In this document: positions 1-64,000 of the stretch, in pieces
Position numbering within the stretch: the stretch's first letter is position 1
Layout: the number at the start of each line of letters is the position of its first letter
Assembly: GCA_040876265.1 (NCBI GenBank)
Contig: JBBDPN010000002.1
Span: 170,510-234,509, forward strand
Origin: Candidatus Woykebacteria bacterium
GTDB lineage: Bacteria; Patescibacteriota; Microgenomatia; Woykebacterales; RBG-16-39-9b
Length of the DNA stretch: 64,000 nt
Reading direction: 5' to 3'
Position numbers and translations under genes: made by a program
The notes under the pieces: model-generated
Databases searched by the model: none
Seen by the model: the letters and a program-made list of their open reading frames with translations, nothing else
What the model was told of the DNA's origin: nothing

Positions 1-287
1 GCGGTCCTGTCAATTTTGTTTTGGTGGATGTGTCAATGAAGAATGACACCGAACAGACTCTTTTCTTATCCACACTTGGCTTTAAATTAAAGGATGCTAA
101 TAATAAATCCTACCCACAAGCTAGCACCGGCACTTACAAATTACCGAGTGGCAAAGTGTTGATATTTGACCAACAAATGGCCGCTGGAGAGACGGTGTCT
201 GGAAGCGTGGTTTTCTCCGCTCCTAAAACTGTTAATCTATTTACCCTCATATACGAAAACCAAGAGCGTACTATTACGGTTAAATAA
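1..287 (+). CDS. C-terminal fragment of a hypothetical secreted beta-sandwich protein (DUF4352-like). The reading frame is open from the window edge.
   Basis: Frame 3 is open from position 3 with no stop before 285-287. The GETVSGSVVFSAP beta-strand pattern resembles the DUF4352 lipoprotein domain. This is a weak family call. Confidence 0.3.
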   Translation, partial: GPVNFVLVDVSMKNDTEQTLFLSTLGFKLKDANNKSYPQASTGTYKLPSGKVLIFDQQMAAGETVSGSVVFSAPKTVNLFTLIYENQERTITVK

Positions 288-333
288 CTCCTCGCCTTTG
301 ACAAGGTTTCTACCCAACCCTACAATCAACTAA

Positions 334-966
334 ATGATTAGAGCAGTTATTTTTGATTTGGATGGTGTAGTTGTTGACACCGAACCACTTTGGTTTGAAA
401 CATACAAAAAAGTTTTTGGCGAATACGGAATTACTTTCACTCAAGAACATGATAAATTGGCAAAAGGGAGGTCTGATGCTTTTTCGAGACTGTCAGAGAA
501 GTTTGATTTAGCTGATGAATCCGCCGAAATTTCGGCAAAAATAAAAGCTACGTACAAAGACCTCTTTTACCGTAAGGCCAAGTTGACACCGGGGTTCACG
601 GAGCTTATCAATGGGTTAAAAGGCAGGTACAAATTAGCTCTGGCCACGTCAGCATATAAGGAACGAGTCGAGTTTAATCTAAGGAAATTTCCCCAACTTA
701 ATTCATTTTTTGAAGTAATTACAAATGGTGACGAGATCAAAAATAGTAAACCATCCCCAGATATTTTTCTTTTAACGGCCAAAAGGTTGGGAGTGGATCC
801 ACGTGAATGCTTGGTCATTGAGGATGCAGAATCTGGTGTTACGGCGGCGAAAGCGGCCGGCATGAAGGTGATCGGAGTAAATCCGGGCCATGTTACACCG
901 CAGGATTTATCAAGTGCTGATAGAATTGTAACTACGCTATCCAAGGTGGATATAAAACTTTTTTAA
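334..966 (+). CDS. HAD-IA family hydrolase (beta-phosphoglucomutase-like phosphatase)
   Basis: N-terminal motif I FDLDGVVVDTE (DxDG), K-containing motif III, C-terminal EDAxxG motif IV; 210 aa. Confidence 0.75.
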   Translation: MIRAVIFDLDGVVVDTEPLWFETYKKVFGEYGITFTQEHDKLAKGRSDAFSRLSEKFDLADESAEISAKIKATYKDLFYRKAKLTPGFTELINGLKGRYKLALATSAYKERVEFNLRKFPQLNSFFEVITNGDEIKNSKPSPDIFLLTAKRLGVDPRECLVIEDAESGVTAAKAAGMKVIGVNPGHVTPQDLSSADRIVTTLSKVDIKLF

Positions 967-1101
967 CAAATCTATAGCGCAATCTTATATGGAGAAAAAG
1001 AATTTTCCAGGTTGGGTACAGTAAAATTCTAAAAAAATTTGCTACAATATCAATTTGGGTTGATGTTTTACATCGATTTAAAATCGATCTAAAATAAAAT
1101 T

Positions 1102-2379
1102 GTGATCATAAAAAACTTTGCCCAACTCGCTACATCCAAGTTACGTCGCGACGCTCTTCAGATCATCGAAGACGGTCTTAACTCCATAAACACCAGAAAA
1201 ATAATTGAAAAAAATGTAAGACTGCACAAAAACGGACTTTTGTGGGTAAAGGATAATTGGGTAGATCTAAAAAAATACAGGCGAATATACCTTATTGGTA
1301 TAGGTAAAGCAGCCTTTGCGTCTGTGAGAGTGCTTGAGGGAAAGCTGAAAGATTATATTACTGATGGGATAGTTTTGGATATTTATGGCGCACCCCTGAA
1401 AAAGGTAAAAAGTATGGTTGGCACCCATCCCCACACTACCGAAACCAACGTTTCAGCCACGAGAGAAATTATAGGCTTGCTGCAATCCGCTCAAGAAGAA
1501 GACCTGGTCCTCACGGTTATAACCGGGGGAGGTAGTGCACTGCTTTGCTCGCCTTACAAAATGAGTTGTGAGACAAAAGATTCGATAGCTCAGGCCCTGT
1601 GGAACGCTGGTGCAACAGTCCAGGAGATGAATACGGTGCGTAAGCACCTCTCGGGAATTAAAGGTGGCCATTTCGCCCAACTAGCTTACCCAGCAAAAGT
1701 CGTTTCCCTGATTTTTTCTGACGTCCCAGGGGACAATCTCTCGGCAATTGCTTCGGGACCAACCGTACTTGACCCGACCACAGTGCAAGACGCAGCCAAG
1801 ATACTGGCGAAGTACAATGTTTTAAAGGTGTGTAGTCTGCCAAACTGTGATCTGCAAGAAACCCCGAAAGACCCGATGATTTTCCGGAGGGTCGTAAACG
1901 TTGTGGTTGTTAATAATAAAACCCCTATTGCCGCAATGGAAGAGACAGGTAGGCATCTAGGCTACAAAGTTGAAATTTTTAGTAGTGAAATTTCCGGTGA
2001 AGCAGAAGCAGTAGCAAAGGAGCTGGTGCTAAACTCCAAACCAAAAACCGCTCTTTTAGCTGCTGGTGAAACAACTGTACGGGTAAAAGGTAAGGGTAAA
2101 GGAGGCAGAAATCAGCATCTTGTCTTGGCCGCCCTAAAATATTTAAGAGACGGCCGAATAATAGTTTCCGTTAATAGCGATGGTTATGATTTTACTCCCC
2201 ATGCAGGTGCGATAGGTGACGAGTATACGCTTAAGAAAGCCGCCAGGAAAAAACTTCCGCCAGAGAAATATTTAAAAAATGACGACTCGTTTCATTTTTT
2301 CGAAAAAGTTGGAGACGCTATAAAGACCGGGATATTGGGTACAAACGTAGCCGATCTAATGTTAGTATTGTCAAAGTGA
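1102..2379 (+). CDS. glycerate kinase, MOFRL family (GckA/TtuD-like)
   Basis: GGGSALL and AAGETTVRVKGKGKGGRNQHLVLAA motifs typical of MOFRL glycerate 2-kinases. GTG start. TGA stop. Confidence 0.7.
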   Translation: MIIKNFAQLATSKLRRDALQIIEDGLNSINTRKIIEKNVRLHKNGLLWVKDNWVDLKKYRRIYLIGIGKAAFASVRVLEGKLKDYITDGIVLDIYGAPLKKVKSMVGTHPHTTETNVSATREIIGLLQSAQEEDLVLTVITGGGSALLCSPYKMSCETKDSIAQALWNAGATVQEMNTVRKHLSGIKGGHFAQLAYPAKVVSLIFSDVPGDNLSAIASGPTVLDPTTVQDAAKILAKYNVLKVCSLPNCDLQETPKDPMIFRRVVNVVVVNNKTPIAAMEETGRHLGYKVEIFSSEISGEAEAVAKELVLNSKPKTALLAAGETTVRVKGKGKGGRNQHLVLAALKYLRDGRIIVSVNSDGYDFTPHAGAIGDEYTLKKAARKKLPPEKYLKNDDSFHFFEKVGDAIKTGILGTNVADLMLVLSK

Positions 2380-2380
2380 T

Positions 2381-2893
2381 TTAGTGGAAGCGTTTCTCTC
2401 CAGCCTTGATCACCACAGGCAATGTATTTTCCTCTGGAGCTATTGGACAACGAAAGTTCTCATTGTAGGCACAGTAGGGGTTATAGGCATAATTGAAATC
2501 TAGCTCGGTAATAACTCCGTTCTCAGTTTCTACTTCAACGTATCGACCGTCATGATAAGTTTCTTCTTGGTTCGTTTTATCTCTAAACGGTAAGAAAATA
2601 CCAGCACCTTCAGTACTTTCATAAACAGTGAGCTCGCAACTTGTTCCTTCAATTTCAAAACGAGTTTTCCCCAGTATTTTATAAGGCTGAGTATCGCCGG
2701 CACTGGTTTTTATTTGCACAATTTGTTCCTCCTGGTTGGGTTCGATACCCAAGTCATGGAAGATTAAGTCCGGGTTCTCTGGGTAGTAATTCAGACCCTT
2801 AAATTCTTTTTTTTGCTCTTGGGTCAGAGGAGACTCGGCTTCTTTAGCGAAAAGTTCATTTTTTTCTTTTCGAAATTGTTCCAATTCGCTCAT
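2381..2893 (-). CDS. DUF1684 family protein
   Basis: LNYYPENPD and C-terminal CAYNENFRCPIAPEENTLPVVIKAGEK motifs match the DUF1684 signature. Confidence 0.55.
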   Translation of the reverse strand: MSELEQFRKEKNELFAKEAESPLTQEQKKEFKGLNYYPENPDLIFHDLGIEPNQEEQIVQIKTSAGDTQPYKILGKTRFEIEGTSCELTVYESTEGAGIFLPFRDKTNQEETYHDGRYVEVETENGVITELDFNYAYNPYCAYNENFRCPIAPEENTLPVVIKAGEKRFH

Positions 2894-2968
2894 GCAACAT
2901 CCAATTTATCACGCATTTATTTGTGTGTCTAGGCCAACGTCGGCAGAAATTGACAGTACGTATTTAAA

Positions 2969-4618
2969 TTGCTAAGCTTAAAGTTAGAGATATTCTATAT
3001 GGAAGAGCAGTTGCCCTCACAAAAGAAGTCTTTTTTCCGAAGAGAATCACTTTACCTTGTAGTTGTATTGATCGCTGCTATTATTGTCGGCGTACTTGTA
3101 ATATTTCGCCTCAACACCACTTCCACTACAACCCAAAGCGCTGATTATGTGGAAAATCTTCCCAAGGACCAAGTTACTGTAGGAGTTTTAGGGACGATCT
3201 CAGGGCTGTATCCAACCGTCCCCTTTGATGTGGATTCGACATCAATAAACAGTAACATGTTCGAAGGACTCACCCAGATCCGAAACGGAAGATTAGAGCC
3301 AGCTCTAGCTGAAAGCTGGACCAATCCTGACAATTTGACCTGGCGTATCAAATTACGTAGCGATGCAAAATTTCATAATGGCGAGGCGCTAGAAGCCAGC
3401 GATGTTAAATATACCATTGAAGAAGCGAAAAAACATGAGGATTGGAGAGACGGGGTTCTGAACTCCATAGCGGCCAGAATTGATCGGGTGGAAGTTGTTG
3501 ACGAGGCGACTGTCCAACTGCAAACTAAAACACCCGACGCCACCCTTCTTTACTGGTTAGTGTTTCTATTTATCCTTTCGGAAGATCAGATCAAAAAAGA
3601 TGGGCTGGACAAGGCAGTAGGCACCGGCCCCTACAAATTGGTTTCAATAAATGAAAAACAGATTACTTTGCAAGCAAATAATGATTATTGGGCGGGGGCG
3701 CCTAAGGTTAAAAAACTAGTTTATAAGACTTTTGAAGACGATGAGGCTTTAGCAGGTGGATTGGAAAGTGGTGAGGTTGATCTCGCCCTTTTATTTGTAA
3801 CTACCCACAACAGTCGGCTGGAAAAGAAAGGTTTTAGGATTGTTTCGGTAAGAAGTGGGGACATAACCTTTTTTGGCTTTGATATCAATAGTAAAAAAGC
3901 AGCCCATGTAAATACGGAAACAAACCCTTTCGCCAGTCTTGATGTACGTAAGGCAATATTGCTAGCGATTGACATCAATAAAGCGCTGGAGGCGACTAAC
4001 GTTGAGGGGAAGCCGGTGAGCCAGTTTGCGGTGCCGGAGCTGATAGGTTATAACCGCAGTCTTAAAAGACCGGTCACAAATATTACTGAAGCCAAAAACC
4101 TACTTGTCAAAGCCGGCTTCCCTGATGGTTTTAAAGTTACTCTGGATATCGATGAGCCGTCAAAAAGGTTAGGAGAGGAGGTTAAGAAACAACTGGCCCA
4201 AATAAATATAGAGGTGGAGTTAAACACTTACACCGACTTCCAGAGCTATTTTGAACGGTTGACAACTGACTCATCATTTTTTGCACTAGCCTATGCGCCT
4301 GACACTTTAGACTCGGTAGATCTATTAGAGAGCTTTTTCCACACAGATGGATTTAACAACTTGAAGGGTTTTTCAGATAAGGATATCGACAGCTTGCTAG
4401 AGAAAGCCCTATCGACATTTAACACAGCCGAAAGAGCTAAATTGACCCAAGAGATTCATAAAGCAGTTATGGAGAAACTTCCATCAATTCCTTTTTACAC
4501 AAGAGTCGACCATTATGTAATCAAGGATGATGTAGCCTTCAAACCGGCCCCACCGTTCTCATTCCTATCTGGCTACGAGATTTCCGGCCGGCAAAAAGCG
4601 ACAGAAGTTAGCCAATAA
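2969..4618 (+). CDS. ABC transporter substrate-binding protein, family 5 (peptide/nickel type), N-terminal membrane anchor
   Basis: N-terminal TM helix followed by SBP_bac_5-like architecture (GTGPYKLVS and related motifs). Stop is adjacent to the downstream kinase start. Confidence 0.7.
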   Translation: MLSLKLEIFYMEEQLPSQKKSFFRRESLYLVVVLIAAIIVGVLVIFRLNTTSTTTQSADYVENLPKDQVTVGVLGTISGLYPTVPFDVDSTSINSNMFEGLTQIRNGRLEPALAESWTNPDNLTWRIKLRSDAKFHNGEALEASDVKYTIEEAKKHEDWRDGVLNSIAARIDRVEVVDEATVQLQTKTPDATLLYWLVFLFILSEDQIKKDGLDKAVGTGPYKLVSINEKQITLQANNDYWAGAPKVKKLVYKTFEDDEALAGGLESGEVDLALLFVTTHNSRLEKKGFRIVSVRSGDITFFGFDINSKKAAHVNTETNPFASLDVRKAILLAIDINKALEATNVEGKPVSQFAVPELIGYNRSLKRPVTNITEAKNLLVKAGFPDGFKVTLDIDEPSKRLGEEVKKQLAQINIEVELNTYTDFQSYFERLTTDSSFFALAYAPDTLDSVDLLESFFHTDGFNNLKGFSDKDIDSLLEKALSTFNTAERAKLTQEIHKAVMEKLPSIPFYTRVDHYVIKDDVAFKPAPPFSFLSGYEISGRQKATEVSQ

Positions 4619-4619
4619 G

Positions 4620-6107
4620 ATGCTTCCTCACAACTTCCTTAGCCCTCGTAGGAGTAGTTTGCGGGTAAAATTCTCTTTGGCAGCGGTTTTAATCTTTTTA
4701 GTAATTTTTTCTATCACATCCTTTGTTCTAATTCGCCAGAACATAGATTCTCAGAAAAACTCGCTATTAGCCCGCGCAAATACCTTTGCTGGTCTAGCTA
4801 CCAAACCGATCGGAGACGATTATACATTGTATTTTGAGTCTGGTTATTATAAATTTCGCGAGAGTCTCCAAGATATATTTGCACTCAATGAAGACATTAC
4901 TCGGGCTCAGATTATATCTGTCGATGGCGAAGTTTTTTTTGATACTTTTTATTTAGATTTAGCCGAGTCGCCATCACCAAAAAAAATTGACGAACCCCGC
5001 CTCCTGATAGCAGTTAGATCAAATAGCCTCACCGGTATAGCGGACCAAGGTGGCAGCATTACCCAAATAATTGTTCCGTACAACGATGATTTTGGAGCGA
5101 GACCGTTTTCGATCCGTTATTTTATATCTTATGAATCGGTTTACGAAAACATAAATAGTACTATCCTAACCACCTTATTACTGAGCGTATTGGTACTGAT
5201 TTTGGCCGTCCTGGCCATATCAGCGCTGGTTAATTTTTCTATACTTTCACCGCTAGGTAAGGTGGTTGCTGCGGCCAAGAAAATTAGCGAAGGCGATGTT
5301 AACACGGAGATAAAGCTTTCCACGGGTGACGAGCTGGAAGATATAGCCAGCTCTCTTGATCAAATGACGGTTACCCTGCGAAAAAATATTGAGGATCTTA
5401 AAGCGCTGGATAAACTAAAAAATGAATTTGTCTTTCTGGCATCGCATAACCTGCGAACACCACTGACAGTAGTAAAGGGATATGTGGATAACTTGAAAAA
5501 CGCGGATCTAGGGAAAAAAGCCGCTGCTGATTTGGAAAAGATCTCTGAAAGCACCCGCGAACTTGAAAGTATGGTGGAATCATTGATAAACCTAGTTTCA
5601 CTGGAAAAGGAAAAACAACTGACTATCAAAAATGAGGTTGATCTGAAAGACTTAATCAGGCAAATCACCCTGGACGCGAAGAGTAAATTAAACGAAAAGA
5701 GATTGAGCCTGGTTTTTGAGACGCCCGAGGAAAAGCTGCCAAAAGTTTCGGTAGATCAGAAGAGAATAAGACAAGCGTTTGAAAATTTGATTGACAACGC
5801 AATTAAATTTAACAAGGAAAACGGGAAAATAGTTATCGGCCTGCGTAAAAAGGGGGACAGCGTTGTAATTTCTATAGCTGACACCGGGATTGGAATATCC
5901 GAGGGGGAAAAGGCCCGAGTATTTCAAAAATTCCATCGAGCTACTGATGTTCTAACGTACAATTACGAAGGAATCGGTCTTGGGCTATACTTGGCAAAGT
6001 TAATTATTGAGGCCCACCAAGGGAAAATATGGTTCGACTCTACCATTGGAAAGGGAACCACCTTTTATGTTCAGCTACCCATTAAGGCAAAAGTGCAAGG
6101 GGGTTGA
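4620..6107 (+). CDS. sensor histidine kinase (2 TM, HAMP, HisKA, HATPase_c)
   Basis: H-box FLASHNLRTPLT, N-box DNAIKFN, G-boxes DTGIGI/GLGLYLAK, two TM segments. Confidence 0.85.
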   Translation: MLPHNFLSPRRSSLRVKFSLAAVLIFLVIFSITSFVLIRQNIDSQKNSLLARANTFAGLATKPIGDDYTLYFESGYYKFRESLQDIFALNEDITRAQIISVDGEVFFDTFYLDLAESPSPKKIDEPRLLIAVRSNSLTGIADQGGSITQIIVPYNDDFGARPFSIRYFISYESVYENINSTILTTLLLSVLVLILAVLAISALVNFSILSPLGKVVAAAKKISEGDVNTEIKLSTGDELEDIASSLDQMTVTLRKNIEDLKALDKLKNEFVFLASHNLRTPLTVVKGYVDNLKNADLGKKAAADLEKISESTRELESMVESLINLVSLEKEKQLTIKNEVDLKDLIRQITLDAKSKLNEKRLSLVFETPEEKLPKVSVDQKRIRQAFENLIDNAIKFNKENGKIVIGLRKKGDSVVISIADTGIGISEGEKARVFQKFHRATDVLTYNYEGIGLGLYLAKLIIEAHQGKIWFDSTIGKGTTFYVQLPIKAKVQGG

Positions 6108-6798
6108 TTGCGCCGTTCTTACTGCGAATCTCAAAGTGTAAATGGGCCCCGGTCGCATAACCGGTGGTTCCGACGTTTCCAACTGTTGTCTTGGTACTCA
6201 CCGGTTGACCTTTAACTACCTGAATGGACGAGAGGTGGGCGTAGGTCGTAAAAAGACCATCTTCGTGTTTAACCACCACCTTTTTTCCAAATCCACCATC
6301 CCAACCAGCAGATACTACTTTTCCGTGTTCAAACGGATACACTTTTTGCCCGTACCTCGATGGTATATCTATACCTTGGTGATGGTAGGAAAAATACGTA
6401 GAGATATAGGTTAGTGGTACGGGCCATCTGATCACAGGGGCTTCACGAGCTACGACCTGGGTTGAGATTTTAATTGATGCAGCCTGTTTTTGTATCGGGG
6501 CTGCTTGAGTAGCGCCATTTGTTAGTATAGATTCGGCTTGTGCTTTTGGACTGATTACTAAAAGGAATAGCAGTATCAGAGCGAACACCCTAAAAATAAA
6601 CAAGGGAACGGCTCGTTTGAAAACTTCCCAGAGCCAAAGGACGTCAGTATAGACGTCAGCCGCGTCCAATATAATAGCCTCCGGTGTAAACCAAATATGG
6701 CTGGGAAGTACCAGAGTAGTGGAGCCGAAGGAAAATTGTTCGTTACGCGGGGACAGATCGCGGTCCGATGTCCATCGGACTGCTTTGCGTTTTAACAT
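6082..6798 (-). CDS. M23 family metallopeptidase (LytM-like), membrane anchored
   Basis: HHQGIDI ... GxTGYATGAHLHFEIR motifs of peptidase M23. N-terminal TM. 26-nt convergent overlap with the kinase 3' end. Confidence 0.8.
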   Translation of the reverse strand: MLKRKAVRWTSDRDLSPRNEQFSFGSTTLVLPSHIWFTPEAIILDAADVYTDVLWLWEVFKRAVPLFIFRVFALILLFLLVISPKAQAESILTNGATQAAPIQKQAASIKISTQVVAREAPVIRWPVPLTYISTYFSYHHQGIDIPSRYGQKVYPFEHGKVVSAGWDGGFGKKVVVKHEDGLFTTYAHLSSIQVVKGQPVSTKTTVGNVGTTGYATGAHLHFEIRSKNGAINPLALLP

Positions 6799-6902
6799 AA
6801 CCCCCGAAAATTCGGGGAAAAAAGAAAAATCTCCCTAGTTTTTGGGAGATCAGAGGCTTATTCTACCAGTCGATTAGGAGTATGTCAAGTTAAGTAAGGA
6901 AA

Positions 6903-6976
6903 TGGAGGCGTCGAGCGGATTCGAACCGCCGTAAAAGGTTTTGCAGACCTCTACCTAGCCACTCGGTCACGACGCC
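6903..6976 (-). tRNA. tRNA-Cys (anticodon GCA), CCA encoded
   Basis: Reverse complement reads GGCGTCG...CGACGCCTCCA with a 7-bp acceptor stem. Anticodon loop is CTGCAAA. T-arm is GCGGTTCGAATCCGC. Confidence 0.8.
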
Positions 6977-7084
6977 AATCCTAACTGAGGCTAAATTATA
7001 ACATATTTATCCATTAAGCCTAGTTGGAGACAGGGGATTTTGTGAATAAATATGTTGATACAACAAGAAATAACAGTCTAGTGA

Positions 7085-8233
7085 CTAAAGTCTCTTTGCG
7101 TATTGAGAGGAGATCCAGCCACTCGAACCAGTGGGAAGTTTTATCTTGTACCAATCGGTTTGTTCATCTAGCAGCTGATATTTTTCACCAGGTTTAACCT
7201 TAGTAATTATATTATTATTTAAATTCGGGCCGCTACGTACATTTAGTGTCCCGGTGGGTGTGGTGAGTATCTGAACCTGATTTTTGTTTGCAGTTGGACC
7301 AGCAACCTTTAACCGCTTCTTGATGTCTTCGATCGCGGCTTTAGCCTCGGCGGTCAAACTTTCAGCTTTTTTGTCACCTAGATACCCTACGGTGACTTGT
7401 TTGGCCCCTTTAATTTTCTTATCCCACGATCCTTGGTCTTTAAAATAAAATCTACCAGTGGGGTTTATCAAAGCGTCAAATTCAAAATCTACATTTTTTT
7501 CAAAAAAGAAAACCCCCTCAGACCAAATAGGTGGATTTTTTACTAAGAATTCCTGACTAGTTGATAAATCATAAAGCTCCAATTTCCCTTCCTCCAGTTT
7601 TTTTGGTTCGTTAAAGGGATTTGCGGCAAGAAAAACCTCGACAAGCAACCTAAATCCCGACTCAATATTAATTTCAAGCTCCCGACCATAATATCCAGCC
7701 TGGGTGATTTTTACTTTATGCACACCTTGGTTGGGGTTTAGCGACAGTGGGGATTTACCGATTATTTCACCATCGAGCCACACGTCAGCGCCGCTTGGAG
7801 TGGTTAATATAGATAGACCCTCTCCTGTTCGGAAGGTGCGTATATCTCCTGAGGAGAATGTATCATTTGGGCCAAAATTATAATTGACAGCAGTTAGGGC
7901 TAGAGATGTCAGAGTAATTGGTGTCGAAAAACTGACCATCCTTTTTGTTAGGCTGGGTAGCTCAGTCTCCAGACGAAGTTTATATTCACCCGAGCGTAGT
8001 TTTCTCTCAGAGATTGGTGTTGTGCCGATGAGCTCCCCATCCAAATAAACTTTAGTCTTAGTACCCGGCGTAGTTATTTTTAAGAAAGAATCTGGGCTTT
8101 TAAAGACTGGTAGTAGAAACTTCCAAACCAAAAGACCGATGACGAGAGCTAGGAAAATTAATAAGGCTGTTCTTAGTTGTTTCATAATGGTTTTTGGCAC
8201 GGAGCAGATTTGAGTAGCTTTATAAAATACCAC
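7085..8233 (-). CDS. membrane-anchored PEGA-domain protein with C-terminal bacterial SH3 (SH3b) domain
   Basis: N-terminal TM. Two PEGA-like repeats (VYLDGELIGTTP, VWLDGEIIGKSP). C-terminal NVRSGP...GWISSQY matches the SH3_3 pattern. Confidence 0.55.
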   Translation of the reverse strand: MVFYKATQICSVPKTIMKQLRTALLIFLALVIGLLVWKFLLPVFKSPDSFLKITTPGTKTKVYLDGELIGTTPISERKLRSGEYKLRLETELPSLTKRMVSFSTPITLTSLALTAVNYNFGPNDTFSSGDIRTFRTGEGLSILTTPSGADVWLDGEIIGKSPLSLNPNQGVHKVKITQAGYYGRELEINIESGFRLLVEVFLAANPFNEPKKLEEGKLELYDLSTSQEFLVKNPPIWSEGVFFFEKNVDFEFDALINPTGRFYFKDQGSWDKKIKGAKQVTVGYLGDKKAESLTAEAKAAIEDIKKRLKVAGPTANKNQVQILTTPTGTLNVRSGPNLNNNIITKVKPGEKYQLLDEQTDWYKIKLPTGSSGWISSQYAKRL

Positions 8234-8257
8234 AGCAGAAATTTATATACAATAAGG

Positions 8258-8839
8258 TTGTTTAAAACACTTGATCAAAAAGAATTATTGGTGTTTAATA
8301 AGTTTGTGGGTAGGTCTTCAATTGCGAAAACACTCGATCAGCTTATTTTACCGGTGGTTATTTTCGTTGGAGCCAGATACTTGGGTATTTTTTTACCCGT
8401 TCTTTTTTCCCAGGTAGAATTTCAATTTTCGCTAGATTTTAATTTGATTTCGGTACCATTCATCGAATTTGTAAATTTCAATAACTTGTTGTTTCTGAAT
8501 TCTTTTTCCTGGCTTCTAACGGCAGCGGTATTTGGAGTAGTCTTTAGTTTTATAGCTTTTAGGAGTTTACATCTTAACGAAGACTGGTTGCACCCAAAAG
8601 AAGCAAGCAGACTCCACAAGAGAAAATTGGACCACTTCACTATATCTCCTGAAGAAGCCTATCCCCAGGTTCTAGCCTGGTCATTAGTTACTCTAGTGGC
8701 TCTCAACCTTTCGATTGTGGATTTCCTCAGTGGAGCCATTTCAACTGTGGTTTTTGGGGTAGGCGTCGCTATAAACGCACTTCTGGTCGCCCTTTTCGTA
8801 CTTTCATTAGGTAGAGGTTTAGAGAGAGAAAAAGTATAA
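8258..8839 (+). CDS. hypothetical polytopic membrane protein (no in-frame ATG; TTG/GTG start inferred)
   Basis: Long ORF with several hydrophobic helices. No internal Met, so a non-ATG start downstream of the converging gene is required. The start is uncertain. Confidence 0.3.
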   Translation: MFKTLDQKELLVFNKFVGRSSIAKTLDQLILPVVIFVGARYLGIFLPVLFSQVEFQFSLDFNLISVPFIEFVNFNNLLFLNSFSWLLTAAVFGVVFSFIAFRSLHLNEDWLHPKEASRLHKRKLDHFTISPEEAYPQVLAWSLVTLVALNLSIVDFLSGAISTVVFGVGVAINALLVALFVLSLGRGLEREKV

Positions 8840-9760
8840 GGTCGATATTACTAGCACGAGCCAAGAAGCTACCGAGATAAATAACGGTTTATCTGAAAGT
8901 AAGATCCTCTCAGGAGATTCCCCTTCGCTTTTTTCAAAAACTAAGTACAAGTAACGAAAAATACCGTAAACAACAATCGGTATGGTAGCCATTAAGAGCT
9001 TTGGGGAAGCTAGAGTTTGCGGAAAAAAAGATGTGAAAAATTCACGTTGCACAGTCTCAGGCGCATTAAAGGTAAATAGACTATAAGTAAGCAAAGTGGA
9101 CGTAGCCATCATTATCGCTAGAGCATCCAAAAGAACAGCCGGATAAAAAATTAAGCTTCGGCGGTGCTTTACTGCTGTTTGCCCGCTCAAAAGGGTAAGT
9201 TCGCTTCTTCTCTTACCAACACCCAGGAAAAGGGCCAGCATCATGGTTGTAAGGATTAGCCAAGCTGAAAGTGGTGTAAGAACAACTATTGACCCGGCGA
9301 AGATTCGTAGCATGAAAGTGAAAGCAATTACTAGAATATCTAAAATCATTATATTTTTTAGCCACAAACTGTAAAAAAGTTGAACAATTATATAGGAAGC
9401 TATTATCGCCAATAGATAGTAGGAGATTTGATAGGCTGCCATTAGAGAAATTGTAATCAGTACTATTGCCACGAGAAGGACATTTCCAGTGCGTAGGCGA
9501 CCAGCAGCGATAGGCCTATTCTTTTTAGAAAAGTGAAGACGATCTTTTTCCTGATCAATAAGGTCATTTATTAGGTACATTGAGGAGCTCGCCATGGAAA
9601 AGATCAAGAAGGTATAAAAAACCGGTAGAAATTTATCGCCAATAAAGAGTTCCCTGGAAAACAAAATCGCGGCAAAGACGACTAAATTTTTTAACCACTG
9701 GGCCGGCCGAAATGAGATGATAAGATTAGTAACCCTAGCTTGTATTGGCTGGTTTTTCAA
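8819..9760 (-). CDS. UbiA-family prenyltransferase (decaprenyl-phosphate phosphoribosyltransferase-like)
   Basis: YLINDLIDQEKDRLH (NDxxDxxxD) motif. About 8 TM helices. 313 aa. Confidence 0.75.
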   Translation of the reverse strand: MKNQPIQARVTNLIISFRPAQWLKNLVVFAAILFSRELFIGDKFLPVFYTFLIFSMASSSMYLINDLIDQEKDRLHFSKKNRPIAAGRLRTGNVLLVAIVLITISLMAAYQISYYLLAIIASYIIVQLFYSLWLKNIMILDILVIAFTFMLRIFAGSIVVLTPLSAWLILTTMMLALFLGVGKRRSELTLLSGQTAVKHRRSLIFYPAVLLDALAIMMATSTLLTYSLFTFNAPETVQREFFTSFFPQTLASPKLLMATIPIVVYGIFRYLYLVFEKSEGESPERILLSDKPLFISVASWLVLVISTLYFFSL

Positions 9761-10853
9761 TCCGTTTTACTATTTGGGCAAGGCTAATAAGTATAGCTAA
9801 TATTAGCACCCCGCCCACTGCTATTGCAAAAAAACGGCCCCGGTTATCTAAAGTTAAAGCTAGATAAGCAGAAACTCCAGCCAGAATATAGTAAAAAACA
9901 GCTACTCTCTGTCTACTCCAACCCAGTGCTAACAATTGATGGTGAAGGTGTTCTTTATCGCCCCAAACCGGCGATTTAAGTGTTGATATTCTACGAATAA
10001 TTGCCCAGAGGCCGTCAACCAAAGGGACTATGAGTAGTAAGAAGGTGGTTGCTAATTTGGCGCCCGCTAAAATTGAAAGGGAAGCTATTACCATACCAGC
10101 GAAAGCGGCCCCACCGTAACCGGGCATGATTTTTTGAGGGTAGAAACTCCAAGGCAAAAACCCTAAAAAGGCACCCGCGGAGACAAAAGCTAAAATAGCC
10201 ACAGCGAGTTGGTTTGGATCTGTTGCTAGGTAACGATTTGCAGCTACTCCTAACGCAAGTAAAACTATCGTAGCAATACCTGGTAACTGCCCATCTACAC
10301 CAGAGGACCAATTGAGCGCGTTCATTACCCAGACTATCCAGAGAAACGCAAAGATATCAGCTAAAAGTACAATTGTGTGCGGTCCGGCAAAAAAATCAAA
10401 CGGTAAAACAGCCGGGAAAGTAAACATTATTATTATTTCATCAAGCCGAATTTGTCCACCAAAAGGATTTGTTATCCAACTGATACCAACTCCCGAACCA
10501 ACTATTATTCCAGCTGCAAAAAAATTGGTAAACAGACGAAAATAGGGATTTAAGTCATATTTATCGTCGAGAACTCCAACAGCCACAATGATAAATCCAG
10601 CTATTAAGATCCCGATAACATGTTTATCAAAAACAGCATTGCCAGTTGAAAAAACGTAGAGAATATAGGAAGTTACGATCGCTAAAAATGTAGCTACTCC
10701 GCCCGCTCTAGGCAGAGGCTTTTTATGAAGAATAGCCGGATGAGGCCTCCAGGGAAAATCTATAATAAAAAACTTTTTAGCTGCCCAGATTACAACTGGG
10801 GTGGTAAGGAAGGCGACCGTCGCCGCAACTAAGAGTAGCGTGGTTGTACTCAT
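9735..10853 (-). CDS. glycosyltransferase family 4 polyprenyl-phosphate sugar-1-phosphate transferase (MraY/WecA family)
   Basis: Polytopic membrane protein with the NALNWSSGVDGQ (NxxNxxDGxDG) motif of MraY/WecA. Confidence 0.7.
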   Translation of the reverse strand: MSTTTLLLVAATVAFLTTPVVIWAAKKFFIIDFPWRPHPAILHKKPLPRAGGVATFLAIVTSYILYVFSTGNAVFDKHVIGILIAGFIIVAVGVLDDKYDLNPYFRLFTNFFAAGIIVGSGVGISWITNPFGGQIRLDEIIIMFTFPAVLPFDFFAGPHTIVLLADIFAFLWIVWVMNALNWSSGVDGQLPGIATIVLLALGVAANRYLATDPNQLAVAILAFVSAGAFLGFLPWSFYPQKIMPGYGGAAFAGMVIASLSILAGAKLATTFLLLIVPLVDGLWAIIRRISTLKSPVWGDKEHLHHQLLALGWSRQRVAVFYYILAGVSAYLALTLDNRGRFFAIAVGGVLILAILISLAQIVKRIEKPANTS

Positions 10854-11213
10854 CTAAACTACCACCGAAACAATTTCCAAAAGAGTATAGAAGGAAAGCC
10901 CACTTATAAACAAACTTGACGAAATTAAAATTGAGGAAAGTAAACGCTCTCTCCGGGAAAAAAACCCGGCAAGCACAAAATTTAATATTATTACTACTAA
11001 GCTTAGCAATGGCAATAGCCAAAGGAACATTGGGTCAGCCAATCTTTGCTCGCCCCAGACCCTTGAAAACCATAGTGGAACAGCAAGTGGGAAATTACCA
11101 GTGTTTGTAAGTATCAAATAAGCAGAGGATATTGTAAAGATAAAGCTAAAGGTGGAGCTTATAATGATGTGAGCTGATAGGGTAGGAAAGCTCTTGACGA
11201 AAAATAACCTCAT
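10854..11213 (-). CDS. small hypothetical membrane protein
   Basis: 119-aa ORF with 3 hydrophobic segments. Lies in operon position with the GT4 gene. Confidence 0.3.
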   Translation of the reverse strand: MRLFFVKSFPTLSAHIIISSTFSFIFTISSAYLILTNTGNFPLAVPLWFSRVWGEQRLADPMFLWLLPLLSLVVIILNFVLAGFFSRRERLLSSILISSSLFISGLSFYTLLEIVSVVV

Positions 11214-11299
11214 ATACGCAAGCTGATTATAGCGAGAGCGAAGACGCTTCTCAAGTAGCCCTCGTGAGCGTTAGCAAATACTCAGGTTAATTTCTTACT

Positions 11300-11460
11300 A
11301 TTTTTTCAGTAACTTTTAGACCGTCAAACGGGTGCAGAGTCACAATTTCTAAATCAGTTTTTACAATTTTTTCTGTGACTCTTAATCCACGAAGTGGTTG
11401 CAAAGTAACCGAATTTAACTTTTAATTATTTTTTCGGTTACTTTATACTCCAACCTTTTC
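11300..11460. repeat. degenerate tandem repeat (~63 bp x 2.5) spanning the GT2 gene 3' end; contains one copy of the 21-nt CCACTTCGTGG motif and a 9-bp inverted repeat
   Basis: Units start at about 11300, 11365 and 11427 (tattttttcAgtAact / aattttttcTgtGact / tattttttcGgtTact). The last unit encodes the GT2 C-terminus. IR AGAGTCACA/TGTGACTCT at 11336-11344 and 11374-11382. Confidence 0.6.
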
Positions 11461-12908
11461 CCAAACAAGAGTCTGGTGTGGGCGTCCATGCCAGGTAAAG
11501 AGGAAAAGAAAAAGCCGGTGATTGGGAGTAGTATGTATTGAATAAGTGTCATCGGAAGCAAGCTCTTTTTGAAATACGCAGGTCGTGGAGGGCGCATAAG
11601 AAAATCAATTACGATAACAACCAAAAAGAATATCGCACATAGGGTAAGGATAAAACTAGCTATTCTGGGCAAATTAAAACCAAGAGCAGTATATTTAAAG
11701 GACTCATTGATCAGCGGAGGTATGGCTGCGCCTAGAGTGATTATCCACCAGTTCACCGGCCAAAGAATATGTTGCTCGGCTGCTCTTATAAATCTGACCA
11801 CAAAGGAACTGATCGGTACACTTTTTCTGAATTTGATAAAGCGGGAAAGAGCGTAAGCAATATCAGTAACCCCCCAGGCCCAACGTCTATTTTGAATATA
11901 TTGGGCTTTTAGGCTTTCCCAATAAGTCTGACCTTCAGCGGCATCGGCGTATAGTGGCAAAAATATAGATTCCAGCTCGACGTCACCTCTATTGGCGAAA
12001 AAAGCTTTAAAAAACAGATGCCAATCCTCTGGAATTACATCGACGTCCCAAAAGCCACTTTTTTCAAGCAGTCGCCAACTGGTAGAGTAGGTTGAATAGT
12101 TAAAATTGGACCCAGGGCGTAGAAGTTCAGCCACGCCGGTGATGGAGTAAATTGTGTGGACAACCCTGACGAATATCGGTACTCGCCAAATGTTGTTATA
12201 AAATAAAATAGCCGCTTGCCAAAAACGGCTGTATGGGTTTTCATTTGTCAAAAATTGGTAGGTAAGAAGGGCGAAATATTTTGGATGGATCGAAACGTCA
12301 GCGTCACAGCTGGTGACAGTGATGTAGTCTTTATCATAACCAGCTGCTTCAATAAAACCTTGGACTTGTTTAGCGGCGTGGGCTAAATTGGAAGATTTTC
12401 CGGCTACTTCATTTTTGGTGAGTTTATGGTGGGTGATCCAGAAATTTCCAAAGAAGTGCCCATACTTATCTTGAAGCTCCTTCGCCTTCTCCAAAACACC
12501 TTCTTCCCGCTCTTCTGTAGCTAAACAAACATCAATTTGCTTTGTGGTAAATTCGGTTTCGGAGAGAAATGTTAACGTCCGAGATAAAATTTCCTCCGGC
12601 TCTTTGTATGTTGCGACTATTACTATGTGCCTCATTTTTTGCCAAGGTAATCCTCCTTCCTTTAATTTTTTTAACCAATCGATACTGTTCGTTTTTTTGA
12701 TACGTCTGTAGCCTCGAACTGAGTTAACGGCCAACGTTACGGTGCGGTAAAAGAAGTAAATATCAAAAAAGATGATGAAATAAGCTACTGCAACCGGGAT
12801 AAAAAAACTAGCCCAGAAAGGTGAGCTTAATAAGAGTAGTGAAATTATAGGAGGAATAATTTCAAATAGTCTGTTCAACCGCTTTTCACGTCTTTCTTGT
12901 TTGCTCAT
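11415..12908 (-). CDS. processive family-2 glycosyltransferase (cellulose/chitin-synthase-like, membrane-embedded)
   Basis: N- and C-terminal TM segments. D/DxD motifs. QNRRWAWG (QxxRW) processivity motif. Confidence 0.7.
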   Translation of the reverse strand: MSKQERREKRLNRLFEIIPPIISLLLLSSPFWASFFIPVAVAYFIIFFDIYFFYRTVTLAVNSVRGYRRIKKTNSIDWLKKLKEGGLPWQKMRHIVIVATYKEPEEILSRTLTFLSETEFTTKQIDVCLATEEREEGVLEKAKELQDKYGHFFGNFWITHHKLTKNEVAGKSSNLAHAAKQVQGFIEAAGYDKDYITVTSCDADVSIHPKYFALLTYQFLTNENPYSRFWQAAILFYNNIWRVPIFVRVVHTIYSITGVAELLRPGSNFNYSTYSTSWRLLEKSGFWDVDVIPEDWHLFFKAFFANRGDVELESIFLPLYADAAEGQTYWESLKAQYIQNRRWAWGVTDIAYALSRFIKFRKSVPISSFVVRFIRAAEQHILWPVNWWIITLGAAIPPLINESFKYTALGFNLPRIASFILTLCAIFFLVVIVIDFLMRPPRPAYFKKSLLPMTLIQYILLPITGFFFSSLPGMDAHTRLLFGKRLEYKVTEKIIKS

Positions 12909-13684
12909 TTGTGGAAATTAAATAAGTTCCTAGCGTTTTGAGCGGTAATTTTGGCAGCTTTTTCTAGCGACCACCCTTTGAGGTCTGCAATAGTAACCGC
13001 CACCATTTTAACATAAATAGGTTCATTTCGCTTCCCTCGACGACCTTTCGGGGACAGAAACGGAGAATCGGTTTCAGTTAAGATTCTGTTATCAGGCAGT
13101 TTCTTAGCAACGTCTCGTATGTAATCGTTACCTTTGTAAGTAATGTTTCCAGAAAATGATATGTATAGACCCAGGTCAAGGAAATTTTTTGTTTGTTCCC
13201 AACTACCCATGTAACAATGCATCAAGCCAGTAGTTTTGCCTTTATATTTTTTAATCTGGTTGTATATCTCGTCATACGCATCTCGGCAATGAAAAAGGAT
13301 TGGTTTACCTAACTCACCCGCAAGATTAATTTGTTGCTCGAGAATTTCTACTTGCGCCTTTAAATTGGGCTTACGATAATTCTTGTAGACATGTTTATCG
13401 AGCCCAATTTCACCGACGGCAACCACCTTTCCCCTTTTGCCTAAGGATTCTAGAGTTTGGTAAGTTTCTTTGCTCCATTGACCGACATGATGAGGATGGA
13501 CGGCAACGGAGGCGAAAAAATTATCAAATTGTTCCGAGAGCTTTACGCTTTTTTCACTTGCATCCACACTAGTACCAACATTGATCAATGCTTCGAGTTC
13601 CTTCGAATTTCTTTTTGTAACCTCGTCGCGATCGCCATCATAAGCCTTAAACTGCAAATGGGCGTGGGTATCTATTAGGTTCAT
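12905..13684 (-). CDS. tatD: TatD family metal-dependent hydrolase
   Basis: MNLIDTHAHLQF start. Conserved His/Glu/Asp ladder of TatD. 259 aa. Confidence 0.85.
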   Translation of the reverse strand: MNLIDTHAHLQFKAYDGDRDEVTKRNSKELEALINVGTSVDASEKSVKLSEQFDNFFASVAVHPHHVGQWSKETYQTLESLGKRGKVVAVGEIGLDKHVYKNYRKPNLKAQVEILEQQINLAGELGKPILFHCRDAYDEIYNQIKKYKGKTTGLMHCYMGSWEQTKNFLDLGLYISFSGNITYKGNDYIRDVAKKLPDNRILTETDSPFLSPKGRRGKRNEPIYVKMVAVTIADLKGWSLEKAAKITAQNARNLFNFHK

Positions 13685-15150
13685 TTTCTAGGAAATAGTG
13701 CAGCAGATGAAGTGATATTCTTTTGTAAAAATTGCTTCTCTATTCTTTCTGCTGTTTCTGGCAGGAATGGTTTGATCAATTTTGAGATGCCTTGAATTTT
13801 AACAATTGTTTCCTGCAGAAAGGAATAAAGTTTATTTGGGTTAGACTTCAGTAGTGCCCACGGCTTCTCCTTATCAATTGCTTGGTCCAATTCTGATATC
13901 TCAACCCAAATTAAATCCAGCACATCTTTGAGATATAATTTTTCGATGTACTCAACAATTTTTCTTTCTCGATCGTTATTTGGTTTACCGTACGGGTCGC
14001 CCAAGTCTCTAAGGGAATAATTTTTACCGGACTTTTCGACCAGTTTCGCTACTCTAGCGATCAGATTTCCTAGACCATTGGCAAGATCGGCGTTATAGAC
14101 TTCTTTCAATCGGTCAAATGAGAAGTCGCCGTCATTACCAAATGGTATTTCTTTGAATAGGAAATAGCGAAGCGCGTCGGTGCCGTATTCATCAGCAATT
14201 TTTATCGGGTCAATTGCGTTGCCAAGTGACTTGCTGATTTTTTGGCCATCGATGGTGAAGAAACCGTGAGCAAAGACCTTTTTTGGCAGTGGCAGGTCTG
14301 CGGCCATAAGCATTGCTGGCCAGATGACAGCGTGAAAGCGAAGAATGTCTTTACCGATTATATGCACATCTGCAGGCCAAAATTTTTCTGGTGTTCCGGA
14401 GTAGTAACTCAAAAGCGCGTCAAACCAAACGTAAATCCTTTGTTTCTTATCAAATGGCACTTGTATACCCCACTTCGCGTTCTCCCTTGATATCGAAACG
14501 TTTTCCAAACCCCTCCTAACAAATGAAACTACCTCATTCCTTCTTTCAGGAGGTTCTATAAAGCTTTTATTTTCCTCGTAAAGGACTAGGAGTTTGTCTG
14601 TAAAATCTTTTAATTTGAAAAAATAATTTTTTTCTTCCAAAACCTCAGGTTTAGTTTTATGATCAGGGCAAAGTCCTTTTTCATCCAAGTCCTCATTTTT
14701 GATAAAGGCCTCGTGTCCTAAGCAGTAGAGACCTTTATAAGTTCCTTGTTCAATAAGACCAGCGTCGTAGATCTTTTGAAAAATTTCTTGGACAAATTTT
14801 TCATGTTTCTTTGTTGTTGTTCTAACAAAACCAAACTTTCCATCAGCAATGTTGAGTTTTCGCCAGGTTTTTTGCCACGTTTTTGCCATAACATCGGCAT
14901 ATTTTTCGACTGGCAAGTTCTTTTTCCCAGCGGCTTCAACCGTCTTTTGAGAATTCTCATCGCTGCCAGTTAATAGAAACGTTTCGACACCTTTTTGCTG
15001 GTGGTATCTAGCCAAAATATCAGCAGCGAAAGTCGCATAGGCATGACCTATGTGCGGCACGTCGTTTATGTAATAAATAGGTGTGGTTACAAAGAATTTT
15101 TTCGATTCGTTCATAGATTTGCGTATTTTATTATTCTTTGCCTCTATCAC
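13681..15150 (-). CDS. metG: methionyl-tRNA synthetase (core form without C-terminal domain)
   Basis: HIGH motif (PHIGHAYA). KMSKS motif (KISKSLGN). 489 aa. Confidence 0.9.
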   Translation of the reverse strand: MIEAKNNKIRKSMNESKKFFVTTPIYYINDVPHIGHAYATFAADILARYHQQKGVETFLLTGSDENSQKTVEAAGKKNLPVEKYADVMAKTWQKTWRKLNIADGKFGFVRTTTKKHEKFVQEIFQKIYDAGLIEQGTYKGLYCLGHEAFIKNEDLDEKGLCPDHKTKPEVLEEKNYFFKLKDFTDKLLVLYEENKSFIEPPERRNEVVSFVRRGLENVSISRENAKWGIQVPFDKKQRIYVWFDALLSYYSGTPEKFWPADVHIIGKDILRFHAVIWPAMLMAADLPLPKKVFAHGFFTIDGQKISKSLGNAIDPIKIADEYGTDALRYFLFKEIPFGNDGDFSFDRLKEVYNADLANGLGNLIARVAKLVEKSGKNYSLRDLGDPYGKPNNDRERKIVEYIEKLYLKDVLDLIWVEISELDQAIDKEKPWALLKSNPNKLYSFLQETIVKIQGISKLIKPFLPETAERIEKQFLQKNITSSAALFPRK

Positions 15151-15160
15151 GCAACTTTAT

Positions 15161-15200
15161 TAGCCCACGAACTCCGATTTGATCGGAGGAAGTGGTCGCC
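15161..15200 (-). promoter_or_regulatory. split copy of the 21-nt motif (GGCGACCACTTC-[17-nt hairpin CTCCGATCAAATCGGAG]-TTCGTGGGCTA) in the metG 5' leader, preceded by a GC-rich hairpin
   Basis: Reverse complement of 15161-15200 matches motif copies at 36383-36403 and 47044-47064 on both sides of an inserted perfect 7-bp hairpin. Confidence 0.45.
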
Positions 15201-15287
15201 CGCCTGCCGGACGGTCAGGCAGCGCGCGTGAATACTGAAAAATCCTGTATTTTGAAGTATGAAGCGTGCTATCTCTACCAAGCAAGA

Positions 15288-15680
15288 TCAACGGCTTGAT
15301 AAGTATATCTCAACCAGAATTGCGATACCAACGACAAGCCCAACGTTTAATATGTTCGAGAGATTTAATACGTTCAAAGCTACTACGCTAGTGGTTACTA
15401 GTGAAAATAAAAAACCGCGCCTTAACGATCTAAAAAAAAGTCTTCGCGGCTGTGATTGGGCGCCGGTTGCTCTGCTTTTAGGAGCGAGAAAATTTTCAAA
15501 AAAATAAAGTACCAAAGAGACACTGATTCCTAACGCCAGAAAGCCAGAAAGGAAAACATAAAGGATATTAGAAATTGCCAATTGGCCTTCGATATCCGGT
15601 GGAACAAACCAGATAAGATAAGCAAAAGCAGCCCAAGAGAAAGCAGCGATTAGAAAGAAAACTGCGACAAAAAATTTCAT
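15288..15680 (-). CDS. hypothetical membrane protein
   Basis: 130-aa ORF with 4 predicted TM helices. The opposite-strand ORF is less plausible. Confidence 0.35.
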   Translation of the reverse strand: MKFFVAVFFLIAAFSWAAFAYLIWFVPPDIEGQLAISNILYVFLSGFLALGISVSLVLYFFENFLAPKSRATGAQSQPRRLFFRSLRRGFLFSLVTTSVVALNVLNLSNILNVGLVVGIAILVEIYLSSR

Positions 15681-15749
15681 GTATTTTCATTTTGCCCCAT
15701 CTAGCCTCAGTTTACAACCAAAGCCTTTCTTGTTAATATTGGAAAACTA

Positions 15750-16793
15750 ATGGATCAGAATACTTTACTGTTTATTTTAATAGCCGTGGTGGTGGTTGGT
15801 TTTATCTTTCTGTTTCGGCAATTCCAGTCTATCAAAGAAGAAAAGGACAAGGATAAATCTAGTGAGGTTCTCATGAAATGGCTAGAGGAAATGAGAACCA
15901 GTGTCGATAAAAGTACCGAGACTATGCAACGCAGACTCGATGCGACGAACAAAGCGATTAATGAAAGGTTGGACAATGCCGCTCGGGTCATTGCCGGGGT
16001 TGGCAAAGAAGTAGGGGCCATGAGTGAAATTGGACGTAGCATGAAAGACTTGCAGGACTTTCTGCGTAGTCCAAAACTGAGAGGTAATATCGGCGAGCAA
16101 GTGCTGAAAGAACTGCTAGGCCAGTTTTTACCAAAGGAAAGTTTTCACCTCCAGTACCGATTTCGCAGCGGAGAAATTGTTGACGCGGCGATAAAGACAG
16201 AGAGCGGCATTATTCCGATCGACTCAAAATTTCCGATGGAAAATTTTAAACAAATGATGAAAGCCGAAGGTGAAGCGGAGAAAAAGGTTTATGAAAAAGA
16301 GTTTGGCCGAGATGTAAAGAAACATATTGACGATATCTCTAAGAAATATATTTTACCCGAAGAAGGCACGATCGATTACGCTCTGATGTACGTGCCTAGC
16401 GAACCTGTTTACTATGAAATTATGAGTAATATGCCTGAACTCTCTGATTACGCCCACAAAAAGCGAGTATTGCCGGTTTCTCCATCCACTTTTTACGCTT
16501 ATATGCGGGCGATTTTGATGAGTTTTGAAGGAAAAAAGATAGAGGAACGCGCTCGCGCTATCCTCGCCGCCCTTCGCGGTATAAAGGGAGACAGTGAAAA
16601 ATTTGGCGACGCTTTGCGTGTTCTCACCAAACATATTAACGATACAAAAAACACTAGCGACTTAGTCAACTCTCGCTACATTTCTCTACACTCCAAAATC
16701 GACACCGCCGGAAGTTTAAAAAGCGCTGACAAAAAAGCCCTCGAAGAACCACTAGCAGTAGAAGAAGTCGAAGAGATTACGGAAGAAACTTAG
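15750..16793 (+). CDS. rmuC: DNA recombination protein RmuC
   Basis: N-terminal TM, long coiled-coil, and the RmuC C-terminal region (IDSKFPMENF ... YALMYVPSE). Confidence 0.8.
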   Translation: MDQNTLLFILIAVVVVGFIFLFRQFQSIKEEKDKDKSSEVLMKWLEEMRTSVDKSTETMQRRLDATNKAINERLDNAARVIAGVGKEVGAMSEIGRSMKDLQDFLRSPKLRGNIGEQVLKELLGQFLPKESFHLQYRFRSGEIVDAAIKTESGIIPIDSKFPMENFKQMMKAEGEAEKKVYEKEFGRDVKKHIDDISKKYILPEEGTIDYALMYVPSEPVYYEIMSNMPELSDYAHKKRVLPVSPSTFYAYMRAILMSFEGKKIEERARAILAALRGIKGDSEKFGDALRVLTKHINDTKNTSDLVNSRYISLHSKIDTAGSLKSADKKALEEPLAVEEVEEITEET

Positions 16794-16806
16794 GAGGAGA
16801 GCACTA

Positions 16807-17049
16807 ATGGTTATAGAACAAGATGGGTTCGCAACCATCGAAGGTACCAGAGTGAGAGTCAAGGATATTGCGGACCAGTATCAGCGCGGCCTTGATGAGA
16901 TAGTTGCAGAGAAGCTGCAGGACTATTTCCCGCACCGGAGCATAGAGTAGATCCAAGCCGCAATTTCCTACTGGCGTGAGAACTCGGAGAAGATCGACGA
17001 GGAAATCCGCGCCGAAAAGGAAGTCTTTTTGGAAGCGTCGAAAGGATAG
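16807..17049 (+). pseudogene. DUF433-family (antitoxin-like) gene with in-frame TAG at 16948-16950
   Basis: The N-terminal 47 codons (IEGTRVRV...DYFPHRSIE) and the downstream in-frame segment (IQAAISYWREN...) together match the DUF433 consensus (GTRIPV ... YPxLTxEDIxAALxYA). The TAG sits at the conserved D/E position. A GGAGGAGAG ribosome-binding site lies 5 nt upstream. Confidence 0.5.
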
Positions 17050-17076
17050 CGGGAAGAACCTAGAAGGGAGATCAAT

Positions 17077-17310
17077 ATGGAGTGGCAGGACTGGCTCGTA
17101 TGGGGCGTTCTTGCTACCTGGCTTGGTGGAGGGTTGGTGTACTTTGCTCACTTGACTCACCAAATTCGGGCCGAGACAGGGAAGTGGCTCCACCCAACCG
17201 AACCTGGAGCCCAGATCCTCACCATCCTCATATGGTGGGTGATACTAGCGGGACGCTTTGCTTCGTGGATAGGAGGAGTGATGAAACGAAGGAATGGGGA
17301 GGTCTTGTAA
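17077..17310 (+). CDS. small hypothetical membrane protein (2 TM), G+C-rich islet
   Basis: 77-aa ORF with a GGGAG ribosome-binding site 7 nt upstream. Followed by an intrinsic terminator (ACGCCG...CGGCGT + T6) at about 17326-17364. Confidence 0.35.
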   Translation: MEWQDWLVWGVLATWLGGGLVYFAHLTHQIRAETGKWLHPTEPGAQILTILIWWVILAGRFASWIGGVMKRRNGEVL

Positions 17311-17514
17311 TCCAACCGCGCAACGACCGCCCTTAACGCCGACTCACACGAGCCGGCGTCTTTTTTGGAAACGGGTCGTTTCTCTTTTCCTTCGACTTCG
17401 CTCTCTTCGAGCCTGAGCGATGAGGCTCAAGCCTCAGAGCCGAAGGCAGGACAAGTTTCCGCAGTTTCCTCTCATCTTGACGCACAAATAATATTGGTGT
17501 ATGTTATATACACC

Positions 17515-17802
17515 ATGAAAAGGACCCAGCTTTATTTACCGGAAAAAACTTTGAAAATTTTGAAAAAAGAGGCGGCCGAGACTAAAAGGAGCGTTTCCGA
17601 AATCGTACGGGAAACTCTAGATGAAAGATTAAGAGAAAGTAGAGGCAACCCGGCTAGATTTTTAGTTGATATGGCCTTGCGAGCCGAACGGCTTGGCTAC
17701 AGCGGTCCAGTCGATTTAGCTGAAAAACACGATGAGTACCTTTATGGTAAAAAATCTCCTAAATGGGGTTATCTCTACAAAAATAAAAAGAAGAAAAAAT
17801 GA
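17515..17802 (+). CDS. vapB: ribbon-helix-helix (CopG/VapB-like) antitoxin with lysine-rich tail
   Basis: MKRTQLYLPEKTLKILKKEAAETKRSVSEIVRETL is a classic RHH N-terminus. Its stop overlaps the PIN gene start (ATGA). Confidence 0.6.
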   Translation: MKRTQLYLPEKTLKILKKEAAETKRSVSEIVRETLDERLRESRGNPARFLVDMALRAERLGYSGPVDLAEKHDEYLYGKKSPKWGYLYKNKKKKK

Positions 17803-18194
17803 TTTTTGTAGACACCAGTGCTTTTGTAGCTTTAAATAACCCTAAAGACCCACATCACAAAAAATCACTTCAAGTAAGTTTAAATCTAGAAAAAGAATCA
17901 GCGCCCTTTTTTACCACGAACTACATTTTGGCAGAAAGCTATACTGTAATAAGCCAAAAAGTTGACAAAGAAGCCAGCGTTTATTTTAGAGAGAATTTGG
18001 ATTTAAGGATTCGTATTGTTAGAGTGGGTGAAAGTTTAGAAGAGACTGCTTGGGAAATTTTTAAAGAAACACGCTCAAAAAATGTTTCCTACGTAGACTG
18101 TACTTCTTTTGCGGCGATGAAGGCTTTTAATATCAAGCGGGCCTTTGCCTTCGACGATGATTTTAAAAGAGCCGGATTTTCTTTATTGACGTAA
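17799..18194 (+). CDS. vapC: PIN-domain toxin VapC
   Basis: MIFVDTSAFVAL start and conserved acidic residues of PIN domains. 131 aa. Confidence 0.7.
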   Translation: MIFVDTSAFVALNNPKDPHHKKSLQVSLNLEKESAPFFTTNYILAESYTVISQKVDKEASVYFRENLDLRIRIVRVGESLEETAWEIFKETRSKNVSYVDCTSFAAMKAFNIKRAFAFDDDFKRAGFSLLT

Positions 18195-18257
18195 CCGTAG
18201 AATCCTTACCCTCGAAGAACCCGAAGAAATCACCGAGGAGTAACGACACACTATAGG

Positions 18258-18286
18258 TTGACATTCGAACCTATTTCCTGTATAAT
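18258..18286 (+). promoter_or_regulatory. perfect consensus sigma70 promoter TTGACA-N17-TATAAT
   Basis: TTGACA at 18258-18263. Exact 17-nt spacer. TATAAT at 18281-18286. About 40 nt upstream of the next ORF and its ribosome-binding site. Confidence 0.5.
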
Positions 18287-18328
18287 TCCCATCATCAAAT
18301 TAGCTAAATAACCTTGAAAGGATAGAGA

Positions 18329-18592
18329 ATGTTCGACGAACCACGTCAAGGGAGCATCGTCGGAAAAGTACTAAATGTACTCCTCGACCACATTGATGAG
18401 TTCGTGACGGAGGATCATATCTTAACAGAGGCTAGCCTCTGGGAGGAACACCTCCATCCGAACTTTCAGCGACAGCGTGTAGTCGCTGCGATGACTACCC
18501 TGCGGGGCAGGTACCGCTGGAAGATCGACACGAAGCGTAGTGGTGAGTACCCGAGCGAGGGTAACACCGCCTACCGACTACCTACACAGTAA
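18329..18592 (+). CDS. hypothetical small protein (ORFan), G+C-rich islet
   Basis: 87-aa ORF. AAGGA ribosome-binding site. Codon usage is clearly G+C-richer than the flanking genes. Confidence 0.4.
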   Translation: MFDEPRQGSIVGKVLNVLLDHIDEFVTEDHILTEASLWEEHLHPNFQRQRVVAAMTTLRGRYRWKIDTKRSGEYPSEGNTAYRLPTQ

Positions 18593-18606
18593 GGAGGGAA
18601 ACTGTC

Positions 18607-18903
18607 ATGCCGTGCAACAACAGGACCGTTCAGGAAGTGGTGGAGGAATGGTTGCGACAAGCAAGTCGAAGCCTCGAAAACCAGCTTCCTTGGAAGAGAG
18701 AGGAACTGCTGGTAGAGGCGATACGGGAGTCACTCGGTGATCCTCGCCTAGCTTTTGCCACTAGAGTCGGGGGAAAGCTGGTCATCCCGCCACCGCACTC
18801 GATACCGGTCCCGCAAGAAATGGAGAGACGCCGCCTCATTTTGAGGATGGCGTTGACTCTGCTCACGGAGATGGAATTACTCCGTTATCAAAACCAACCC
18901 TAG
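18607..18903 (+). CDS. hypothetical small protein (ORFan), G+C-rich islet
   Basis: 98-aa ORF. AAGGAGGG ribosome-binding site 6 nt upstream. Followed by a hairpin (GAAACGACC ... GGTCGTTT) with a T-run at about 18990-19045. Confidence 0.4.
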   Translation: MPCNNRTVQEVVEEWLRQASRSLENQLPWKREELLVEAIRESLGDPRLAFATRVGGKLVIPPPHSIPVPQEMERRRLILRMALTLLTEMELLRYQNQP

Positions 18904-19083
18904 GGCGAGCGTTGAAGATGCTGGAAACAGCGATGCCACGACCCCTAGGAGCTCCTAAGTAAATCAAGGGATTGATTTTCTTAGGAGGAGAAACGACCCC
19001 GTGTAGTCTTGTATGAAGTGGTGGTCGTTTTTCTTTTTCCTTCACTTCGCTCAGGATAAGTTATCTGGTAAAATGGTTTATCC

Positions 19084-22038
19084 ATGAGTAAAGTACTAGA
19101 GGGTTTGAACAAACAGCAAAAAGATGCAGTAATGACGACGGAAGGACCATTACTGATAATCGCTGGAGCTGGGACTGGAAAAACCACCGCCATTACCCGC
19201 CGCATCGCTTACCTTATTGAGCAAAAATTGGCTAAACCATCAGAAATTCTCGCACTCACCTTTACCGAAAAAGCAGCCGGAGAGATGGAAGAAAGGGTCG
19301 ATATTCTGGTTCCCTATGGTTACATTGACACTTGGATCTCTACATTTCACTCTTTTGGCAACCGCGTCTTGCAAGAAAACGCTATAGATCTAGGTCTATC
19401 CCCGGACTTTAAAGTCCTCACCCGCCCATCCCAAATTCTTTTTTTCCAACAAAACCTTTTTGCTTTTGATCCCTCTTATTATCGGCCACTTAGCAATCCA
19501 ACGAAGTTTATCGAAGCGATTTTGCAATTCATCAGTCGCTGTAAGGATGAAGACATTTCACCGGCAGACTACAAAAAATATGTCAGAAAATTGAAAAAAA
19601 CTACTCCAAGGAAACTTGGTTTAACGAAGAAGGAATGGGAGACCGAGGTCAAACGACAGGAAGAACTTGCTAATGTCTACGAAAAGTACGAGAAACTAAA
19701 AACAAATGCTGGACTTGTGGATTTTGGCGATCAGATTACTTTGACACTTAGACTTTTTCGCGAAAAACCAGGGGTTCTCAGAAAATACCAAAAACAATTT
19801 AAATACGTCCTTGTGGACGAATTCCAGGACACCAACTGGGCTCAGGACGAACTCGTCAAATTACTGGTAGAACCAAAGGATAATATCTGTGTGGTGGCAG
19901 ATGACGACCAGAGTATTTACCGTTTTCGCGGCGCGGCCATCAGCAACGTGCTGGAGTTTAAAAAGACTTACCCAAAAGCAAAAATAGTTACTCTGCTGGA
20001 AAACTTTCGCTCCGGGCAACCGATTCTCGACTCCGCCTACCGTCTGATTCGTCATAACGATCCAGATAGGCTTGAAGTACGTGAAAAAATTGATAAAAAA
20101 TTAAAATCAGTAAAAAAGAATCCGCCGGCTGGTGGATCTGGCCCGCCAAAAGAAATTTATGCTGAGACTCTTAGCGTTGAGGCTGATGCTATCGCAAAGA
20201 AAATTAAAGATTTAACAAAAAGGGAGAAGCTGGCCTACAAAGATATCGCAATTTTAGTGCGGGCAAATGCCCACGCCGATCCCTTTTTGCGAGCTCTCAA
20301 CATGAAAGGAATTCCCCACAAATTTGTTGGCAGTAGCGGCCTATACGCCCAGGAAGAAGTGAAGCTTTTAATCTCTTTCTTAACTGCAATTTCCAATTTC
20401 GACGATTCGCCAAACCTTTACAACCTTGCTTCGAGTGAAATTTATAAATTGCCTCTGAAAGACGCGATCGCGGTGATGGATTGGGCAAAAAGAAAAAGCA
20501 AGACCCTCCGTTATGTCCTCACCAAAATTGACGATCTAGAAGAGATCGAGCTAGGTGCGGAGGCGAAAGAGATAATTAAAAAGATAAACAGCGATTTAGA
20601 TTCTCTCGTTGATTTGTCCCGTAAAGAACCAGTCGGCCGGGCGCTCTATGAATTTTTGAAGAGAACTGGGTTCTTATCGCGGCTTGAACAAAAAGGCAAC
20701 GTGGAGGCGGAGATAAAGATCCAAAATATTGCCAGGTTTTTCGATAAAATCCGCGAATTTTCCGAGATTGCCCAAAATGAATCGGTGCGCGCCTTTACCG
20801 ATTGGCTCGCGGTTATGAGAGGTGCGGGAGACGACCCCGCAACTAGCGAATTTGATCCGGACACGAATGCAGTAAATATCATGACTGTTCACTCTGCCAA
20901 GGGTTTGGAATTCCCAGTGGTTTTTCTGGTGAATTTGGTTTCAGACAGGTTTCCCTCAAGAGAGAGGAGAGACGTTATTGCTATTCCGGCCGAACTAATA
21001 AAAGAAACACTTCCGGCTGGGGACTTTCACATGCAGGAGGAAAGAAGACTTTTTTACGTGGGTATGACGCGGGCGATGGATCATTTGTTTCTGACCTGGT
21101 CGCGTGATATTGGCGGAAAAAGGACCAAGAAAGTTTCTCCTTTTGTTCTTGAGGCACTGGATAAAACAGTCAGCAGTGCTCTGGTGGAAAAAACGAGCGC
21201 GCTAGAAAAAATCCACCGTCACGCTGGCCATACAGCCTCGGCTAGCAACCTACCTCAAGCAGGCGTAAAAGTAATTAAACTTACTCAAGGAGCAGTTGAT
21301 GATTACCAAACGTGCGCTTATAAGTATCGCTACGTTCATGTTTTGAGACTGCCTATTCTTCGTCACCACGCTGTGGTTTACGGAGCCGCGCTCCACATCG
21401 CTGTGGCCGCTTTTTACCGGGCCAAAATGGCTGGTAAAAAAATGCCACTCGCAGCACTCCTAGCAATTTTTGAAAAAGCCTGGACTGGCGAAGGCTTTCT
21501 TTCACAAGAGCATGAGGAGAGAAGATTAGCACAAGGGAAAAAGATCTTGGCTGATTTTTGGAGACGTGAAAAAGATAAAAAACAAAAACCCACCTTTATT
21601 GAAAAGGATTTTCGTTTCAGCGTCGGCGGAACTATTGTTACCGGTAGGTTCGATCGGGTGGATGTCGGCAGAAAAAAGGTGAAAATAATTGATTTCAAAA
21701 GTACTGAGGGCAGAAGCAAGGAAGAGATAGAAAAAAACGCCAAAGAAAGTATCCAACTTCGCGTCTATGCGTTGGCTTATTACAAAAATAGTAATCCGCC
21801 GGTAGTTCCAGATTTTGTCGGCATTTACGATCTTGATAGCGGAGTAGTGGGTGGTTACAAACCTACAAAGAAACATCTTGAAAAAACAGAAGAAGAGATC
21901 AAAGAAACTGCAAAAGGAATTAAAAATAATCTACAAGAGGACAATTTCCCAGCCAACCCAAAATACTTTGGTAGAGTCCCGGCGTGTTATTACTGTGCAT
22001 ACAATAGTATTTGCCCTTTCTCTTTAGTTAGAAGATAA
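19084..22038 (+). CDS. UvrD-family superfamily-1 helicase fused to a C-terminal RecB/Cas4-like PD-(D/E)XK nuclease with Fe-S cysteines
   Basis: Walker A GAGTGKTT. UvrD motifs (VDEFQDTN, TVHSAKGLEFP). C-terminal GRFDRVD ... IIDFKSTEG ... QLRVYALA nuclease motifs. Cysteines C...CYYCAYNSIC. Confidence 0.8.
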   Translation: MSKVLEGLNKQQKDAVMTTEGPLLIIAGAGTGKTTAITRRIAYLIEQKLAKPSEILALTFTEKAAGEMEERVDILVPYGYIDTWISTFHSFGNRVLQENAIDLGLSPDFKVLTRPSQILFFQQNLFAFDPSYYRPLSNPTKFIEAILQFISRCKDEDISPADYKKYVRKLKKTTPRKLGLTKKEWETEVKRQEELANVYEKYEKLKTNAGLVDFGDQITLTLRLFREKPGVLRKYQKQFKYVLVDEFQDTNWAQDELVKLLVEPKDNICVVADDDQSIYRFRGAAISNVLEFKKTYPKAKIVTLLENFRSGQPILDSAYRLIRHNDPDRLEVREKIDKKLKSVKKNPPAGGSGPPKEIYAETLSVEADAIAKKIKDLTKREKLAYKDIAILVRANAHADPFLRALNMKGIPHKFVGSSGLYAQEEVKLLISFLTAISNFDDSPNLYNLASSEIYKLPLKDAIAVMDWAKRKSKTLRYVLTKIDDLEEIELGAEAKEIIKKINSDLDSLVDLSRKEPVGRALYEFLKRTGFLSRLEQKGNVEAEIKIQNIARFFDKIREFSEIAQNESVRAFTDWLAVMRGAGDDPATSEFDPDTNAVNIMTVHSAKGLEFPVVFLVNLVSDRFPSRERRDVIAIPAELIKETLPAGDFHMQEERRLFYVGMTRAMDHLFLTWSRDIGGKRTKKVSPFVLEALDKTVSSALVEKTSALEKIHRHAGHTASASNLPQAGVKVIKLTQGAVDDYQTCAYKYRYVHVLRLPILRHHAVVYGAALHIAVAAFYRAKMAGKKMPLAALLAIFEKAWTGEGFLSQEHEERRLAQGKKILADFWRREKDKKQKPTFIEKDFRFSVGGTIVTGRFDRVDVGRKKVKIIDFKSTEGRSKEEIEKNAKESIQLRVYALAYYKNSNPPVVPDFVGIYDLDSGVVGGYKPTKKHLEKTEEEIKETAKGIKNNLQEDNFPANPKYFGRVPACYYCAYNSICPFSLVRR

Positions 22039-22140
22039 AACTTGACTTAGCTAGGCAGAAGTTGCCTAGCGCAGGATACGTGAATACTCGAGAAATTAAG
22101 GAGCCCGCAAATTTCGAGCGTATGTAGTATCCTATAGGAT

Positions 22141-22169
22141 TTGACTTTAAGCCTATTTTGTGATATTAT
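22141..22169 (+). promoter_or_regulatory. near-consensus sigma70 promoter TTGACT-N17-(TGa)TATTAT
   Basis: TTGACT at 22141-22146. 17-nt spacer. Extended -10 TGATATTAT at 22161-22169. Confidence 0.4.
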
Positions 22170-22384
22170 ATACCCGTAATTAAATAATACCACTGCCAGC
22201 TTCCTGAGAAAAAATTCTCGCGAAGTAGCCAGCAGAATGCAGGAAATCACGAAAGACACAATCTTGAGCGACGAAGCGCATTCTTTTTTTGTAGGGTTAA
22301 ATCTGATTACTACAGGTTGTTAGTTTCAACCCCGCAACTTGAAAAGTAGAGTCTTGTGTTGGCCCTTAGTAAAGGAGGCGTTTT

Positions 22385-22822
22385 ATGGCCAACTATTCAA
22401 GGCGGTTTCCGAGAGATCCGTACGAAGGGTTGCTGACTGAAGCACTCGTAGCCTGCGGTTACGAGGTAGTTCTGTCCAGCGGCCTTGAAGACGAGATCTT
22501 CGGTGAGGACGCTCGGGATACCGAATACGATGTTCCTTGGGACTTCTATGTCGGTAACGGAAACAACGGCCGGTACGCGGAAAAGCTTGCAAAGGCTGAA
22601 GCAAACCGAGTCGCTGTTCTTCAAATCCCAGTCGGTCTTCTGGATGATCTATGTCTTCCCTCCCGAAGGGCCCGAGCCCTGACTCAGCTAGCAGGTCTCT
22701 ACGATGAGGCACTTAGCAAAGCACGTAGTCAGAGGCTTCGGAGTCGACAGGAGTTGGAAGCGGAGAAATCCAGTTGGTTGACGTTCGAGCGCCAACCTCG
22801 CCGTGTTCTCCAACCCGCCTAA
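22385..22822 (+). CDS. hypothetical protein (ORFan), G+C-rich islet
   Basis: 145-aa ORF. AAAGGAGG ribosome-binding site 6 nt upstream. The antisense ORFs here are attributed to high G+C. Confidence 0.4.
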   Translation: MANYSRRFPRDPYEGLLTEALVACGYEVVLSSGLEDEIFGEDARDTEYDVPWDFYVGNGNNGRYAEKLAKAEANRVAVLQIPVGLLDDLCLPSRRARALTQLAGLYDEALSKARSQRLRSRQELEAEKSSWLTFERQPRRVLQPA

Positions 22823-23035
22823 GAACCAAATACCTGCCAGGGGGAGTACTGATATTAGCGAAAGCCAATCAGTCTGGTAACCAACAACCTCCCTCCGCTT
22901 CGCAAGTCGTCAAGGACTTGCTCAGGAAATAAAAGGAGGTGAAAACCATATTCCTGGGCAGCTCCTTGGCAAGATGCCAAAGCGGACTATCTCACCCGTT
23001 AGTGAGGTGACAGTTACCCTAAGGAGGGATATCGA

Positions 23036-23413
23036 ATGGTAGACAGCAACATGTATGGTTGCGCTCTCGGAATCTGCGATGTTCTGGGTGCACCCCAGGA
23101 CACCTATACGTTCCGGGGTGACAACGACCCCTCGCCTCTGCTCTGGGTGGTCGTGGACCTGGACAGCAATAGGGATCCACTCAAGCGGCAGTACAAAACC
23201 TTGTGTTGCCATCACAGGGGTAAGGCAGCCAAGGCGCTCGAGAGTAAGGGTCGCAGCGTCACAGTGATGCCTTTGCACGCCTTCCTCGAGAAGCGCGCGG
23301 AGTTCGAAGCCGAAGCGCAGGCCAAGCGGGATCAGGAAGAAGCCGAGGCTGCAGCCTTCGAGGACCTTTGGAACACTCCTACCGCAGAGGCACCGGCCGT
23401 TACGACCGTGTAG
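23036..23413 (+). CDS. hypothetical Cys-containing protein (ORFan), G+C-rich islet
   Basis: 125-aa ORF. TAAGGAGGG ribosome-binding site 7 nt upstream. Confidence 0.4.
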   Translation: MVDSNMYGCALGICDVLGAPQDTYTFRGDNDPSPLLWVVVDLDSNRDPLKRQYKTLCCHHRGKAAKALESKGRSVTVMPLHAFLEKRAEFEAEAQAKRDQEEAEAAAFEDLWNTPTAEAPAVTTV

Positions 23414-23645
23414 CCCCAGCCAAACCAAGCGACCATCTCCAAATCACTCAGAAAAGAGACACCCGTGATTGGTGAGCACGGTTAACGTGCAGTGATTAAC
23501 CGCTCGAGGAATGAATGAGCGGAAAATAAAGATCAGGGAGGTACTGGCCTATAACATATAGGAAGTCTGGTTGGAAGAAGTCGAACTTCTCAAAAAACCT
23601 CCCCAACCTTTCTTACAACCGCCAAAATAGGTGGTTTTTCTTTGG

Positions 23646-24533
23646 TCAAAAAAAGCGAGACGGGAAAAAGAGTATTTTTGACCAAAGCTTGGGGTACTTC
23701 ACGAAAGAGCCAATATATTCCACCTCTTCCCCGCCAAACCCCCGTTTAAAAAGAGTAAAGCCTTTCCAATTTCTGGTTGAGTGGATGCGAGGGTCGTGAA
23801 TGCCTTCAAGATCGAGCGTCTTGCAGCCTTTTTTCTTTAAGAATCGCATCGCTTCCCACAAAAGTAGATATGGAGCCATCACGTCGCGATGTCCTTCTAC
23901 GGAAGCCGCGTGTTGATAGTACCCAGCTTTTTCTGAGAACAATAGTAAAGAAGAAGCGAGAGCCTCATTATTGTAATAAGCAGTAAGTATCGCGGCCGAG
24001 CCGCCTTTGTGAAAAATTTTCCAGAGAACCTCTATTTCCTTTTTTGCCGGCCAAAACCCCTTTCTTTTTGCAGTTGCGTAGTAAAGAGTTTTAAACTCTT
24101 CAATATCATCAGTTTGCTTTACCATTACTCCTCGACGCTGTGCTAAACGTACATTGTAGCGAGTGTCTTTTTCCATATTTCTGAGGAGCTCATCTTCACT
24201 TTTGGTAAGGTCAATTTTTATAGTTCGGGTGGGTGAGAGCGGCCAACGATCGCCTCTAAAACCACTATTTTCAATTAGGGATAAAATATTATCGAGCTTG
24301 GATTGTTTGGTTTCTATGGCGGGTTCTAGCTTAACGAAAAAAACATTGTTTTCTTTCACTACAGCGTCAATTTGTTTCAGAGGTAGAGGTAAAGGGACTC
24401 TAGGTATCTTTACTATTGTTCCCATGACAGGGATCTTTTTGGAGTAAGCAAATGAAGTTGGAGTCAGAGGGTGTGTTTGCCAACCAAGTTCCTCCAGGTA
24501 TTTCGCCCACAAACTGCTTTGCCGAATGTCCAC
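23646..24533 (-). CDS. FemAB-family peptidoglycan interpeptide-bridge aminoacyltransferase (GNAT fold)
   Basis: TRYNVRLAQRRG, YLLLWEAMRFLKKKGCKTLDLEG and FKRGFGGEEVEY motifs match the FemAB family. Confidence 0.6.
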   Translation of the reverse strand: MDIRQSSLWAKYLEELGWQTHPLTPTSFAYSKKIPVMGTIVKIPRVPLPLPLKQIDAVVKENNVFFVKLEPAIETKQSKLDNILSLIENSGFRGDRWPLSPTRTIKIDLTKSEDELLRNMEKDTRYNVRLAQRRGVMVKQTDDIEEFKTLYYATAKRKGFWPAKKEIEVLWKIFHKGGSAAILTAYYNNEALASSLLLFSEKAGYYQHAASVEGHRDVMAPYLLLWEAMRFLKKKGCKTLDLEGIHDPRIHSTRNWKGFTLFKRGFGGEEVEYIGSFVKYPKLWSKILFFPSRFF

Positions 24534-24542
24534 ACTTTAATA

Positions 24543-25145
24543 CTACTTCAAAATATATAGTTCGACAAAGCGGGCCGACCACCAACCATTTTTTACATCG
24601 TCAAAACCTAGATCCACTCTAGCACCTTTTATGTTTCCACCGGTATCTCCAGCGGTGGCTACGCCGTAACCAGGAATATAAAGTTTGCTACCAAGCGGTA
24701 TTACCGTTGGATCAACAGCTACCACACCAAAACCGGTCGGCAGTCCAGAAGCAGTGGTGCTACTGCAACCCTTACAATATTTATCATAAGAAGTAGAAAA
24801 GACATTAAGTTTCTTCGAAAAGGGTAGTAGTCCTTGGGGGGTTTTTACCAAACCTTGGGCTTCAAAAAGATCTGCCGCACTAATGTTTTTGGAAGTTGGA
24901 GAATGTATTGTCTGAATTGATATTGGTAGCCTAAGAGAATCAAGTCTGGTAAGACCAATACTTAACGCGGGAGCAATTTGATTACCTACACTTATTACCA
25001 ACACCGCGGAGATAAATAAGATTATTAAACCTAAAGACCGAAAAGAGAGTCTTCCGAAAAGGAGAAAGAAAAGTCCTCGTACTGCAGGCAATAGATTTAC
25101 CTGAGCTTGCTTCTCAGTAGAAAAGAGACGGCCAGTAGTTCTCAT
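24543..25145 (-). CDS. 3D-domain (MltA-like) cell-wall protein, membrane anchored
   Basis: N-terminal TM. C-terminal YIPGYGVATAGDTGGNIKGARVDLGFDD matches the 3D domain with three conserved Asp. Confidence 0.6.
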   Translation of the reverse strand: MRTTGRLFSTEKQAQVNLLPAVRGLFFLLFGRLSFRSLGLIILFISAVLVISVGNQIAPALSIGLTRLDSLRLPISIQTIHSPTSKNISAADLFEAQGLVKTPQGLLPFSKKLNVFSTSYDKYCKGCSSTTASGLPTGFGVVAVDPTVIPLGSKLYIPGYGVATAGDTGGNIKGARVDLGFDDVKNGWWSARFVELYILK

Positions 25146-25197
25146 CTAAGGAAATTCTAATAAACATTTCAGTGATAGTAAAGAAGATCTTACAGCA

Positions 25198-27054
25198 TCA
25201 AAACTTAATCGTCGTTATTAGCTCTTGAGGGATTTCAGTTAGAAAACGGCTTGGTATCCCCTCACTTCTCTGCCCAAAGTAGAGTCTATTTGTGGCGTAA
25301 GTGAAAAATAATTGTTCCTTTGCGCGAGTTATACCAACATAACAAAGCCGCCGCTCTTCCTCCAGCTCATTTGCGTCAAAAATTGAGCGGTTGTGGGGAA
25401 ACAAACCCTCCTCCATTCCTACTATAAAAACGACGGGGAACTCCAACCCCTTGGCCGCATGGGCGGTCATAAGAGTAACAGCATCTGCTTTTTGTTTTCC
25501 CAAGGAAGGTTTCTGCGGTCCGTATTCTTTTTCAAGAAGAGCAACGTTTTCCAGAAAATCCATTAGGTTTGGGAATTCCGCCGCAACACTTCGTAGCTCT
25601 TTTACGTTTTCTACTCTCGCCGCCGCTTCAATACTACCATCGTCAAGCCACTCAAGGTAAGCTATTTTTGATAAAACAAGATCAATTATGTCGATCGTAA
25701 CTAGTTCTTTATATGAGGGACGCAAGCCCTCAAGTAGCTGCTCAAATTCTTTTAATTTCGCGCCGTCCCCCTTTATCGTAGCGGGACCAATTCCTCGAGG
25801 TGGTACGTTAACAACTCGTTTGTAGGACATCTCATCGTCCGGATTAATAATCAACCGTAAGTACGCTAGTATATCCTTGATCTCTTTTCTTTCGTAAAAC
25901 CGGACACCGCCCACAAGTAAGTAAGGAATGCCATCTCGTAAGAAAACTTCTTCAATCGCCCTTGATTGAGCGTTGGTTCTATAAAGCACAGCGAACGAAC
26001 TGTAAGAATAACCTTTGTTCGAAGAGAAAAGACGAGCGATGGCTCTAGTAATAAAAGAAGCCTCCTCTATTTCATTTTGGGCTTCGTAGGAGATGATTGG
26101 GTTGCCGTCCGGATTGTCTGTCCAAAGATCTAGTATAGGGTGGGAACGGTTTTGAGCGATAATTTTTGTCGCCGCTGCCAAAATATTTTTGGTACTACGA
26201 TAATTTTGTTCGAGGTTAAAAATCTTACTCTCCGGATAATCAGCAGAAAAATTTAGAATATTACGAAAATCAGCTCCTCGCCAGCCGTATATTGCTTGAG
26301 CAGCGTCACCAACGATAAAGATGTTTCGTTTCGGCCCAGCAAGAAGTTTAGTTAATAAATACTGGACTTTGTTGGTGTCTTGATACTCATCTACCAATAT
26401 GAATTCCCAACGATTTTGATATTTTTGTAAAACCTTTGGGTAATTTTTGAAGAGATTAGCCACCTTTATTAATAGGTCGTCGAAATCTGCAGCGTTTGAA
26501 CTGGCTAATTTTTTTTCATAGTCGTCGTAGACTTTAGCAACAATATCTTCTTGAAAAAAACCTTGAGATAGAACATCGTACTCTTTGGGTCCAACAAGCT
26601 CATTCTTGGCGCTACTGATAGCCCCACGGACACTACCTGGCGAAAACTGCTTTATATCAATGTTAAGGTTTTTCATGGAGTCTTTGACGGCACTCAACGA
26701 ATCGTATTCATCAAAGATTACGAAGTTTTTACCCAAACCCATATGATGGCCATCCTCTCTCAAAATTCTTGCGCAGATTGCATGAAATGTTCCCATAGTA
26801 GGCAGGGAAACACCTGGCCCTAACAACTTTTTTACCCGTTCTTTCATTTCACTAGCAGCTTTGTTGGTAAAAGTGACCGCTAGTATTTTATCAGCCGGAA
26901 TTTTCTTTGTTTTTATAAGATAAGCGATTCGGTGAGTTATTACGCGAGTTTTTCCAGATCCCGGTCCTGAAAGAACAATCGCCTGCCCAGTGAAGAACTC
27001 TACCACCCTTTTTTGGGACGGGTTAAGCGGTGTCAAAATATCCACAGTCATCAT
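25198..27054 (-). CDS. pcrA: ATP-dependent DNA helicase, PcrA/UvrD/Rep family (compact 618 aa)
   Basis: Walker A GPGSGKT. LAVTFTNKAASEM, VDEYQDTN and MTAHAAKGLEFPVVF motifs. Confidence 0.85.
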   Translation of the reverse strand: MMTVDILTPLNPSQKRVVEFFTGQAIVLSGPGSGKTRVITHRIAYLIKTKKIPADKILAVTFTNKAASEMKERVKKLLGPGVSLPTMGTFHAICARILREDGHHMGLGKNFVIFDEYDSLSAVKDSMKNLNIDIKQFSPGSVRGAISSAKNELVGPKEYDVLSQGFFQEDIVAKVYDDYEKKLASSNAADFDDLLIKVANLFKNYPKVLQKYQNRWEFILVDEYQDTNKVQYLLTKLLAGPKRNIFIVGDAAQAIYGWRGADFRNILNFSADYPESKIFNLEQNYRSTKNILAAATKIIAQNRSHPILDLWTDNPDGNPIISYEAQNEIEEASFITRAIARLFSSNKGYSYSSFAVLYRTNAQSRAIEEVFLRDGIPYLLVGGVRFYERKEIKDILAYLRLIINPDDEMSYKRVVNVPPRGIGPATIKGDGAKLKEFEQLLEGLRPSYKELVTIDIIDLVLSKIAYLEWLDDGSIEAAARVENVKELRSVAAEFPNLMDFLENVALLEKEYGPQKPSLGKQKADAVTLMTAHAAKGLEFPVVFIVGMEEGLFPHNRSIFDANELEEERRLCYVGITRAKEQLFFTYATNRLYFGQRSEGIPSRFLTEIPQELITTIKF

Positions 27055-27133
27055 AATAACTAAAAAAGAAACGTGAGGAAAGTAACAAAAGTCTGAAAAA
27101 ATTGTGATATACTAATTTTTGGGACAATTATTT

Positions 27134-27403
27134 ATGGCGTTGCAACTAATTGATTTTTACGCTGACTGGTGTGGCCCATGTGTGGTTATGAAACCAGTAA
27201 TTGATGAGCTAGAAAAAGAGCTCTCAGAGAAAATCGAAGTTAAAAAAATTGACGTTGATGAAAATCAAGAAGAAGCAAGCAAATATGGCGTTATGAGCAT
27301 TCCTACTTACCTCATCCTCAAAGACGGTGAGGAGGTAGATCGCTTTGTCGGAGTAACCAGTAAAGAAGTAATCAAACATAAGCTTACCTCTCACACCTCT
27401 TAA
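27134..27403 (+). CDS. trxA: thioredoxin
   Basis: WCGPC active site. Extended -10 promoter TGTGATATACT just upstream. Confidence 0.85.
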   Translation: MALQLIDFYADWCGPCVVMKPVIDELEKELSEKIEVKKIDVDENQEEASKYGVMSIPTYLILKDGEEVDRFVGVTSKEVIKHKLTSHTS

Positions 27404-27436
27404 CAACCTTGTTTATCTGGTGATACAATTGATGAC

Positions 27437-28429
27437 ATGCGTTCTGTAGAAGAAGCAGATGTCTCCGGAAAAAGAGTAATAGTTTGGGCTGATTTGGATG
27501 TCCCAATTGAAAACGGTCATGTTACTGATGATACTCGACTTCAGGTCGCTACCGCGACAATAAAATGGTTAAAGGGAAAGAGGGCATCTATATTGCTGCT
27601 TGGGCATCTTGGAAGGCCGAAAGGGAAGGATTTATCACTATCCTTCAAGCCTGTTACGGAAAAGTTAACCCAACTTTTAGGTTCAAAGGTTGAGTTATTG
27701 GAAGAGATAAAGCCTCCACAAACTGATCTGGCGGTGCTAGAAAACATCCGCTTTTGGCCCGGCGAAGAAAAAAAAGATAAGAATTTTGCCAAGCAGATAG
27801 CCGGGTTGGCAGAGATTTATGTTAACGATTGCTTTGCTACTTCTCATCACGCTGGCGCCACCATGATCTATATACCAAGCCTGCTACCTGCATTTGCCGG
27901 TATAAACCTTCTAAGAGAAGTTCAAGAATTGGGGAAATTGTTTGATCGTCCAGCAAGACCACTTGTTGCAATAATTGCTGGGGCAAAACTTGAAACCAAA
28001 CTGCCAGCGATCTACAATCTTTCTAAGGTTTCCGACACTGTTTTGGTAGGGGGTAAATTAATGTTGGAGGTGGATAGAAGAACTTTACCAGAGAATGTAG
28101 TGGCCGCTTACGATGATTTAGACGGAAAGGATATAGGCCGAAAATCTATCGATCTTTTTAACGACGAAATTAAAAAAGCAAAAACAATTGTTTGGAACGG
28201 AACATTGGGAATGTACGAAGACAGTAAGTATATGAATGGGACAGCTGCAGTAGCCTCAGCTGTTGCCGACTCAAAAGCCTATTCTATAGTCGGTGGGGGT
28301 GATACGATTGCCGCTTTGAATAAAATAGGCTTACTTGATAAAATAAAATTCGTTTCCACCGGTGGTGGCGCAATGTTAGAATTTCTCGCCGGTAAAAGCC
28401 TCCCTGGCATTGAAGTGTTGGACGGTTGA
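27437..28429 (+). CDS. pgk: phosphoglycerate kinase (compact form)
   Basis: N-terminal substrate-binding region. C-terminal GGGDTIAAL and STGGGAMLEFL motifs. Confidence 0.85.
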   Translation: MRSVEEADVSGKRVIVWADLDVPIENGHVTDDTRLQVATATIKWLKGKRASILLLGHLGRPKGKDLSLSFKPVTEKLTQLLGSKVELLEEIKPPQTDLAVLENIRFWPGEEKKDKNFAKQIAGLAEIYVNDCFATSHHAGATMIYIPSLLPAFAGINLLREVQELGKLFDRPARPLVAIIAGAKLETKLPAIYNLSKVSDTVLVGGKLMLEVDRRTLPENVVAAYDDLDGKDIGRKSIDLFNDEIKKAKTIVWNGTLGMYEDSKYMNGTAAVASAVADSKAYSIVGGGDTIAALNKIGLLDKIKFVSTGGGAMLEFLAGKSLPGIEVLDG

Positions 28430-28433
28430 TTTT

Positions 28434-29144
28434 ATGAAGAAGCCACTCGTAGTTGCCAATTGGAAAGCAACTAAAACACATAATGAGACAATTGACTGGA
28501 TAGAAAAAGCTAAGCCCTTACTCGAGAAGGTTAGTGGGTCCGAGATTGCTATCTGTCCTCCATTTCCCTCTCTGACAACCGCGTATTCCTATTTTAAAGG
28601 TACAAACGTAAAATTGGGAGCTCAAGATGTTTCAAAGTTCAAAAAAGGCGCTTATACGGCTGAAGTTACGGTGGAAATGCTGGACGGGCTGGTGACCCAT
28701 TGCATAGTTGGTCATTCGGAGAGAAGAAAGTATTTTAGCGAAAACGATGATGATGTTATTCAGAAAGTTAATCTGCTTTTGGAATTTGAAATAACACCAG
28801 TTCTTTGTGTGAGCGACCTGAAGCAAATGGATTCGTACGTTCAACGCGGCCGGAAAATTATTGATCGAGCCGAAAAAATAGTTTTTGTTTACGAACCGCC
28901 GACCGCAATAAGTGGGGGTGGTGATTACCGACCAGAAGAACCTGGAGTTGCAAACGAAAATGCTGGAAAAATTGGCAAAAAAATAGGTAAAAAAGTTACC
29001 ATCCTTTATGGAGGGAGTATCAACCCCGACAACGCCCACACATTTTTCTCCCAAAGCAATATTGATGGCGGTCTAATTGGCCAGGCAAGTACTGACCCGG
29101 GCACCTTTTCAGATTTGTTAGTTAGTGCGAAGCTTAATGGTTGA
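28434..29144 (+). CDS. tpiA: triosephosphate isomerase
   Basis: VANWK start. GHSERR. YEPPTAISGG. ILYGGSI. The start is placed just after the pgk stop. Confidence 0.8.
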   Translation: MKKPLVVANWKATKTHNETIDWIEKAKPLLEKVSGSEIAICPPFPSLTTAYSYFKGTNVKLGAQDVSKFKKGAYTAEVTVEMLDGLVTHCIVGHSERRKYFSENDDDVIQKVNLLLEFEITPVLCVSDLKQMDSYVQRGRKIIDRAEKIVFVYEPPTAISGGGDYRPEEPGVANENAGKIGKKIGKKVTILYGGSINPDNAHTFFSQSNIDGGLIGQASTDPGTFSDLLVSAKLNG

Positions 29145-29147
29145 TTC

Positions 29148-30311
29148 ATGAAATATGTAGATTATGGCGTTTTAAAACCTAATGCTCTGAACCAAAAAAA
29201 GAAGAAACGAAAAAAAATCGTTCTTTTTGCTTCTGGGCTGGTAGCTGCTTCAATCATCGGTATTTTCGGCTACGCGTTTTATTGGCCCATCTCAAATCTA
29301 ATCGGGCAGATATTGAAGGATCCCGGGTCTGTACTTTCCTTTTTTCGCGACCCCAGTGGGGAATTAAAATCGACCGACGGTAAGACTAATTTTCTTATTT
29401 TAGGCATAGATAAGAGGTCAAACGTACCCTACACTTATCTGGGCCCAAGCGGTAAACAAGAGCACAATGGATTTTTGTCAGATACCATAATAGTTGCCTC
29501 TGTAGATTTAACGACAAAAAAGGCGGTTATGATTTCTGTACCTCGCGACACATGGGTTTCTATCCCTGGCTGGAGTGGGTTTCCAGCGAGTGAGGGTAAA
29601 ATAAATTCCACTTACTCTTTGGGAGATATGTACGGCCATCCTGGTGGGGGTTTAAATTTGGCGAAAAAAGTAGTTTCTAGCCATTTGGGGATACCGGTCC
29701 ATTACGCTATACGAGTGGATTTTGAAAGTTTCATCAAATCTGTAGATACGCTGGGTGGTTTAGATATCGTCGTGGAAAAAACATTCGACGATTATAAATA
29801 TCCAGTAGCTGGGAAAGAAGCTGCCAATTGTTTTGGGGGAGGTTATAATTGTAGATTTGAACACATTCATTTTGACGCTGGAAAAACCCACATGGATGGG
29901 GAAACAGCCCTTAAATACGCAAGAAGTAGGAGTGGTACAAACGGTGAGGGTAGTGATTTTGCTCGAGCACGAAGGCAACAAAGGGTAATCCAAGCATTTG
30001 TAAAAAAGGCCACTTCTCTTGAAAATCTTCTAGACCCGTTTAAGTTAAACAGCCTATTCAAAAATTTGGGCGAAACCGTGGAAACAGATTTTGACCTAGC
30101 TTCTCTTCCAGCGCTTGCCAAACTTTCCAAAGAAGTGCATATGGGGAGTATTCAAACCATGGTCTTGGATCCTTCCTCCGGGCTTATGCAAACCCCCAGC
30201 GCAACTCTTTACGGTGGTGCCTACGTGATTATTCCAAAAAATGGTTGGGAGGAAATAAAGACAAGAGTGAGAGAATTTTTGGATAAAACTTCTCCGGAGG
30301 AAGAAAAATGA
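29148..30311 (+). CDS. LytR-CpsA-Psr (LCP) family cell-envelope phosphotransferase
   Basis: N-terminal TM. FLILGIDKR ... DTIIVASVD ... SVPRDTWV LCP motifs. Confidence 0.8.
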   Translation: MKYVDYGVLKPNALNQKKKKRKKIVLFASGLVAASIIGIFGYAFYWPISNLIGQILKDPGSVLSFFRDPSGELKSTDGKTNFLILGIDKRSNVPYTYLGPSGKQEHNGFLSDTIIVASVDLTTKKAVMISVPRDTWVSIPGWSGFPASEGKINSTYSLGDMYGHPGGGLNLAKKVVSSHLGIPVHYAIRVDFESFIKSVDTLGGLDIVVEKTFDDYKYPVAGKEAANCFGGGYNCRFEHIHFDAGKTHMDGETALKYARSRSGTNGEGSDFARARRQQRVIQAFVKKATSLENLLDPFKLNSLFKNLGETVETDFDLASLPALAKLSKEVHMGSIQTMVLDPSSGLMQTPSATLYGGAYVIIPKNGWEEIKTRVREFLDKTSPEEEK

Positions 30312-30964
30312 TCTATTTAGTTCATGGGCAAAATGTGGTCGAATCAAGGAGGTTTTTGGTTCGACTAAAGACCAACTACCAAAATATCGAGGCTCTGAGT
30401 GGAAAAACTATCACAAACAAGGCCTTAGAAAAAATCTTAAAAGAGTTTTCCTTTCACCTTTTTGGCGGAAAAAGCGCTTTACTAATCGAGCATTTTAGTG
30501 GTGATTGGACCCAAATACCAAAAAATATTTCTAGAGATCTGGATCTTATTCTGTGGTCCGATAAGAAAATTGACACTAGAGGGCTGACGGGAAAAGCCTA
30601 TCTATTTAGTAAGCCGCTAAAAGCCACTACCTTTAACTTATCAGACGCTATTCTTTACAAAAACGAAAAAGAAGCCCAGAATCTAACATCGGAATTGTTA
30701 AGCAGCAAAGAGCCGGTAGAAAAAATAATCGGTGCTTTGACCCATAGCCTATTTCTTGTATATTGTGCCAAAAAAGAAAGTTTGTCTGGTGCAAACCTGC
30801 CGGAATTTGTCAAAGATAAACTTATCGGTCAAGCGAAGCTTTGGAATAAGCTCTCTTTGAGAAGGGCAATGATCTATTTGCTTTCAACTGACGTGTCCAT
30901 AAAGGAAGGGATGAGGGCTGACCTTGCAATGGCCTCATTTATTAGTCGAGTAGTGGCTTCATAA
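30308..30964 (+). CDS. DNA polymerase III delta subunit-like (HolA-like, short)
   Basis: MIYLVHGQN start and overall resemblance to the HolA N-terminal domain. Weak call. Confidence 0.35.
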   Translation: MIYLVHGQNVVESRRFLVRLKTNYQNIEALSGKTITNKALEKILKEFSFHLFGGKSALLIEHFSGDWTQIPKNISRDLDLILWSDKKIDTRGLTGKAYLFSKPLKATTFNLSDAILYKNEKEAQNLTSELLSSKEPVEKIIGALTHSLFLVYCAKKESLSGANLPEFVKDKLIGQAKLWNKLSLRRAMIYLLSTDVSIKEGMRADLAMASFISRVVAS

Positions 30965-30971
30965 GATCTAA

Positions 30972-31157
30972 CTATTTTGTAGTGGTTTCTAGATCATCTA
31001 GCACTTTTGTATCAAGATTAGGGTCAAGACTTTGTATTTGTTTTTGGGTAGGCGCGGGTATGGTGTCGGTTGTGAAAATCCTGTACACTTGGAAAACGGC
31101 CCAAAGTACTAAGGTGATTAAGGTTAGTATTAAAATAGGCACAAACTTCTTACTCAT
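30972..31157 (-). CDS. small membrane protein downstream of pilO
   Basis: 61-aa ORF with one TM, in operon position after pilN and pilO. Confidence 0.3.
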   Translation of the reverse strand: MSKKFVPILILTLITLVLWAVFQVYRIFTTDTIPAPTQKQIQSLDPNLDTKVLDDLETTTK

Positions 31158-31812
31158 TTACCCCTCCACTGGTACTCTGACTTGAAACACTCCCAGCTGC
31201 ATTTGAATCCTCCCCTAAATAATACGTAGTGATTTGTAGAGCTTGTTTTACCACCCCGCCGTTGTCTCTAGCTAAGTTAGCCGTAGTTACGTCACTAGTC
31301 CTTATAAAGCTTTCCAGATCTTTGAGAAATTTTCTAAAGTTTGTGAAATTACCTTCCAATGTCAGGTTATAACTAAGATCTTTTGTTCTAAGATCGTCTC
31401 CTATTTCTGGTTTCGAAAGTGGAACAGTCGAAAATTGCACCGCCGTTATGGAAAGTTTATATTTTCTTGCGAAAGATTCAATTTTTCTTAAGTACGGAGT
31501 TACGTCGGAACCTAAGGGAAGAGCAAGCTCGAGTGTCGGTAGCCCCTCTCTTATTTGGTCCAAGTTCAACTTTGCTTGCTGTATATTGGTGAGTTTATTC
31601 TCCAAATTAGTCTTTACTACTTTCGCATCTGCGAGCTCTTTATTTAGCTTTGTTATATGCTGCACCGCGGGATAAATCAAAAAAATAAGCACAATTAGCA
31701 GTACTAGGGTTGCTATAATAGAAAAGTAACCTCCTTGAATTGAGTCACTTAGTACTCGGCCAAGTTGATTTCTAGATTGATTATTCTCCGCCATTTTGCA
31801 CCTCCGTAGCAA
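31150..31812 (-). CDS. pilO: type IV pilus assembly protein PilO-like
   Basis: N-terminal TM, coiled-coil, then periplasmic domain. Adjacent to the PilN-like gene. Confidence 0.5.
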   Translation of the reverse strand: MLRRCKMAENNQSRNQLGRVLSDSIQGGYFSIIATLVLLIVLIFLIYPAVQHITKLNKELADAKVVKTNLENKLTNIQQAKLNLDQIREGLPTLELALPLGSDVTPYLRKIESFARKYKLSITAVQFSTVPLSKPEIGDDLRTKDLSYNLTLEGNFTNFRKFLKDLESFIRTSDVTTANLARDNGGVVKQALQITTYYLGEDSNAAGSVSSQSTSGGVNE

Positions 31813-32377
31813 AACCCTCTGACACTATTAATGCGTCAGCCGAAAAGGTAAAGTCCGATTGTTTTTCTGTAGGGTGCTCAAGATTACTTATATTTAAACC
31901 GACAATTTTTTGAGACTGTGAAAAGCTGGATATTAAAGTTTGGAGCTCTCTCGGCGATCTAAAAGACCCAGAGAAGGTTACCTGATTCTTACTGATTTCT
32001 AGCGAATCTAATTTCATTCCTCTAGGTAACAGTTTTAGAAGCTCAGCTATCACGGCGTTGTTAAGGAAATGCGCTGCTCTTAAACCTTTTATTTCGTTTA
32101 TTCTGTTTTGGACAAAACGAAACTCGTTTTCAAACTCGGCTTCGGTATCAACTTGGGCGGTAAGGACTTGAATGTCTTCTTTGAGACCTTGCTTATCAGT
32201 TGAGAGTTTTATACTCAAAACGAAGATCGAAATTGCTATTATTTCAGTGAGGATTACCAAAAAGCGGCCAACGGTTAAAGCCCAATGTACAGCAGTTCCA
32301 ACAGTACCGGCAGGTTTTTCACCACCGGGCATTAGGTTTATATTAATCTCAGCAGGTTTAGGGGCAGCTTTAGCCAT
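31781..32377 (-). CDS. pilN: type IV pilus assembly protein PilN-like
   Basis: ININLMP (INLLP-like) N-terminus. Single TM, then periplasmic domain. Confidence 0.5.
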   Translation of the reverse strand: MAKAAPKPAEININLMPGGEKPAGTVGTAVHWALTVGRFLVILTEIIAISIFVLSIKLSTDKQGLKEDIQVLTAQVDTEAEFENEFRFVQNRINEIKGLRAAHFLNNAVIAELLKLLPRGMKLDSLEISKNQVTFSGSFRSPRELQTLISSFSQSQKIVGLNISNLEHPTEKQSDFTFSADALIVSEGFATEVQNGGE

Positions 32378-32406
32378 TTATCTTACTTTAAGCTAAGTAT
32401 AGCAAG

Positions 32407-32733
32407 TTAACGCACTTTTTGACTAGGTCTTTCTCGCGAGAGCTTGTTAGTCTTGGTTGATGCGTTGCCGCTACCAAGATTGGTTTTTGAGGATTTGGTT
32501 TTTGGCAGCAGGCCGCTTAGACGAGATTTACTGCGATCGGCTCTTTTTTTTGGGATAATTCCTTTTTTTGCGGCCGTGTCGAGCGCTGAATAAGCATTTG
32601 CTAAATTATCATTTGATGGTTTTGCTCGGTAGGCTTTAATCGCTGCCTTAAATTTATCTTTTACCTTTATATTCACTACCTTCTTCCGAAGATCAGCTCG
32701 TAATTTCTTTTTCGCACTTTTTATAATTGGCAT
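32407..32733 (-). CDS. rpsT: 30S ribosomal protein S20 with basic C-terminal extension
   Basis: MPIIKSAKKKLRADLRKK N-terminus and the AIKAYRAKP ... AAKKGIIPKKRADR core of S20. ATG at 32733. Confidence 0.7.
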   Translation of the reverse strand: MPIIKSAKKKLRADLRKKVVNIKVKDKFKAAIKAYRAKPSNDNLANAYSALDTAAKKGIIPKKRADRSKSRLSGLLPKTKSSKTNLGSGNASTKTNKLSRERPSQKVR

Positions 32734-32843
32734 AATTTGAGCCCTCGTAAATTGGCAATTACGTGTCCGCACATAATTGGCACGGTGAGTAATGTTAACA
32801 AAATGTTGGCACAAATTCAAGTTCCTGATATTATTTAGAGAGT

Positions 32844-34532
32844 ATGGTTCGCCAATTTATCAGAAATAGTACTCAGGTCCTATTTCGGCGGCAGACGACA
32901 ATAGTCTCAGCCGCAGTCATAATGATGTTTTTGGTCCTAGCCTCAATAGTTCTAGGTCTAATAAGAAATAGATTTTTAGCCCATTATTTTCCTATCGATC
33001 AAATAGGAGCATACAAAGCGTCATTTGTAGTACCAGATCTTCTTTCCAGTATCCTTATTACCGGGATGCTGTCGGTGGCTTTTATACCCGTTTTTACCAC
33101 TTATTTAAACAATAAACAGGAAAAGGAAGCGTGGAACATTGCTGACTCTGTCGTAAATATTTCCTTACTGTTTTACCTTTCGTTAGCAATTGGTATATTT
33201 ATTTTCATTCGCCCCATCACCGAAACATTTGTTGTACCTGGGTTCAGTCCCGAAAAAGTCGCGCTAACAACAAATCTAGCTAGAGTTATATTAATTGCCC
33301 AAATCTTTTTAATAATCGGTAGTTTTTTCACTTCGGTATTACAAAGTTTCCACAGATTTATTATCCCGGCAATTGCTCCAGTTCTTTACAACGTAGGGAT
33401 AATCATTGGAATTTTATGGTTGCGACCATTTTTTGGGTTCATAGGTGTAGCGTGGGGTGTACTAATTGGAGCTTTTTTCTTTATGTTGATTCAATTTTTG
33501 TTAGTCAAGAAATTTGGGTTTAAATATAAATTCGAGTTGAGACTAAGGGACAAAGGAGTAATAGACATAATCAAGTTGTCCTTGCCGCGGGCAATTGGGG
33601 TTGGACTGGCGCGGGTCGAATGGTGGGTGAGTATATTTCTATCTTCTTTGCTGGTGGCCGGATCGGCAAATACTGGGATTTTTGGTTTCGCCGCTGATAT
33701 CCAAAATTTCCCTATAAGTTTATTTGGAGTCACCTTCGCCACGGCAGCACTACCGATGCTGTCGGCCGAGTGGGCAACAAACAAACTTGAACATTTTAAG
33801 GCAACATTTTTAACCACATTACACCAAGTAATTTATTTGACCGTTCCTTTGAGTATTCTGCTGATGACACTACGGATTCCAATCGTTAGAATAATTTATG
33901 GCAGCGGGTTTTTTGATTGGGATGCTACTGTTGCGACTGCAGTGACCACCTCTTATTTTGCAATTGGGATTTTTGCCCAGAGCGGAGTCCTCCTTTTGAT
34001 AAGGACGTTCTATGCTTTGCACGATGCCGCAACGCCTCTGAAAGTGGCGGTAGGTTCTTTAATTTTTCACGTTACGATAAGTTCTTTTCTTGTATTTTTT
34101 GTGGCCCCGAAAGTCCTAATACCTGTAGCATTGCTCGGTCTGTCAGCGTCATTTACAGGAATATTTAGCTTTTTTATTCTGCTTTACCTGCTTCATAGGA
34201 AGGTGGGCGGTTTTGATAAACATAAGCTTTTTGTACCAGCTGGAAAAATATTTTTTTCGGCGGCTGCGATGGGTTTACTTCTATATATACCTCTTCATGT
34301 TAAAATCGGAGGAACTTATGTAATTGATTACATAATAGATACGACCAGGGTGTTTAATCTTCTTATTCTGACAGCGGCTGCACTGATCCTAGGACTTGCG
34401 ATTTACGTGGCACTGACCTGGTGGCTAAAGAGCGAAGAACTCAAAAATTTCCTCAAACTTCTACCCGATATCCGCCGTTTGCAGAAATTCCTGATTATCC
34501 AGGAAAAATTTGACGCTAGTAACCCCAAATAA
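32844..34532 (+). CDS. murJ: lipid II flippase MurJ (MviN)
   Basis: 14-TM protein with a MurJ-type N-terminus (ASIVLGLIRNRFLAHYF). 562 aa. Confidence 0.8.
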   Translation: MVRQFIRNSTQVLFRRQTTIVSAAVIMMFLVLASIVLGLIRNRFLAHYFPIDQIGAYKASFVVPDLLSSILITGMLSVAFIPVFTTYLNNKQEKEAWNIADSVVNISLLFYLSLAIGIFIFIRPITETFVVPGFSPEKVALTTNLARVILIAQIFLIIGSFFTSVLQSFHRFIIPAIAPVLYNVGIIIGILWLRPFFGFIGVAWGVLIGAFFFMLIQFLLVKKFGFKYKFELRLRDKGVIDIIKLSLPRAIGVGLARVEWWVSIFLSSLLVAGSANTGIFGFAADIQNFPISLFGVTFATAALPMLSAEWATNKLEHFKATFLTTLHQVIYLTVPLSILLMTLRIPIVRIIYGSGFFDWDATVATAVTTSYFAIGIFAQSGVLLLIRTFYALHDAATPLKVAVGSLIFHVTISSFLVFFVAPKVLIPVALLGLSASFTGIFSFFILLYLLHRKVGGFDKHKLFVPAGKIFFSAAAMGLLLYIPLHVKIGGTYVIDYIIDTTRVFNLLILTAAALILGLAIYVALTWWLKSEELKNFLKLLPDIRRLQKFLIIQEKFDASNPK

Positions 34533-34555
34533 TTTTCAGCTGTTTACGTATTGTT

Positions 34556-36322
34556 ATGGGAAACATCCGTAATTTTTCAATCATCGCCCATATTGACCAT
34601 GGCAAATCCACGCTCGCGGACAGGCTCTTAGAAATTACTGGAACTATCAAAAAAGAAAACTTGTCACCCCAGCATCTCGATCAGCTTGATCTTGAACGGG
34701 AGAGAGGCATTACAATCAAACTCGCACCAGTAACGATGATTTACAAAGGTTTCACCCTTAATCTCATTGATACACCCGGTCACGTCGATTTTTCTTACGA
34801 AGTGTCACGCTCACTTGCGGCTGTTGAGGGAGCTGTTCTTTTGGTGGATGCCACAAAGGGAATTGAGGCCCAAACCCTCGGTAATTTCTTGCTCGCGAAA
34901 AACCAAAATCTAAAAATAATTCCAGTTATAAATAAAATTGATCTTCCAAACGCTCAAGTTGAAGAGGTTGAAAAGCAATTGGTTGAAACCGCCGGATTTC
35001 AAAAAAGTCAGATTTACAAAGCTAGTGCTAAAACTGGCGAAGGCGTAGAAAAATTACTGGGAAAAATTATTGAAATTGTCCCTCATCCTTCCGGAAAAGA
35101 GGAAAAACCATTTCGGGCGCTGATCTTCGATTCATTCTACGACCAATTTAAAGGGGTCATAGCTTATGTACGCGTTTTTGATGGGAAGATAAAAAAAGGC
35201 GAAAAAGTGGAATTTTTTGGGGTTGGCAAAAGCGTGACAGCGGAAAGCCTTGGCCAATTCGCACCAAGTTTAGTCGAGAGAGGAACACTGCGCGCGGGAG
35301 AAATTGGCTGGATAGCAACCGGACTAAAAAATGTCGAATACGTAAGAGTTGGCGATACTATTACAAGGCTTGATAAAAAAGCCGAACCCATCCTGGGTTA
35401 TAAAGAGACAAAACCTTTTGTCTTTGCTGGGGTTTTTCCAGTAGATAGGGATGAGTTCCCAGCCCTCAAAGATGCTCTGGAAAAACTGAAATTAAACGAC
35501 GCCGCTCTTCACTACGAGGCAGAAAACTCACCCGTTCTTGGATTTGGTGTCCGGGCCGGGTTTCTTGGACTCCTTCATATGGAGATCGTGCAGGAAAGGC
35601 TGGAGCGAGAATTTGATTTGGATCTGATCCTCACCTCACCCACGGTTCCTTATAGATTAGTAAAAACAAACGGTGAAAAGCTGGAGATCTCAAATCCTAG
35701 TTCTTTCCCCTCGTCCCCCGTGATAAAGGAAATAAAGGAACCTTGGGTAAAAGGGAGCATTGTAAGTTTGCAAAATTATTACGGGCCGATCTCCCAACTG
35801 CTTTATGATCATAGGGCGGCGATCACGGACGCTGAGTATTTTGGAGATAAGGTAAGGGTTTTAGTTCAGCTGCCTCTGGCCGAAATAGTGTCTTCTTTTT
35901 ACGATAAGCTCAAAACTGTATCGTCCGGATTTGCAAGTTTCGACTATGAAATCGGTGAGTTTAAGTCCATAGATGCGGTTAAGTTGGATATATTGGTTGC
36001 TGGGGAGAGTGTAGATGCCCTGTCCCAAATTGTAGTGAAGGACAAAGCTTACAAGACAGGGAAAGCTTTGGTTGAACGATTAAAGGATGTTATCCCTCGC
36101 CAAAATTTCGAGGTTTCCCTCCAAGCTGCGATCAGTGGGAAAATAATCGCCGCTGAAAAAATCCCCACTTTCCGAAAAGATGTCACTGCCAAACTTTACG
36201 GTGGCGATAGGACTAGAAAAGATAAACTTCTTAAAAAGCAGAAAAAGGGTAAGAGTCGTATGAAGATGGTCGGTAAGGTATTAATACCGCAGGAGGCTTT
36301 TCTCTCTGTACTTAAGATTTAG
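34556..36322 (+). CDS. lepA: elongation factor 4 (LepA)
   Basis: G-domain IRNFSIIAHIDHGKSTL, DTPGH, NKID. LepA C-terminal domain. 588 aa. Confidence 0.9.
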   Translation: MGNIRNFSIIAHIDHGKSTLADRLLEITGTIKKENLSPQHLDQLDLERERGITIKLAPVTMIYKGFTLNLIDTPGHVDFSYEVSRSLAAVEGAVLLVDATKGIEAQTLGNFLLAKNQNLKIIPVINKIDLPNAQVEEVEKQLVETAGFQKSQIYKASAKTGEGVEKLLGKIIEIVPHPSGKEEKPFRALIFDSFYDQFKGVIAYVRVFDGKIKKGEKVEFFGVGKSVTAESLGQFAPSLVERGTLRAGEIGWIATGLKNVEYVRVGDTITRLDKKAEPILGYKETKPFVFAGVFPVDRDEFPALKDALEKLKLNDAALHYEAENSPVLGFGVRAGFLGLLHMEIVQERLEREFDLDLILTSPTVPYRLVKTNGEKLEISNPSSFPSSPVIKEIKEPWVKGSIVSLQNYYGPISQLLYDHRAAITDAEYFGDKVRVLVQLPLAEIVSSFYDKLKTVSSGFASFDYEIGEFKSIDAVKLDILVAGESVDALSQIVVKDKAYKTGKALVERLKDVIPRQNFEVSLQAAISGKIIAAEKIPTFRKDVTAKLYGGDRTRKDKLLKKQKKGKSRMKMVGKVLIPQEAFLSVLKI

Positions 36323-36464
36323 TAGAAAGTCGTATAGCAACCCCCGTACCTCAAAACTAAAGTTTTTCAGTACGCTTGGTTGCTGCGACCACTTCGTGGA
36401 CTAGAAAATGGTCGGCCGCGTTCAAATACCCCAAGAGGCTTTCCTATCGGTTCTAAAAGTTTAA
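36266..36464 (+). repeat. diverged ~57-nt direct duplication of the lepA 3' end with an 85-nt spacer carrying the 21-nt motif; the downstream copy is an intact 18-codon mini-ORF (36408-36464)
   Basis: ATGGTCGGTAAGGTATTAATACCGCAGGAGGCTTTTCTCTCTGTACTTAAGATTTAG versus ATGGTCGGCCGCGTTCAAATACCCCAAGAGGCTTTCCTATCGGTTCTAAAAGTTTAA. Peptides MVGKVLIPQEAFLSVLKI versus MVGRVQIPQEAFLSVLKV. Confidence 0.65.
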
Positions 36465-36477
36465 GGTTTAGCTCGTT

Positions 36478-36765
36478 TTGGTATACTTGAATTATATGTT
36501 GAGGAATATTATTGCCGTAGCCGTCTCAGTATTGGTGGGGATTGTTCTATTGTTTTTCGCGGTTGTATTTCTTTTGCTCTCGGCTGGTTTTGATAACTCC
36601 AATCCTTCACTTTCGGAAATCCTTCCAGGGGTAATTGCGTTGATAATAGCTATTGCAGCCGCCTCAGGTTTAAGTTGGGGGATAAGTAAGAACTGGAAAA
36701 TAGTTTTATTGACAGTCTCAATAGTAGTGTTGATATCCTTCCCAATTTTTGGTTTGGGGTTCTAG
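36478..36765 (+). CDS. small hypothetical membrane protein (3 TM)
   Basis: 95-aa hydrophobic ORF. Confidence 0.3.
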   Translation: MVYLNYMLRNIIAVAVSVLVGIVLLFFAVVFLLLSAGFDNSNPSLSEILPGVIALIIAIAAASGLSWGISKNWKIVLLTVSIVVLISFPIFGLGF

Positions 36766-36831
36766 GTTTTGTCCCTTCTTGTATCCTAGTAGCTAAAATA
36801 TTATTGTGAGCAACGCAATTTTTGAGTTGAC

Positions 36832-37731
36832 TTATTTCTGCTGAAATCCTTTTTCCAAAAAGCTATACACTTCTTTCCGGTAAAGATCGGGGTCGGATTT
36901 GTAGGTTTCTATGTGGCTGCCTTTATAAAAAACCACCAACCTACTTTTCTTGTTCGCATCGGCTAAAAGTTCTTGACTGTTTTTCAAGGGAATCGTTTCA
37001 TCCTGTGCCCCGTGGAGAAATAGGAATTTTCTTTTTGGAGCCAATTTTATCTTATCGATCGGTCGGATGATAGAAAGATCAACCCCGAAAAAAGTTTTGT
37101 TAAAGAAAAATATGGTTGGGTGAAAAAAGGGTGGGATCAGTTTTTCCTTCCACAAACGGTCGGATATGATAGGCCTAAATTCTGTAGCAGTACTATCTAG
37201 TACTATTGGACCAATTTCTTTCAGTTGGTCAATTACCATCAGAGTTGAAATAGCCCCAGTCGAGTCAGCAATTATACCAATATTTTTGGGTACAAAATCT
37301 TTAGTCTGTGCAAACTGTACCGCGCCCATCACATCATTTCCTTCCACTGAACCGTAACCAACCCTAGCCCCTTCGGAAAGACCATGGCTCCGGGTATCAT
37401 AAAGCAGAACATTGTAACCCCCTTCAATTAATTCTTTAGCAATCATTGGGGCTAGGTACTCAACGTTCGCTCTATTTGGTAGTAAACCGCTAACCATAAT
37501 AATTAAGTTTTTGCCTTTTGAGCGGAAAAGCCAACCCTTCAAATTGATCCCATCCAAAGCTTGGAAATCTACCTCCTCATAATTTTTTGAGATAACCTCT
37601 GGCGAAATTTCTATGCTAGGAGCTAGCCGAGAGGTCATAGCGTTGGCAATATAGACAGATATGCCAAGATACAATAGGGCCACGAGAACCAATGTAGCCA
37701 GAAAAATCTTTCCTACGATAATCTTCCTCAC
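36832..37731 (-). CDS. alpha/beta hydrolase-fold protein with N-terminal membrane anchor
   Basis: N-terminal TM. Alpha/beta-hydrolase-like spacing with HGxxD (LHGAQDE). The nucleophile elbow is not canonical. Confidence 0.45.
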   Translation of the reverse strand: MRKIIVGKIFLATLVLVALLYLGISVYIANAMTSRLAPSIEISPEVISKNYEEVDFQALDGINLKGWLFRSKGKNLIIMVSGLLPNRANVEYLAPMIAKELIEGGYNVLLYDTRSHGLSEGARVGYGSVEGNDVMGAVQFAQTKDFVPKNIGIIADSTGAISTLMVIDQLKEIGPIVLDSTATEFRPIISDRLWKEKLIPPFFHPTIFFFNKTFFGVDLSIIRPIDKIKLAPKRKFLFLHGAQDETIPLKNSQELLADANKKSRLVVFYKGSHIETYKSDPDLYRKEVYSFLEKGFQQK

Positions 37732-37769
37732 GAGTCCAATTTTAACCTAATCCCAATCCTCACACCAGC

Positions 37770-37808
37770 TCTAACACCCTTGACAACCATTAGCACTCGT
37801 GGTAGATT
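37770..37808 (+). promoter_or_regulatory. promoter (TTGACA-N17-TAGATT) overlapping a CIRCE-like operator (TTAGCACTC-N9-ttGTGCTAc) upstream of hrcA
   Basis: TTGACA at 37770-37775. CIRCE left arm TTAGCACTC at 37780-37788. Imperfect right arm GTGCTAC at 37800-37806. Confidence 0.5.
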
Positions 37809-37862
37809 TGTGCTACTCTCGAACCGTATCAGGTTCAATATCTGGACAGCAGGTGCATTTTT

Positions 37863-38594
37863 ATGGTGGATTTGACAGAGCGGCAAAAAACACTTCTCAA
37901 AGCAATAATTGAGGAATACATTGAATCAGCCGAGCCAATCGGTAGCGAGATCATTGTAAACAAGCACTCACTCGGGGTATCACCAGCCACAGTGAGAAAC
38001 GAAATGGTTGCTCTCACCCAGGACGGATTTCTTAAACAGCCGCACACCAGTGCGGGTCGTGTTCCCACCCCAACCGGTTTTAAATTTTACATTAGGGGAC
38101 TAATGAAAGAGCAAAATTTACCGGTTAAGGACGAAGTTGAAATTAAGGAACATCTCTGGGATCACCGCTTTCACCTGCACCGGCTGTTAAAGCAGGCAAC
38201 ACGGGAGTTAGCCGAAAAATCTGGCAGCTTATCCCTTGCTGTTACTGAGGAGGGTGATCTGTACCAATCAGGAGCATACAGCATTCTGGATATGCCGGAG
38301 TTTTACGACATAGATCTAACCAAGACCATTTTAATGATGGCTGATCGCAGCGAAATGATCAATGAGATCCTTGATAAAGCAGTGATCAACGAACCAGTAT
38401 CTGTTTTACTTGGCGATGAGCTCGGCGATGAATATCTAGAGTACTGCAGTTTTGTGTTTTCACCATTTGGTGCAGGCAAGAAAAACGCCGGAGTTATCGG
38501 TATTCTCGGCCCAAGCAGGATGTCTTATCCGCACGTAGTTCCTACAGTACGTTACTTTGGGGATTTGCTCACCGAGCTCGTCAACAATTGGTAA
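37863..38594 (+). CDS. hrcA: heat-inducible transcription repressor HrcA (compact)
   Basis: N-terminal wHTH LTERQKTLLKAIIEEYIESAEPIGS. 243 aa. Confidence 0.8.
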   Translation: MVDLTERQKTLLKAIIEEYIESAEPIGSEIIVNKHSLGVSPATVRNEMVALTQDGFLKQPHTSAGRVPTPTGFKFYIRGLMKEQNLPVKDEVEIKEHLWDHRFHLHRLLKQATRELAEKSGSLSLAVTEEGDLYQSGAYSILDMPEFYDIDLTKTILMMADRSEMINEILDKAVINEPVSVLLGDELGDEYLEYCSFVFSPFGAGKKNAGVIGILGPSRMSYPHVVPTVRYFGDLLTELVNNW

Positions 38595-39055
38595 AAATGG
38601 TAAAGAAGGTAAAGAAGAGTCAGAAGAACAATAACCAATTGGAGGAACAACTCAAACGAGCGCTCGCAGATTACGCCAATTTGCAACGACGAGTGGAAGA
38701 AGACAAAAAACAAATGGCCCAGTATCTAAAAGGAGCACTCTTCATCGAACTATTACCGGTCTTGGATAATTTGGAAAAATCAGCGGCGTCGATGGGGAAA
38801 GAAACGCCTGTTTCCACGAAGCAGGGATTGGAAATGTCGATTGATCAGTTTAAGAAGCTACTTGCAGAAGAGGGGATCGAAGAAATCCGCGCTGAGGATA
38901 AATTTGATCCGAGAATACACGAAGCAGTTGAAGTGGTACCAGGAAAAGAGAGCGACAGAGTAATCGAAGTGGTGGAGAGAGGGTACCAAATAGGTGAAAG
39001 AATACTACGACCGGCTAAGGTAAGGGTAGGAAAAAGGAAAGAAAGTATAGGTTAA
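38588..39055 (+). CDS. grpE: nucleotide exchange factor GrpE
   Basis: Coiled-coil N-terminus and C-terminal GrpE domain (FDPRIHEAV ... GYQIGERILRPAKV). Confidence 0.8.
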   Translation: MVKMVKKVKKSQKNNNQLEEQLKRALADYANLQRRVEEDKKQMAQYLKGALFIELLPVLDNLEKSAASMGKETPVSTKQGLEMSIDQFKKLLAEEGIEEIRAEDKFDPRIHEAVEVVPGKESDRVIEVVERGYQIGERILRPAKVRVGKRKESIG

Positions 39056-39058
39056 ATT

Positions 39059-39301
39059 ATGATTAGAGTTTTATCACTTTTATGGACATTAGTTTTAGCA
39101 CTAGCTACGACTGGGGTAAGCTTTTTCTACATCAGAGGGGAAATGCACGGATTTCCGTTTACTTTTGCGCGAGATACTTTAGGCCAAAGCGGAAGTAAGT
39201 TGGATATAAACTTCTGGTCGGTGGTGCTCGACGTAGTTTTTTGGTGGTTAATTTTTAGTATAGTTTGGATAATTTTGAAAAATTATATCTTTGAAGCGTA
39301 A
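39059..39301 (+). CDS. small hypothetical membrane protein
   Basis: 80-aa ORF with 2 TM, between grpE and dnaK. Confidence 0.3.
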   Translation: MIRVLSLLWTLVLALATTGVSFFYIRGEMHGFPFTFARDTLGQSGSKLDINFWSVVLDVVFWWLIFSIVWIILKNYIFEA

Positions 39302-39382
39302 AGGAAGATTAAGATATGTCAAAAATTATAACGAGCGTTGCTCGATGTAAGCTTAGCCAAAGAATTATAGGAGGAACAGAGT

Positions 39383-41326
39383 ATTTCTAAGATTATTGGT
39401 ATTGACCTAGGAACAACAAACTCAGTGGTGGCGGTCGTTGAAGGAGGCCAGCCAAAAGTTATTCACAGTGCTGAGGGAGAAAACATCATCCCATCAGTTG
39501 TCGATCCAGCGAAGAGGGTAGCCGGTCGAGTGGCCAAAAGACAGCAAGTCGTGAACCCAAAACAGACCATTTTTTCTGTGAAAAGGCTTATGGGTCGACA
39601 TTTTAAAGACACCCAAGTGCAGGAGGACATGAAATGGCTCCCCTACGAAATAAAAGAAGGTAAGGACAGTACGGCGACTGTTGAAGTGGAGGGTAAACAA
39701 TACACCCCACAGGAAATTTCGGCCCAAATTCTGCAAAAAATAAAGAGCGATGCAGAAAGTTATCTAGGGGAAAAAGTAACAGAGGCGGTCATTACTGTTC
39801 CTGCTTATTTTGATGATGCCCAGCGTCAAGCTACAAAACAAGCCGGAGAAGTGGCTGGACTTGAGGTCAAAAGGATCATTAACGAGCCAACAGCCGCAGC
39901 TCTCGCCTACGGTTTAGATAAAGAGAAAGCTCATACTATTGCTGTCTATGATCTTGGTGGTGGGACTTTTGATATTACTATTCTGGAGCTGGGAGAGGGA
40001 GTCTTCGAAGTAAAAGCAACTGCTGGAGACACTCACCTGGGTGGAGACGATTTTGACCAAAAAGTTATTGATTACTTAACCACTGAATTTAAAAAAGAAC
40101 AAGGTATTGATCTCGCGAGCGACAAACAAGCCTTGCAACGATTGAGAGATGCAGCAGAGAAAGCAAAAATCGAACTTTCTTCCACCACCGAAACTGAAAT
40201 CAACATTCCTTATATTACGGCTGACGCTAGCGGTCCAAAGCACCTGGTTCATAAATTAACACGGGCCAAGCTGGAAGCCTTAACCGGGGAGTTAATAGAA
40301 AAAAGTTTCAAAGCAGTAGAACAGGTGCTGAAAGACGCGAAGATTGAAGCCGGTAAAGTAGATGAAGTTGTACTAGTTGGGGGCCAAACTCGAATGCCGG
40401 CTGTCGCCGAAAAGGTAAAAAGTTTCTTTGGTAAAGACCCACACAAAGGAATAAATCCCGACGAAGTCGTCGCTATCGGGGCCGCTATCCAGGGTGCAGT
40501 ACTTTCTGGGGAAATGAAAGATGTTGTGCTTTTGGACGTAACACCGCTGTCTCTTGGAGTGGAAACTTTGGGTAGCGTTTCGACAGTTCTAATTCCTAGA
40601 AACACCACTGTTCCCACCCAAAAAAGCGAAGTTTTTTCTACTGCAGCGGATAATCAAACATCGGTTGAAATTCACGTGTTGCAGGGTGAACGGCCGATGG
40701 CAGCGGACAACAAATCCCTAGGACGTTTTATCCTCGACGGTGTCCCACCGGCGCCAAGAGGCATCCCGCAGGTAGAGGTAACGTTTGACATCGATGCCAA
40801 TGGAATTCTCAACGTGACGGCGAAAGAAAAAACAACTGGTAAAGAGCAATCCATAAAAATTACGGGCTCTACTGGGCTTTCCAAAGAAGAAGTCGAGAAA
40901 ATGCAAAAGGAGGCTGAAGCCCACGCCGCCGAAGATACCAAGAAAAAAGAGTTAATCGAGGCTCGAAATATTGCCGACAGCCTGGTTTACACTGCTGAGA
41001 AGTCCCTGAAAGACGCTGGTGACAAGGTACCAGGGGATGTAAAAGAAGAAGTGGAAGATAAAGCCAAAGTAGCTAAGGAAAAAATAGCCGCTGACGATTT
41101 GGAAGAAATACGTAAAGCAACCGACGAGCTAAGCGCTTCCTTGCAAAAAATAGGTCACGCTATGTCTTCTCGTTCCCCAGGCTCTGATACCACCGGTGCT
41201 GGAGTGCAAGAAGAAATAAAAGAAGGTGAAGAAAAAAAAGATAAGGGCAAAGAGAATCCACCAGCTAGCGGAGAAACCGTAGAAGGCGAAGTAGTCGACG
41301 AGGACAAAAAGGAAGAGAAAAAGTAA
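39383..41326 (+). CDS. dnaK: molecular chaperone DnaK (Hsp70), inferred ATT initiation codon
   Basis: Full Hsp70 motifs ([18 protein letters not shown], and others). The only upstream in-frame position that gives the canonical (M)[14 protein letters not shown]-terminus is ATT at 39383. It lies 8 nt after AGGAGG (39369-39374). The first ATG/GTG/TTG (39425) would truncate the conserved motif. Confidence 0.9.
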
Positions 41327-41378
41327 GTGTAAAAAGGGACGACTCGAGATGAGCCGCCCTCTTGGATAGGAGCCTCGA

Positions 41379-41729
41379 TTAGTTGGCGGAAACTAATTTC
41401 CGGACTTCTTTCAGCACTTCATGCTTTGGTACCCACCGATCCGCTCCCGCCTCCACGATTTGTTGGCCAAAGTAGGAGCTCCTAGAGGAGGCTAGGATGA
41501 TCCCGTCAAATTGGGCTCGAAACCCACTCGTTAGTTGCTGAGTGTTCGGTTTCGTGGTGTGGAGGCAGGCATCCATCACGATGATGTCGATGGTTCCGAG
41601 GTATTCTCGAAATAGAACTCTGGCTTCCGCCTCGGTCGTAGCGACAATTAAGTCGCAATAGCTACGAAGCCCTATTTCGACAACCTCGATGAAATCATCA
41701 TCGTCTTCGACTAGCAACACTTTTTGCAT
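41379..41729 (-). CDS. stand-alone response-regulator receiver (CheY-like) domain protein
   Basis: LLVEDDDDF, DIIVMD and conserved Lys. 116 aa with no output domain. Confidence 0.6.
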   Translation of the reverse strand: MQKVLLVEDDDDFIEVVEIGLRSYCDLIVATTEAEARVLFREYLGTIDIIVMDACLHTTKPNTQQLTSGFRAQFDGIILASSRSSYFGQQIVEAGADRWVPKHEVLKEVRKLVSAN

Positions 41730-42028
41730 CGGATCTCCCCCCCAAGCTTAGATGACAGAACTGTTATAGGATTATAACACCCCTTACCACCAACGTGAGT
41801 GTACTAATAATTGAAAATTGTTTGTTGATAATTATTCAAATTTACTATAGCTTATTGACAGAAGCGGTAATTTGGTGTACAAAGCTCTTGCCAGATGTCC
41901 TACAAAACCCTGTTTTTTATAGTTCTTCTTCTTGTTGGTGTAGTCCTAGCCTTCCTCTTTCTAGCTGGATTTGTCCGCCAGTCTTAAATTAGCAAACACT
42001 TGAAATATCTGCTAAAATCCTCTTCATA

Positions 42029-43123
42029 ATGTCAACAAAAAAAGATTATTATGACGTCCTCGGCGTCTCCAAAACAGCCTCAGATTCTGAAATAAAGAGC
42101 GCTTATCGTAAAAAAGCACGGGCTCATCACCCGGATGTAGATAAATCTGCGGACGCCGAGAAAAAATTTAAAGAAATAAACGAGTCTTATCAAGTGCTTT
42201 CTGACCCTCAGAAACGAGAAGCCTACGACCGTTTTGGTCACGATGCCTTTCGCACTGGTGGAGCCGGAGCCCCAGGGGGCTTCAGCTATCAGTACTCCCC
42301 AGGTGTAGATTTCAACTTTGACTTTGGTGGGTTTGCCGATCCCTTTGAAATATTCGAGCAGTTTTTTGGTGCTCGTTCTCCGTTTGGTGGTTCAGCGCGG
42401 CGTGGACCGAGAACAGGCGAGGACCTTCATTACGAGATTATCATCCCCTTTGAGCAAGCGGCTTTTGGTGTAGAAAAGAAAGTTGAGCTGGAGCGGCACG
42501 AAAACTGCTCGGTGTGCGGTGGTTCTGGAGCAGAGCTGGGAAGCAAAAAGACTAAGTGCCCTACATGCAATGGAAGAGGTCGTATCCAGCAAGCAACCCA
42601 ATCTATTTTTGGTAACATAGTTACATCACGTACGTGTCCTACTTGCGGTGGTGAGGGTGAAGCGATAGAGAAAAAATGCCACCAGTGTAAAGGTTCTGGC
42701 CGTACAAAGGCAATCGCCGAGAAGACAATTAAGATCCCCGCTGGAGTAGATGATGGCGATACTATTCGGTTTCAAGGCTTGGGCGAGGCCGGGGAACGCG
42801 GCGGCGGCTACGGTGATCTTTATCTTTCGATCCGTGTCTTGCCTCACAAAGAGTTCAAACGCCGCGGGTTTGACGTTTACTATGAACAGCCGATTTCTTT
42901 TTCCCAGGCCGCTCTGGGGGATACGATCGAAGTGACAACTCTTGACGGAGAAATGAAATTAAAAATTCCCGAAGGTACCCAGACCGGAACGGAATTCCGC
43001 TTAAAAGATAAAGGTATAAAGCACGATAGTTCTCGTGGTGACCAATACGTGCGTGTCAAAGTACAAACCCCGACACGGCTTTCTTCAAAACAGAAAGAAG
43101 CGTTGAAAAATCTAAGGGATTAA
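42029..43123 (+). CDS. dnaJ: molecular chaperone DnaJ
   Basis: J-domain with HPD. G/F region. Four CxxCxGxG zinc-finger repeats. C-terminal domains. Confidence 0.9.
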   Translation: MSTKKDYYDVLGVSKTASDSEIKSAYRKKARAHHPDVDKSADAEKKFKEINESYQVLSDPQKREAYDRFGHDAFRTGGAGAPGGFSYQYSPGVDFNFDFGGFADPFEIFEQFFGARSPFGGSARRGPRTGEDLHYEIIIPFEQAAFGVEKKVELERHENCSVCGGSGAELGSKKTKCPTCNGRGRIQQATQSIFGNIVTSRTCPTCGGEGEAIEKKCHQCKGSGRTKAIAEKTIKIPAGVDDGDTIRFQGLGEAGERGGGYGDLYLSIRVLPHKEFKRRGFDVYYEQPISFSQAALGDTIEVTTLDGEMKLKIPEGTQTGTEFRLKDKGIKHDSSRGDQYVRVKVQTPTRLSSKQKEALKNLRD

Positions 43124-43143
43124 ATAAGGCGAGGAATGAAAGA

Positions 43144-43196
43144 GGCGCAGAGTCGCTCGCGAGCGTCTTCGGAGAGACTCTGCGCCCCTGGTTTTC
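43144..43196 (+). terminator. intrinsic terminator after dnaJ
   Basis: 11-bp stem GGCGCAGAGTC/GACTCTGCGCC (43144-43154 and 43176-43186) enclosing the palindrome GCTCGCGAGC. Followed by GGTTTT. Confidence 0.5.
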
Positions 43197-44188
43197 CCGC
43201 GGACCTCATCGATAGAAACGGCAGTCAGCCATGGAGGTTCTACCGAGGGAGGCGTTGATCAAGCAGAGTCTTTGGCCTTACGTCGACCTGCAATGTCCAA
43301 AGGATCTGCCAGAGAGTTTTTGCCTCGCGAGCTAGCGCCAAGCTCTAGCGAAACAGATGTTAACGAAAACTCTTTGCCCACGATCCCACAACACATCCCT
43401 CTCCTACTGCGGCATTTGCCGATGAGGACGTGCAGGCAAATAGTAGTGGGGTATTTTACATGTTTGGGAAGTAAATGTCAAAATATATTGATAAGACTTT
43501 CGAAATTGGTAATAGAAAAGTTGAAGGCGCATCAAAGAGGATATTACACCTCACTGATGCGCCTACTCGATTGCTGACGCTTTCCAGGCCGCCCCAACCC
43601 GAAAAGCGTCATATCCACCATTGGCGGCGGACTAGAAGGAGGTCGCCCGATACTTTCCAGTTAAGGAGCACCGGTTTGATTTCCTAAGGGGTATAAGGAA
43701 AGATTCCAAGATACCCCGGTTGATTTCAGACGCTCCTGAGTCTGAGTGATTGCTCGCCAGGGGGTGCGGCGGTGAGACAGAGGAGCGTCGAACCACGACA
43801 GTTGCGGCTTCTGTCGAGGCCAAATTTAAGCCAATCGGTCAAAGAGTTTGAGCTGTTGCGACCGATCGGGTCTGCTCTATTGTCAGGCAGCAGACCATTC
43901 CTACTAGCAGGGTATTAGGCGTTGTCGAAGATTGCTAAATTGCCTAATCCGTGCTCGTACCGCTGGTATATAAAAGATAAGTGCTGAAGCTGAGTGTAAA
44001 CTCCAGTTGGCCCGGGCGGGAGGGGGATGCCCATAAACTGGAAGCCGTACCCAGCATATTACAAACCTCTGCTCGAGTAAATCGAACAGAAGTCAGCTAC
44101 CCCTTCCTCGTTTCTTCACCTTAACTTAACCACTTTTTTGCTTGATTGTCAATATATGTTTGTCGGTCAAGATTTTTCGCCTAGTTAC

Positions 44189-44224
44189 TTGATGCCCCAA
44201 CGCACTAAGTGCTTGGGGCATCAA
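44189..44224. promoter_or_regulatory. 36-bp near-perfect palindrome TTGATGCCCCAA-CGCACTAAGTGC-TTGGGGCATCAA upstream of nusA
   Basis: 12-bp perfect arms with a spacer that is itself palindromic. Could form a 16-bp hairpin or act as an operator. Confidence 0.4.
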
Positions 44225-44355
44225 CCCTTTCGTAGTCTTTAGCGAAGGAGGGTTGACCAAAGCGCGCTAATTATTTATTATTGGTACACTAAAATTTATT
44301 AACTTTTTAAAAGTGGGATAAACTCCCACTTTCTTAGGTTGAGGAGGTCAAAAAC

Positions 44356-45465
44356 GTGGCGCTTAGGACAGAATTCGCAGCGGCTCTAAACCAAGCAGCA
44401 GCTGAACGAGGAGTAGAACCCGAAGAGGTTGTTGACATAATTAAAGAGGCAATAAAAACTGCCTACAAAAAGGATTATGGTGGAGAAGTGGAAGGCTTTG
44501 AGGTTGAGATAGATCAGGAAAGCGGCGCGGCAAAAATTTTTGAAAATAAAAAAGACGTCACTCCCGCTGGCTTCGGTCGTATCGCTGCTCAGACAGCTAA
44601 ACAAGTGCTGCTCCAACGTATCCGTGAGGCTGAAAAGGGAGCGATTTTTTCAGAATTTGAAAAAAGAGTTGGTACCATCGTCAACGGAATGATCCAGAGA
44701 CTAGAAGGCCCCAATATAGTGGTGGACCTGGGAAAGACGGAAAGCACTATGCCCGTGGTAGAAAAAATGCCTGGCGAAGATTACCGGCTAAACCAACGAT
44801 TGAAATTTTATATTGTTGGGATCCGCGAGGGAGCTAGAGGTCAAGAAATTGTTGTTTCCAGAGCTCATAAAGGTTTGGTCGAAGGTTTATTCAAACTTGA
44901 AGTACCAGAAATTGGTTCGGGGATAGTTGAAATAAAAGGTATCGCTCGCGAAGCTGGTAGCAGAAGTAAAGTCGCAGTCTCATCTCGTCAGGCTGGGGTT
45001 GACCCGGTGGGTAGCTGTGTTGGCCAAAAGGGAGTAAGAGTCCAGGCGGTGATAGCAGAACTTGGCCACGAAAAAATAGACGTTATTGCTTACAGCGACG
45101 ACCCGGCCAAGTTTGTTGCCGCGGCTCTTTCACCAGCTACAGTTGACAAGGTGAGTGTTGATGAAAAAACGAAAACAGCTTCGGTCGAAGTACCCGACGA
45201 TCAACTCTCTTTAGCAATTGGTAAGGACGGACAAAATGTTCGTCTGGCTGCAAAATTGACGGGTTGGAGGATTGATATAAAGGGAGCTGAGAAACTGCAA
45301 GAAGTAGAAAAGGTTCCAAGTGAGAGTGAAAAGCCAAAGAAAGCAAGAAAGACGGCATCCAAGACAAAAAAAGCGACAAAACCCAAGAAGAGCAAAACCA
45401 GTACGAGTAAGGGTAAGAAAAAAGTAGCAGAAAAACAACCAGCAGAAGCTACCGATGAAAAATAA
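44356..45465 (+). CDS. nusA: transcription termination/antitermination factor NusA with lysine-rich C-terminal tail
   Basis: NusA N-terminal, S1 and two KH domains. GTG start 8 nt after GAGGAGG. C-terminal KPKKARKTASKTKK tail. Confidence 0.9.
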   Translation: MALRTEFAAALNQAAAERGVEPEEVVDIIKEAIKTAYKKDYGGEVEGFEVEIDQESGAAKIFENKKDVTPAGFGRIAAQTAKQVLLQRIREAEKGAIFSEFEKRVGTIVNGMIQRLEGPNIVVDLGKTESTMPVVEKMPGEDYRLNQRLKFYIVGIREGARGQEIVVSRAHKGLVEGLFKLEVPEIGSGIVEIKGIAREAGSRSKVAVSSRQAGVDPVGSCVGQKGVRVQAVIAELGHEKIDVIAYSDDPAKFVAAALSPATVDKVSVDEKTKTASVEVPDDQLSLAIGKDGQNVRLAAKLTGWRIDIKGAEKLQEVEKVPSESEKPKKARKTASKTKKATKPKKSKTSTSKGKKKVAEKQPAEATDEK

Positions 45466-45516
45466 ACTAGCATTTTTAGTTTTTAATAGATTCGGTGGTA
45501 GGGAAGTAAATATTTT

Positions 45517-47013
45517 ATGGCAAAGAATAAGAGCAGAACAATTGAAAAAGGACAACAAAGTACGGCTCAGCCGTCAGGCAGACCGCCGGTCGTCGCGATT
45601 CTCGGCCACGTTGATCATGGAAAAACCACTCTTCTTGACTATATCCGCAGAAGCCACGTAGCAGCCAAAGAAGCTGGGGGAATAACCCAGCACATAGGGG
45701 CTTACCAAGTCACCCACAAAGGCCGAAAAATAACCTTTATTGATACTCCAGGCCACGAAGCTTTTTCCGCTATGAGGGCCCGCGGCGGTTCCGTCTCAGA
45801 CGTTGCTGTTTTAGTAGTAGCCGCCGATGATGGTGTCATGCCTCAAACAAAAGAAAGTATCGCCCACCTAAAAGCAGCCCAGACCCCGTTTATCGTGGCT
45901 GTTAATAAGATGGATTTACCCGGCACAAATATAGATCGGATCAAAAAGCAACTTTCGGAGGAAGGAGTTTTGGTAGAAGGGTTCGGAGGTGATGTTGTTG
46001 TAGTTCCGATTTCCGCGAAGAGGGGTGAAGGTGTTGATAATCTTCTCGAAATGGTTAATTTAGTCGCGGATATGCAAGGGCTCAAAGAAGAGACAGGAAA
46101 AGATTTTTCCGGAGTTGTTATCGAATCCAAACTAGATAAATTTAAAGGTCCAGTCGCTACGGTTCTGGTGAAAGAAGGAGTATTACGAATCGGCGACCCG
46201 GTGCATACAAAAAGTACTACTGGAAAGGTAAAGGCGTTGGTAGGAGATGAAGGTGTACCAGTGAAAGAAGCCAGGCCATCCACCCCAGTTGAAGTTTTGG
46301 GCTTTGCGGCCGTACCAAAAGTTGGTGAGGAGGTTAGCTCAAAAGAAGCGGAAACAGAAAAAGTGGAAAGCAAGAAACCGATTGAGACAGGTGAAAAATT
46401 TGTACGGCCGAAAGAAAACGAGATCAGGCTAATTATAAAAGCGGATGCTCAAGGCTCACTTGAGGCTATTACAAGTTCTTTAGAGAAACTTAAAAAGGAA
46501 AATCAGCAAGTAAAAATATATTATTCTGATACTGGAAATATTACTGATAGTGATATTCTCCTTGCCTCAGCGACCAAGTCCTTAGTCATCGGCTTTAACG
46601 CAAATATCTCAAACACCGCTAGCAAACTCGCCAGCGAAGAAGGAGTTCTGGTTAGAACTTACAATATTATCTATGAGCTAATCGACGAGTTGGAAGAGGG
46701 TTTGGAGGCGATTAGCCGGCCAGAAGTAAAAGAGGAGATCCTAGGCAATGCTGAAATACTGAAGATTTTTACGGCCGAGGAGGATAAAGTTGCCGGTTGC
46801 AGGACAATATCGGGTCGGATTAATAAGGGCGATCTACTGGCAATAAAAAGAGATGGAAAGGAAATTGGACGAAGTAAAATAGTTTCGATGAAGCACCGAG
46901 ACAGTAACATAAACGAAGCTAACGAAGGGGAAGAATTTGGACTGATTTTTGAAAAAAAGGTGCCCTTTGCCAAGAGTGATATAATTGTTGCTATGGGATC
47001 CTCCGTAAATTAG
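45517..47013 (+). CDS. infB: translation initiation factor IF-2 (compact, 498 aa)
   Basis: [22 protein letters not shown]-motifs and IF-2 C-terminal domains. Confidence 0.9.
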
Positions 47014-47078
47014 AAACCTTGGTTTCTAAGGTACTCTCGGATCCTGCGACCACTTCGTGGGCTACGGTCAATTTTATG

Positions 47079-47879
47079 CAAATACAGGCAGAAAATTACA
47101 ATCTTTTCGCCAACTTAGTAGATCAAGCTAAAAATATTATTGTTTTGGCAGATAAAAACCAAACCGCGGACTTATTGTACGCCGCTTTATTTTTTGAAAG
47201 CCATTTAGCTACTTTTGGTAAGAACGTTCAAATTGTAGCGGGAGCAAAACTGCCTGAAGACTTCCGTCAGTTTGAAACTAAGGTCAAATACAAAATTGAG
47301 CCTAAAAAGTTGGTGGTTTCTTTAAACTGGCGTAAAAATGCAGTCGACAAAGTCTCTTACAATCTGGATGGAGAATATTTTAATTTCGTCGTCACCCCGA
47401 GGAACGCAAATATAAAACCTGAGGATATAAAAGTTTTCCAAAAAGGTAGCGATGTTGATCTCATCGTCGCTCTTGGTGTAGATTCATTGTCAAGCCTCAC
47501 TGCTACCGAGAGAGACTATATAAGAGATAAAGACGTAGTGAATATCGACATCAAGAGCCAAAACCAACTGTTTGGCCGACTTAATATAGTAAATGAAGCG
47601 GCGGATAGTGTTTGTGGCGTGATAGCTGATCTTATTGAAAAAACAGGTATGCAGTCTCCGCCCTCCTCAATAGATTTCCTGCTGCGAGGTATAAGAGAAG
47701 CTACTGAAAATTTTTCTCGAGTAAACGACCCAACTACCTTTGAAGCAGCCGCCTTTTGTACGAAGGTTAAAAAAGGACAAACATTGGGAAGAAAATTTGA
47801 AATAAGACAAGAAAAGTTTGACGCGCCAGCCGAGTGGCTTACTCCAAAAGTTTTTCGGTCAAAAAATCCAACCTCTTAA
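47079..47879 (+). CDS. DHH/NrnA-like phosphoesterase homolog lacking the DHH catalytic motif
   Basis: Layout resembles NrnA-like DHH-DHHA1 proteins found downstream of infB. No DHH triad is visible. The start is uncertain (ATG at 47079; the ORF is open from 47019). Confidence 0.3.
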   Translation, partial: QIQAENYNLFANLVDQAKNIIVLADKNQTADLLYAALFFESHLATFGKNVQIVAGAKLPEDFRQFETKVKYKIEPKKLVVSLNWRKNAVDKVSYNLDGEYFNFVVTPRNANIKPEDIKVFQKGSDVDLIVALGVDSLSSLTATERDYIRDKDVVNIDIKSQNQLFGRLNIVNEAADSVCGVIADLIEKTGMQSPPSSIDFLLRGIREATENFSRVNDPTTFEAAAFCTKVKKGQTLGRKFEIRQEKFDAPAEWLTPKVFRSKNPTS

Positions 47880-47993
47880 ATTTATTGAAGCTTAGGTTCG
47901 ATTTTGTTATACTTGAATTACTTTTTATTTCCTGCTCGTACGAATATAAACTAAACGACTGCTAAAACGCGGTCTAAGTTGCAATTAAAACCG

Positions 47994-48263
47994 ATGGCAT
48001 TAGAAACTGAAGAGAAGAAAAAAATACTAAAAGAATTTGCTCAACATGAAGGCGATACAGGCAGTCCTGAAGTACAGATCGCTCTTCTTAGCGAGAGAAT
48101 TAAAAGATTGTCCGATCACTTAAAGGGGCATAAGCAGGATATCCATTCAAGGCGTGGTCTGCTCCAAATGATTAACAAAAGACGCCGAATCTTAATATAC
48201 TTAACCAGAAAGGACCCAGACAGGTACAAGAGCATAGTTCAAAAACTTGGATTGAGTAAGTAA
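47994..48263 (+). CDS. rpsO: 30S ribosomal protein S15
   Basis: [27 protein letters not shown] ... [15 protein letters not shown]. Confidence 0.85.
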
Positions 48264-48446
48264 CACTCGTTGGCCACCACTAACGTCAACGTAGGGTGGA
48301 TTGGTTCTTGCACACTTGTAGTACAATGTAATAATTGTGGTTGAGAGATAGAAATGATAGGGGACCGGTGATTAGCAATCAGATATGTTCGCAATTGGTT
48401 GCAGGTCACAGCTCCCCAATCAATCTCCAACTGCAGCTGATATTTC

Positions 48447-50537
48447 ATGACTAAAAAACCAAAACTAATAAAAAAAGAAATAAATTGGGGTGGTAGGACA
48501 CTCTCATTTGAACGTGGAAGAATTGCTAACCAAGCAGATAGTGGTATTTTAGGCCGCTACGGAGATACTATGGTTCTAGCCACTGTGGTTTCCGCTCCTC
48601 CCCGCGAAGATCTTGATTACTTTCCTCTTTCGGTCGATTATGAAGAGAGGCTTTATGCGTCGGGTCGTATATCAACCTCGAGGTTTATCAAAAGAGAAGG
48701 CAGACCGACCGATGAAGCCATTTTAAACGGGAGATTGATAGATCGTTCTATCCGTCCCCTCTTTCCTAAAGATTATTATAATGAAGTTCAGGTTATCATA
48801 ACCATCCTTTCTTACGATCAGGAAAACGATCCTGATATTGTGTCGCTTCTCTCCACAAGTGCGGCTCTGGTTACATCACCTATCCCTTGGGGTGGGCCGG
48901 TGGTTGGAGTCCGTGTCGGTTACAGGGATGGAGAGTTTATTTTGAACCCAACCAAAAGCGATGAGTCTTTTTCGGATCTGTCCCTTACCGTATCGTTCAA
49001 TCGGGAAAAGGTAGTCATGATAGAAGGAGGTTCTAGAGAAATTTCAGAAGAGATAGTTTTAGGCGCGATTGATTTTGCCAGGGAACAAGTAAAGGCAGTT
49101 TTTGAGCTCTTTGACCTACTTCAGAAAGAGGCCGGTGTAGAAAAAGAGATTGGAAACGAAGAGGACAGTTCAAAGGAGCTAAAGAAGCAAGTTACAGATT
49201 ATATCAAGAAAAATTTCGAAAAAGATCTTTTTGACCCTGAAAAAAGTGCTCGGGAGAGTTTATCTGACGAAATGAAAGAGGAACTCTATAAGAAATTCGA
49301 AGGTAAACTCCCAAAGACCGAAATGAGTAAGCTGTTTGATAACATGGTGAAACAATTTGTGCGGGAGCAGATTGTGGAAAAACACCACCGCCCAGATGGT
49401 AGGAATTTAACCGACGTTCGGGAGTTGGAAATTGAAACAGGTATTCTCCCCCGGACCCACGGCTCGGCAATTTTTCGTAGAGGCGACACCCAAGTTCTAA
49501 CCGTAGCAACACTTGGTTCCACTTCCCTAGAGCAGTTGATCGAAGGAATGGAAGGCGAAGCTACGAAGCGCTACATGCACCATTATGAATTTCCTCCGTT
49601 TTCAACCGGAGAAGTAGGTCGGGTCGGACCCCCAAACAGGCGAGAAATTGGTCACGGCGCACTAGCCGAGAAAGCGCTCTTGCCGGTTATACCTGAAGAA
49701 GATAAATTCCCCTACACTGTCAGACTCGTTTCCGAGGTCCTTTCCTCATCTGGATCTACCTCTATGGCAGCCACTTGCGGCTCAACATTGGCCTTGATGG
49801 ACGCTGGTGCCCCGATAGCCTCTCCAGTTTCTGGTGTAGCAATGGGTTTGGTGACTGAAGGCGAAAAATATAAAATTCTAACCGATATCCAGGCGTTAGA
49901 AGATTTTTATGGGGACATGGATTTTAAAATAGCTGGTTCCGAAAACGGTATCACCGCAATACAGCTGGATGTAAAAATAGACGGTCTAACCCCCAAGGTT
50001 TTATCCGAGACACTAAAGCAGGCTAAAGAAGGGAGATTATTTATTCTAGGTAAAATGTTGGAGGCCTTGCCAAAAGCAAGAACAGAAATCTCCAAATACG
50101 CACCCAAGGTATCAATGATCCACATACCGCCGAAAAAAATCGGTGAGGTTATAGGTTCTGGTGGAAAAACGATCAACCGGATCATAGAAGAAACTGGAGC
50201 GGCGATCGATATTGACGATGATGGTTCGGTAAGCGTGACTAGTAACAATGAAGAAGGACTCAAAAAGGCAGTAAAATGGATCCAGGCTCTTACCCACGAA
50301 GTCAAACCAGGCGAGGAATATATTGGTGAGGTGAAAAGGATAATGAATTTTGGAGCTTTTGTTGAAATTCTCCCTGGGAAAGAAGGGATGGTGCATATTT
50401 CTCAGCTTGCTCCATATCGGGTTGAGGATATAAATAAGGAAGTTAAAATAGGCCAGAAGCTAAAAGTAATGGTCAAGGAAATAGATTCACAAGGTAGGGT
50501 AAATTTAACTTGTAAGTTTCCGAAGCAGTCTGAATGA
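48447..50537 (+). CDS. pnp: polynucleotide phosphorylase
   Basis: Two RNase PH domains, then KH and S1 domains. 696 aa. Confidence 0.9.
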   Translation: MTKKPKLIKKEINWGGRTLSFERGRIANQADSGILGRYGDTMVLATVVSAPPREDLDYFPLSVDYEERLYASGRISTSRFIKREGRPTDEAILNGRLIDRSIRPLFPKDYYNEVQVIITILSYDQENDPDIVSLLSTSAALVTSPIPWGGPVVGVRVGYRDGEFILNPTKSDESFSDLSLTVSFNREKVVMIEGGSREISEEIVLGAIDFAREQVKAVFELFDLLQKEAGVEKEIGNEEDSSKELKKQVTDYIKKNFEKDLFDPEKSARESLSDEMKEELYKKFEGKLPKTEMSKLFDNMVKQFVREQIVEKHHRPDGRNLTDVRELEIETGILPRTHGSAIFRRGDTQVLTVATLGSTSLEQLIEGMEGEATKRYMHHYEFPPFSTGEVGRVGPPNRREIGHGALAEKALLPVIPEEDKFPYTVRLVSEVLSSSGSTSMAATCGSTLALMDAGAPIASPVSGVAMGLVTEGEKYKILTDIQALEDFYGDMDFKIAGSENGITAIQLDVKIDGLTPKVLSETLKQAKEGRLFILGKMLEALPKARTEISKYAPKVSMIHIPPKKIGEVIGSGGKTINRIIEETGAAIDIDDDGSVSVTSNNEEGLKKAVKWIQALTHEVKPGEEYIGEVKRIMNFGAFVEILPGKEGMVHISQLAPYRVEDINKEVKIGQKLKVMVKEIDSQGRVNLTCKFPKQSE

Positions 50538-51148
50538 GTCAAACAAGCCAATTAACAGATCTCGCCGCTGCGATTGAAATCTGTAAGCGTTGCGATCTTT
50601 ATAAATCCGCTACCCATGCTGTTCCCGGGGAGGGAAACTTTGAAACAAAGGTAGTGTTTATTGGCGAGGCTCCGGGATTTCATGAAGATGTCCAAGGCCG
50701 ACCTTTTGTAGGAAATGCAGGTAAGTTGTTAAATTTGCTTTTGACGAAAGTTGGATTGAGACGCGAAGATGTTTTTATCACCAACGTTATCAAACACCGA
50801 CCCCCAGAAAATCGAGATCCGGCTCCGTCAGAAATAGCCGCGTGCACCTTTTGGTTGGAACAACAACTAGCAGTAATTTCTCCGAAGCTGGTAGTTACAC
50901 TGGGTAAATGGAGCTTGAATTATTTTTTACCGAATAAAAAAATTTCTGATGTCCATGGCAAAGTTTTTAGAGTTGGAGGAAGAACAATCTTGCCTATGTA
51001 CCATCCTGCAGCGGCACTACGCAGCGGTAAAATTGGTCAGGATCTCGAGAATGATTTTTTGAAAAATAAAGATTTATTACAAAACCCGGATAAACCTCTC
51101 GATTTGGGAGAAACAAAAAGCGAAGAAGGACAAGGTAGTCTATTTTAA
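50534..51148 (+). CDS. uracil-DNA glycosylase, family 4
   Basis: GEGNFETKVVFIGEAPGFHEDVQGRPFVGNAGKLL family-4 UDG signature. Start overlaps the pnp stop. Confidence 0.8.
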   Translation: MSQTSQLTDLAAAIEICKRCDLYKSATHAVPGEGNFETKVVFIGEAPGFHEDVQGRPFVGNAGKLLNLLLTKVGLRREDVFITNVIKHRPPENRDPAPSEIAACTFWLEQQLAVISPKLVVTLGKWSLNYFLPNKKISDVHGKVFRVGGRTILPMYHPAAALRSGKIGQDLENDFLKNKDLLQNPDKPLDLGETKSEEGQGSLF

Positions 51149-51149
51149 T

Positions 51150-52832
51150 ATGAGTAACGGAAGCAAACTCAATATGGAAGCAAAAAAACTACGCTTTATA
51201 CCGCTTGGGGGTAATGGTCAGGTTACTAAAAACATGTTCGTTTATGAATATGGACAAGATATTATTTTAGTTGACTGCGGTATGGGGTTCCCGACAGAAA
51301 TGCTTTACGGAGTCGATATGGTGATCCCTGATGTGTCTTATTTAAATGATCGGCGGGATAGGATAAGAGGCTATTTCATTACTCACGGTCATGAAGATCA
51401 TATTGGTGCCCTGCCTTACATCATTGACAAAGTCACCGCGCCAATTTACGCCACCAAACTTACAGCGGGACTAATCAAGGTGCGATTGAAAGAAGCGGGG
51501 AAACTGTCGACAACTACTTTTATTGAGCTAGAACCCAGAAAAAAGTATCAGCTAGGCAATTTTACAGTCGAGCCCATCAGAGTTAGCCATTCTATCCCCG
51601 ATTCTGTTTGTTTTGCCATCACCACTCCACTAGGAACCACGATCCACACCGGTGATTTCAAGTTTGATCCCTCCCCAGTGGATGGTCGTACTACCGATAG
51701 CGAGACCCTATCTTCGTATGGTAATCGCGGAGTGCTGGCCTTGATGAGTGACTGTCTGCGAAGTGAAAAACCTGGCTCAACTCTATCAGAAAATACAATC
51801 CGTCAGAGATTTGATGAAGCGATGAAAGAGGCGTCTGGTAGGGTAATCATCACAACATTTTCTTCCAATGTTTCCAGATTGCAGCAAGCGGTGGATGCTA
51901 GTATGAGTCATGGTCGTAAGGTGGTAATTGTTGGTAGAAGCATGGAACAAAATGCTCAAGTGGCCACAGAACTGGGGTACTTAAAAATTCCTTCGGATAT
52001 TTTAGTTAAGCCTGAAAAGAGTAGAAATCTTCCGGACAAAAACGTCACCTTGATCGTAGCTGGTAGCCAGGGTCAGCCAGGTAGCGCTCTTTCCAGAATT
52101 GCGTCCGGCGAGCACAAGTATTTCTCGATAAAAAATGGGGACTTAATTATTTTTTCAGCCGATCCCATTCCGGGTAATCAAGACGCAGTGTATGAAATGG
52201 TAGATAATTTATCACGTATGGGCGCTGCCGTGAAATATTCTGATATCACAAGTGATTTCCATGTTTCCGGTCACGGGTCTCAAAACGAGCTTCTAATGAT
52301 GCTTTCTCTCACCCGCCCAAAATATTTGGTACCAGTTTCAGCGATGTACCGACAAATGAGACAGTTTGTTGAAATTGCAAAAGCTTCCGGCAACCCTCCG
52401 AAACAAAGTTTTATTGTTGATGAAGGCGAAATAATAGAGTTTGACCAAAACGGGGCTCGGGTTAATGGGGAAGTAGAAACCACAAATATATTTGTAGATG
52501 GGATCGGTGTTGGGGACGTGGGGTCTATCGTTTTGCGCGACCGTAAAACTTTGGCGGAGGAAGGCATTGTGGTAGTTATTGTCACGGTAAAAAAGAAAAC
52601 AGGCGCTCTCTTGGAAAAACCAGAAATAATCTCGCGAGGGTTTGTTTATATGAAAGAAAGCATCCAACTGATAAGAGAATCTCAAAATGTAGTGACAAAG
52701 ACGATAAAGAAAAATGGAAAGGTGAAAAACTGGCTGTCGGTAAGGGAGAAAATTACTTCAGATCTGGAGCGTTTTCTTTTCAAAAAAACCGCCCGCCGCC
52801 CCATGGTCCTCCCCGTCATCGTCGATGTTTAA
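51150..52832 (+). CDS. rnj: ribonuclease J (metallo-beta-lactamase/beta-CASP)
   Basis: HGHEDHIGA motif, beta-CASP region and C-terminal domain. 560 aa. Confidence 0.85.
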   Translation: MSNGSKLNMEAKKLRFIPLGGNGQVTKNMFVYEYGQDIILVDCGMGFPTEMLYGVDMVIPDVSYLNDRRDRIRGYFITHGHEDHIGALPYIIDKVTAPIYATKLTAGLIKVRLKEAGKLSTTTFIELEPRKKYQLGNFTVEPIRVSHSIPDSVCFAITTPLGTTIHTGDFKFDPSPVDGRTTDSETLSSYGNRGVLALMSDCLRSEKPGSTLSENTIRQRFDEAMKEASGRVIITTFSSNVSRLQQAVDASMSHGRKVVIVGRSMEQNAQVATELGYLKIPSDILVKPEKSRNLPDKNVTLIVAGSQGQPGSALSRIASGEHKYFSIKNGDLIIFSADPIPGNQDAVYEMVDNLSRMGAAVKYSDITSDFHVSGHGSQNELLMMLSLTRPKYLVPVSAMYRQMRQFVEIAKASGNPPKQSFIVDEGEIIEFDQNGARVNGEVETTNIFVDGIGVGDVGSIVLRDRKTLAEEGIVVVIVTVKKKTGALLEKPEIISRGFVYMKESIQLIRESQNVVTKTIKKNGKVKNWLSVREKITSDLERFLFKKTARRPMVLPVIVDV

Positions 52833-52892
52833 TTTAACACCCTTGATTATTCAACGAAAGCAAAAGTCAACCTCATTTGTTATGATTGGGCT

Positions 52893-53411
52893 ATGAAACT
52901 TCTGCTTACCATAAAAGAGCAGGATATTTTTGCTTCATCTCCAAATACAGATTCAAAAGACTTTAGAAGTAGGCGCGCTGCTAGGGTAGTTGTTCTAGAC
53001 AGCCAAGGCCATGCTGCTTTACTTAAAGTAAATCGCTACAAATATCATAAATTGCCAGGTGGTGGTGTTGAGAGAGGTGAAGATTTCGAGAGAGCTCTTA
53101 AAAGAGAGTTACTAGAAGAAATAGGCTGTGAGGTTGAAATCCTTGATGAAGTTGGGCAAATTGTTGAGTATCGAGGCCGACCAAAGTTGAGACAAACTTC
53201 TTATTGCTTTTTGGCGAGGCAGATTGGCAAACAACACCCGTCCTCCTTTACTGAAGTCGAACTAGGGGGGGGATTTGAAGTTGAGTGGGTTGAAGGTATA
53301 GTTGGGGCGATTAAAATTTTGGCGCAAGATCAACCGCAAAACTATGAGGGTAAGTTTATCCAACGCAGGGACATAGAGTTCCTGAGAGCCGCCAAAAAGT
53401 TAAGTTATTAA
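52893..53411 (+). CDS. Nudix hydrolase
   Basis: Nudix box GGGVERGEDFERALKRELLEEIGCEV. Confidence 0.8.
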   Translation: MKLLLTIKEQDIFASSPNTDSKDFRSRRAARVVVLDSQGHAALLKVNRYKYHKLPGGGVERGEDFERALKRELLEEIGCEVEILDEVGQIVEYRGRPKLRQTSYCFLARQIGKQHPSSFTEVELGGGFEVEWVEGIVGAIKILAQDQPQNYEGKFIQRRDIEFLRAAKKLSY

Positions 53412-53471
53412 TTCGAACCCTCGCAGTTTGCTTGAAACCTAGAGTAATTGAGGGTATAATTAAGCCTACCA

Positions 53472-55547
53472 ATGCCCAGAAGGAGAAAGTATTTCAAAAA
53501 CCTGCTCAAGGTCAATCTTAAGAAAAAGACCGTTACTAGCTTAGCCGGACTTGGGTTCATACTAGCGGCTGGTATTTTATTACTTTCAATACTTAACGTT
53601 TCGGCTCCCGTTGCTTTTATCGCAGACCAGGTTTATAGATTTATAGGCTTTATTACACCGCTTCTTATTTTGGGGTTTACCATTACCGGGTTATATTTAC
53701 TAAGGGTTCGCCCATCGATGATAAACGCCAATATGGTAGTTGGTTCTTACCTCTTTTTACTCTCGGTTCTCTCTATAGGATCAATTTTCTCCTCTAGTAG
53801 CGGTGGCGTGGTAGGATCATTTATCACCGAAGTGTTATCAAGCTTACTTTCAACCCCGGGGACTTTATTTGTTTTTGTAGTATTACTTTTTGTTTCAATC
53901 GTGGTATTTTTCAACACTTCCCTGGAGACAGCGTTTAGCTTCTCAAGTCAAGCAATTACAGCAACGGTCACCTATGTAAAGGACCTTTGGTCCAAGAAAG
54001 GAGAAAAGGAAGAGAAAGAACCGATCTTTGCTACCAAAGGTATGGACGGTCCCCAAAGAACAGCGGAAAAAGACATGCCCCTGATGCCAAGTGAGCCGGT
54101 GACCAATCTTCGTGGCGATCAGGTTTGGGAATACCCACCGTACACATTGTTAAGTGATAATCTAGGGTCAAAAGCTAACCGAGGCGACGTGAAACAAAAC
54201 GCGGCGATAATCGAAAGGACTTTGGAAAACTTTGGCATCCGCGCCAAAGTAGCTGAAGTTAATATGGGCCCGGCGGTAACACAATACGCGCTAGAAATAG
54301 CTCTCGGAACGAAATTAACAAAAATCACCGCTCTGGCAAATGACATTGCTTTGGCTCTTTCTTCGCCAAACGGTATGGTAAGGATAGAAGCTCCGATACC
54401 GGGTAAATCGCTGGTAGGAATTGAAGTACCAAACATCACCCCGGAGATAGTCGCTCTCAAGTCCATTCTTAGCGCTTCCCAGATGCGAAATTCAAAATCG
54501 AAACTTTCGCTTGGTTTAGGACTAGACGTCTCCGGAACGTCTGTAGTTAGAGATCTGGGGGCTATGCCTCATATGCTTGTAGCTGGTTCGACCGGTTCGG
54601 GTAAGAGTGTAGCCATAAACGCGTTTATATCGACACTACTCTTCAGAGCAACACCAGAGGAAGTCAAATTTATTCTGGTGGATCCCAAAATGGTTGAGCT
54701 TTCTAATTGGAATAATATTCCCCACCTTCTGACGCCGGTGATCACCGAGCCAGAAAAAGTCCTCTCGGCTCTAAAATGGACACTGTCTGAAATGGAAAAA
54801 AGGTATAAATTGTTTAAAGAGGTGAGTGTAAGAAATATTGATGGGTACAATGAAGCCGCTGGGTTTCAGTCTCTGCCATACATCGTTTTAGTTATTGATG
54901 AATTTGCCCACCTAATGCATTTTGCTCCCGTGGAAGTCGAAGACGCCATTACAAAACTAGCTCAAATGTCCCGTGCCACCGGTATTCACATGATTTTGGC
55001 AACTCAAAGACCAAGTGTTGACGTAATTACCGGACTGATAAAAGCCAATATCCCGTGCCGAATTGCTTTCAACGTAGCTAGTAGGGTTGACTCACAGGTT
55101 GTTCTTGACCAACCAGGAGCAGAAAGATTGCTTGGGCGGGGAGACATGCTTTTCGTCCCACCGGATGCATCAAAGCCACAAAGACTGCAGGGGGTTTATG
55201 TTTCAGATGCAGAAATAAAAAAACTGACCGAATTTATTACCAAGAGCGGAGTAGAGCCTCAATATACTGAAGAGATTACCACTATGCCCGTAGCCAAACT
55301 AACTGGTACGCCCGGCGGGCAAGATGAGCTTTTCGGAGAAGCAGTAATTGCCGTCACCCAATATGACCGGGCCAGCGCTTCTCTCTTGCAAAGAAAATTG
55401 AGGATCGGTTATGCACGCGCAGCCAGACTTTTGGACGAGCTTGAAGCCGCTGGAGTGGTTGGTATGTCAGATGGTAGTAAACCACGAGATGTTTTGGTAA
55501 AAGACCCAAGTAGAGTATTAAATACCCAGGAAGAGCAAACAGAATAA
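53472..55547 (+). CDS. ftsK: DNA translocase FtsK/SpoIIIE
   Basis: N-terminal TM helices. Motor domain with Walker A GSTGSGKSV. C-terminal gamma wHTH. Promoter TTGAAA-N17-TATAAT just upstream. Confidence 0.85.
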   Translation: MPRRRKYFKNLLKVNLKKKTVTSLAGLGFILAAGILLLSILNVSAPVAFIADQVYRFIGFITPLLILGFTITGLYLLRVRPSMINANMVVGSYLFLLSVLSIGSIFSSSSGGVVGSFITEVLSSLLSTPGTLFVFVVLLFVSIVVFFNTSLETAFSFSSQAITATVTYVKDLWSKKGEKEEKEPIFATKGMDGPQRTAEKDMPLMPSEPVTNLRGDQVWEYPPYTLLSDNLGSKANRGDVKQNAAIIERTLENFGIRAKVAEVNMGPAVTQYALEIALGTKLTKITALANDIALALSSPNGMVRIEAPIPGKSLVGIEVPNITPEIVALKSILSASQMRNSKSKLSLGLGLDVSGTSVVRDLGAMPHMLVAGSTGSGKSVAINAFISTLLFRATPEEVKFILVDPKMVELSNWNNIPHLLTPVITEPEKVLSALKWTLSEMEKRYKLFKEVSVRNIDGYNEAAGFQSLPYIVLVIDEFAHLMHFAPVEVEDAITKLAQMSRATGIHMILATQRPSVDVITGLIKANIPCRIAFNVASRVDSQVVLDQPGAERLLGRGDMLFVPPDASKPQRLQGVYVSDAEIKKLTEFITKSGVEPQYTEEITTMPVAKLTGTPGGQDELFGEAVIAVTQYDRASASLLQRKLRIGYARAARLLDELEAAGVVGMSDGSKPRDVLVKDPSRVLNTQEEQTE

Positions 55548-55554
55548 ATTTGAG

Positions 55555-56487
55555 TTGGCGGATACACCAACGAGCAAAGTTATGCGGACAGTAGGTGAAA
55601 TATTAATTGAAGCACGCGAAAAAAAGAACCTCTCTTTGGAGCAGGCGGAAAAAGATACAAGAATTCGGAAAAGCGTCCTAAAGCATCTCGAGGAAGGGAA
55701 TTGGAGTTCGTTAGCGCCCACCTACACAAAAGGCCTGTTAAAAAATTACGCAAATTACCTCGGACTCGACGAAAGAAGAGTCTTGGCCTTTTTCCGTAGA
55801 GAGTACGACGAGAAAAAACAGCTCCATCTACCCAAGAAAACTGAAAAGATACAACCAAAATTGCGTTTGTCACCACCCTTACTTACGGCCGCTCTTATCT
55901 CTGGGTTGGTGTTGATAGTCGGTCTGTATTTATTTTCTCAGTATAGATCATTTACCGCCGCGCCCTTCTTGGAGGTAGAGGAACCAAAAAACAATACGAA
56001 GATTTCTTCGGATGAAGTAAACGTGGTCGGGAAAACTTTAAACGACAGCATCCTAAAGGTTAACGGTGAGCAAGTCCAAGTCTCCCCTGGCGGCAGTTTT
56101 TCGATAACAGTCGGGTTGAGAGAAGGAGTAAATAGCTTGACTATTACATCTGCAAATCGCTTTGGGAAGATAACAACCGTGAAGAGAACCGTTGTGGCAG
56201 AAACTGGGGAGAAAGAGTCGAATAGTGGAGAGGAAGATGAGCCTTTAAACCTAGAACTGAAAATTGCGCGGCGATCGACATTTTTAACTATAGAAATCGA
56301 TGGCAAACCTACGTTTAAAGGCCTAATGCTGGCCGATAGCAAGAAAAAATTCCAAGCAGCGGAAAAAATAAAAATTATCGCCGAGGATGCCGGCTTAGTA
56401 TCGGTAAATTTTGGCGGAAAAGAATTTACCCTGGGTAAAGAAGGAGAAAAAGTAGAGAGAGAATTTACAAGGCTAGATCTTCCCTAG
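55555..56487 (+). CDS. rodZ: RodZ-like cytoskeleton protein (XRE HTH + TM + C-terminal domain)
   Basis: N-terminal HTH (VGEILIEAREKKNLSLEQAEKDT). Single TM. C-terminal beta-rich domain. Confidence 0.5.
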   Translation: MADTPTSKVMRTVGEILIEAREKKNLSLEQAEKDTRIRKSVLKHLEEGNWSSLAPTYTKGLLKNYANYLGLDERRVLAFFRREYDEKKQLHLPKKTEKIQPKLRLSPPLLTAALISGLVLIVGLYLFSQYRSFTAAPFLEVEEPKNNTKISSDEVNVVGKTLNDSILKVNGEQVQVSPGGSFSITVGLREGVNSLTITSANRFGKITTVKRTVVAETGEKESNSGEEDEPLNLELKIARRSTFLTIEIDGKPTFKGLMLADSKKKFQAAEKIKIIAEDAGLVSVNFGGKEFTLGKEGEKVEREFTRLDLP

Positions 56488-56555
56488 GCAAAAAACTCCC
56501 TTGCCAAAACCTCTGCGACCTGATATTCTGTGCCTACCTTAAACATAAGCTGCCT

Positions 56556-56849
56556 ATGGACACTACAACTTTTTTCTTAATAATAATTATTTTGGTCGCG
56601 ATAGTACTTATCGCGGTAGGAATCTACCTAATTTTGGTGCTTCATGAGGCTAGGATTACTCTTCGTCGCTTCAACAATATTTTAAATCACGCTGACACAA
56701 TAATAGAAATTCTCGATGAAAAAATCGCCAGACCCGCCGGCTCTTTATTTGGAGTCGTCGGTGTTGTCAAAGAAGTGATGGAAATTTTTCGCGATTTTAC
56801 TCGAAAGCAAAGAAGGAGTGATCATGACGGGTCAAAACACGAAGAATGA
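56556..56849 (+). CDS. small membrane-anchored coiled-coil protein (hypothetical)
   Basis: 97 aa with N-terminal TM. Confidence 0.3.
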   Translation: MDTTTFFLIIIILVAIVLIAVGIYLILVLHEARITLRRFNNILNHADTIIEILDEKIARPAGSLFGVVGVVKEVMEIFRDFTRKQRRSDHDGSKHEE

Positions 56850-57099
56850 ACATGAAGGACATTTTTATAAAGGTCTTTTCTTTGGCCTACTGATCGGTGT
56901 GGGGATGATTTGGTTTTTGAATAGTGAAGGTGGGAAAGATATTGTTCGTAGAGCCCGAAATAAAATAGATGAAGCGCTTACCTTTGAGCCTGGAATCGAG
57001 GATTATGATGAAGATATGGAAGATGACGCCAGGGCCGATAATGGTTCCAAAACTACCTCCAAAACCCCCAAACGGTTTTTCCAGAAAAAAACTAAGTAA
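56824..57099 (+). CDS. YtxH-like small membrane protein
   Basis: GLFFGLLIGVGMIWFLNSEGGKDIVRRARNKID resembles the YtxH family. Confidence 0.35.
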   Translation: MTGQNTKNEHEGHFYKGLFFGLLIGVGMIWFLNSEGGKDIVRRARNKIDEALTFEPGIEDYDEDMEDDARADNGSKTTSKTPKRFFQKKTK

Positions 57100-57146
57100 A
57101 CTCTTCGCGTGCTTGTTTCGCCTAAACGCGATATAATGATAAACCT

Positions 57147-59042
57147 ATGACCGCGAGGGAGCTCAAAAAAAAATATTTAGATTTTTTCGAGAAAAAAGGA
57201 CACACGATTATTCCATCAGCCCCGCTCGTTCCAGAGCACGATCCGACTGTTCTTTTTACTACGGCTGGTATGCACCCTCTTGTTCCCTTTCTCCTCGGTG
57301 AATCTCATCCAGCCGGTAAAAGATTGGCTAACATTCAAAAATCTTTCCGCACCGACGATATAGATGATGTGGGAGACCCCTGGCACAATACTTTTTTCGA
57401 AATGCTTGGTAACTGGTCGCTGGGAGAGTATTGGAAGATGCAAGCAATAGGTTGGTCGTTTGAATTTCTCACAAAAGAGCTGAGGCTAGATCCAAAAAGA
57501 ATTTACGTAACAGTTTTTGGTGGAGATCGCGATATCCCAGGCGTAGCGAAAGACGCCGAATCAATCGAAATTTGGAAAAGCCTGGGGATCGCCGAGAGCA
57601 AAATTTACAAGCTTGGTAAAAAGGATAATTGGTGGGGACCAGTTGGATTGACTGGTCCGTGTGGACCAGATACCGAGATGTTTTACGATACTGGAGCTGC
57701 CGAGCACGGCGAGAATTGCCAACCCGGAGAGACTTGCGGGAAATACGCGGAAATTTGGAACGATGTTTTCATGGAATTTAACAAAACAGCCAACGGCAAA
57801 TACGAGCCGCTAAAACAAAAAAACGTCGACACTGGTATGGGTGTTGAAAGAACTACCGCAATTCTCCAAGGCAAGGACAACGTCTACGACACCGAGCTTT
57901 TTAGACCAATCATGGATAAAATACGCGTTTTAGCGCAAAATTGGAATGTTCGCTCGGCTAGAATAATCGCTGACCATCTCCGCGCCGCAGTTTTTTTAAT
58001 TTCCGACGATGTTACGCCCTCTAATGTTGAGCGAGGTTACGTGCTCCGCCGACTTATCCGCCGAGCTATTCGTTATGGGAAACTCCTTGATATAGACAAA
58101 AACTTTATGAAAGAAATTTCTGAATCAGTAGTCGAAATATATAAAGATGATTGGCCTGATCTTAAAAATAGGATCCCTATTTTTAGCCAGCTAGAACAGG
58201 AGGAAGATAGATTTCGGAAAGCGCTCGAGGAAGGGTTAAGAAAATCAGAATCCATTTTCAATAAAAAGATCTCAATTCCTAAAGAAAAGTATCAGAAAAT
58301 TATGCAAACAGCTGATAAAAAAGAAATTTTCAGACAAATCTATAGACTGAAAGGCTCCGGTGACACTTCGGCCGGTTTAGGGTTTGGAATCAAAATCACC
58401 AAAGATGAAATTGCTAAGGCTACGGTTTCAGGTAAAGAAGCTTTTGACCTTTATCAAACTCATGGATTTCCAATAGAAATGATCATCGAGCTTGTTCAAG
58501 AGAAGGGTTTGTTGGTTGATATTGAAGATTTTGAATCGGAAGCGAAGAAGCATCAAGAAGTTTCAAAAGCAGGACAGAAGAAGAAATTTGCTGGTGGACT
58601 CGCTGATCATTCGGATATTACTGTTCGGGGACACACGGCCACCCATTTGCTTCATCAGGCTTTGCGGGATGTTCTTGGCGACCATGTTCATCAAACCGGT
58701 AGCAATATTACTCCCGAAAGAATTCGTTTTGACTTCTCGCACAGCGATAAATTAACACCGGAGCAAATAAAGAAAGTCGAGACCATTGTTAACTCCAAAA
58801 TAAGAGAGGATTTACCGGTAAAAAAAGAGCTGATGAGCCAGGAGGAGGCAGATAAGTCTGGTGCTATAGGCTTGTTTCGCGAAAAATACGGAGACAAAGT
58901 GAGTATATATAAAATTGGTGACTATTCGATTGAGTACTGTGGTGGGCCTCATGTAAAGCACACAGGAGAGGTTGGCAGGGTTAAAATAATAAAGGAAGAA
59001 GCACTGGGTGCCGGGCAAAGACGTATCAGAGCAACCCTTTAA
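57147..59042 (+). CDS. alaS: alanyl-tRNA synthetase (truncated form lacking the C-terminal C-Ala domain)
   Basis: Class II catalytic core. Editing-domain HxxxH (HTATHLLH). 631 aa. Confidence 0.9.
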   Translation: MTARELKKKYLDFFEKKGHTIIPSAPLVPEHDPTVLFTTAGMHPLVPFLLGESHPAGKRLANIQKSFRTDDIDDVGDPWHNTFFEMLGNWSLGEYWKMQAIGWSFEFLTKELRLDPKRIYVTVFGGDRDIPGVAKDAESIEIWKSLGIAESKIYKLGKKDNWWGPVGLTGPCGPDTEMFYDTGAAEHGENCQPGETCGKYAEIWNDVFMEFNKTANGKYEPLKQKNVDTGMGVERTTAILQGKDNVYDTELFRPIMDKIRVLAQNWNVRSARIIADHLRAAVFLISDDVTPSNVERGYVLRRLIRRAIRYGKLLDIDKNFMKEISESVVEIYKDDWPDLKNRIPIFSQLEQEEDRFRKALEEGLRKSESIFNKKISIPKEKYQKIMQTADKKEIFRQIYRLKGSGDTSAGLGFGIKITKDEIAKATVSGKEAFDLYQTHGFPIEMIIELVQEKGLLVDIEDFESEAKKHQEVSKAGQKKKFAGGLADHSDITVRGHTATHLLHQALRDVLGDHVHQTGSNITPERIRFDFSHSDKLTPEQIKKVETIVNSKIREDLPVKKELMSQEEADKSGAIGLFREKYGDKVSIYKIGDYSIEYCGGPHVKHTGEVGRVKIIKEEALGAGQRRIRATL

Positions 59043-59053
59043 GCTATAATAGT

Positions 59054-60025
59054 ATGAGACTACCAAAAATGCCCATTCTCAATTTTTTGAACAGAAAATC
59101 AAAAAAGAAATCCTTTCTAGTTATCGAGATAGGGTTAGAGAGGATTTCATGCGCTGTTTTTGAAAAGGAAAAAGGCGCTATTCGATTGAAAGGTATCGGT
59201 AAAAAAAGTTTCTCTAGGCAAGATGAGGTATTTGACGCAGTTTTGGAAGCCCTGGACTCTCTCGCTGCCATAGTACCAGATTTTCCGCCGACGGGCATAT
59301 TGGGTATTTCAGGTGGTTCTTTAGAAACGGTTACAACTGTAGCGAGATTTACTAGAGAAAATCCCAGAAAGGCAATTAGCCCAAAGGAAACAGAAGGCAT
59401 ATTAAACAAGGTTGTAGATGATTTAGATACCGGTGAGAAAAGGATACTGTTTTCTACAATTGCTAACGCCCAGATTGACAAAGTGAAAGTCTCCAACCCC
59501 CTTGGCCTAAAAGGAGAAAAAGTTGAATTGTCTTGCTTTGTAGCATTTAAAAAGAGTCAAGAAATGGAACTTCTCGACAGGTTAATGAATGAAATAGATT
59601 TGAAAGTAGAAAAGGTCCTTCCCAGCTCCTTTGCGGTAGCGAAAAGTTTGGAGAATAAAAACTTAAAAGATGCTTTTATTTTTCGGGTCGGTAGTGAAAA
59701 TAGCGAGGTCACCGCTCTTGTGGACGGTCATATATCAGAGATATTACCGGTAAGCCTTGGATTTTCGCAGCCACAACTACTTCCCTTTGCTTGGAGAGCA
59801 GCGGTAAATAAGATCGAGAAAGACAAATACCCGTCACTCATTTGGGTATTTGCTGATAGTGATAGGGTTGATTTGGAAAAAGCCAAAGACCTATTAGAAA
59901 ATTTTGATTGGAAAGCAGGTCTTGGGTTTGAAATATCACCAAAGATAGAGGTGGCTTCTAGCGTTCAGAATTTTTCACCTTCTGACATTGGCGTTTACGC
60001 TTTGGGTAAACAAGGAGAGACCTGA
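59054..60025 (+). CDS. actin-like ATPase, FtsA/PilM family (putative)
   Basis: N-terminus FLVIEIGLERISCAVFEKEKGAIRL resembles the FtsA/PilM phosphate-1 region. Weak overall. Confidence 0.35.
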   Translation: MRLPKMPILNFLNRKSKKKSFLVIEIGLERISCAVFEKEKGAIRLKGIGKKSFSRQDEVFDAVLEALDSLAAIVPDFPPTGILGISGGSLETVTTVARFTRENPRKAISPKETEGILNKVVDDLDTGEKRILFSTIANAQIDKVKVSNPLGLKGEKVELSCFVAFKKSQEMELLDRLMNEIDLKVEKVLPSSFAVAKSLENKNLKDAFIFRVGSENSEVTALVDGHISEILPVSLGFSQPQLLPFAWRAAVNKIEKDKYPSLIWVFADSDRVDLEKAKDLLENFDWKAGLGFEISPKIEVASSVQNFSPSDIGVYALGKQGET

Positions 60026-61554
60026 TGAAGAGACTTGAATTTGCTGAAAAGCACAATTTAGTAGATGTTTTAAACGCGCTGAAGAACGAGCCCGACAAAG
60101 ATATTGAAATTTTTATTTTTGCCGGTAGTGAGATATTGAAAAACCCGACCAACCGAACGATCATCAATCTCCAGGCCGCCGAGTTAGGAAAAAAGATATC
60201 GATCAAAGGTGATGAGGGAATAAAACCAATCATAAGCGGCGAACAACCAAAACAAGAGGGGCAACCCGATAAGAATTTAGGGTTTGTTGAGGGTAAAGAC
60301 GTAGTTCATGAGGCACCTCCAGCATCGACACCGGGAGTACCCCCGGAGAAAAAAGGAAAATTCACCCTTCCGAAATTACCAAAACTTGCCTTTGTGGATA
60401 AGTTTTTTAAAGGTCCTAGGTGGATTTACTTTTTAATTGGACTTTTGGCCCTGTTGTTTGCTGGAACGGTTTTGGCTTTTTGGCTCGTTCCTAGTGCTAC
60501 TGTTACTCTTCGTACCGAGGAGAGATTCCAAGAGGCAGAGCTCACTCTAGTAGCAAGTCCCGCGCAGGAAGAAATAGACATGGACAAAGTAATTATACCG
60601 TTGAAAACTGTTGAGGCAACTGTAGACGATGTTCTAGAGGTAAAAGCCACGGGTACAAAAACTGTAGGTACATCAGCCAAGGGTAGGATAAAGATTGTAA
60701 ATCGTGATTCAAAAAGCGCAAAGACTTTCTTCAAAGGGACGACGATTACTACTGTTTCGGGAGCCAAGGTCTCATTCACGCTTGATAATATCGCTACTGT
60801 TTCTGCTGCTCCTGTTGGATGTGAAGATTGCCCATCCGCCGGAGTTGATGTAACGGCGACATCTATTGGCGAGGAAGGGAATCTTAAAACAGGGACCGTT
60901 TTCAGGGTCGGTAGTGCTAACGTAAATTTGGTTTTCGCCAAAAGTGAAACTAATTTCACTGGGGGTTCTAGCAAAAAAATTACAGTGGTTTCGGCTAATG
61001 ATCAAAAAAAAGCGAAACAAGAGCTCTTGAAAAAATTAGAGGAAGAAGCCCGCAAGCAAATAGAGGAGGAAAATCCTGATGTTACCATCCCAGAAGGTGG
61101 TCTGGAGACTGAGATTGTAAATGAAACATACAGTAAGGACGTTGGTGACGAAGCAGGAGATTTTCGAATAAGTTTAGAGGTTGGGGTGACGACGAGCGTC
61201 TTTTCAGAGGAAGATCTAAAGGACCTGCTCATAGGTTCGATTAGTGATAGCGTTCCCAGTGGTTTCGAGGTGGATAGGGAAAAATCAATAGTGGAAAGTG
61301 AAATCTTGGAAAAAGGAGAGGAGGATATAAAAGTTACGGGGAAGATAAAAGCCAGTTTGGTGCCAAAGATAGATAAGGAAGAGTTAGCAAGAAATATTTC
61401 AGGAAAGGATTTTGGTACCACCGATAAACATCTAAAATCAATAGCTAGTATTTCCGGGTTCGAAATTAAGCTAAACCCCCCATTCTTTAGAATATTTGGT
61501 ACGATGCCACTTTCGGCAAGTAGAATAAATGTGGAGGTAGCAAAAGAAGAATAA
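60025..61554 (+). CDS. hypothetical bitopic membrane protein with large T/V/G-rich extracytoplasmic domain
   Basis: 509-aa ORF with a single TM near residue 130. Translationally coupled to the upstream gene. Confidence 0.35.
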   Translation: MKRLEFAEKHNLVDVLNALKNEPDKDIEIFIFAGSEILKNPTNRTIINLQAAELGKKISIKGDEGIKPIISGEQPKQEGQPDKNLGFVEGKDVVHEAPPASTPGVPPEKKGKFTLPKLPKLAFVDKFFKGPRWIYFLIGLLALLFAGTVLAFWLVPSATVTLRTEERFQEAELTLVASPAQEEIDMDKVIIPLKTVEATVDDVLEVKATGTKTVGTSAKGRIKIVNRDSKSAKTFFKGTTITTVSGAKVSFTLDNIATVSAAPVGCEDCPSAGVDVTATSIGEEGNLKTGTVFRVGSANVNLVFAKSETNFTGGSSKKITVVSANDQKKAKQELLKKLEEEARKQIEEENPDVTIPEGGLETEIVNETYSKDVGDEAGDFRISLEVGVTTSVFSEEDLKDLLIGSISDSVPSGFEVDREKSIVESEILEKGEEDIKVTGKIKASLVPKIDKEELARNISGKDFGTTDKHLKSIASISGFEIKLNPPFFRIFGTMPLSASRINVEVAKEE

Positions 61555-61555
61555 G

Positions 61556-62554
61556 ATGCGCTCTTCGTGGACAGTAAAACATCCCTTTGGTGGGTGGTTT
61601 AAGTTGTTTATAACGGGTTTTATTTTAATAGCTATACCAATAGCGACTTTGACCATTTGGGTAAACTGGTCGATGAAACCGGTTAGTGAAAGGGTAAAAG
61701 AAAAGGTCTTTGTGATAAAAAGGGGGGAAGGGGCTCTTTCTTTTTCACGCCGGCTGGAAGATGAAGGCATAATCAAGAACGCTTTTATATTTAGAATTTA
61801 CCTTGGTCTTTCTGGCTTGGATAAAAAAATACAAGCAGGTAGCTTCAAACTCTCAGGACAAAATAGCGCTGAGGAGATTGCGCAGAGCCTAACCAAAGGG
61901 AGAATAGATAAATGGGTTACTATAATCGAAGGCTTGCGAAAAGAGCAAACCGCCGAAATTTTGGTAGAAGATTTTGATATAGACGAAAAGAAATTTTTAT
62001 CCCAAGTTAGGGAAGGAGAGCTTTTCCCGGACACCTATCTTATCCCTACGAACGCTAATGAAGCAAAAATACTAGCAATTTTTAGAAAAAATTTCGAAAC
62101 AAAAGTTAACGCTGCTCTTTTAGAAACAGCTAAAAAGAGGAGACTTACAAAAGACCAGGTTCTTATACTTGCTTCTATTGTAGAAAGAGAAGGTAGAAAT
62201 GAGAGTGAAAGACCGACTATCGCTGGGATTCTAATTAAAAGATGGAGGGAAGGAATGACACTTGGAGCTGATGCCACGGTCCAATATGCATTGGGATACA
62301 GCAGCGAGGAAAAAACTTGGTGGCGAAAAAACTTGACCGCAGACGATCTTCAGGTAAACAGTTCGTATAATACGCGTAAAAAAGTCGGTTTGCCTCCCAC
62401 TGCTATTTGCAGCCCTGGGCTCTCGTCGATCCGGGCGGTGGTTGAGCCAAGAGAAACACCATACTATTATTACCTTCACGATAAAGAAGGCAGGGCCCAT
62501 TATTCGGAGACTTTTAAAGAGCATCAGCAAAAGATATCGCAGTTCTTATTATAG
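61556..62554 (+). CDS. mltG: endolytic murein transglycosylase MltG (YceG family)
   Basis: N-terminal TM. YceG domain with GLPPTAICSPGLSSIRAVVEP. Confidence 0.8.
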   Translation: MRSSWTVKHPFGGWFKLFITGFILIAIPIATLTIWVNWSMKPVSERVKEKVFVIKRGEGALSFSRRLEDEGIIKNAFIFRIYLGLSGLDKKIQAGSFKLSGQNSAEEIAQSLTKGRIDKWVTIIEGLRKEQTAEILVEDFDIDEKKFLSQVREGELFPDTYLIPTNANEAKILAIFRKNFETKVNAALLETAKKRRLTKDQVLILASIVEREGRNESERPTIAGILIKRWREGMTLGADATVQYALGYSSEEKTWWRKNLTADDLQVNSSYNTRKKVGLPPTAICSPGLSSIRAVVEPRETPYYYYLHDKEGRAHYSETFKEHQQKISQFLL

Positions 62555-62621
62555 ATTTAATATCTTGACAAGACAGTCCTTAGCGACTATTCTTTAGATG
62601 TAATTGAATATAAAGTTGGAC

Positions 62622-62653
62622 GTACATTGTGCGTACGTCTTTTATTTTTGACG
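62622..62653 (+). terminator. intrinsic terminator after mltG
   Basis: 7-bp stem GACGTAC/GTACGTC with a 7-nt loop, followed by TTTTATTTTT. Confidence 0.6.
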
Positions 62654-62694
62654 TAACCTGCCTTTTCTTACTAGGGATTCATCTAAAGGTTTTA

Positions 62695-64000
62695 ATGGCT
62701 AAACGGAAAATTTTTGGAACAGCAGGCAACACCTTTCCTCTTATAAATTTAATAGAACCACAAAAAGCTTCGTATAAGTGGTTACTCGACGAGGGAATCA
62801 AGGAACTTCTAGCCGAGGTTTCTCCCATCGAAGATTTCACCGGGCAAAATTTTGCCCTTTATTTTGTCGAGCATTTTACCGGTGAGCCAAAATATACACC
62901 ACGGCTGGCCATCGAAAAAGGCGGCACTTATTCAGCGCCATTGAAAGTAAAAAGCAGACTTGAAAATAAGCAAAGTGGAGAAACCATAGAGCAAGAGGTC
63001 TTTTTAGGAGACCTGCCGCTCATGACAGATTCGGGTACGTTTATTATAAACGGCGTCGAACGTGTGGTAGTAACTCAGCTAACCAGAAGTCCTGGTATTT
63101 TTTACACTGCTGATGTTGATCCGGCCACAGGGAGAAATTTGTTTAGGGCGGAACTGCGACCGACTAGAGGCAGCTGGTTGGAGTTTGAAACCGCCAGGAA
63201 CGATCTTATTTCAATTAGGATTGATCGAAAACGTAGAATTCCAGCAACTACTTTTTTGCGAACTATTGGCTATGGTAGCAGTGAAAAAATTAGAAAACTT
63301 TTTGAGGGTATAGAAACCACTAAAGAACATGACTACATTGACGTTACTTTGGGTAAAGACTCCACCGAAACCGCAGAGGAGGCTTTTCTGGAGATCTACC
63401 GAAAGATGCGCCCAGGTGATCCACCGGTACTTGAGAACGCCAGGGTACTTTTGGAGAACCTCTTTTTCAACAGCCGAAGATACTCTTTGGGTAAAGTTGG
63501 AAGGTACAAATTAAACAAAAGACTTTCTCTTTCGGTTCCCAACGATCCAGATCATTGGATACTTTCCCCCGATGACATAGTTGCTGCCATAAAATTACTA
63601 ATTAGGTTGAATCATGGGGAAGGCAGTCCAGATGACATTGACCATTTGGGTAACAGAAGGGTAAGAGCTGTCGGTGAATTGGTCCAAAATACCCTTAGGA
63701 TTGGGCTGCTGCAGATGGAAAGGGTCGTAAAAGAAAGGATGAGTCTTTCCGCAGATCTAACCAGTGTTACCCCGGTTGCACTTATAAACGCAAGACCAAT
63801 AGTCGCTCGGCTAAACGAATTTTTTGCTGGTAGCCAACTCTCACAGTTTATGGATCAGATCAATTCTCTTTCCGAGCTTGAGCATCTGCGCCGATTGTCG
63901 GTGATGGGTCCCGGTGGTTTAACTCGCGAAAGAGCAAGCTTTTCCGTTCACGACATTAACAACTCACAATACGGAAGAATTGATCCGATCAAATCTCCCG
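62695..64000 (+). CDS. rpoB: DNA-directed RNA polymerase beta subunit, N-terminal part (runs off the window)
   Basis: MAKRKIFGT ... FIINGVERVVVTQLTRSPG and further RpoB N-terminal motifs. No stop before the window end. Confidence 0.9.
   Translation, partial: MAKRKIFGTAGNTFPLINLIEPQKASYKWLLDEGIKELLAEVSPIEDFTGQNFALYFVEHFTGEPKYTPRLAIEKGGTYSAPLKVKSRLENKQSGETIEQEVFLGDLPLMTDSGTFIINGVERVVVTQLTRSPGIFYTADVDPATGRNLFRAELRPTRGSWLEFETARNDLISIRIDRKRRIPATTFLRTIGYGSSEKIRKLFEGIETTKEHDYIDVTLGKDSTETAEEAFLEIYRKMRPGDPPVLENARVLLENLFFNSRRYSLGKVGRYKLNKRLSLSVPNDPDHWILSPDDIVAAIKLLIRLNHGEGSPDDIDHLGNRRVRAVGELVQNTLRIGLLQMERVVKERMSLSADLTSVTPVALINARPIVARLNEFFAGSQLSQFMDQINSLSELEHLRRLSVMGPGGLTRERASFSVHDINNSQYGRIDPIKSP

Follow-up and report, generated by a model that had tools for sequence, protein, structure and literature searches.

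A REP- and RPE-like hairpin repeat, probably selfish and mobile, in Woykebacteria-like CPR bacteria

The DNA analyzed here (hereafter the window) is a 64-kb stretch of a Candidatus Woykebacteria genome in which a 21-base motif occurs four times, one copy being split by a hairpin, against a chance expectation of about 0.1 or fewer, and it raises the question of whether this motif controls the genes beside it or belongs to a mobile piece of DNA. Our analysis points to the second answer: rather likely, the motif forms the conserved hairpin on the 3′ side of a repeat that is non-autonomous, defined by its structure, restricted to Woykebacteria-like CPR bacteria, and similar in kind to REP elements and Rickettsia palindromic elements (RPEs). 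This repeat has the look of selfish and probably mobile DNA, not of a signal for gene control. In the window, GCGACCACTTCGTGG with at most two mismatches was found at 11387–11401 (−), 36385–36399 (+), and 47046–47060 (+), with 0.04 matches expected by chance, and an 18-mer with up to three mismatches returned the same three copies (0.06 expected). The gapped pattern ACCAC-N3-30-GTGGRYTA recovered all four (0.11 expected; four or more in 0 of 100 shuffles), including the split copy at 15161–15196 (−), which reads ACCACTTC[CTCCGATCAAATCGGAG]TTCGTGGGCTA. Thus, all four copies reported by an initial sequence-only reading of this DNA were found in place. An additional, unrelated match to GCGACCACTTCGTGG with two mismatches lies inside dnaK (40459–40473).

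The motif that this reading took to be the element is real, but it covers no more than the 3′ portion of a longer unit. On one strand, the unit is preceded by a T, reads A(G/A)-P2 hairpin-CTGCG-HP2 hairpin-(G)CTA, and is followed by an A-rich flank. It therefore comprises two adjacent hairpins framed by conserved unpaired bases: P2 is variable and extensible, and HP2, the 3′ hairpin corresponding to the motif, is usually CCAC-TTC-GTGG. Short units are 36–37 nt and long ones 68–110 nt, with a common architecture in the short, long-A, and long-B forms. The 3′ end is CTA (TAG on the other strand) in ~99% of copies, and the base preceding TAG on the other strand is T in 65%, G in 21%, and C in 14%; the inner junction on that strand reads GCAG, compatible with GYAG. 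Terminal inverted repeats are absent, as the two ends, A(G/A)NNCGC.. and ..GTGGRCTA, are not complementary beyond TAG/CTA, and the consensus contains no RYYYAAC..GTTRRRY frame. Immediately 3′ of the element, positions +1 to +4 are A-rich, and T accounts for 1% at +1 and 1–6% over +1 to +3.

All four window copies are located at or just past the 3′ end of the upstream gene. The first, c1 (11383–11444, minus strand; 35.1 bits with model R1), has HP2, GCAACCACTTCGTGGATTA, at 11383–11401, the P2 3′ arm, TTCGGTTACTTT, at 11402–11413, and the P2 5′ arm, AAAGTAACCGAA, at 11433–11444 within the final codons of a GT2-like gene (11415–12908), the last 10 codons of which form one hairpin arm, with the stop codon in the P2 loop. 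A displaced duplicate of these 10 codons, X′ (11287–11316, minus strand), reads KVTEKIVRN-stop versus KVTEKIIKS-stop in the live copy at 11415–11444, and is followed by a degenerate second element copy, GAGTATTTGCTAACGCTCACGAGGGCTA (11256–11283, minus strand), recognized by alignment to c1 and scoring below the R1 threshold. This region might tentatively be read as two tandem units of gene end plus element, and the c1 arrangement also occurs at the orthologous GT2-like gene end in L002. Copy c2 (15161–15270, minus strand; R1 12.7 bits), located between metG and an ORF of 130 aa that stops at 15288, is a long form with two extra hairpins. Its P2 is AGCACGC...GCGCGCT with the conserved interior TTCATAC..GTATTCAC, one extra hairpin, GCCTGACCGTCCGGCAGGC, is at the P2/HP2 junction, a type also present in L011 and L057, and the other, CTCCGATCAAATCGGAG, is inserted in the TTC loop of HP2.

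Copy c3 (36336–36403, plus strand; R1 31.8 bits) is a 68-nt long form, AGCAACC-CCCGTAC..GTACGCTT-GGTTGCT-GCGACCACTTCGTGGACTA, which begins 13 nt past the lepA stop codon. It separates the live 3′ end of lepA (copy A, KMVGKVLIPQEAFLSVLKI plus stop; 36262–36322, plus strand) from a displaced one (copy B, KMVGRVQIPQEAFLSVLKV plus stop; 36404–36464, plus strand) that directly follows the ...CTA of c3; copies A and B have 17 differences, 12 of them at third codon positions. Copy c4 (46995–47064, plus strand; R1 38.2 bits), a 70-nt long form, GGGATCC-TCCGTAA..GGTACTCTC-GGATCC-TGCGACCACTTCGTGGGCTA, contains the last 6 codons of infB and its TAG stop (47011–47013), and the ATG of a DHH-like gene is 12 nt downstream. 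Together, c3 and c4 are the best direct repeat of the window. The proposed coincidence of two copies with local duplications of the upstream gene's 3′ end is therefore real (the GT2-like gene and lepA). The placement of every copy 10–100 nt upstream of a same-strand gene held for metG and the DHH-like gene, but not for the other two copies: the collection's gene caller does not predict the small ORFs proposed downstream of lepA and ahead of the glycosyltransferase gene, and the ORF downstream of c1 begins 169 nt away.

An exact-pattern scan over 185,579 species genomes (596 Gb) returned, by a tally from the scan tables, ~71 copies in ~13 related MAGs plus ~21 GC-rich singletons, where a few tens of chance matches are estimated for this pattern in 596 Gb. 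Exact-motif copies reach 15 per MAG of <1 Mb. Whatever the labels of the element-bearing MAGs, their genes are 64–79% identical to those of the window, and all ~13 look Woykebacteria-like. The element provides a sequence marker by which several doubtfully labeled MAGs group with Woykebacteria-like genomes. A 19-mer is identical between species whose proteins are 64–79% identical, and orthologous copies in a helicase gene differ at only 2 of 69 nt, with many differences in the flanking codons. The search of related genomes that had been suggested thus uncovered a dispersed, multi-copy family, and a covariance model, also suggested, found 99 copies in 0.55 Mb of selected loci. In this model, compensatory changes occur in 10 of the 12 pairs (73 cells in total), a level reached in 0 of 500 shuffles and far above that of slid controls, and pairing is retained in 89.5% of cells. 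For example, the HP2 variants CCAT/ATGG, CCC/GGG, CTGGA/TCCAG, CCTCGC/GCGAGG, and AATAC/GTATT still pair. Both hairpins therefore keep their pairing via compensatory changes, although in palindromes template switching can create such changes without selection for structure. The hairpins are not unusually stable on either strand, as RNA or as DNA (z-scores −0.15 to −1.5), and no Rfam family matches the element. The family also includes copies in tandem or nested within one another, and some loops carry inserted hairpins.

Several copies sit inside genes, and essential genes tolerate them in frame. In-frame copies of 36 or 69 nt, every one translating as ..LRPLRGL, are present in a UvrD-like helicase (two species), TopA, LeuRS, and an IscU-like protein. 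The helicase insertion is present in L066 and L073 and absent from the window, L080, and L002, and the IscU-like insertion is present in L034 and absent from L060, L082, and L091. Copies are also found in the T- and D-loops of tRNA fragments. In L007, excising A..CTA restores AAGGG-TTCGAAT-CCCTT, a canonical T arm, together with the acceptor strand and CCA; in L087, it leaves the tRNA 3′ end colinear. No target-site duplication is present at either tRNA insertion. Therefore, insertion occurred after a T and without target duplication. Across copies, position −1 is T in 76%, and positions −2 and −3 are W-rich.

In addition, at least 15 copies are flanked by duplications of the form X-(filler)-element-(filler)-X′, with one duplicate adjoining an element end exactly. 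X can be a tRNA end, the 3′ end of a gene, or the 5′ end of a gene including its RBS and ATG. For most copies, no flanking duplication is detectable. In six diverged duplicate pairs, the differences are distributed 13:12:47 over the three codon positions (P = 3e-8 versus uniform; P = 8e-4 versus a rough in-situ-decay expectation of 0.46), and therefore both copies evolved as coding sequence. The copy A-element-copy B architecture of lepA recurs in L094, a distant relative in which LepA is 66% identical, the element at the lepA 3′ end belongs to a different P2 subfamily, and a third, frameshifted lepA end lies further downstream, which indicates recurrent events. Gene ends from diverged relatives appear to have been spliced in at the junctions that the element occupies. 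Being dispersed, multi-copy, and lineage-restricted, with presence/absence at orthologous sites and local duplications, the family bears out the suggestion of a miniature mobile or duplication-prone element.

The sequence-only reading had offered a cis-regulatory leader element as well, i.e., a 5′ UTR hairpin that controls the downstream gene by attenuation, processing or translation, with the motif always co-oriented with that gene. All four window copies are indeed sense to their flanking genes, two of them 12–46 nt before a start codon, and many sense copies across the family lie 7–35 nt before one; however, the spacers are so short that any 36–80 nt insert falls near a start codon. Among the 53 copies in co-directional spacers, 30 are sense and 23 antisense (19 versus 15 in an earlier tally), a ratio under which four of four sense copies in the window would have a probability of ~0.1, and another 14 copies fall in divergent spacers and 7 in convergent ones, numbers that roughly follow spacer length. 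The leader reading fails because orientation relative to genes is random, and the neighboring genes share no common function, copies occur within tRNA fragments and, despite strong depletion in coding sequence, within called ORFs (10 of the 99 model-found copies), and Rfam offers no match. We thus consider a leader function very improbable; random orientation and copies in coding sequence, which that reading had itself named as evidence against it, were both found across the family. The four window copies are best read as passengers at gene 3′ ends, their common orientation with the genes being a coincidence. This position at gene 3′ ends, the identity of HP2 across species with proteins 64–79% identical, and the conservation of the orthologous helicase copies far beyond their flanks would also suit an element domesticated by the host and selected at each site, for example, for protection or processing of mRNA 3′ ends, as a weak or bidirectional terminator, or as a binding target of a nucleoid or repair protein, roles like those attributed to some REPs (PMC3733652). 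Near-perfect HP2 conservation over deep species splits, which could mean a selected host function, is likewise a point against a selfish repeat. However, an intrinsic terminator (hairpin plus T run) in sense orientation was called at none of the four window copies, the 3′ flank is A-rich and not T-rich, hairpin stability is unremarkable, and convergent spacers, with 7 copies versus ~13 expected by spacer length, show no bias. It is hard to see what use copies within protein loops or tRNA fragments would have, and tandem, degenerate, and nested copies resemble decay, so that domestication seems to us an unlikely account.

The flanking duplications suggest another alternative, to which we give a similarly low likelihood, namely that the element may be the working end of an undescribed CPR recombination process, an active end or attachment site of a system importing gene and tRNA ends from diverged relatives, with hairpin termini joined to the chromosome and homology anchoring the other side. 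The same estimate covers three variants: mini-cassettes could be acted on in trans by an integrase, small circles could integrate by a Campbell-type mechanism, or incoming DNA could undergo homology-facilitated illegitimate recombination limited by hairpins as it is taken up. Simple transposition of a selfish repeat leaves the mainly synonymous divergence of the flanking duplicates unexplained, whereas the exact abutment of one duplicate, the coding-like evolution of both, the recurrence of the arrangements at lepA in L094 and at the GT2-like gene in L002, and the tRNA ends among X would all be accommodated, tRNA ends being classic integrase targets. If true, conserved gene and tRNA ends would be repeatedly replaced from diverged relatives, each event pushing the old end downstream, and lepA would be an example in two lineages, one of which, L094, has three ends stacked. 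However, most copies lack a detectable duplication and clean, duplication-free insertions exist; one conserved element at so many different targets does not suit site-specific integrases, and no integrase is near the copies. Clusters of REPs reiterated with flanking DNA are already known, and the duplications could be secondary, arising when a palindrome breaks and selection keeps one gene copy intact. Junctions with foreign-looking gene ends might also be expected of a DNA uptake signal for natural transformation, on which CPR bacteria are thought to depend, and the element is short, exactly conserved, lineage-specific, and also found in reading frames. Yet the window holds only ~1 per 16 kb, compared with roughly one per kb for known uptake sequences, and what is conserved is a pair of hairpins whose stems covary, not an invariant 10–12-mer; copies are also strongly depleted in coding sequence. 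We rate an uptake signal as the most improbable of these explanations.

Returning to a selfish repeat, the closest systems in kind appear to be REPs and RPEs. REPs, a GTAG-tagged superfamily thought to be mobilized by RAYT tyrosine (Y1/HUH) transposases, are 20–40 nt stem-loops with an unpaired GTAG (GYAG/GTRG) end tag in >90% of members and a RAYT gene that is typically REP-flanked; they supply TAG stops and have copies in UvrD/Rep helicase and tRNA-synthetase genes, their subfamilies differ by complementary changes in the stem, and their clusters are repeated along with the adjoining DNA (Di Nocera et al., 2013; PMC3733652). Similarly, our element is a small hairpin repeat (two stem-loops in the 36–37 nt short form) with many dispersed, mostly intergenic copies, an unpaired terminal ..TAG able to supply stop codons, complementary stem changes between subfamilies, variable and sometimes self-complementary loops, head-to-tail units, clusters with reiterated flanks, and, occasionally, copies lying in frame within UvrD/Rep helicase and tRNA-synthetase genes. 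Its other strand, (T/G)TAG-hairpin followed by GCAG-hairpin, resembles a head-to-tail REP dimer. However, the tag is imperfect, since TAG is nearly invariant but the preceding base is mostly T and seldom G, and the element is a fixed asymmetric two-hairpin unit whereas REPs are usually inverted dimers. It also differs in lacking convergent-spacer enrichment, in the synonymous divergence of its flanking duplicates, in that no RAYT was found in the sampled DNA, and in its CPR host, outside the 8 phyla listed in PMC3733652. RPEs, which are ~100–150 bp long and confined to Rickettsia, make in-frame insertions (Ogata et al., 2000; reviewed in PMC10969869). Both are hairpin repeats of reduced genomes found in frame in unrelated housekeeping genes, always in one reading frame that yields a conserved peptide, and also in RNA genes and spacers. 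The likeness is one of behavior and not of membership, as our element is 36–110 nt long, unrelated in sequence, and hosted by CPR bacteria, with ~5–10% of copies intragenic, whereas the first RPE family has nearly half of its copies within genes.

Bacterial MITEs (Correia, ERIC, RUP, and others) are likewise short, non-autonomous, multi-copy, and hairpin-forming, occupy AT-rich intergenic DNA, and have size variants and decayed copies, but the class was ruled out by the absence of terminal inverted repeats and target-site duplication; the two ends of our element differ. Integron attC sites share a structure-recognized terminal hairpin of variable length and a location at gene 3′ ends, but were ruled out by the absence of the R″/R′ core-site frame (RYYYAAC/GTTRRRY) from the consensus and of an integrase from the window; the element also has no arrays and occurs in either orientation to genes. 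The palindrome-associated IS200/IS605 elements show asymmetric ends, subterminal hairpins on one strand, duplication-free insertion 3′ of a short target, and tandem arrays of new and old copies at the same target, as does our element, whose complementary strand moreover carries GAA hairpin loops, the exact heptamer GCGAAGC among them. Such hairpin loops are very stable in DNA. By contrast, no TnpA or TnpB was found in the sampled DNA, and the target is only a T in a W-rich context, which, even with hairpins near both ends, is too short to be diagnostic for this type.

Taken together, we hypothesize that the element would spread as folded single-stranded DNA via a trans-acting enzyme; our best, although doubtful, guess for this enzyme is a “peel-and-paste” HUH/Y1 transposase like those of the IS200/IS605-RAYT type. 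Insertions would survive mainly in spacers, gene ends, protein loops, and dead tRNA fragments. Units of gene end plus element would be stacked at lepA and the GT2-like gene because resident copies act as break or recombination points. Against a selfish repeat, no transposase, RAYT or integrase is present in the window, whose genes are all housekeeping, and no ORF family recurs near copies in 8-kb pieces of the genomes. Searches with tblastn using IS608 TnpA and E. coli RAYT queries gave no match in ~0.7 Mb of partial genomes, a weak test.

CPR bacteria have tiny, streamlined genomes that are usually described as poor in mobile DNA, and our literature searches turned up no repeat family described in them. 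The present family indicates that probably selfish hairpins of the REP/RPE kind invade even CPR genomes, including the coding sequence of essential genes (helicase, topoisomerase I, LeuRS, and Fe-S scaffold), and junctions with apparently spliced-in gene ends provide a concrete handle on recombination and gene exchange in yet-uncultured organisms. The element also fragments at least one short-read assembly; Logan contigs break within c2.

A scan of the window with the 15-mer GCGACCACTTCGTGG, allowing up to two mismatches, returned sites at 11387-11401 (minus), 36385-36399 (plus) and 47046-47060 (plus), against a chance expectation of 0.04, and a gapped pattern also recovered a split copy at 15161-15196 (minus), giving four matches where 0.11 were expected. 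The four motif copies described in the sequence-only reading are therefore real, as is the splitting of one of them, whose TTC loop contains the perfect hairpin CTCCGAT-CAA-ATCGGAG. A further 15-mer match in dnaK (40459-40473, minus; GCGACGACTTCGTCG) is a two-mismatch look-alike, a small coding-sequence palindrome that scores 6.9 bits with the covariance model of the element (R1) and is not a family member. The copies constitute the best direct repeat across the entire window.

A larger unit contains the motif as its second half. In each of the four copies (11383-11444, minus; 15161-15270, minus; 36336-36403, plus; 46995-47064, plus), a hairpin of variable sequence stops directly before it, and aligned copies give a unit A(G/A)NNCGC-loop-GCGNNCT-GCGACCAC-TTC-GTGGRCTA, preceded by T and followed by an A-rich flank. 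At the base of the first hairpin (P2) are 7 bp that vary in sequence among copies yet remain paired. The P2 loop is 3–4 nt in the short form (unit of 36–37 nt) and a long imperfect hairpin in the long forms (68–82 nt), with the interior TCCGTAA...GTACTCTC in form A and TCGTATTC...GAATACTCC in form B. The copies at 36336-36403 and 46995-47064 are of form A, the split copy is of form A with two extra small hairpins, and in the copy at 11383-11444 the upstream gene's last codons serve as the 5′ arm of P2. Second copies, tandem or partial, directly follow many elements. Small GC-rich hairpins (CTCCGATCAAATCGGAG, GTCCCGCTCAGCGGGAC, CCCCGATAATCGGAG, CCCCGATAGAATCGGGG) occur in element hairpin loops at 15173-15189 (minus) in the window, at about 4385-4401 in the related locus L094 and in the P2 tips of L005 and L048, and insertion or palindrome extension seems to be concentrated in such loops. 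The repeat also breaks the short-read assembly of SRR27977662, in which two Logan contigs have one terminus inside the split copy (_129518 starts at about 15189 and _3004 ends at about 15193).

R1, built from 20 short forms, scored the window copies at 38.2, 35.1, 31.8 and 12.7 bits, found no other convincing match in the window, and identified 99 copies in 0.55 Mb comprising the window and related loci. When these 99 copies were aligned by fitting to the model, compensatory changes appeared at 10 of the 12 pairs (73 cells), a level reached in 0 of 500 shuffles and far above that of slid controls; the seed alignment was also tested for pair covariation. The second hairpin (HP2), usually CCAC-TTC-GTGG, covaries too, as divergent copies carry CCAT/ATGG, CCC-GTA-GGG, CTGGA...TCCAG, CCTCGC...GCGAGG or AATAC/GTATT with the adjoining CTGCG and (G)CTA constant, and it is wholly absent from a few copies. 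Predicted stability is ordinary (z of −0.15 to −1.5 on either strand, as RNA or DNA), and no Rfam family matched the element at gathering or permissive thresholds. The compensatory changes could also stem from template switching within palindromes, without selection for structure.

With each of 185,579 species represented by a single genome (596 Gb in all), an exact scan with GCRACCACTTCGTGGRYTA returned 92 loci, where we estimate that a few tens of matches would arise by chance. We count about 71 of the matches in some 13 AT-rich MAGs, a single MAG holding as many as 15; the other matches, about 21, are GC-rich singletons within coding sequence. Five Dehalococcoidia genomes (L013, L023, L032, L038, and L088) each carry the exact 19-mer once, in one orthologous GC-rich coding sequence (...GDHFVGY...) unrelated to the family. 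No copy of the 19-mer was found in viral contigs. The element-rich MAGs are labeled Candidatus Woykebacteria, "bacterium," Patescibacteria, "Nanoarchaeia archaeon" and "Gammaproteobacteria." Where their loci overlap window genes, the proteins are 64–79% identical to those of the window, and therefore the family is specific to Woykebacteria-like CPR bacteria, of which the window organism, whose contigs derive from run SRR27977662, is one. MAGs labeled "Candidatus Nanoarchaeia archaeon" or "uncultured Gammaproteobacteria bacterium" carry such bacterial genes together with the repeat, including a helicase 77% identical to that of the window in one "Nanoarchaeia" MAG and a DnaK 79% identical in another. 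These labels appear to be wrong and the genomes look like Woykebacteria-like CPR bacteria; the loci with doubtful labels are L014, L022, L040-L044, L080 and others (DASVHF01, DATBWR01), L004, L006, and L034 (OZ246414), and L002, L017, L020, L045, L069, L072, and L087.

The motif had been read as a leader element, always co-oriented with the gene downstream. All four window copies are indeed in the sense orientation and associated with genes, but they are sited at gene 3′ ends, and the sense rule does not extend to the family. With crude but uniform gene calls, co-directional spacers hold 30 sense and 23 antisense copies (19 and 15 in an earlier tally), so that finding all four window copies in the sense orientation has a probability of about 0.1. 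Copies occur in 53 unidirectional, 14 divergent, and 7 convergent spacers, roughly in proportion to spacer length, and the adjoining genes are functionally unrelated. An intrinsic terminator scan of the four window copies was negative, and the 3′ flank of the element is A-rich, not T-rich. Copies in-frame within genes and inside tRNA fragments further contradict the leader interpretation, which is wrong even though the pattern behind it is genuine; the four window copies are passengers at gene 3′ ends.

Within protein genes, a 69-nt copy interrupts a UvrD/PcrA-like helicase gene in two Woykebacteria species, where the frame reads through as NRSLRNSKLSVSQYSRALRPLRGL. This insertion is missing from the window orthologue (19084-22038) and two others, and its site is a variable loop. 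In-frame short copies of 36 nt occur in topoisomerase I (L065), leucyl-tRNA synthetase (L029) and an IscU/SufU-like scaffold protein (L034), the last missing from three orthologues. All five in-gene copies share one orientation and one frame (..LRPLRGL), and every length is divisible by three, which speaks for translation of the copies rather than their removal. Between the two helicase orthologues, the copies differ at only 2 of 69 nt, with many differences in the flanking codons. In the window, infB ends within the copy at 46995-47064 and the GT2-like gene within that at 11383-11444. A protein-database search with the longer encoded peptide as query was uninformative, returning three tiny proteins only. 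The helicase of L066 (6347-8000) has, at about residue 370 and in another variable site, a second lineage-specific insertion, EYSLRTTAKTEDKKAIVGGRLAV, which is shorter in L073 and may be an inserted element of a different kind.

The insertion joint is clearest in tRNA sequences, in which copies lie in T-loops (L007, L010, L024, and L044), T-stems (L071 and L087) and D-loops (L040 and L069) of partial tRNAs adjoining intact tRNA genes. Removing exactly A...CTA from L007 restores AAGGG-TTCGAAT-CCCTT followed by the acceptor strand and CCA, and the same removal from L087 leaves a 3′ end colinear with the neighboring tRNA. Insertion is therefore precise, after T (found at −1 in 76% of copies), and without target duplication; the ends are asymmetric, and the termini are not inverted repeats. 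A unit about 75 nt long that starts (A)GGATTCTCAC(A/G)(G/T)AGGTTCGA(A/T)TC recurs in the interval from the element to tRNA 3′ ends (L071 3438-3510; L087 4380-4460 and 6472-6545); in it, T-arm sequence runs in both directions, resembling a snap-back duplication. L087 also contains a segment of roughly 2 kb, encoding a 553-aa hypothetical protein, between two identical repeats of tRNA end plus element.

Taken together, these results show a dispersed, lineage-specific, structure-constrained repeat that is gained or lost at orthologous sites and whose copies are tolerated whichever way they face, as well as in-frame within proteins. Membership among MITEs fails on terminal inverted repeats and target duplication. 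The conserved bases of the consensus fit neither the hammerhead, twister, pistol, hatchet or HDV-like ribozymes, nor group II domain V/VI, the archaeal bulge-helix-bulge, DGR TR/VR, boxA/nut or dif. Among known elements, GTAG-tagged REPs have the most features in common with it: they are small, with a terminal TAG tag supplying stop codons, variable loops and head-to-tail units; their stems form subfamilies that differ by complementary changes, their clusters are reiterated together with flanking DNA, and some copies lie in-frame in genes for UvrD/Rep helicases and tRNA synthetases (PMC3733652). The other strand of our unit reads as a (T/G)TAG-hairpin plus a GCAG-hairpin. However, only 21% of copies have the leading G of the tag, the two hairpins form a fixed asymmetric unit that shows no preference for convergent spacers, and its host is a CPR lineage; no RAYT was found in the DNA sampled. 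Rickettsia palindromic elements likewise insert in-frame in one frame (PMC10969869), but they are longer and unrelated in sequence. We found no description of such a repeat family from CPR bacteria in the literature, and the element is a new REP/RPE-like family of this lineage.

An enzyme acting in trans might mobilize the element as a folded single strand of DNA; REP/RAYT and IS200/IS605 systems, which transpose by peel-and-paste, are the best analogy. Both loops read C-GAA-G on the complementary strand, and the short P2 contains the exact heptamer GCGAAGC, a DNA mini-hairpin known for its exceptional stability. We hold this transposition step only tentatively, because no enzyme was found: tblastn with TnpA/RAYT sequences gave no match in about 0.7 Mb from partial genomes, and a search for a recurrent transposase or integrase ORF near copies revealed only syntenic housekeeping clusters.

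Direct duplications, arranged as X-(filler)-element-(filler)-X′, flank at least 15 copies; one duplicate adjoins an element end without a gap. X is a gene 3′ end in the window lepA (60 nt) and GT2-like gene (30 nt), bearing out the earlier remark that two copies coincide with such duplications, and in L047 and L027; it is a gene 5′ end with RBS and ATG in L003 and L076, and a tRNA end in L071, L085, L087, and L040. Some pairs are identical (22/22 in L085, 14/14 in L043), whereas six diverged pairs differ 13:12:47 at codon positions 1:2:3 (P = 3e-8 vs. uniform; P = 8e-4 vs. a rough in-situ-decay expectation of 0.46). Therefore both X and X′ evolved as coding sequence; a simple long target-site duplication followed by decay was rejected on this test, and the diverged pairs look like a resident gene end plus one from a diverged relative. 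The lepA differences between live copy A and displaced copy B are not adenine-specific, as compared with DGR TR/VR. An assembly artefact is unlikely, given recurrence in independent assemblies and divergence far above that of strain variants.

A metagenome scan for LepA gave almost only distant proteins (50–56% identity) and one useful relative, L094 (66%), whose lepA 3′ end has a window-like architecture: the lepA stop, 7 nt, the element, an intact copy B, about 70 nt and a frameshifted copy C. Its element has a P2 subfamily different from the window's and an HP2 bearing a loop hairpin. The region (4290-4560 of Ga0315289_10000016) thus holds three lepA 3′ ends, the frameshifted third after a separate hairpin, GTTGACGTTT..AAACGTCAAC. 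The L002 orthologue of the GT2-like gene likewise shows X-element-X′. From this shared architecture, the events are recurrent and aimed at the same gene ends, stacking units of gene end plus element. For lepA, we rejected an ectopic crossover joining a copy within the gene to one behind it: in both lineages the element end forms a TAG stop in the frame of copy B, and a functional lepA carrying the element internally is therefore an unlikely parent. The duplications may be secondary: the DNA would break or be joined illegitimately at the hairpin, and selection would then favor an intact gene. Alternatively, a process dedicated to recombination may produce them. The link between the family and gene or tRNA ends that are repeatedly replaced or duplicated is unexplained and potentially important. 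In the window, the displaced GT2-like gene end is followed by an apparent degenerate second element copy, GAGTATTTGCTAACGCTCACGAGGGCTA (11256-11283, minus), directly after which a near-consensus sigma-70-type promoter, TTGAGA-17-TATAAT (11254-11226), lies upstream of the Glycos_transf_4 gene.

What the first reader, a model, noticed from the sequence alone, without database searches (positions are those of the whole stretch)
11300..11460. 2.5 tandem degenerate copies (~63 bp) of the GT2 gene terminus, each with motif-like and hairpin content
Units begin at 11300, 11365 and 11427. The gene-proximal unit encodes the real C-terminus (RLEYKVTEKIIKS*). The next unit contains the 21-nt motif and still resembles coding sequence (VTLQPLRGLRVTEKIVKT). 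The distal unit has decayed and contains stops. A perfect 9-bp inverted repeat (11336-11344 and 11374-11382) bridges units. This is the same gene-end plus motif duplication pattern seen at lepA, which argues for a shared mechanism: motif-associated slippage or recombination, or insertion of a tiny element.
Basis: seen in the sequence. Interest (0 to 1): 0.55.

Follow-up and report, generated by a model that had tools for sequence, protein, structure and literature searches.

The report
Hairpin repeat array copying a gene's end
The spacer after a glycosyltransferase gene in an uncultured Woykebacteria genome holds three tandem copies of a small, lineage-specific hairpin DNA repeat, each fused to a copy of the gene's last nine codons; the spare gene ends still read like working protein code, which points to a tiny element that swaps or stacks gene ends by recombination.

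Summary
On the minus strand there are three units with periods of 62 and 66 nt. Each unit is D, then a loop, then T', then M. D is the last 9 GT2 codons plus a stop. T' is a perfect inverted copy of the start of D. M is a 19-nt box, GCRACCACTTCGTGGRYTA. The distal unit is not full of stops: D3 reads KVTEKIVRN*.

M is the constant part of an undescribed dispersed two-hairpin repeat, called E here.
- It has 3 exact copies in the window (0.05 expected), after GT2, lepA and infB.
- It has about 10-12 copies per Woykebacteria-like MAG.
- It is absent from Rfam, viral contigs and the paper library.
- Its orientation relative to genes is random, so it acts at the DNA level.

GT2 orthologues carry 0 to 3 units. 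Empty sites show that the C-terminus is native. The hairpins covary, including with the Val wobble base.

Across loci, E sits at duplications of 3' ends, 5' ends and tRNA ends. Real and ghost copies differ almost only at synonymous sites (pN/pS 0-0.3, pS saturated). This excludes simple slippage followed by decay.

Best reading: element-linked recombination stacks or replaces gene ends, a miniature of the icd/e14 case. The enzyme is unknown. An independent assembly reproduces the array exactly.

The parts
11415..12908 (-). GT2-family glycosyltransferase gene (497 aa). Its last 9 codons plus TAA form D1.
   Evidence: ORF list. Pfam Glyco_trans_2_3, E = 3.8e-07. 80 related loci; the C-terminus GKRLEYKVTEKI[IV]K.* is conserved, including in orthologues without units.
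11415..11444 (-). D1: the real gene end, AAAGTAACCGAAAAAATAATTAAAAGTTAA (KVTEKIIKS*). Its first 12 nt form the 5' arm of hairpin 1 of unit 1.
   Evidence: (I3).
11402..11413 (-). T1': TTCGGTTACTTT, a perfect inverted copy of the first 12 nt of D1. The hairpin loop holds the GT2 stop codon.
   Evidence: I3: 12 nt, 100% complementary. Fold of unit 1: -11.8 kcal/mol, z = -4.33.
11383..11401 (-). M1: the canonical 19-nt box GCAACCACTTCGTGGATTA (small hairpin CCAC-TTC-GTGG).
   Evidence: exact match; 3 in the window against 0.05 expected. (92 loci in public genomes).
11353..11382 (-). D2: first ghost terminus, AGAGTCACAGAAAAAATTGTAAAAACTGAT (RVTEKIVKTD). It starts immediately after M1.
   Evidence: pN/pS against D1 is 0.20, with pS 0.71.
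11336..11344 (-). T2': TGTGACTCT, a perfect inverted copy of the first 9 nt of D2.
   Evidence: I6. Fold of unit 2: z = -3.22.
11317..11335 (-). M2: a diverged box, GCACCCGTTTGACGGTCTA. The hairpin is kept by compensatory changes (CCCG/CGG).
   Evidence: Structural pattern scan: 0 mismatches, 4 hits against 0.25 expected. Fold.
11287..11316 (-). D3: second ghost terminus, AAAGTTACTGAAAAAATAGTAAGAAATTAA (KVTEKIVRN*). It is intact, in the same frame as D2, and ends with a stop.
   Evidence: pN/pS against D1 is 0.25.
11256..11286 (-). Decayed third T'/box: CCTGAGTATTT + GCTAACGCTCACGAGGGCTA. It no longer folds.
   Evidence: Fold of unit 3: z = +0.33.
11214..11255 (-). Rest of the spacer. It holds a promoter-like TTGAGA-17-TATAAT (11226-11254) and a small hairpin AGAAGCGTCTTCGCTCT (11235-11251) upstream of the next ORF.
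   Evidence: 11 of 12 consensus positions; a consensus match only..
10854..11213 (-). Downstream 119-aa membrane ORF. In orthologues without units its homologue starts about 10 nt after the GT2 stop.
   Evidence: (L101, L104, L106). No Pfam hit.
36326..36464 (+). Sister locus at lepA. The ghost LepA terminus is (K)SRM KMVGRVQIPQEAFLSVLKV*. A complete long-form element (36336-36403, box at 36385-36403) is inserted inside the ghost ATG codon.
   Evidence: pS 0.92, pN 0.11. The ghost peptide is identical to the real C-terminus of another Woykebacteria LepA, P0010. Four relatives have empty sites.
46995..47064 (+). Sister locus at infB. A long-form element whose 5' arm supplies the last IF-2 codons and the stop (GGA TCC TCC GTA AAT TAG). 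The box lies at 47046-47064.

Best explanation
What it is (high confidence). The 201-nt spacer between GT2 and the next gene is an array of three units of a lineage-specific, dispersed, two-hairpin DNA repeat, called E here.
- The constant part of E is the 19-nt box GCRACCACTTCGTGGRYTA, preceded by a variable hairpin.
- At this locus the 5' arm of the variable hairpin is the gene's own last codons (D), and the 3' arm (T') is their inverted copy.
- Each unit is followed directly, after ...CTA, by another copy of D.

How it most likely arose (inferred). Whole units, each a gene terminus plus hairpin plus box, are gained and lost by recombination at the element.
- A unit, often from a diverged relative, pairs with the resident gene through the homologous terminus. 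It is joined at the box end (...CTA|) to the start of the resident terminus.
- This leaves one intact gene end and pushes another complete terminus downstream as a ghost.
- The scheme is the same as for integrative elements that carry a replacement gene end (e14 in icd), but on a 60-nt scale and with any enzyme supplied in trans.
- Repeated events stack units.
- T' stays complementary to its own D, either through selection for the hairpin or through hairpin-templated (quasipalindrome) correction.
- Units that lose their hairpins decay together with their ghost.

Shown: the anatomy, dispersal, covariation, empty and filled sites, and the codon-level conservation of ghosts.
Inferred: the joining mechanism, which copy is foreign, and the existence of a trans-acting enzyme.
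For: - The box occurs 3 times in the window against 0.05 expected.
- A scan of species-representative genomes gave 92 loci. They are multi-copy only in Woykebacteria-like MAGs, at 10-12 copies per MAG. None were found in viral contigs.
- A variable hairpin precedes the box, in short (37 nt) and long forms.
- Orientation relative to genes is random: 17 / 14 / 13 / 9 across the four classes.
- GT2 orthologues have empty sites (L094, L101, L104, L106) and filled sites with 1-3 units of 61-66 nt (L093, L105, L108, L120).
- Hairpins covary. 86% of cells are paired against 78 +/- 2 in shuffles and 22-50% in slid controls. 7 of 14 pairs change on both sides. The Val wobble base covaries with T'.
- Duplications of 3' ends, 5' ends and tRNA ends occur at E in other loci.
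- In an unbiased 514-kb scan, every strong terminus duplication was associated with E or an analogous hairpin.
- Real and ghost pairs show pS 0.5-1.4, pN 0-0.22 and pN/pS 0-0.3. Mismatches are period-3.
- The LepA ghost peptide equals the real LepA end of another lineage.
- The dead unit in L166 has broken hairpins and a ghost with a stop and a frameshift. By contrast, the intact units in the window carry intact but synonymously diverged ghosts.
- The array is identical in an independent assembly.
- The icd/icdC/e14 precedent is described in PMC13626634.
Against: - No integrase, transposase or HUH gene was found in the 64-kb window or recurrently near 70 copies.
- Only about 11 of 72 copies have a detectable flanking duplication, so duplication is not an obligatory product of insertion.
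- Two architectures exist. In one, the box sits at the junction with a target-derived hairpin. In the other, a complete E lies inside the ghost. One mechanism does not obviously give both.
- In the second architecture E may simply have landed in neutral ghost DNA.
- In the window's GT2 array itself the synonymous bias is moderate (pN/pS 0.20-0.29 over 9-10 codons).
- L166 looks like an in-situ duplication of its own terminus type.
- Ghosts that appear orthologous in L135 and L142 differ only synonymously. This could mean in-situ constraint rather than recent displacement.
- Which copy is foreign could not be determined.
Confidence: 0.45

Rival explanations
1. In-situ tandem duplication. The [terminus + hairpin + box] unit is copied by replication slippage or unequal crossing-over between the short direct repeats that flank a hairpin. 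The ghosts then stay codon-like because units turn over quickly: frequent deletions between D copies put a ghost back into service, or gene conversion from the functional copy refreshes it.
For: - Unit number differs among close relatives, from 0 to 3.
- L093 D1 and D3 are nearly identical, 22 of 24.
- The L166 ghost is of the same allele type as its real terminus and is decaying.
- Direct repeats that flank hairpins are classical slippage substrates (established knowledge).
- The L135 and L142 ghosts differ only synonymously, as if constrained in place.
Against: - Fresh slippage copies should be identical. Instead, units with intact hairpins have pS of 0.5-1.4 against the real terminus, with almost no non-synonymous change.
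- In L108, T1 and T2 show 8 differences, all at third codon positions.
- Ser TCG/AGT and Arg AGA/CGG codon-family switches occur between copies.
- Boxes within one array are very different from each other, while boxes at unrelated loci are identical.
Confidence: 0.25
2. Cis-regulatory RNA device. The alternative pairings D1:T' and T':D2, plus the box hairpin, sense translation of the GT2 end. They then control termination, mRNA stability or translation of the downstream gene, in the manner of an attenuator, REP-like stabiliser or MIRU-like coupling.
For: - The GT2 stop codon lies in the loop of a perfect 12-bp hairpin.
- T' can also pair partly with the next D (9 of 12).
- The same D1-T'-hairpin-D2 layout, with an unrelated second hairpin, is present at the GT2 end in a clade at 44% identity.
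- In L093 a small ORF starts at an ATGA overlap with the GT2 stop.
- In empty sites the next gene starts about 10 nt after the stop, so D carries its initiation region.
Against: - Genome-wide, E shows no orientation preference relative to genes.
- No U-tract follows the hairpins. The only terminator-like hit is weak and on the other strand.
- Pairing would constrain only 8-12 nt, not give codon-periodic conservation of all 27-80 nt, and not of 5' ends or tRNA pieces.
- Many orthologues do without the structure.
- The spacing between units does not preserve the reading frame.
Confidence: 0.1
3. The ghosts are translated. They would be either small ORFs (for example MQPLRGLRVTEKIVKTDLEIVTLHPFDGLKVTEKIVRN in the window) or C-terminal extensions of GT2 made by readthrough or frameshifting. 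Protein-level selection would then act on them directly.
For: - The open frame runs through T', the box and D in several lineages. The conserved peptide pattern is VTL.P..GL[KR]VTEKIVK.
- L108 D2 is in frame with GT2 after a UAG.
- L135 has an open 36-codon extension in frame.
- Ghosts are conserved at the codon level.
Against: - The frame relation differs between lineages (0, -1, +1).
- The window has no start codon with a ribosome-binding site, and no usable slippery site before the -1 frame stop (reading).
- The open frame follows automatically from the conserved nucleotide elements.
- The idea does not explain ghosts of 5' ends, ghosts interrupted by E, or tRNA fragments.
Confidence: 0.05
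4. Assembly artefact. Strain variants of one locus were concatenated at a repeat.
For: The source is a metagenome-assembled genome from a community with many related lineages. The ghosts resemble alleles of other lineages.
Against: - The Logan assembly of SRR27977662 gives an identical sequence with different contig ends.
- The same architecture appears in assemblies from independent projects and assemblers.
- The unit (62-66 nt) is shorter than the final k-mers and read lengths, so every junction must exist in reads.
Confidence: 0.02

Closest known systems
REP / BIME elements (repetitive extragenic palindromes; RAYT-associated) and similar bacterial short dispersed palindromic repeats
   Same: - Short (37-80 nt) imperfect palindromes.
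- Dispersed in many copies, mostly between genes and often right after stop codons.
- Occur in either orientation and sometimes in tandem clusters.
- The hairpin stem is kept by compensatory change.
- There is a conserved short sequence at the 5' foot ((T)ATAG here, GTAG in E. coli REP; the latter from my own knowledge).
   Different: - The sequence is unrelated.
- Copy number is about 10-12 exact boxes per roughly 1-Mb genome, rather than hundreds.
- The design is two hairpins with a constant 19-nt box.
- Clusters are direct tandems, not alternating.
- No RAYT or Y1 transposase gene was seen.
- As far as I know, REPs are not reported to be flanked by codon-conserved copies of gene termini.
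Integrative elements that carry a replacement gene end (e14 or phage 21 in icd; islands in tRNA or tmRNA genes)
   Same: - An intact gene end lies next to a displaced, codon-conserved but synonymously diverged second copy of the same end (icd / icdC; PMC13626634).
- The pattern is also seen with tRNA 3' fragments (L087, L085).
- Excision would regenerate a functional chimeric gene.
   Different: - Here only 32-80 nt of hairpin DNA separates the copies, not a 15-kb prophage with an integrase.
- Both 5' and 3' ends of many different genes are affected.
- Units stack in tandem.
- No recombinase has been identified.
Rickettsia palindromic elements (RPE) and other repeats inserted in frame in genes
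   Same: E can lie inside reading frames and contribute residues. Examples are the 12-aa insert KSLRALRPLRGL in a SufU-like ORF (L034) and the last 6-8 residues of IF-2 in this clade.
   Different: - The sequence and host lineage are unrelated.
- Most E copies are intergenic.
- RPEs are not associated with terminus duplications (my own knowledge).
IS200/IS605-type single-strand elements and their miniature derivatives (PATEs)
   Same: - Recognition would depend on a DNA hairpin.
- A guide-like stretch lies immediately 5' of the hairpin foot (T') and is complementary to the site where joining occurs.
- The end is precise, a few nt 3' of the hairpin (...CTA|).
- There is no fixed-length target duplication.
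   Different: - The guide here is 8-12 nt of Watson-Crick complement to the adjacent gene end, not a 4-nt guide.
- No TnpA or TnpB was found.
- The resemblance is architectural only and untested.
Mycobacterial interspersed repetitive units (MIRU)
   Same: Tandem units of 40-100 bp lie in the spacer between two co-directional genes. Small ORFs can overlap the upstream stop (the ATGA overlap in L093).
   Different: - MIRU copies are not copies of the upstream gene's terminus.
- The frame relation here is inconsistent between lineages.
- The window array does not abut the next start codon.

Membership tests
REP/BIME (RAYT-mobilised repeats) | A short imperfect palindrome, present in many dispersed copies, mainly extragenic. 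| tested here: met
   Two-hairpin fold with z = -3 to -4. 78 copies in low-GC MAG loci, 10-12 per MAG. Mostly between ORFs.
REP/BIME (RAYT-mobilised repeats) | An associated RAYT (Y1 HUH transposase) gene, typically flanked by REPs. | tested here: inconclusive
   None among about 50 window ORFs scanned with Pfam. There is no recurrent ORF family next to E in 70 loci. Whole genomes were not available.
MITE | Terminal inverted repeats and a fixed-length target-site duplication. | tested here: not met
   The ends share only TAG...CTA. Flanking duplications are absent in most copies and are 13-80 nt when present.
Integrative element with replacement gene end (icd/e14 type) | Two copies of a gene end flank the element and differ mainly at synonymous sites. 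| tested here: met
   pN/pS 0-0.3 with pS 0.5-1.4 in 17 pairs. Period-3 mismatches.
Integrative element with replacement gene end (icd/e14 type) | An element encoding its own site-specific recombinase lies between the copies. | tested here: not met
   Only 32-36 nt (GT2) or about 80 nt (lepA) lie between the copies. There is no integrase in the window.
Integron cassette / attC | R''/R' core sites (RYYYAAC ... GTTRRRY) and an IntI integrase. | tested here: not met
   The box and T' do not fit GTTRRRY. The GTNAC in T' comes from the Val-Thr codons (reading). No IntI was seen.
Diversity-generating retroelement (TR/VR pair) | Differences between the two repeats are confined to adenines of the template, with a reverse transcriptase nearby. 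| tested here: not met
   Mismatches are of all base types and sit at third codon positions. There is no RT in the window.
CRISPR array | Near-identical repeats separated by unique spacers, with cas genes. | tested here: not met
   Boxes within the array differ strongly from each other. The 'spacers' are copies of each other. There are no cas genes.
Intrinsic terminator | A GC-rich stem followed directly by a U-tract on the transcribed strand. | tested here: not met
   A-rich sequence follows the box (45 of 78 copies have A next). The terminator scan found nothing on the gene strand.
Known RNA families (Rfam 15) | A match to a curated covariance model. | tested here: not met
   Only tRNAs reach the gathering score in the window and 12 loci. 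Hits in 11150-11500 are no better than E = 2.
IS200/IS605-derived PATE | Subterminal hairpins with an adjacent guide, mobilised by TnpA (Y1). | not testable with these tools
   A hairpin with an adjacent complementary stretch is present. The enzyme and single-strand intermediates cannot be assessed from sequence alone.

The most novel reading that the evidence does not exclude
E is a new kind of minimal mobile unit: a hairpin box with an adjacent programmable guide (T'). The guide base-pairs with the start of a gene terminus and positions the 3' end of the box for joining. In this way terminus-carrying units from related genomes are spliced into essential genes without inactivating them. This would be a DNA-guided way of swapping gene ends, run by a host or trans-acting enzyme. 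It would make E both a marker and an agent of fine-scale horizontal exchange in CPR bacteria.
Probability: 0.2. Interest if true: 0.85.

Novelty: new variant of a known kind. Interest (0 to 1): 0.6.

Why it matters
If the reading is right, very small hairpin repeats in streamlined, uncultured CPR bacteria are more than inert REP-like debris.
- They mark, and probably mediate, events in which the first or last 10-25 codons of housekeeping genes (lepA, metG, ssb, infB, a pyrophosphatase, tRNAs) are duplicated or exchanged between lineages while the gene stays intact.
- That would be a previously undescribed scale of horizontal exchange.
- It would give a practical marker for recombination breakpoints in CPR metagenomes.
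- It would also be a lead to an unknown hairpin-recognising enzyme.

There are practical consequences for annotation as well.
- Ghost termini and element-encoded C-termini (IF-2) will mislead gene callers.
- The element also exposes mislabelled MAGs.

Tried and rejected
- Tandem Repeats Finder did not report the array. The copies are too diverged.
- Rfam gathering and E-value scans found no family.
- The viral contig scan gave zero hits.
- Literature searches for the motif string, for REP or MITE in CPR, and for terminus duplication at palindromic elements found nothing relevant.
- The DGR idea was rejected because mismatches are not adenine-specific.
- -1 frameshifting from GT2 into the ghost frame was rejected. 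The -1 frame has a TAA four codons before the GT2 stop, and there is no slippery heptamer after it (reading).
- A quick test for a 7-nt outer stem was uninformative: 71 of 78 copies passed, but so did 60 of 78 shuffled controls. It was replaced by folding z-scores and covariation counts.
- A pairwise identity matrix of units from different lineages gave no clear orthology or xenology signal.
- Identity profiles of the window against L166 and L093 were too diverged to locate a breakpoint.
- L135 against L142 showed a mosaic gene (69-100% identity) rather than one clean breakpoint.
- Clustering ORFs near 70 copies found no recurrent transposase or integrase.
- Comparison with relatives did not settle which LepA terminus is native.
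Full report
1. What is in the sequence

The GT2-family gene (Pfam Glyco_trans_2_3) lies on the minus strand at 11415-12908. Read on that strand, the 201-nt spacer before the next ORF (10854-11213) consists of three units.

- Unit 1:
  - D1, 11415-11444: AAAGTAACCGAAAAAATAATTAAAAGTTAA. This is the real end, KVTEKIIKS*.
  - One A.
  - T1', 11402-11413: TTCGGTTACTTT. This is a perfect 12-nt inverted copy of the start of D1, so the stop codon sits in the hairpin loop.
  - M1, 11383-11401: GCAACCACTTCGTGGATTA.
- Unit 2:
  - D2, 11353-11382: RVTEKIVKTD.
  - An 8-nt loop.
  - T2', 11336-11344: a perfect 9-nt inverted copy of the start of D2.
  - M2, 11317-11335: GCACCCGTTTGACGGTCTA.
- Unit 3:
  - D3, 11287-11316: KVTEKIVRN*.
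  - A decayed T'/box at 11256-11286.

The periods are 62 and 66 nt.

As single-stranded DNA the spacer folds at -32.6 kcal/mol, z = -4.6. Units 1 and 2 each give the same two-hairpin fold (z = -4.3 and -3.2). Unit 3 does not fold (z = +0.3).

The Logan assembly of run SRR27977662 has different contig boundaries. It reproduces this locus and the lepA locus without a single difference over 3.1 and 3.4 kb. An assembly artefact is therefore very unlikely.

2. The motif belongs to a dispersed repeat

The box GCRACCACTTCGTGGRYTA occurs exactly three times in the window, against 0.05 expected:
- after GT2;
- after lepA (36385-36403);
- at the end of infB (47046-47064; the IF-2 assignment is).

A structure-aware pattern adds only M2, giving 4 hits against 0.25 expected.

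A scan of one genome per species returned 92 loci.
- High-GC singletons are coding coincidences.
- All multi-copy genomes are low-GC MAGs of Candidatus Woykebacteria, or MAGs whose LepA and IF-2 are Woykebacteria-like bacterial proteins despite labels such as 'Nanoarchaeia archaeon'.

The window itself comes from a Woykebacteria MAG (LepA is 100% identical to P0001).

In every low-GC copy the box is preceded by a hairpin of variable sequence that starts AG... and ends ...CT. The hairpin usually follows TAT or AAT.
- A short form is 37 nt: TAGATCGCTTCGCGCTCTGCGACCACTTCGTGGGCTA (18 copies).
- Several long-form subfamilies have first hairpins of 50-61 nt. The lepA and infB copies in the window are long-form.

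I call the whole element E. Other findings on E:
- Nothing in Rfam 15 matches it.
- The box is absent from 2.9 million viral contigs and from the searchable literature.
- Its orientation relative to neighbouring ORFs is random: >E> 17, <E< 14, >E< 13, <E> 9. This argues for a DNA-level element of the REP/MITE kind rather than a strand-specific RNA signal.
- No transposase or integrase was found in the window or recurrently next to 70 copies.

3. Orthologous sites

Eighty metagenomic loci encode relatives of this GT2. The C-terminus GKRLEYKVTEKI[IV]K.* is conserved throughout, so D1 is native coding sequence, not element-derived.

- Several orthologues have empty sites (L094, L101, L104, L106). 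In L101, L104 and L106 the stop is followed about 10 nt later by the start of a homologue of window ORF 10854-11213.
- Others are filled: L105 has one unit, L093 two, L108 three and L120 one, all with periods of 61-66 nt.
- L166 and L097 each have one unit whose hairpins are degenerate. In L166 the ghost has acquired a stop and a frameshift, and in L097 the ghost has also decayed.

In an alignment of nine units from five lineages:
- the D:T' stem and the box stem are 86% paired, against 78 +/- 2 in column shuffles and 22-50% when partners are slid;
- 7 of 14 pairs change on both sides;
- the third base of the Val codon in D covaries with its partner in T' (AU, CG, GC, UA).

The box stem itself varies by compensation: CCAC/GTGG, CCAT/ATGG, CCAG..CTGG and CCCG/CGG.

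4. The same thing happens at other genes

In the window, lepA is followed by a second copy of its last 24 or so codons. The real end is KMVGKVLIPQEAFLSVLKI*. The ghost reads (K)SRM KMVGRVQIPQEAFLSVLKV*, with a complete E inserted inside the ghost's ATG codon (AT^G).
- Four LepA relatives have no E and no ghost.
- The ghost peptide is identical to the real C-terminus of another Woykebacteria LepA, P0010.

In other genomes E lies at duplications of:
- 5' ends: an epimerase in L003, ssb in L076, a HIT protein in L084, and metG in L103 and L094;
- 3' ends: L012, L047 (three copies), and a pyrophosphatase in L027;
- tRNA fragments: L085 and L087.

Two architectures recur.
- Type I: D - loop - T' - box - D. 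Examples are GT2, L012, L047 and L043.
- Type II: an intact terminus next to a ghost that contains a complete E. Examples are lepA, L003 and L027.

In an unbiased scan of 514 kb (561 ORFs), every strong terminus duplication was associated with E. The one exception was a GT2 clade at 44% identity, where an unrelated hairpin occupies the same layout. Conversely, only about 11 of 72 E copies have a detectable flanking duplication.

5. The copies look like working code

Nei-Gojobori counts on 17 real/ghost or ghost/ghost pairs give pS 0.5-1.4 (saturated), pN 0-0.22 and pN/pS 0-0.3 in 16 of the 17 pairs. The exception is the nearly identical L093 D1/D3 pair, at 0.76.

| Pair | pS | pN | Note |
|---|---|---|---|
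| lepA | 0.92 | 0.11 | |
| L108 T1/T2 | | | 8 differences, all at third positions |
| L105 | | | 3 differences, all synonymous |
| Window GT2 | | | pN/pS 0.20-0.29 |

- Mismatches are period-3.
- Copies differ by Ser TCG/AGT and Arg AGA/CGG family switches.
- A duplicate that decays neutrally next to a constrained original should give pN/pS of at least about 0.5, with many non-synonymous changes once pS is saturated. That is what the 'dead' L166 unit shows.
- Units with intact hairpins therefore carry ghosts that were functional termini until recently, but in a sequence background diverged from the resident gene. This rules out simple slippage followed by decay.

6. Mechanism

The pattern is the one left by integrative elements that bring a replacement gene end. 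The classic case is icd, which extends into prophage e14, with the displaced icdC fragment on the far side and many synonymous differences (PMC13626634). Here the intervening DNA is only a hairpin repeat.

My best explanation is that [terminus + hairpin + box] units move between related genomes, or between copies.
- They are integrated through homology on the gene side and a join at the box end (...CTA|), which abuts the start of the next D in every Type I unit.
- Repeated events stack units.
- Hairpin-templated correction or selection keeps T' matched to its own D.
- T' lies immediately 5' of the box hairpin and is complementary to the site of joining. It could therefore act as a guide or splint. 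This step is inferred, not shown.

Unresolved points:
- no enzyme has been found;
- most E copies have no duplication;
- Type II may simply reflect E landing in neutral ghost DNA;
- L166 looks like an in-situ duplication;
- the L135 and L142 ghosts, which appear orthologous, differ only synonymously, while that gene is itself a recombination mosaic (69-100% identity).

I therefore give the identity of the structure high confidence and the mechanism moderate confidence (0.45 overall). The rivals are in-situ slippage with rapid turnover (0.25), an RNA regulatory device (0.1), translated ghosts (0.05) and an artefact (0.02).

7. Comparison and verdict

E works like a REP/BIME-type repeat in form and dispersal, and like an att-site duplication in its footprint. 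It fails the defining tests of MITEs, integron attC sites, DGRs, CRISPR arrays and intrinsic terminators (see the membership table). It can also contribute coding sequence, as Rickettsia palindromic elements do:
- a 12-residue insert in a SufU-like ORF;
- the last residues of IF-2 in this clade. The E consensus ATA GAT CGC TCC GTA ACT AAA TAA reads IDRSVTK*, matching the clade-specific IF-2 end AIG[RS]SV[TS]K*, which more distant IF-2 proteins lack.

I rate it a new variant of a known kind. It is an undescribed repeat family whose association with codon-conserved copies of gene termini is unusual and directly testable with read-level and whole-genome data.

Noticed in passing
window 36323-36464 (and 36465-37862): The lepA ghost terminus begins right after the real TAG TAG and is interrupted by a complete element inside its ATG codon. 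lepA to hrcA is 44 nt in relative L173 but about 1.5 kb here. The extra DNA holds the element, the ghost, a small membrane ORF and a minus-strand hydrolase, so the ghost sits at the edge of a small inserted segment.
   Followed up: partly
window 46995-47064: The last IF-2 codons and the stop lie in the 5' arm of the element. Woykebacteria IF-2 proteins end AIG[RS]SV[TS]K*, which is the in-frame reading of the long-form element consensus. More distant IF-2 proteins end ..GDIIQAVKE*. The clade's IF-2 C-terminus therefore looks element-encoded, or else the long form derives from the infB end.
   Followed up: partly
window 56488-56536: A possible decayed element lies directly after gene 55555-56487: the hairpin GGCAA..TTGCC followed by CTCT GCGACCTGATATTCTGTGCCTA.
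   Followed up: no
window 11226-11254 (-): A strong promoter-like match, TTGAGA-17-TATAAT (11 of 12), lies at the distal end of the spacer, only about 13 nt before the ATG of ORF 10854-11213. It overlaps a small hairpin (11235-11251) that resembles the first hairpin of the short form.
   Followed up: no
L087 4430-6510: A 1.9-kb segment with one long secreted or membrane ORF is bracketed by two identical 54-nt copies of [tRNA 3' fragment + element], beside an intact tRNA gene. The layout is cassette-like or islet-like.
   Followed up: partly
L034 around 3650-3760: A short-form element sits in frame inside a SufU/IscU-like ORF. It adds KSLRALRPLRGL between conserved segments, in the manner of a Rickettsia palindromic element.
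   Followed up: no
L135, L136 and L142, downstream of GT2: A GT2 clade at 44% identity has the same layout: real end IEYRVTEKV*, an inverted copy, a second hairpin, and a ghost IEYRVTEKV*. The second hairpin is unrelated to the box. The real copy uses AGA for Arg and the ghosts use CGG or CGC. The GT2 gene is a 69-100% identity mosaic between L135 and L142.
   Followed up: partly
L103 about 430-760; L094 about 380-710: A ghost 5' end of metG (MNKAKKFFVTTPIY) is followed by a reversed element and then the real metG start. This shows that the duplication occurs with the element in either orientation.
   Followed up: partly
L014, L040-L044, L054, L056, L059, L060, L080 (DASVHF01); L015, L022, L051, L079 (DATBWR01); L004, L006, L034 (OZ246414): MAGs labelled 'Candidatus Nanoarchaeia archaeon' or 'uncultured Gammaproteobacteria' carry the element. 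Proteins that sources name as from 'Nanoarchaeia archaeon' MAGs include bacterial LepA and IF-2 about 63-66% identical to the window's. The taxonomic labels look wrong.
   Followed up: partly
window 15750-22038: Recombination and repair genes lie near the locus: RmuC (15750-16793), an RHH-PIN toxin-antitoxin pair (17365-18194) and an AddA-like UvrD helicase / PD-(D/E)XK nuclease (19084-22038). None was linked to the element.
   Followed up: no

Follow-up and report, generated by a model that had tools for sequence, protein, structure and literature searches.

Direct repeats between rmuC and a helicase-nuclease gene of a Woykebacteria bacterium as probable ends of a multi-copy terminator module

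Organization of the rmuC-helicase gap

The window analyzed here (the whole 64-kb stretch of Woykebacteria DNA) contains a gap between two conserved genes, rmuC on the left (15750-16793; Pfam RmuC, E=1.7e-56) and a UvrD + PD-(D/E)XK helicase-nuclease gene on the right (19084-22038; Pfam), hereafter called the helicase. Both flanks and all the parts of the gap between them are on the + strand. The order metRS-membrane ORF-rmuC-helicase is kept in the Woykebacteria loci holding those flanks, and an exact-protein look-up of the window's RmuC returned one Logan assembly, with the identical arrangement only. The last ~56 nt of rmuC (16738-16793), including the 13-mer CCCTCGAAGAACC at 16738-16750, are one of two rmuC 3' ends found in the locus. 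They are followed by a DUF433 gene (16807-17051), a G+C-rich cargo gene interrupted by an in-frame TAG (16948-16950), for which Pfam gives 21.7 bits over the first 47 codons and, when the stop is read through, 32.6 bits over residues 7-55, across the stop. The next gene is a G+C-rich 77-aa ORF (17077-17310; GC 0.53-0.56) whose translation has two hydrophobic segments and no Pfam or PHROG match; RNA folding predicts its own intrinsic terminator (CGCCGACTC-ACAC-GAGCCGGCG + T7) at 17336-17366. A third, eroded rmuC remnant considered at 17053-17060 was rejected, with an identity of just 8 nt that is not significant.

The low-G+C vapBC pair (17477-18194) encodes an RHH antitoxin (17515-17802; RHH_1, 5.3e-8) and a PIN toxin (17799-18194; PIN, 3.7e-16) in genes overlapping by 4 nt (17799-17802), and a promoter and palindrome scan predicts the promoter TTGACG-17-TATGTT and a palindromic operator at 17495-17515. 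Directly after vapC, the second rmuC 3' end is a leftover (18197-18243) recognized by its identity to the rmuC ends of relatives, which still reads ...LEEPEEITEE* with its stop at 18241-18243. A predicted cassette promoter follows at 18251-18286, made of a CTATAGG palindrome, TTGACA, 17 nt and TATAAT, and matching the consensus at 12/12 positions. We considered a T7/K11-like promoter reading of the CACTATAGG motif, which lies upstream of the -35 box, and set it aside; the motif is palindromic (CCTATAGG) and may more likely be an operator.

The cargo of this resident cassette consists of two G+C-rich ORFans (18329-18903), orf87 (18329-18592, 87 aa) and orf98 (18607-18903, 98 aa), neither belonging to any Pfam or PHROG family. 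Among 5.8 billion proteins orf98 matched only itself, and orf87 gave a self-match plus one repeat-protein match that we treated as non-informative at 23% identity. Their GC1/2/3 values (0.61/0.39/0.61 and 0.63/0.40/0.62) are of coding type and SD sites are present, for which reason we rejected the idea that these G+C-rich islands are large non-coding RNAs. The second ORFan (GC 0.55) stops 42 nt before a complete 3' module (18945-19040), formed by a hairpin that we call P1 (18952-18987, CTCCTAAGTAAATCAA/TTGATTTTCTTAGGAG) and an A/U-tract terminator hairpin (18988-19040) with its T tract at 19036-19040. Between this terminator and the predicted helicase promoter lies a copy of a 22-nt unit (CCTTCACTTCGCTCAGGATAAGTT, 19039-19062). 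The promoter itself is of the extended -10 type (TGGTAAAAT, 19066-19074), and relatives conserve TGnTAnAAT 9-12 nt before the ATG.

The Pfam scan and the translations confirm the gene content given by the sequence-only reading, that is, a DUF433 remnant, a membrane ORF, vapBC and an ORFan pair. No recombinase is found in the gap, where the Pfam scan of all ORFs returned only RmuC, DUF433, RHH and PIN.

The repeat pair and the 22-nt unit

Two near-identical strings in direct orientation had been pointed out at 17375-17403 and 19024-19053, and both are present, with one more G on the left side that also matches, so the copies span 17374-17403 (copy 1) and 19023-19052 (copy 2). In a gapped alignment of the two, 28 bases are identical, one is substituted and two indels affect one base each. 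The local score of the pair is 43, reached by 0/300 dinucleotide-preserving shuffles of both halves of the gap (mean 23.0, sd 2.4, maximum 32). For the second repeat the reported start (19024) stands, while the end (19053) was placed one base too far (19052), and its closeness to the helicase holds with a spacing of 31 nt before the ATG instead of 30. The hairpin reported before each repeat was found at both copies, being GGAAACG-GGT-CGTTTCT 5' of copy 1 and GAGAAACGACC...GGTCGTTTTTC, with a ~24-nt loop, 5' of copy 2. As predicted structures, both copies fit an intrinsic terminator, with a stem-loop and a U tract on the transcribed strand.

Aligning the two contexts shows that the repeat is longer than first described, since AGGAYAAGTT is found at both copies. 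At copy 2 it is directly 3' (AGGATAAGTT, 19053-19062), and at copy 1 this 3' half of the unit (AGGACAAGTT, 17448-17457) comes after an imperfect palindrome of 44 nt (17404-17447) nested in the unit. The palindrome is missing from copy 2, and no second copy of it was found in the window or in the relatives' loci compared. Over the terminator arm and the unit, the copies are identical at 36/40 positions.

Copy 2 is the 3' end of the complete ~95-nt module (18945-19040) and consists of the module's 3' arm together with the unit. In copy 1 (17367-17403) the module is truncated on its 5' side, which leaves the terminator loop, the 3' arm and the T tract (GGAAACGGGTCGTTTCTCTTTTCC) and then the 5' half of the 22-nt unit. 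P1 and the 5' arm that the older module had are missing, their place being taken by the terminator of the 77-aa ORF, and homology to the module starts only at 17367. The truncated copy has 91.9% identity over 37 nt (E=3e-8) with positions 8056-8092 of L036, one of the related loci compared, and is colinear with a full module that precedes vapBC in L093.

The 22-nt unit found after each module copy in this genome is REP-like: its presence is polymorphic, it forms inverted pairs in L083 and nesting is possible. It follows the T tract at an unvarying position in both window copies and in L036, L045 and L048. Just upstream of the helicase it is absent from L008 and L043 and present in L036 and L045 (twice), and it is missing before vapBC in L093. 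Only the window has it at both positions, which implies either two insertions sharing one target preference or conversion between the copies.

The second possibility could be widened to account for the repeat pair itself, as a local duplication or gene conversion in which the helicase upstream region (terminator 3' arm and unit) was copied upstream of vapBC. The double occurrence of the unit, with L093 and L043 each missing one, and the 36/40 identity would fit such an event. We consider it unlikely, because the terminator arm of copy 1 already exists at the orthologous L093 site, leaving only the unit to be copied; moreover, the units of L036, L066 and L081 match copy 1 as well as copy 2 does, and the 44-nt insert nested in copy 1 has no counterpart in copy 2.

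Structure and distribution of the module

The module is composed of the long P1 hairpin directly followed by an intrinsic terminator. P1 has the consensus CCUAAGCAAAUC-variable top-GGUUUUCUUAGG, and the A-rich 5' arm of the terminator, AGGAGGARAARCGAC, pairs with GUCGUUUUUCUUU. Copy 2 has both parts: the conserved lower stem of P1, CCUAAGcAAAUC / GGUUUUcUUAGG (18952-18987), with arms of 16 nt that are 94% complementary, and, directly after it, the terminator hairpin AGGAGGARAARCGAC...GYCGUUUYUCUUU. Our covariance model R1 scores it at 67.5 bits (E=4e-12) as the single full match in the 64-kb window, and its fold has z=-3.55. Across the family the size is ~80-110 nt, with sequence conservation extending over ~80 nt, P1 stem included.

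A metagenome scan whose pattern demanded only TTAGGAGGARAMRCGAC...GYCGTTTYTCTTT recovered 42 loci, all of them with the P1 5' arm although it was not demanded. With the covariance model, 65 copies were found in 413 kb of Woykebacteria contigs. The alignment of these copies was fitted to that model and is thereby biased towards the structure; in it, paired cells make up 96.6% and 18/26 pairs have compensatory changes, with 0/500 shuffles reaching any of these measures. G-U pairs occur family-wide on the cassette-sense strand, which points to a structure in the RNA, and we suggest that the module, acting as RNA, would terminate and insulate transcription. Matches in 634 kb of rmuC loci are found almost only in Woykebacteria-type loci, the exception being a weak match of 27 bits in L022. 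Tandem arrays exist in L078, L065 and L068, and the tandem spacing is 513-1138 nt.

Rfam 15 recognizes only tRNA-Cys in the window, with nothing significant in 16700-19200 or in the L043 and L045 gaps. When 2.9 million viral contigs were scanned with the module, we obtained two chance matches inside coding DNA and then none, so a phage origin is unsupported. No recombinase recurs near the other module copies; the rve integrase of L078 and the Y1 transposase (Y1_Tnp) of L083 are each near a single copy and have no homologue in the window or in any other locus. A literature search on Woykebacteria or CPR cassette repeats returned nothing relevant.

These data bear on a reading of the repeats as plain intrinsic terminators whose likeness is due to convergence or to a genome-wide sequence preference and which have no link with gene mobility. 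A hairpin and a T tract are indeed present in both copies, and A/U-tract terminators are common in low-GC bacteria. We find this reading hardly credible, given that the ~80 conserved nt include the P1 stem sequence, which termination does not need. In addition, GGTCGTTTYTCTTTT (with up to 2 mismatches) occurs 4 times in the 64 kb, namely in the two repeat copies, in a related terminator at 23630 and as a chance site in a membrane ORF at 36561, and the full module is there just once. The strong link with G+C-rich, strain-variable cargo, presented below, argues in the same direction. The module is thus no generic terminator, as the earlier description of a repeat tied to variable cargo had it.

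Cargo and promoters of the cassettes

Most modules follow mutually unrelated G+C-rich ORFs. Upstream of the modules (positions -450 to -100) the mean GC is 0.520, compared to 0.413 downstream, and segments with GC of at least 0.50 make up 35/45 of the upstream and 3/39 of the downstream segments, compared to 5.4% of the window segments. A same-strand open frame is found 5' of the module in 43/45 cases, and its end lies at a median of 161 nt before that of the T tract. The predicted cargo proteins are unrelated to each other, with 66 singletons, and for this reason we rejected a diversity-generating retroelement (DGR) or a paralogous surface-protein family. Cargo proteins with a more usable signal include an alpha/beta hydrolase in L075 and a radical SAM protein in L083. 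PHROG searches of the window's cargo matched the vapBC pair only, the antitoxin with Arc-like repressor families and the toxin with one weak family of unknown function.

A conserved promoter is found upstream of 21/54 modules, where roughly 5% would be expected, and downstream of 7/60 (2% background). The cassette promoter of the window is homologous to the one just after rmuC in L043 and L045, and also to the promoters of at least 14 other cassettes. Modules recur at several hotspots: rmuC|helicase, tatD|metRS, tRNA-Cys|next gene and helicase|femAB.

The gap in related loci

The rmuC-helicase gap is a hotspot. Among the 13 Woykebacteria loci compared, the two genes overlap in two (L009 and L010), are separated by 7 nt in L011 and by up to 3305 nt in others, and the cargo differs, with none of the window's cargo genes occurring in the others of this set. 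The gap is a composite accessory locus, as had been supposed from this single sequence.

Copy 2 is orthologous to the modules directly upstream of the helicase in L043, L045 and L008. The rmuC remnant has 97.2% identity over 36 nt with the live rmuC 3' end of L043, whose rmuC body is 79.5% identical to ours, and 90% identity with L008. The same remnant is found 3' of vapC in L093. The segment 17474-18266 has 85-87% DNA identity with L090-L095 and is colinear with L093-L095 at 87%, and the junction vapBC-remnant-promoter is common to the latter three, all of which carry other cargo to its left and right. The cassette 3' of the remnant in L094 and L095 is that of L043 (96% identity), a locus with no vapBC. 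Relative to L043 and L094, the replacement breakpoints fall at the promoter (18266) and at P1 (18950), the cargo being replaced exactly between the -35 box of the promoter and P1. An rmuC remnant and a junction shared by strains with differing cargo indicate that cassettes have been stacked and swapped between conserved regulatory ends. The nearest sequences with a different gap structure have only ~80% DNA identity in rmuC (90% in protein), so any order of events proposed here is tentative.

The same comparison weighs on the proposal that the repeats are attL/attR-like cores left by the site-specific integration of a single cassette with vapBC and the ORFan pair. In its favour, the repeats are direct and flank genes, and the constant position of the unit after the T tract (both copies, L036, L045 and L048) could mean a targeted insertion. 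We regard it as very improbable. No integrase, transposase or other recombinase is found in the gap and none recurs near other copies, while the same module closes 65 different cassettes. The rmuC remnant lies between the repeats, and the junction is shared with strains in which the cargo to either side is another. As a truncated terminator, copy 1 does not have the form of a symmetrical core site, and its orthologue in L093 is the module before vapBC; copy 2 is in the ancestral place seen in L043, L045 and L008.

From the original description of the repeats as att-like or terminator-associated, only the second term survives, since the module ends many other cassettes. The footprint of one integrated cassette is contradicted by the 65 modules elsewhere, the remnant inside, the shared junction and the missing recombinase. 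The expected empty site, with a single repeat and the same cargo found elsewhere as one unit, did not appear either: the loci in a single-module state (L043, L008 and L045) carry other cargo, and the vapBC-remnant junction is flanked by different cargo in other strains.

Proposed history and significance

The locus is probably a stack of swappable cassettes and not one element between att sites. We consider it probable that a regulatory module present in many copies in Woykebacteria occurs twice here, the repeats being its 3' portions, and that the gap is a stack of units closed by it. Each small transcription unit would begin with a conserved sigma-70 promoter, carry 1-2 G+C-rich genes, mostly orphans, and end with P1 and the terminator. 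The first unit would be formed by the rmuC 3' end, the interrupted DUF433 gene, the 77-aa ORF with its own terminator and the truncated module (copy 1); the second by vapBC; and the third by the leftover rmuC 3' end, the promoter, orf87, orf98, the complete module with copy 2 and the promoter of the helicase. The third unit would be in the ancestral position, and the first two may have been added at the rmuC 3' end, each addition bringing a new rmuC end. Module, promoter and rmuC end could serve as portable homology for RecA-type recombination or for the integration of circles. Recombination at these regulatory ends would add, swap and delete cassettes, as PeSL (promoter-early stem-loop) motifs do in T4-type phages; the positions of the breakpoints suggest that the modules are where it takes place, and neither circular nor deletion forms were seen.

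We suggest more tentatively, as a possibility somewhat short of even, that Woykebacteria (CPR) have an undescribed cassette system, with hundreds of autonomous units stacked and exchanged at intergenic hotspots and no dedicated integrase, and that P1, as a structured RNA/DNA motif of a new kind, does more than terminate. Further roles of P1 might be mRNA stabilisation, processing or recombination.

CPR genomes are small and streamlined, and their gain and loss of accessory genes are poorly understood. Orphan genes that vary between strains and are foreign in composition are marked by the two-hairpin terminator module, often with a shared promoter. The flexible gene pool of the lineage can thus be searched for by means of the module, which is also a candidate new RNA motif absent from Rfam. 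Recombination at regulatory repeats is a testable mechanism of gene flux with no integrases, as in the T4 PeSLs, and, if true, it would be the equivalent in cells of the PeSL shuffling of phages and would let tiny genomes sample new genes. For annotation, the locus is a caution that cargo flanked by direct repeats need not mean att sites.

Comparison with known systems

The vapBC pair resembles type II VapBC modules, with an RHH antitoxin gene overlapping the PIN toxin gene by 4 nt, its own promoter and a palindromic operator. Here it is a passenger in the stack, low in G+C and with neither cassette promoter nor 3' module, and 87% identical homologues are found at the same relative position in other strains.

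REP/BIME sequences are likewise short palindromic multi-copy repeats found after genes that may act in termination, in mRNA stability and in recombination, and the 22-nt unit is similar to REPs in being small, presence-polymorphic, nestable and found in inverted pairs (L083). Compared with them, the module has a greater length and two separate hairpins, accompanies foreign-looking cargo rather than being spread after core genes, and has no associated RAYT transposase, one Y1_Tnp gene being near one copy only.

The likeness to integrons and their attC sites is in the variety of the ORFs, most of them orphans, in the conserved imperfect palindrome after each of them, in the tandem arrays (L078, L065 and L068) and in the interspersed toxin-antitoxin genes. 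We rejected the identification with integron cassettes, as there is no IntI integrase or attI, core sites are missing and the cassettes have their own consensus promoters. The R''/R' cores of attC (RYYYAAC / GTTRRRY) were not found in the aligned modules, whose conserved arms read directly as CCTAAGC.../...CTTAGG. Unlike attC, the module ends in a T tract and has G-U pairs on the sense strand, which points to an RNA terminator. Its copies are also dispersed over many intergenic sites.

Phage morons, attributed to Juhala and Hendrix in 2000, are said to be autonomous promoter-gene-terminator units of deviant base composition. The cassettes are comparable in having their own promoter and a factor-independent terminator, a place between conserved genes and a deviating G+C content. 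In contrast to morons, there is no prophage context here, the ORFan cargo has no PHROG match and the 2.9 million viral contigs do not contain the module; besides, morons are not known to share one conserved structured 3' element.

By analogy, the closest counterpart is the PeSL promoter/terminator motif of T4-type phages, where it forms regulatory cassettes (Arbiol et al. 2010, PMC2839356; Comeau et al. 2014, PMC4122927). For PeSLs, mini-circles and promoter/terminator activity were shown experimentally (PMC2839356; PMC4122927), whereas the promoters and terminators of our cassettes are predicted. The host here is a cellular CPR bacterium instead of a phage and there is no sequence similarity. 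The terminator part is a ~80-nt two-hairpin element with the conserved P1, and the promoter is placed tens to ~200 nt downstream or at the far cassette end, while in PeSLs the stem-loop is within or beside the promoter; the cargo here is also markedly richer in G+C than the genome. Both join a stem-loop terminator to a strong sigma-70-type promoter in a short motif that recurs, by the dozens per genome, in hyperplastic regions beside ORFans. In the phages, indels and replacements between close relatives have their breakpoints in the motifs; here the replacement breakpoints at the promoter and at P1 suggest something similar. Taken as a functional class and not as a sequence family, the PeSL type is characterized by a repeated sigma-70-like promoter plus terminator stem-loop beside ORFans in variable regions, and the module cassettes present this composite.

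Gene content and variability of the rmuC-helicase gap

Pfam searches, with read-through of the DUF433 gene, bear out the gene content that the sequence-only reading assigned to the gap. Gene calls were confirmed for RmuC, the RHH antitoxin and PIN toxin (vapBC) and the UvrD + PD-(D/E)XK helicase-nuclease, and the gap also holds a 77-aa ORF with two hydrophobic stretches and two ORFans, orf87 (18329-18592) and orf98 (18607-18903). The DUF433 gene has an in-frame TAG at 16948-16950, spanned by the read-through Pfam match (residues 7-55, 32.6 bits); a recent nonsense mutation or a pseudogene is the likeliest cause, an assembly error a possible one. No homologue of orf98 was found among 5.8 billion proteins and none of orf87 except one repeat-protein match with 23% identity, judged non-informative. 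The G+C content is 0.53-0.57 at 16900-17450 and 18350-19000 against about 0.42 window-wide, and 0.34-0.39 in vapBC; the composition profile is also raised (0.49) at 42000-44000.

The window RmuC is 100% identical to a protein of a Candidatus Woykebacteria MAG, with many relatives at 80-92%, and the order metRS, membrane ORF, rmuC, helicase-nuclease is kept in the Woykebacteria-type loci containing those flanks. Gap length differs among 13 such loci: the genes overlap in L009 and L010, the gap is 762 nt in L043, and elsewhere it measures 7, 59, 187, 220, 312, 706, 806, 938, 1089 or 3305 nt. The six cargo genes of the window are all absent from the other loci of this comparison. Since the gap varies, its cargo is unshared and such gaps are usually of higher G+C than their own genomes, the description of the region as a composite accessory locus is correct.

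A structured terminator module

Both repeat strings were found in direct orientation (17375-17403 and 19024-19052), each preceded by a hairpin, and one extra G matches at the left edge of both copies. Their gapped local alignment has 28 identities, 1 substitution and 2 single-base indels, and its score of 43 exceeds those of 300 dinucleotide-preserving shuffles of the gap's two halves (23.0 ± 2.4, maximum 32), so the near-identity noticed earlier holds. The repeat extends further than first described, with AGGATAAGTT immediately 3' of copy 2; its counterpart AGGACAAGTT is found 3' of copy 1 only behind a 44-nt imperfect palindrome (17404-17447).

In relatives, short matches to the repeat occur at other sites and show that copy 2 forms the terminal part of a longer conserved element, in which a 16-bp hairpin, P1 (18952-18987), is followed by AGG and then by a terminator with an A-rich 5' arm that pairs with GGTCGTTTTTCTTT. 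A metagenome scan with TTAGGAGGARAMRCGAC-N6-36-GYCGTTTYTCTTT alone returned 42 loci, several contigs having 2-4 matches each. All 42 also contain the 5' arm CCTAAG(C/T)AAATC, not demanded by the query, and a variable, covarying hairpin top. The covariance model of this module, R1, recovered 65 copies in 413 kb of scanned loci, some in tandem with a spacing of 513-1138 nt, such as the four consecutive ones in L078 (6469-9797). In the 65-copy alignment, which was fitted to R1 itself, paired cells make up 96.6% and compensatory changes are seen at 18 of 26 pairs; none of 500 shuffles matches any structure measure, slid controls are about 50-66% paired, and a MAFFT-based fold yields the same structure. 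On the cassette-sense strand G-U pairs are frequent, pointing to a structure formed in RNA.

The repeats are pieces of a terminator module that is structured and multi-copy, and are not att-like sites. The opposite reading, a common terminator motif, is disfavoured by the single full R1 copy in the 64-kb window (67.5 bits). Across 634 kb of rmuC-centred loci taken from many Microgenomates, R1 matches fall almost exclusively in loci of Woykebacteria type, the exception being a weak hit in L022 (27 bits). No Rfam family matches the module and no copy was found in IMG/VR viral contigs.

Cargo and promoter of the cassettes

The module marks where cassettes of variable content and foreign composition end on their 3' side. 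At -450 to -100 of 45 distinct modules the mean G+C is 0.520 against 0.413 downstream, and a value of at least 0.50 is reached by 35 of 45 upstream segments, compared with 3 of 39 downstream and 5.4% of window segments. A same-strand open frame lies upstream of 43 of the 45 (median 126 codons, GC 0.53; median 161 nt from its end to the T-tract end), and these frames have coding-type GC1/2/3 patterns. The predicted proteins are almost all mutually unrelated, with 66 singletons. Pfam matched only an alpha/beta hydrolase, DUF7736, a radical SAM protein and a C-terminal aminotransferase fragment; the last, in L060 (about 140-575), matches class I/II aminotransferases over their C-terminal third alone (Pfam 216-346 of 361), and therefore some cargo may be captured gene fragments.

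Of 54 modules, 21 have a shared promoter, CCTATAG(T/G)-TTGAC(A/T)TT...CTATTT(C/T)TGCTATAAT, at a distance of 300-1000 nt upstream, and 7 of 60 have it downstream within 250 nt (background 2% per 250 nt). The window promoter at 18258-18286, a perfect consensus, belongs to this family. The sequence-only reading was right to associate the repeats with terminators and to tie them to acquired genes.

Two stretches are conserved between L043 (9100-9250 and 9470-9700) and L045 (1670-1800 and 2050-2290), although the cargo ORFs are unrelated. The first is a 5' leader, TTTAGAATCTTTCCAAGC...GGGATCTGCGCCC...GAAAAGAAGAAAGGAGGTGAGA-ATG, with apparent compensatory changes; the second is G+C-rich, about 230 nt long, and reads …CCTGCAAAGCGGGCAACCGCAGTTA…GGGACGGCCTGGCAACAGAAG…CATCCATCCGGG. 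Neither has an Rfam match, and both may be structured RNAs.

Other cassette sites

Between tatD and metRS, cassettes are found in L036, L039, L003, L048 and L084; the window site is empty, the genes overlapping by 4 nt (13681-13684). The spacer behind tRNA-Cys holds cassettes in L075 and L007, accompanied by hicAB in the latter, and is empty in the window (6977-7084). The 5' flank of the metRS-tatD cassette has an outward-facing extended -10 promoter (L036 7256-7330, L039 7164-7215), TGATATAAT or TGGTATAAT, 7 nt 5' of the tatD ATG, so insertion brings a replacement promoter for the displaced tatD.

A second G+C-rich island (0.50-0.60) resembling the cassette type lies between helicase and femAB (22039-23645). 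It contains the palindrome ATCCTATAGGAT (22129-22140) and TTGACT-17-TATTAT (22141-22169). Its two ORFans, at 22385-22822 and 23036-23413, have strong SD sites, and its terminator, AACCGCC/GGTGGTT+TTTTTCTTTGG, lies at 23617-23644. The 5' ends of the L036 and L039 cassettes align with the 5' part of the island, and R1 gives only a weak match in it (12 bits).

In L078 (5224-9797), a tandem array of four cassettes, each a G+C-rich ORF plus module, ends at a tRNA gene and lies directly 3' of an rve-type DDE integrase gene (5224-6108). In L083, an IS200-like Y1 transposase (853-1521) adjoins a cassette. Neither gene has a counterpart in the window or in any other locus examined.

History of the window locus

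In the closest relative, L043 (RmuC 90%, helicase 84% identical), and in L045 and L008, a module lies immediately 5' of the helicase extended -10 promoter, as in the window; L043 and L045 also have a window-type cassette promoter immediately behind the rmuC stop. Copy 2 appears to occupy the ancestral position.

Right behind vapC we found a leftover rmuC 3' end (...LEEPEEITEE*, 18197-18243), 97.2% identical to the live L043 rmuC end, compared with 79.5% for the rmuC bodies. An rmuC end and a module end are therefore each present twice in the locus, in the same order both times, and the locus is a stack that retains old rmuC ends, not the single repeat-bounded cassette proposed earlier.

VapC homologues with 87% identity led to the short contigs L090-L095. 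L093 carries, in order, an rmuC end, a DUF2283 gene, an rmuC remnant, the cassette promoter, a 102-aa ORF, a full module, vapBC, an rmuC remnant, the promoter and an L043-type leader, and window 17474-18266 is colinear with it (87% identity). Behind the remnant in L094 and L095 stands the L043 cassette (96% identity), L043 itself lacking vapBC, so the junction of vapBC, remnant and promoter is old and shared. Cargo was exchanged on both sides of it, to the left (the TAG-bearing DUF433 gene and 77-aa ORF in the window, DUF2283 and ORF102 in L093) and to the right (orf87/orf98 in the window, ORF60 in the relatives). On the right, homology stops inside the promoter (18266) and restarts at P1 (about 18950), so that the replaced span is exactly what lies between the two conserved regulatory ends. 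The L093 module preceding vapBC is the orthologue of copy 1, whose P1 and 5' terminator arm are replaced by the 77-aa ORF with its own terminator (17336-17366), and homology begins at the terminator loop, GGAAACGGGTCG.

A 22-nt unit behind the T tract

What forms the right half of the direct repeat, CCTTCGACTTCGCTC...AGGAYAAGTT, is a small repeat in its own right, 22-24 nt long (CCTTCGACnnnGCTCAGGAYAAG), located in the window at 17389-17457, where the nested palindrome interrupts it, and at 19039-19062. It is missing at the orthologous sites of L093 (copy 1) and of L043 and L008 (copy 2), and is polymorphic at otherwise colinear junctions (L066 versus L050 and L065). The unit stands once or twice behind the T tract in L036 (8078-8100), L045 (2433-2480) and L048, forms inverted pairs in L083, and is also found in L081 and, outside Woykebacteria, in the Microgenomates L026 and L015, in total 17 matches in 920 kb. 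It apparently favours the site behind the terminator T tract.

Possible mechanism and comparison with known cassettes

The observation of the sequence-only reading is confirmed and its interpretation partly supported. Cargo varies by strain, and promoter, module and rmuC-end sequences are kept. The module would terminate and insulate each cassette and, in a convergent setting, the neighbouring gene too, bidirectional termination being predicted because both A and U tracts are present. The conserved ends would supply homology for recombination. If a circular or incoming fragment underwent a single crossover at an rmuC end or a module, precisely the direct duplications seen in the locus would result; cargo would be swapped by a double crossover, in promoter and module, and a cassette would be deleted by recombination between direct copies.

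The two-hairpin 3' module, which has no Rfam counterpart, defines a Woykebacteria-specific cassette family, relevant to CPR genome biology, that we sort with the already known mobile regulatory cassettes, or morons. In T4-type phages, repeated promoter/stem-loop composites (PeSLs) are found on either side of ORFans in hyperplastic regions; they bring about indels and replacements and give rise to mini-circles (PMC2839356, PMC4122927). Unlike these, the Woykebacteria module resides in a cell and has no sequence similarity to PeSLs; the likeness is functional, and the recombination proposed for the Woykebacteria cassettes would work in the manner of PeSLs.
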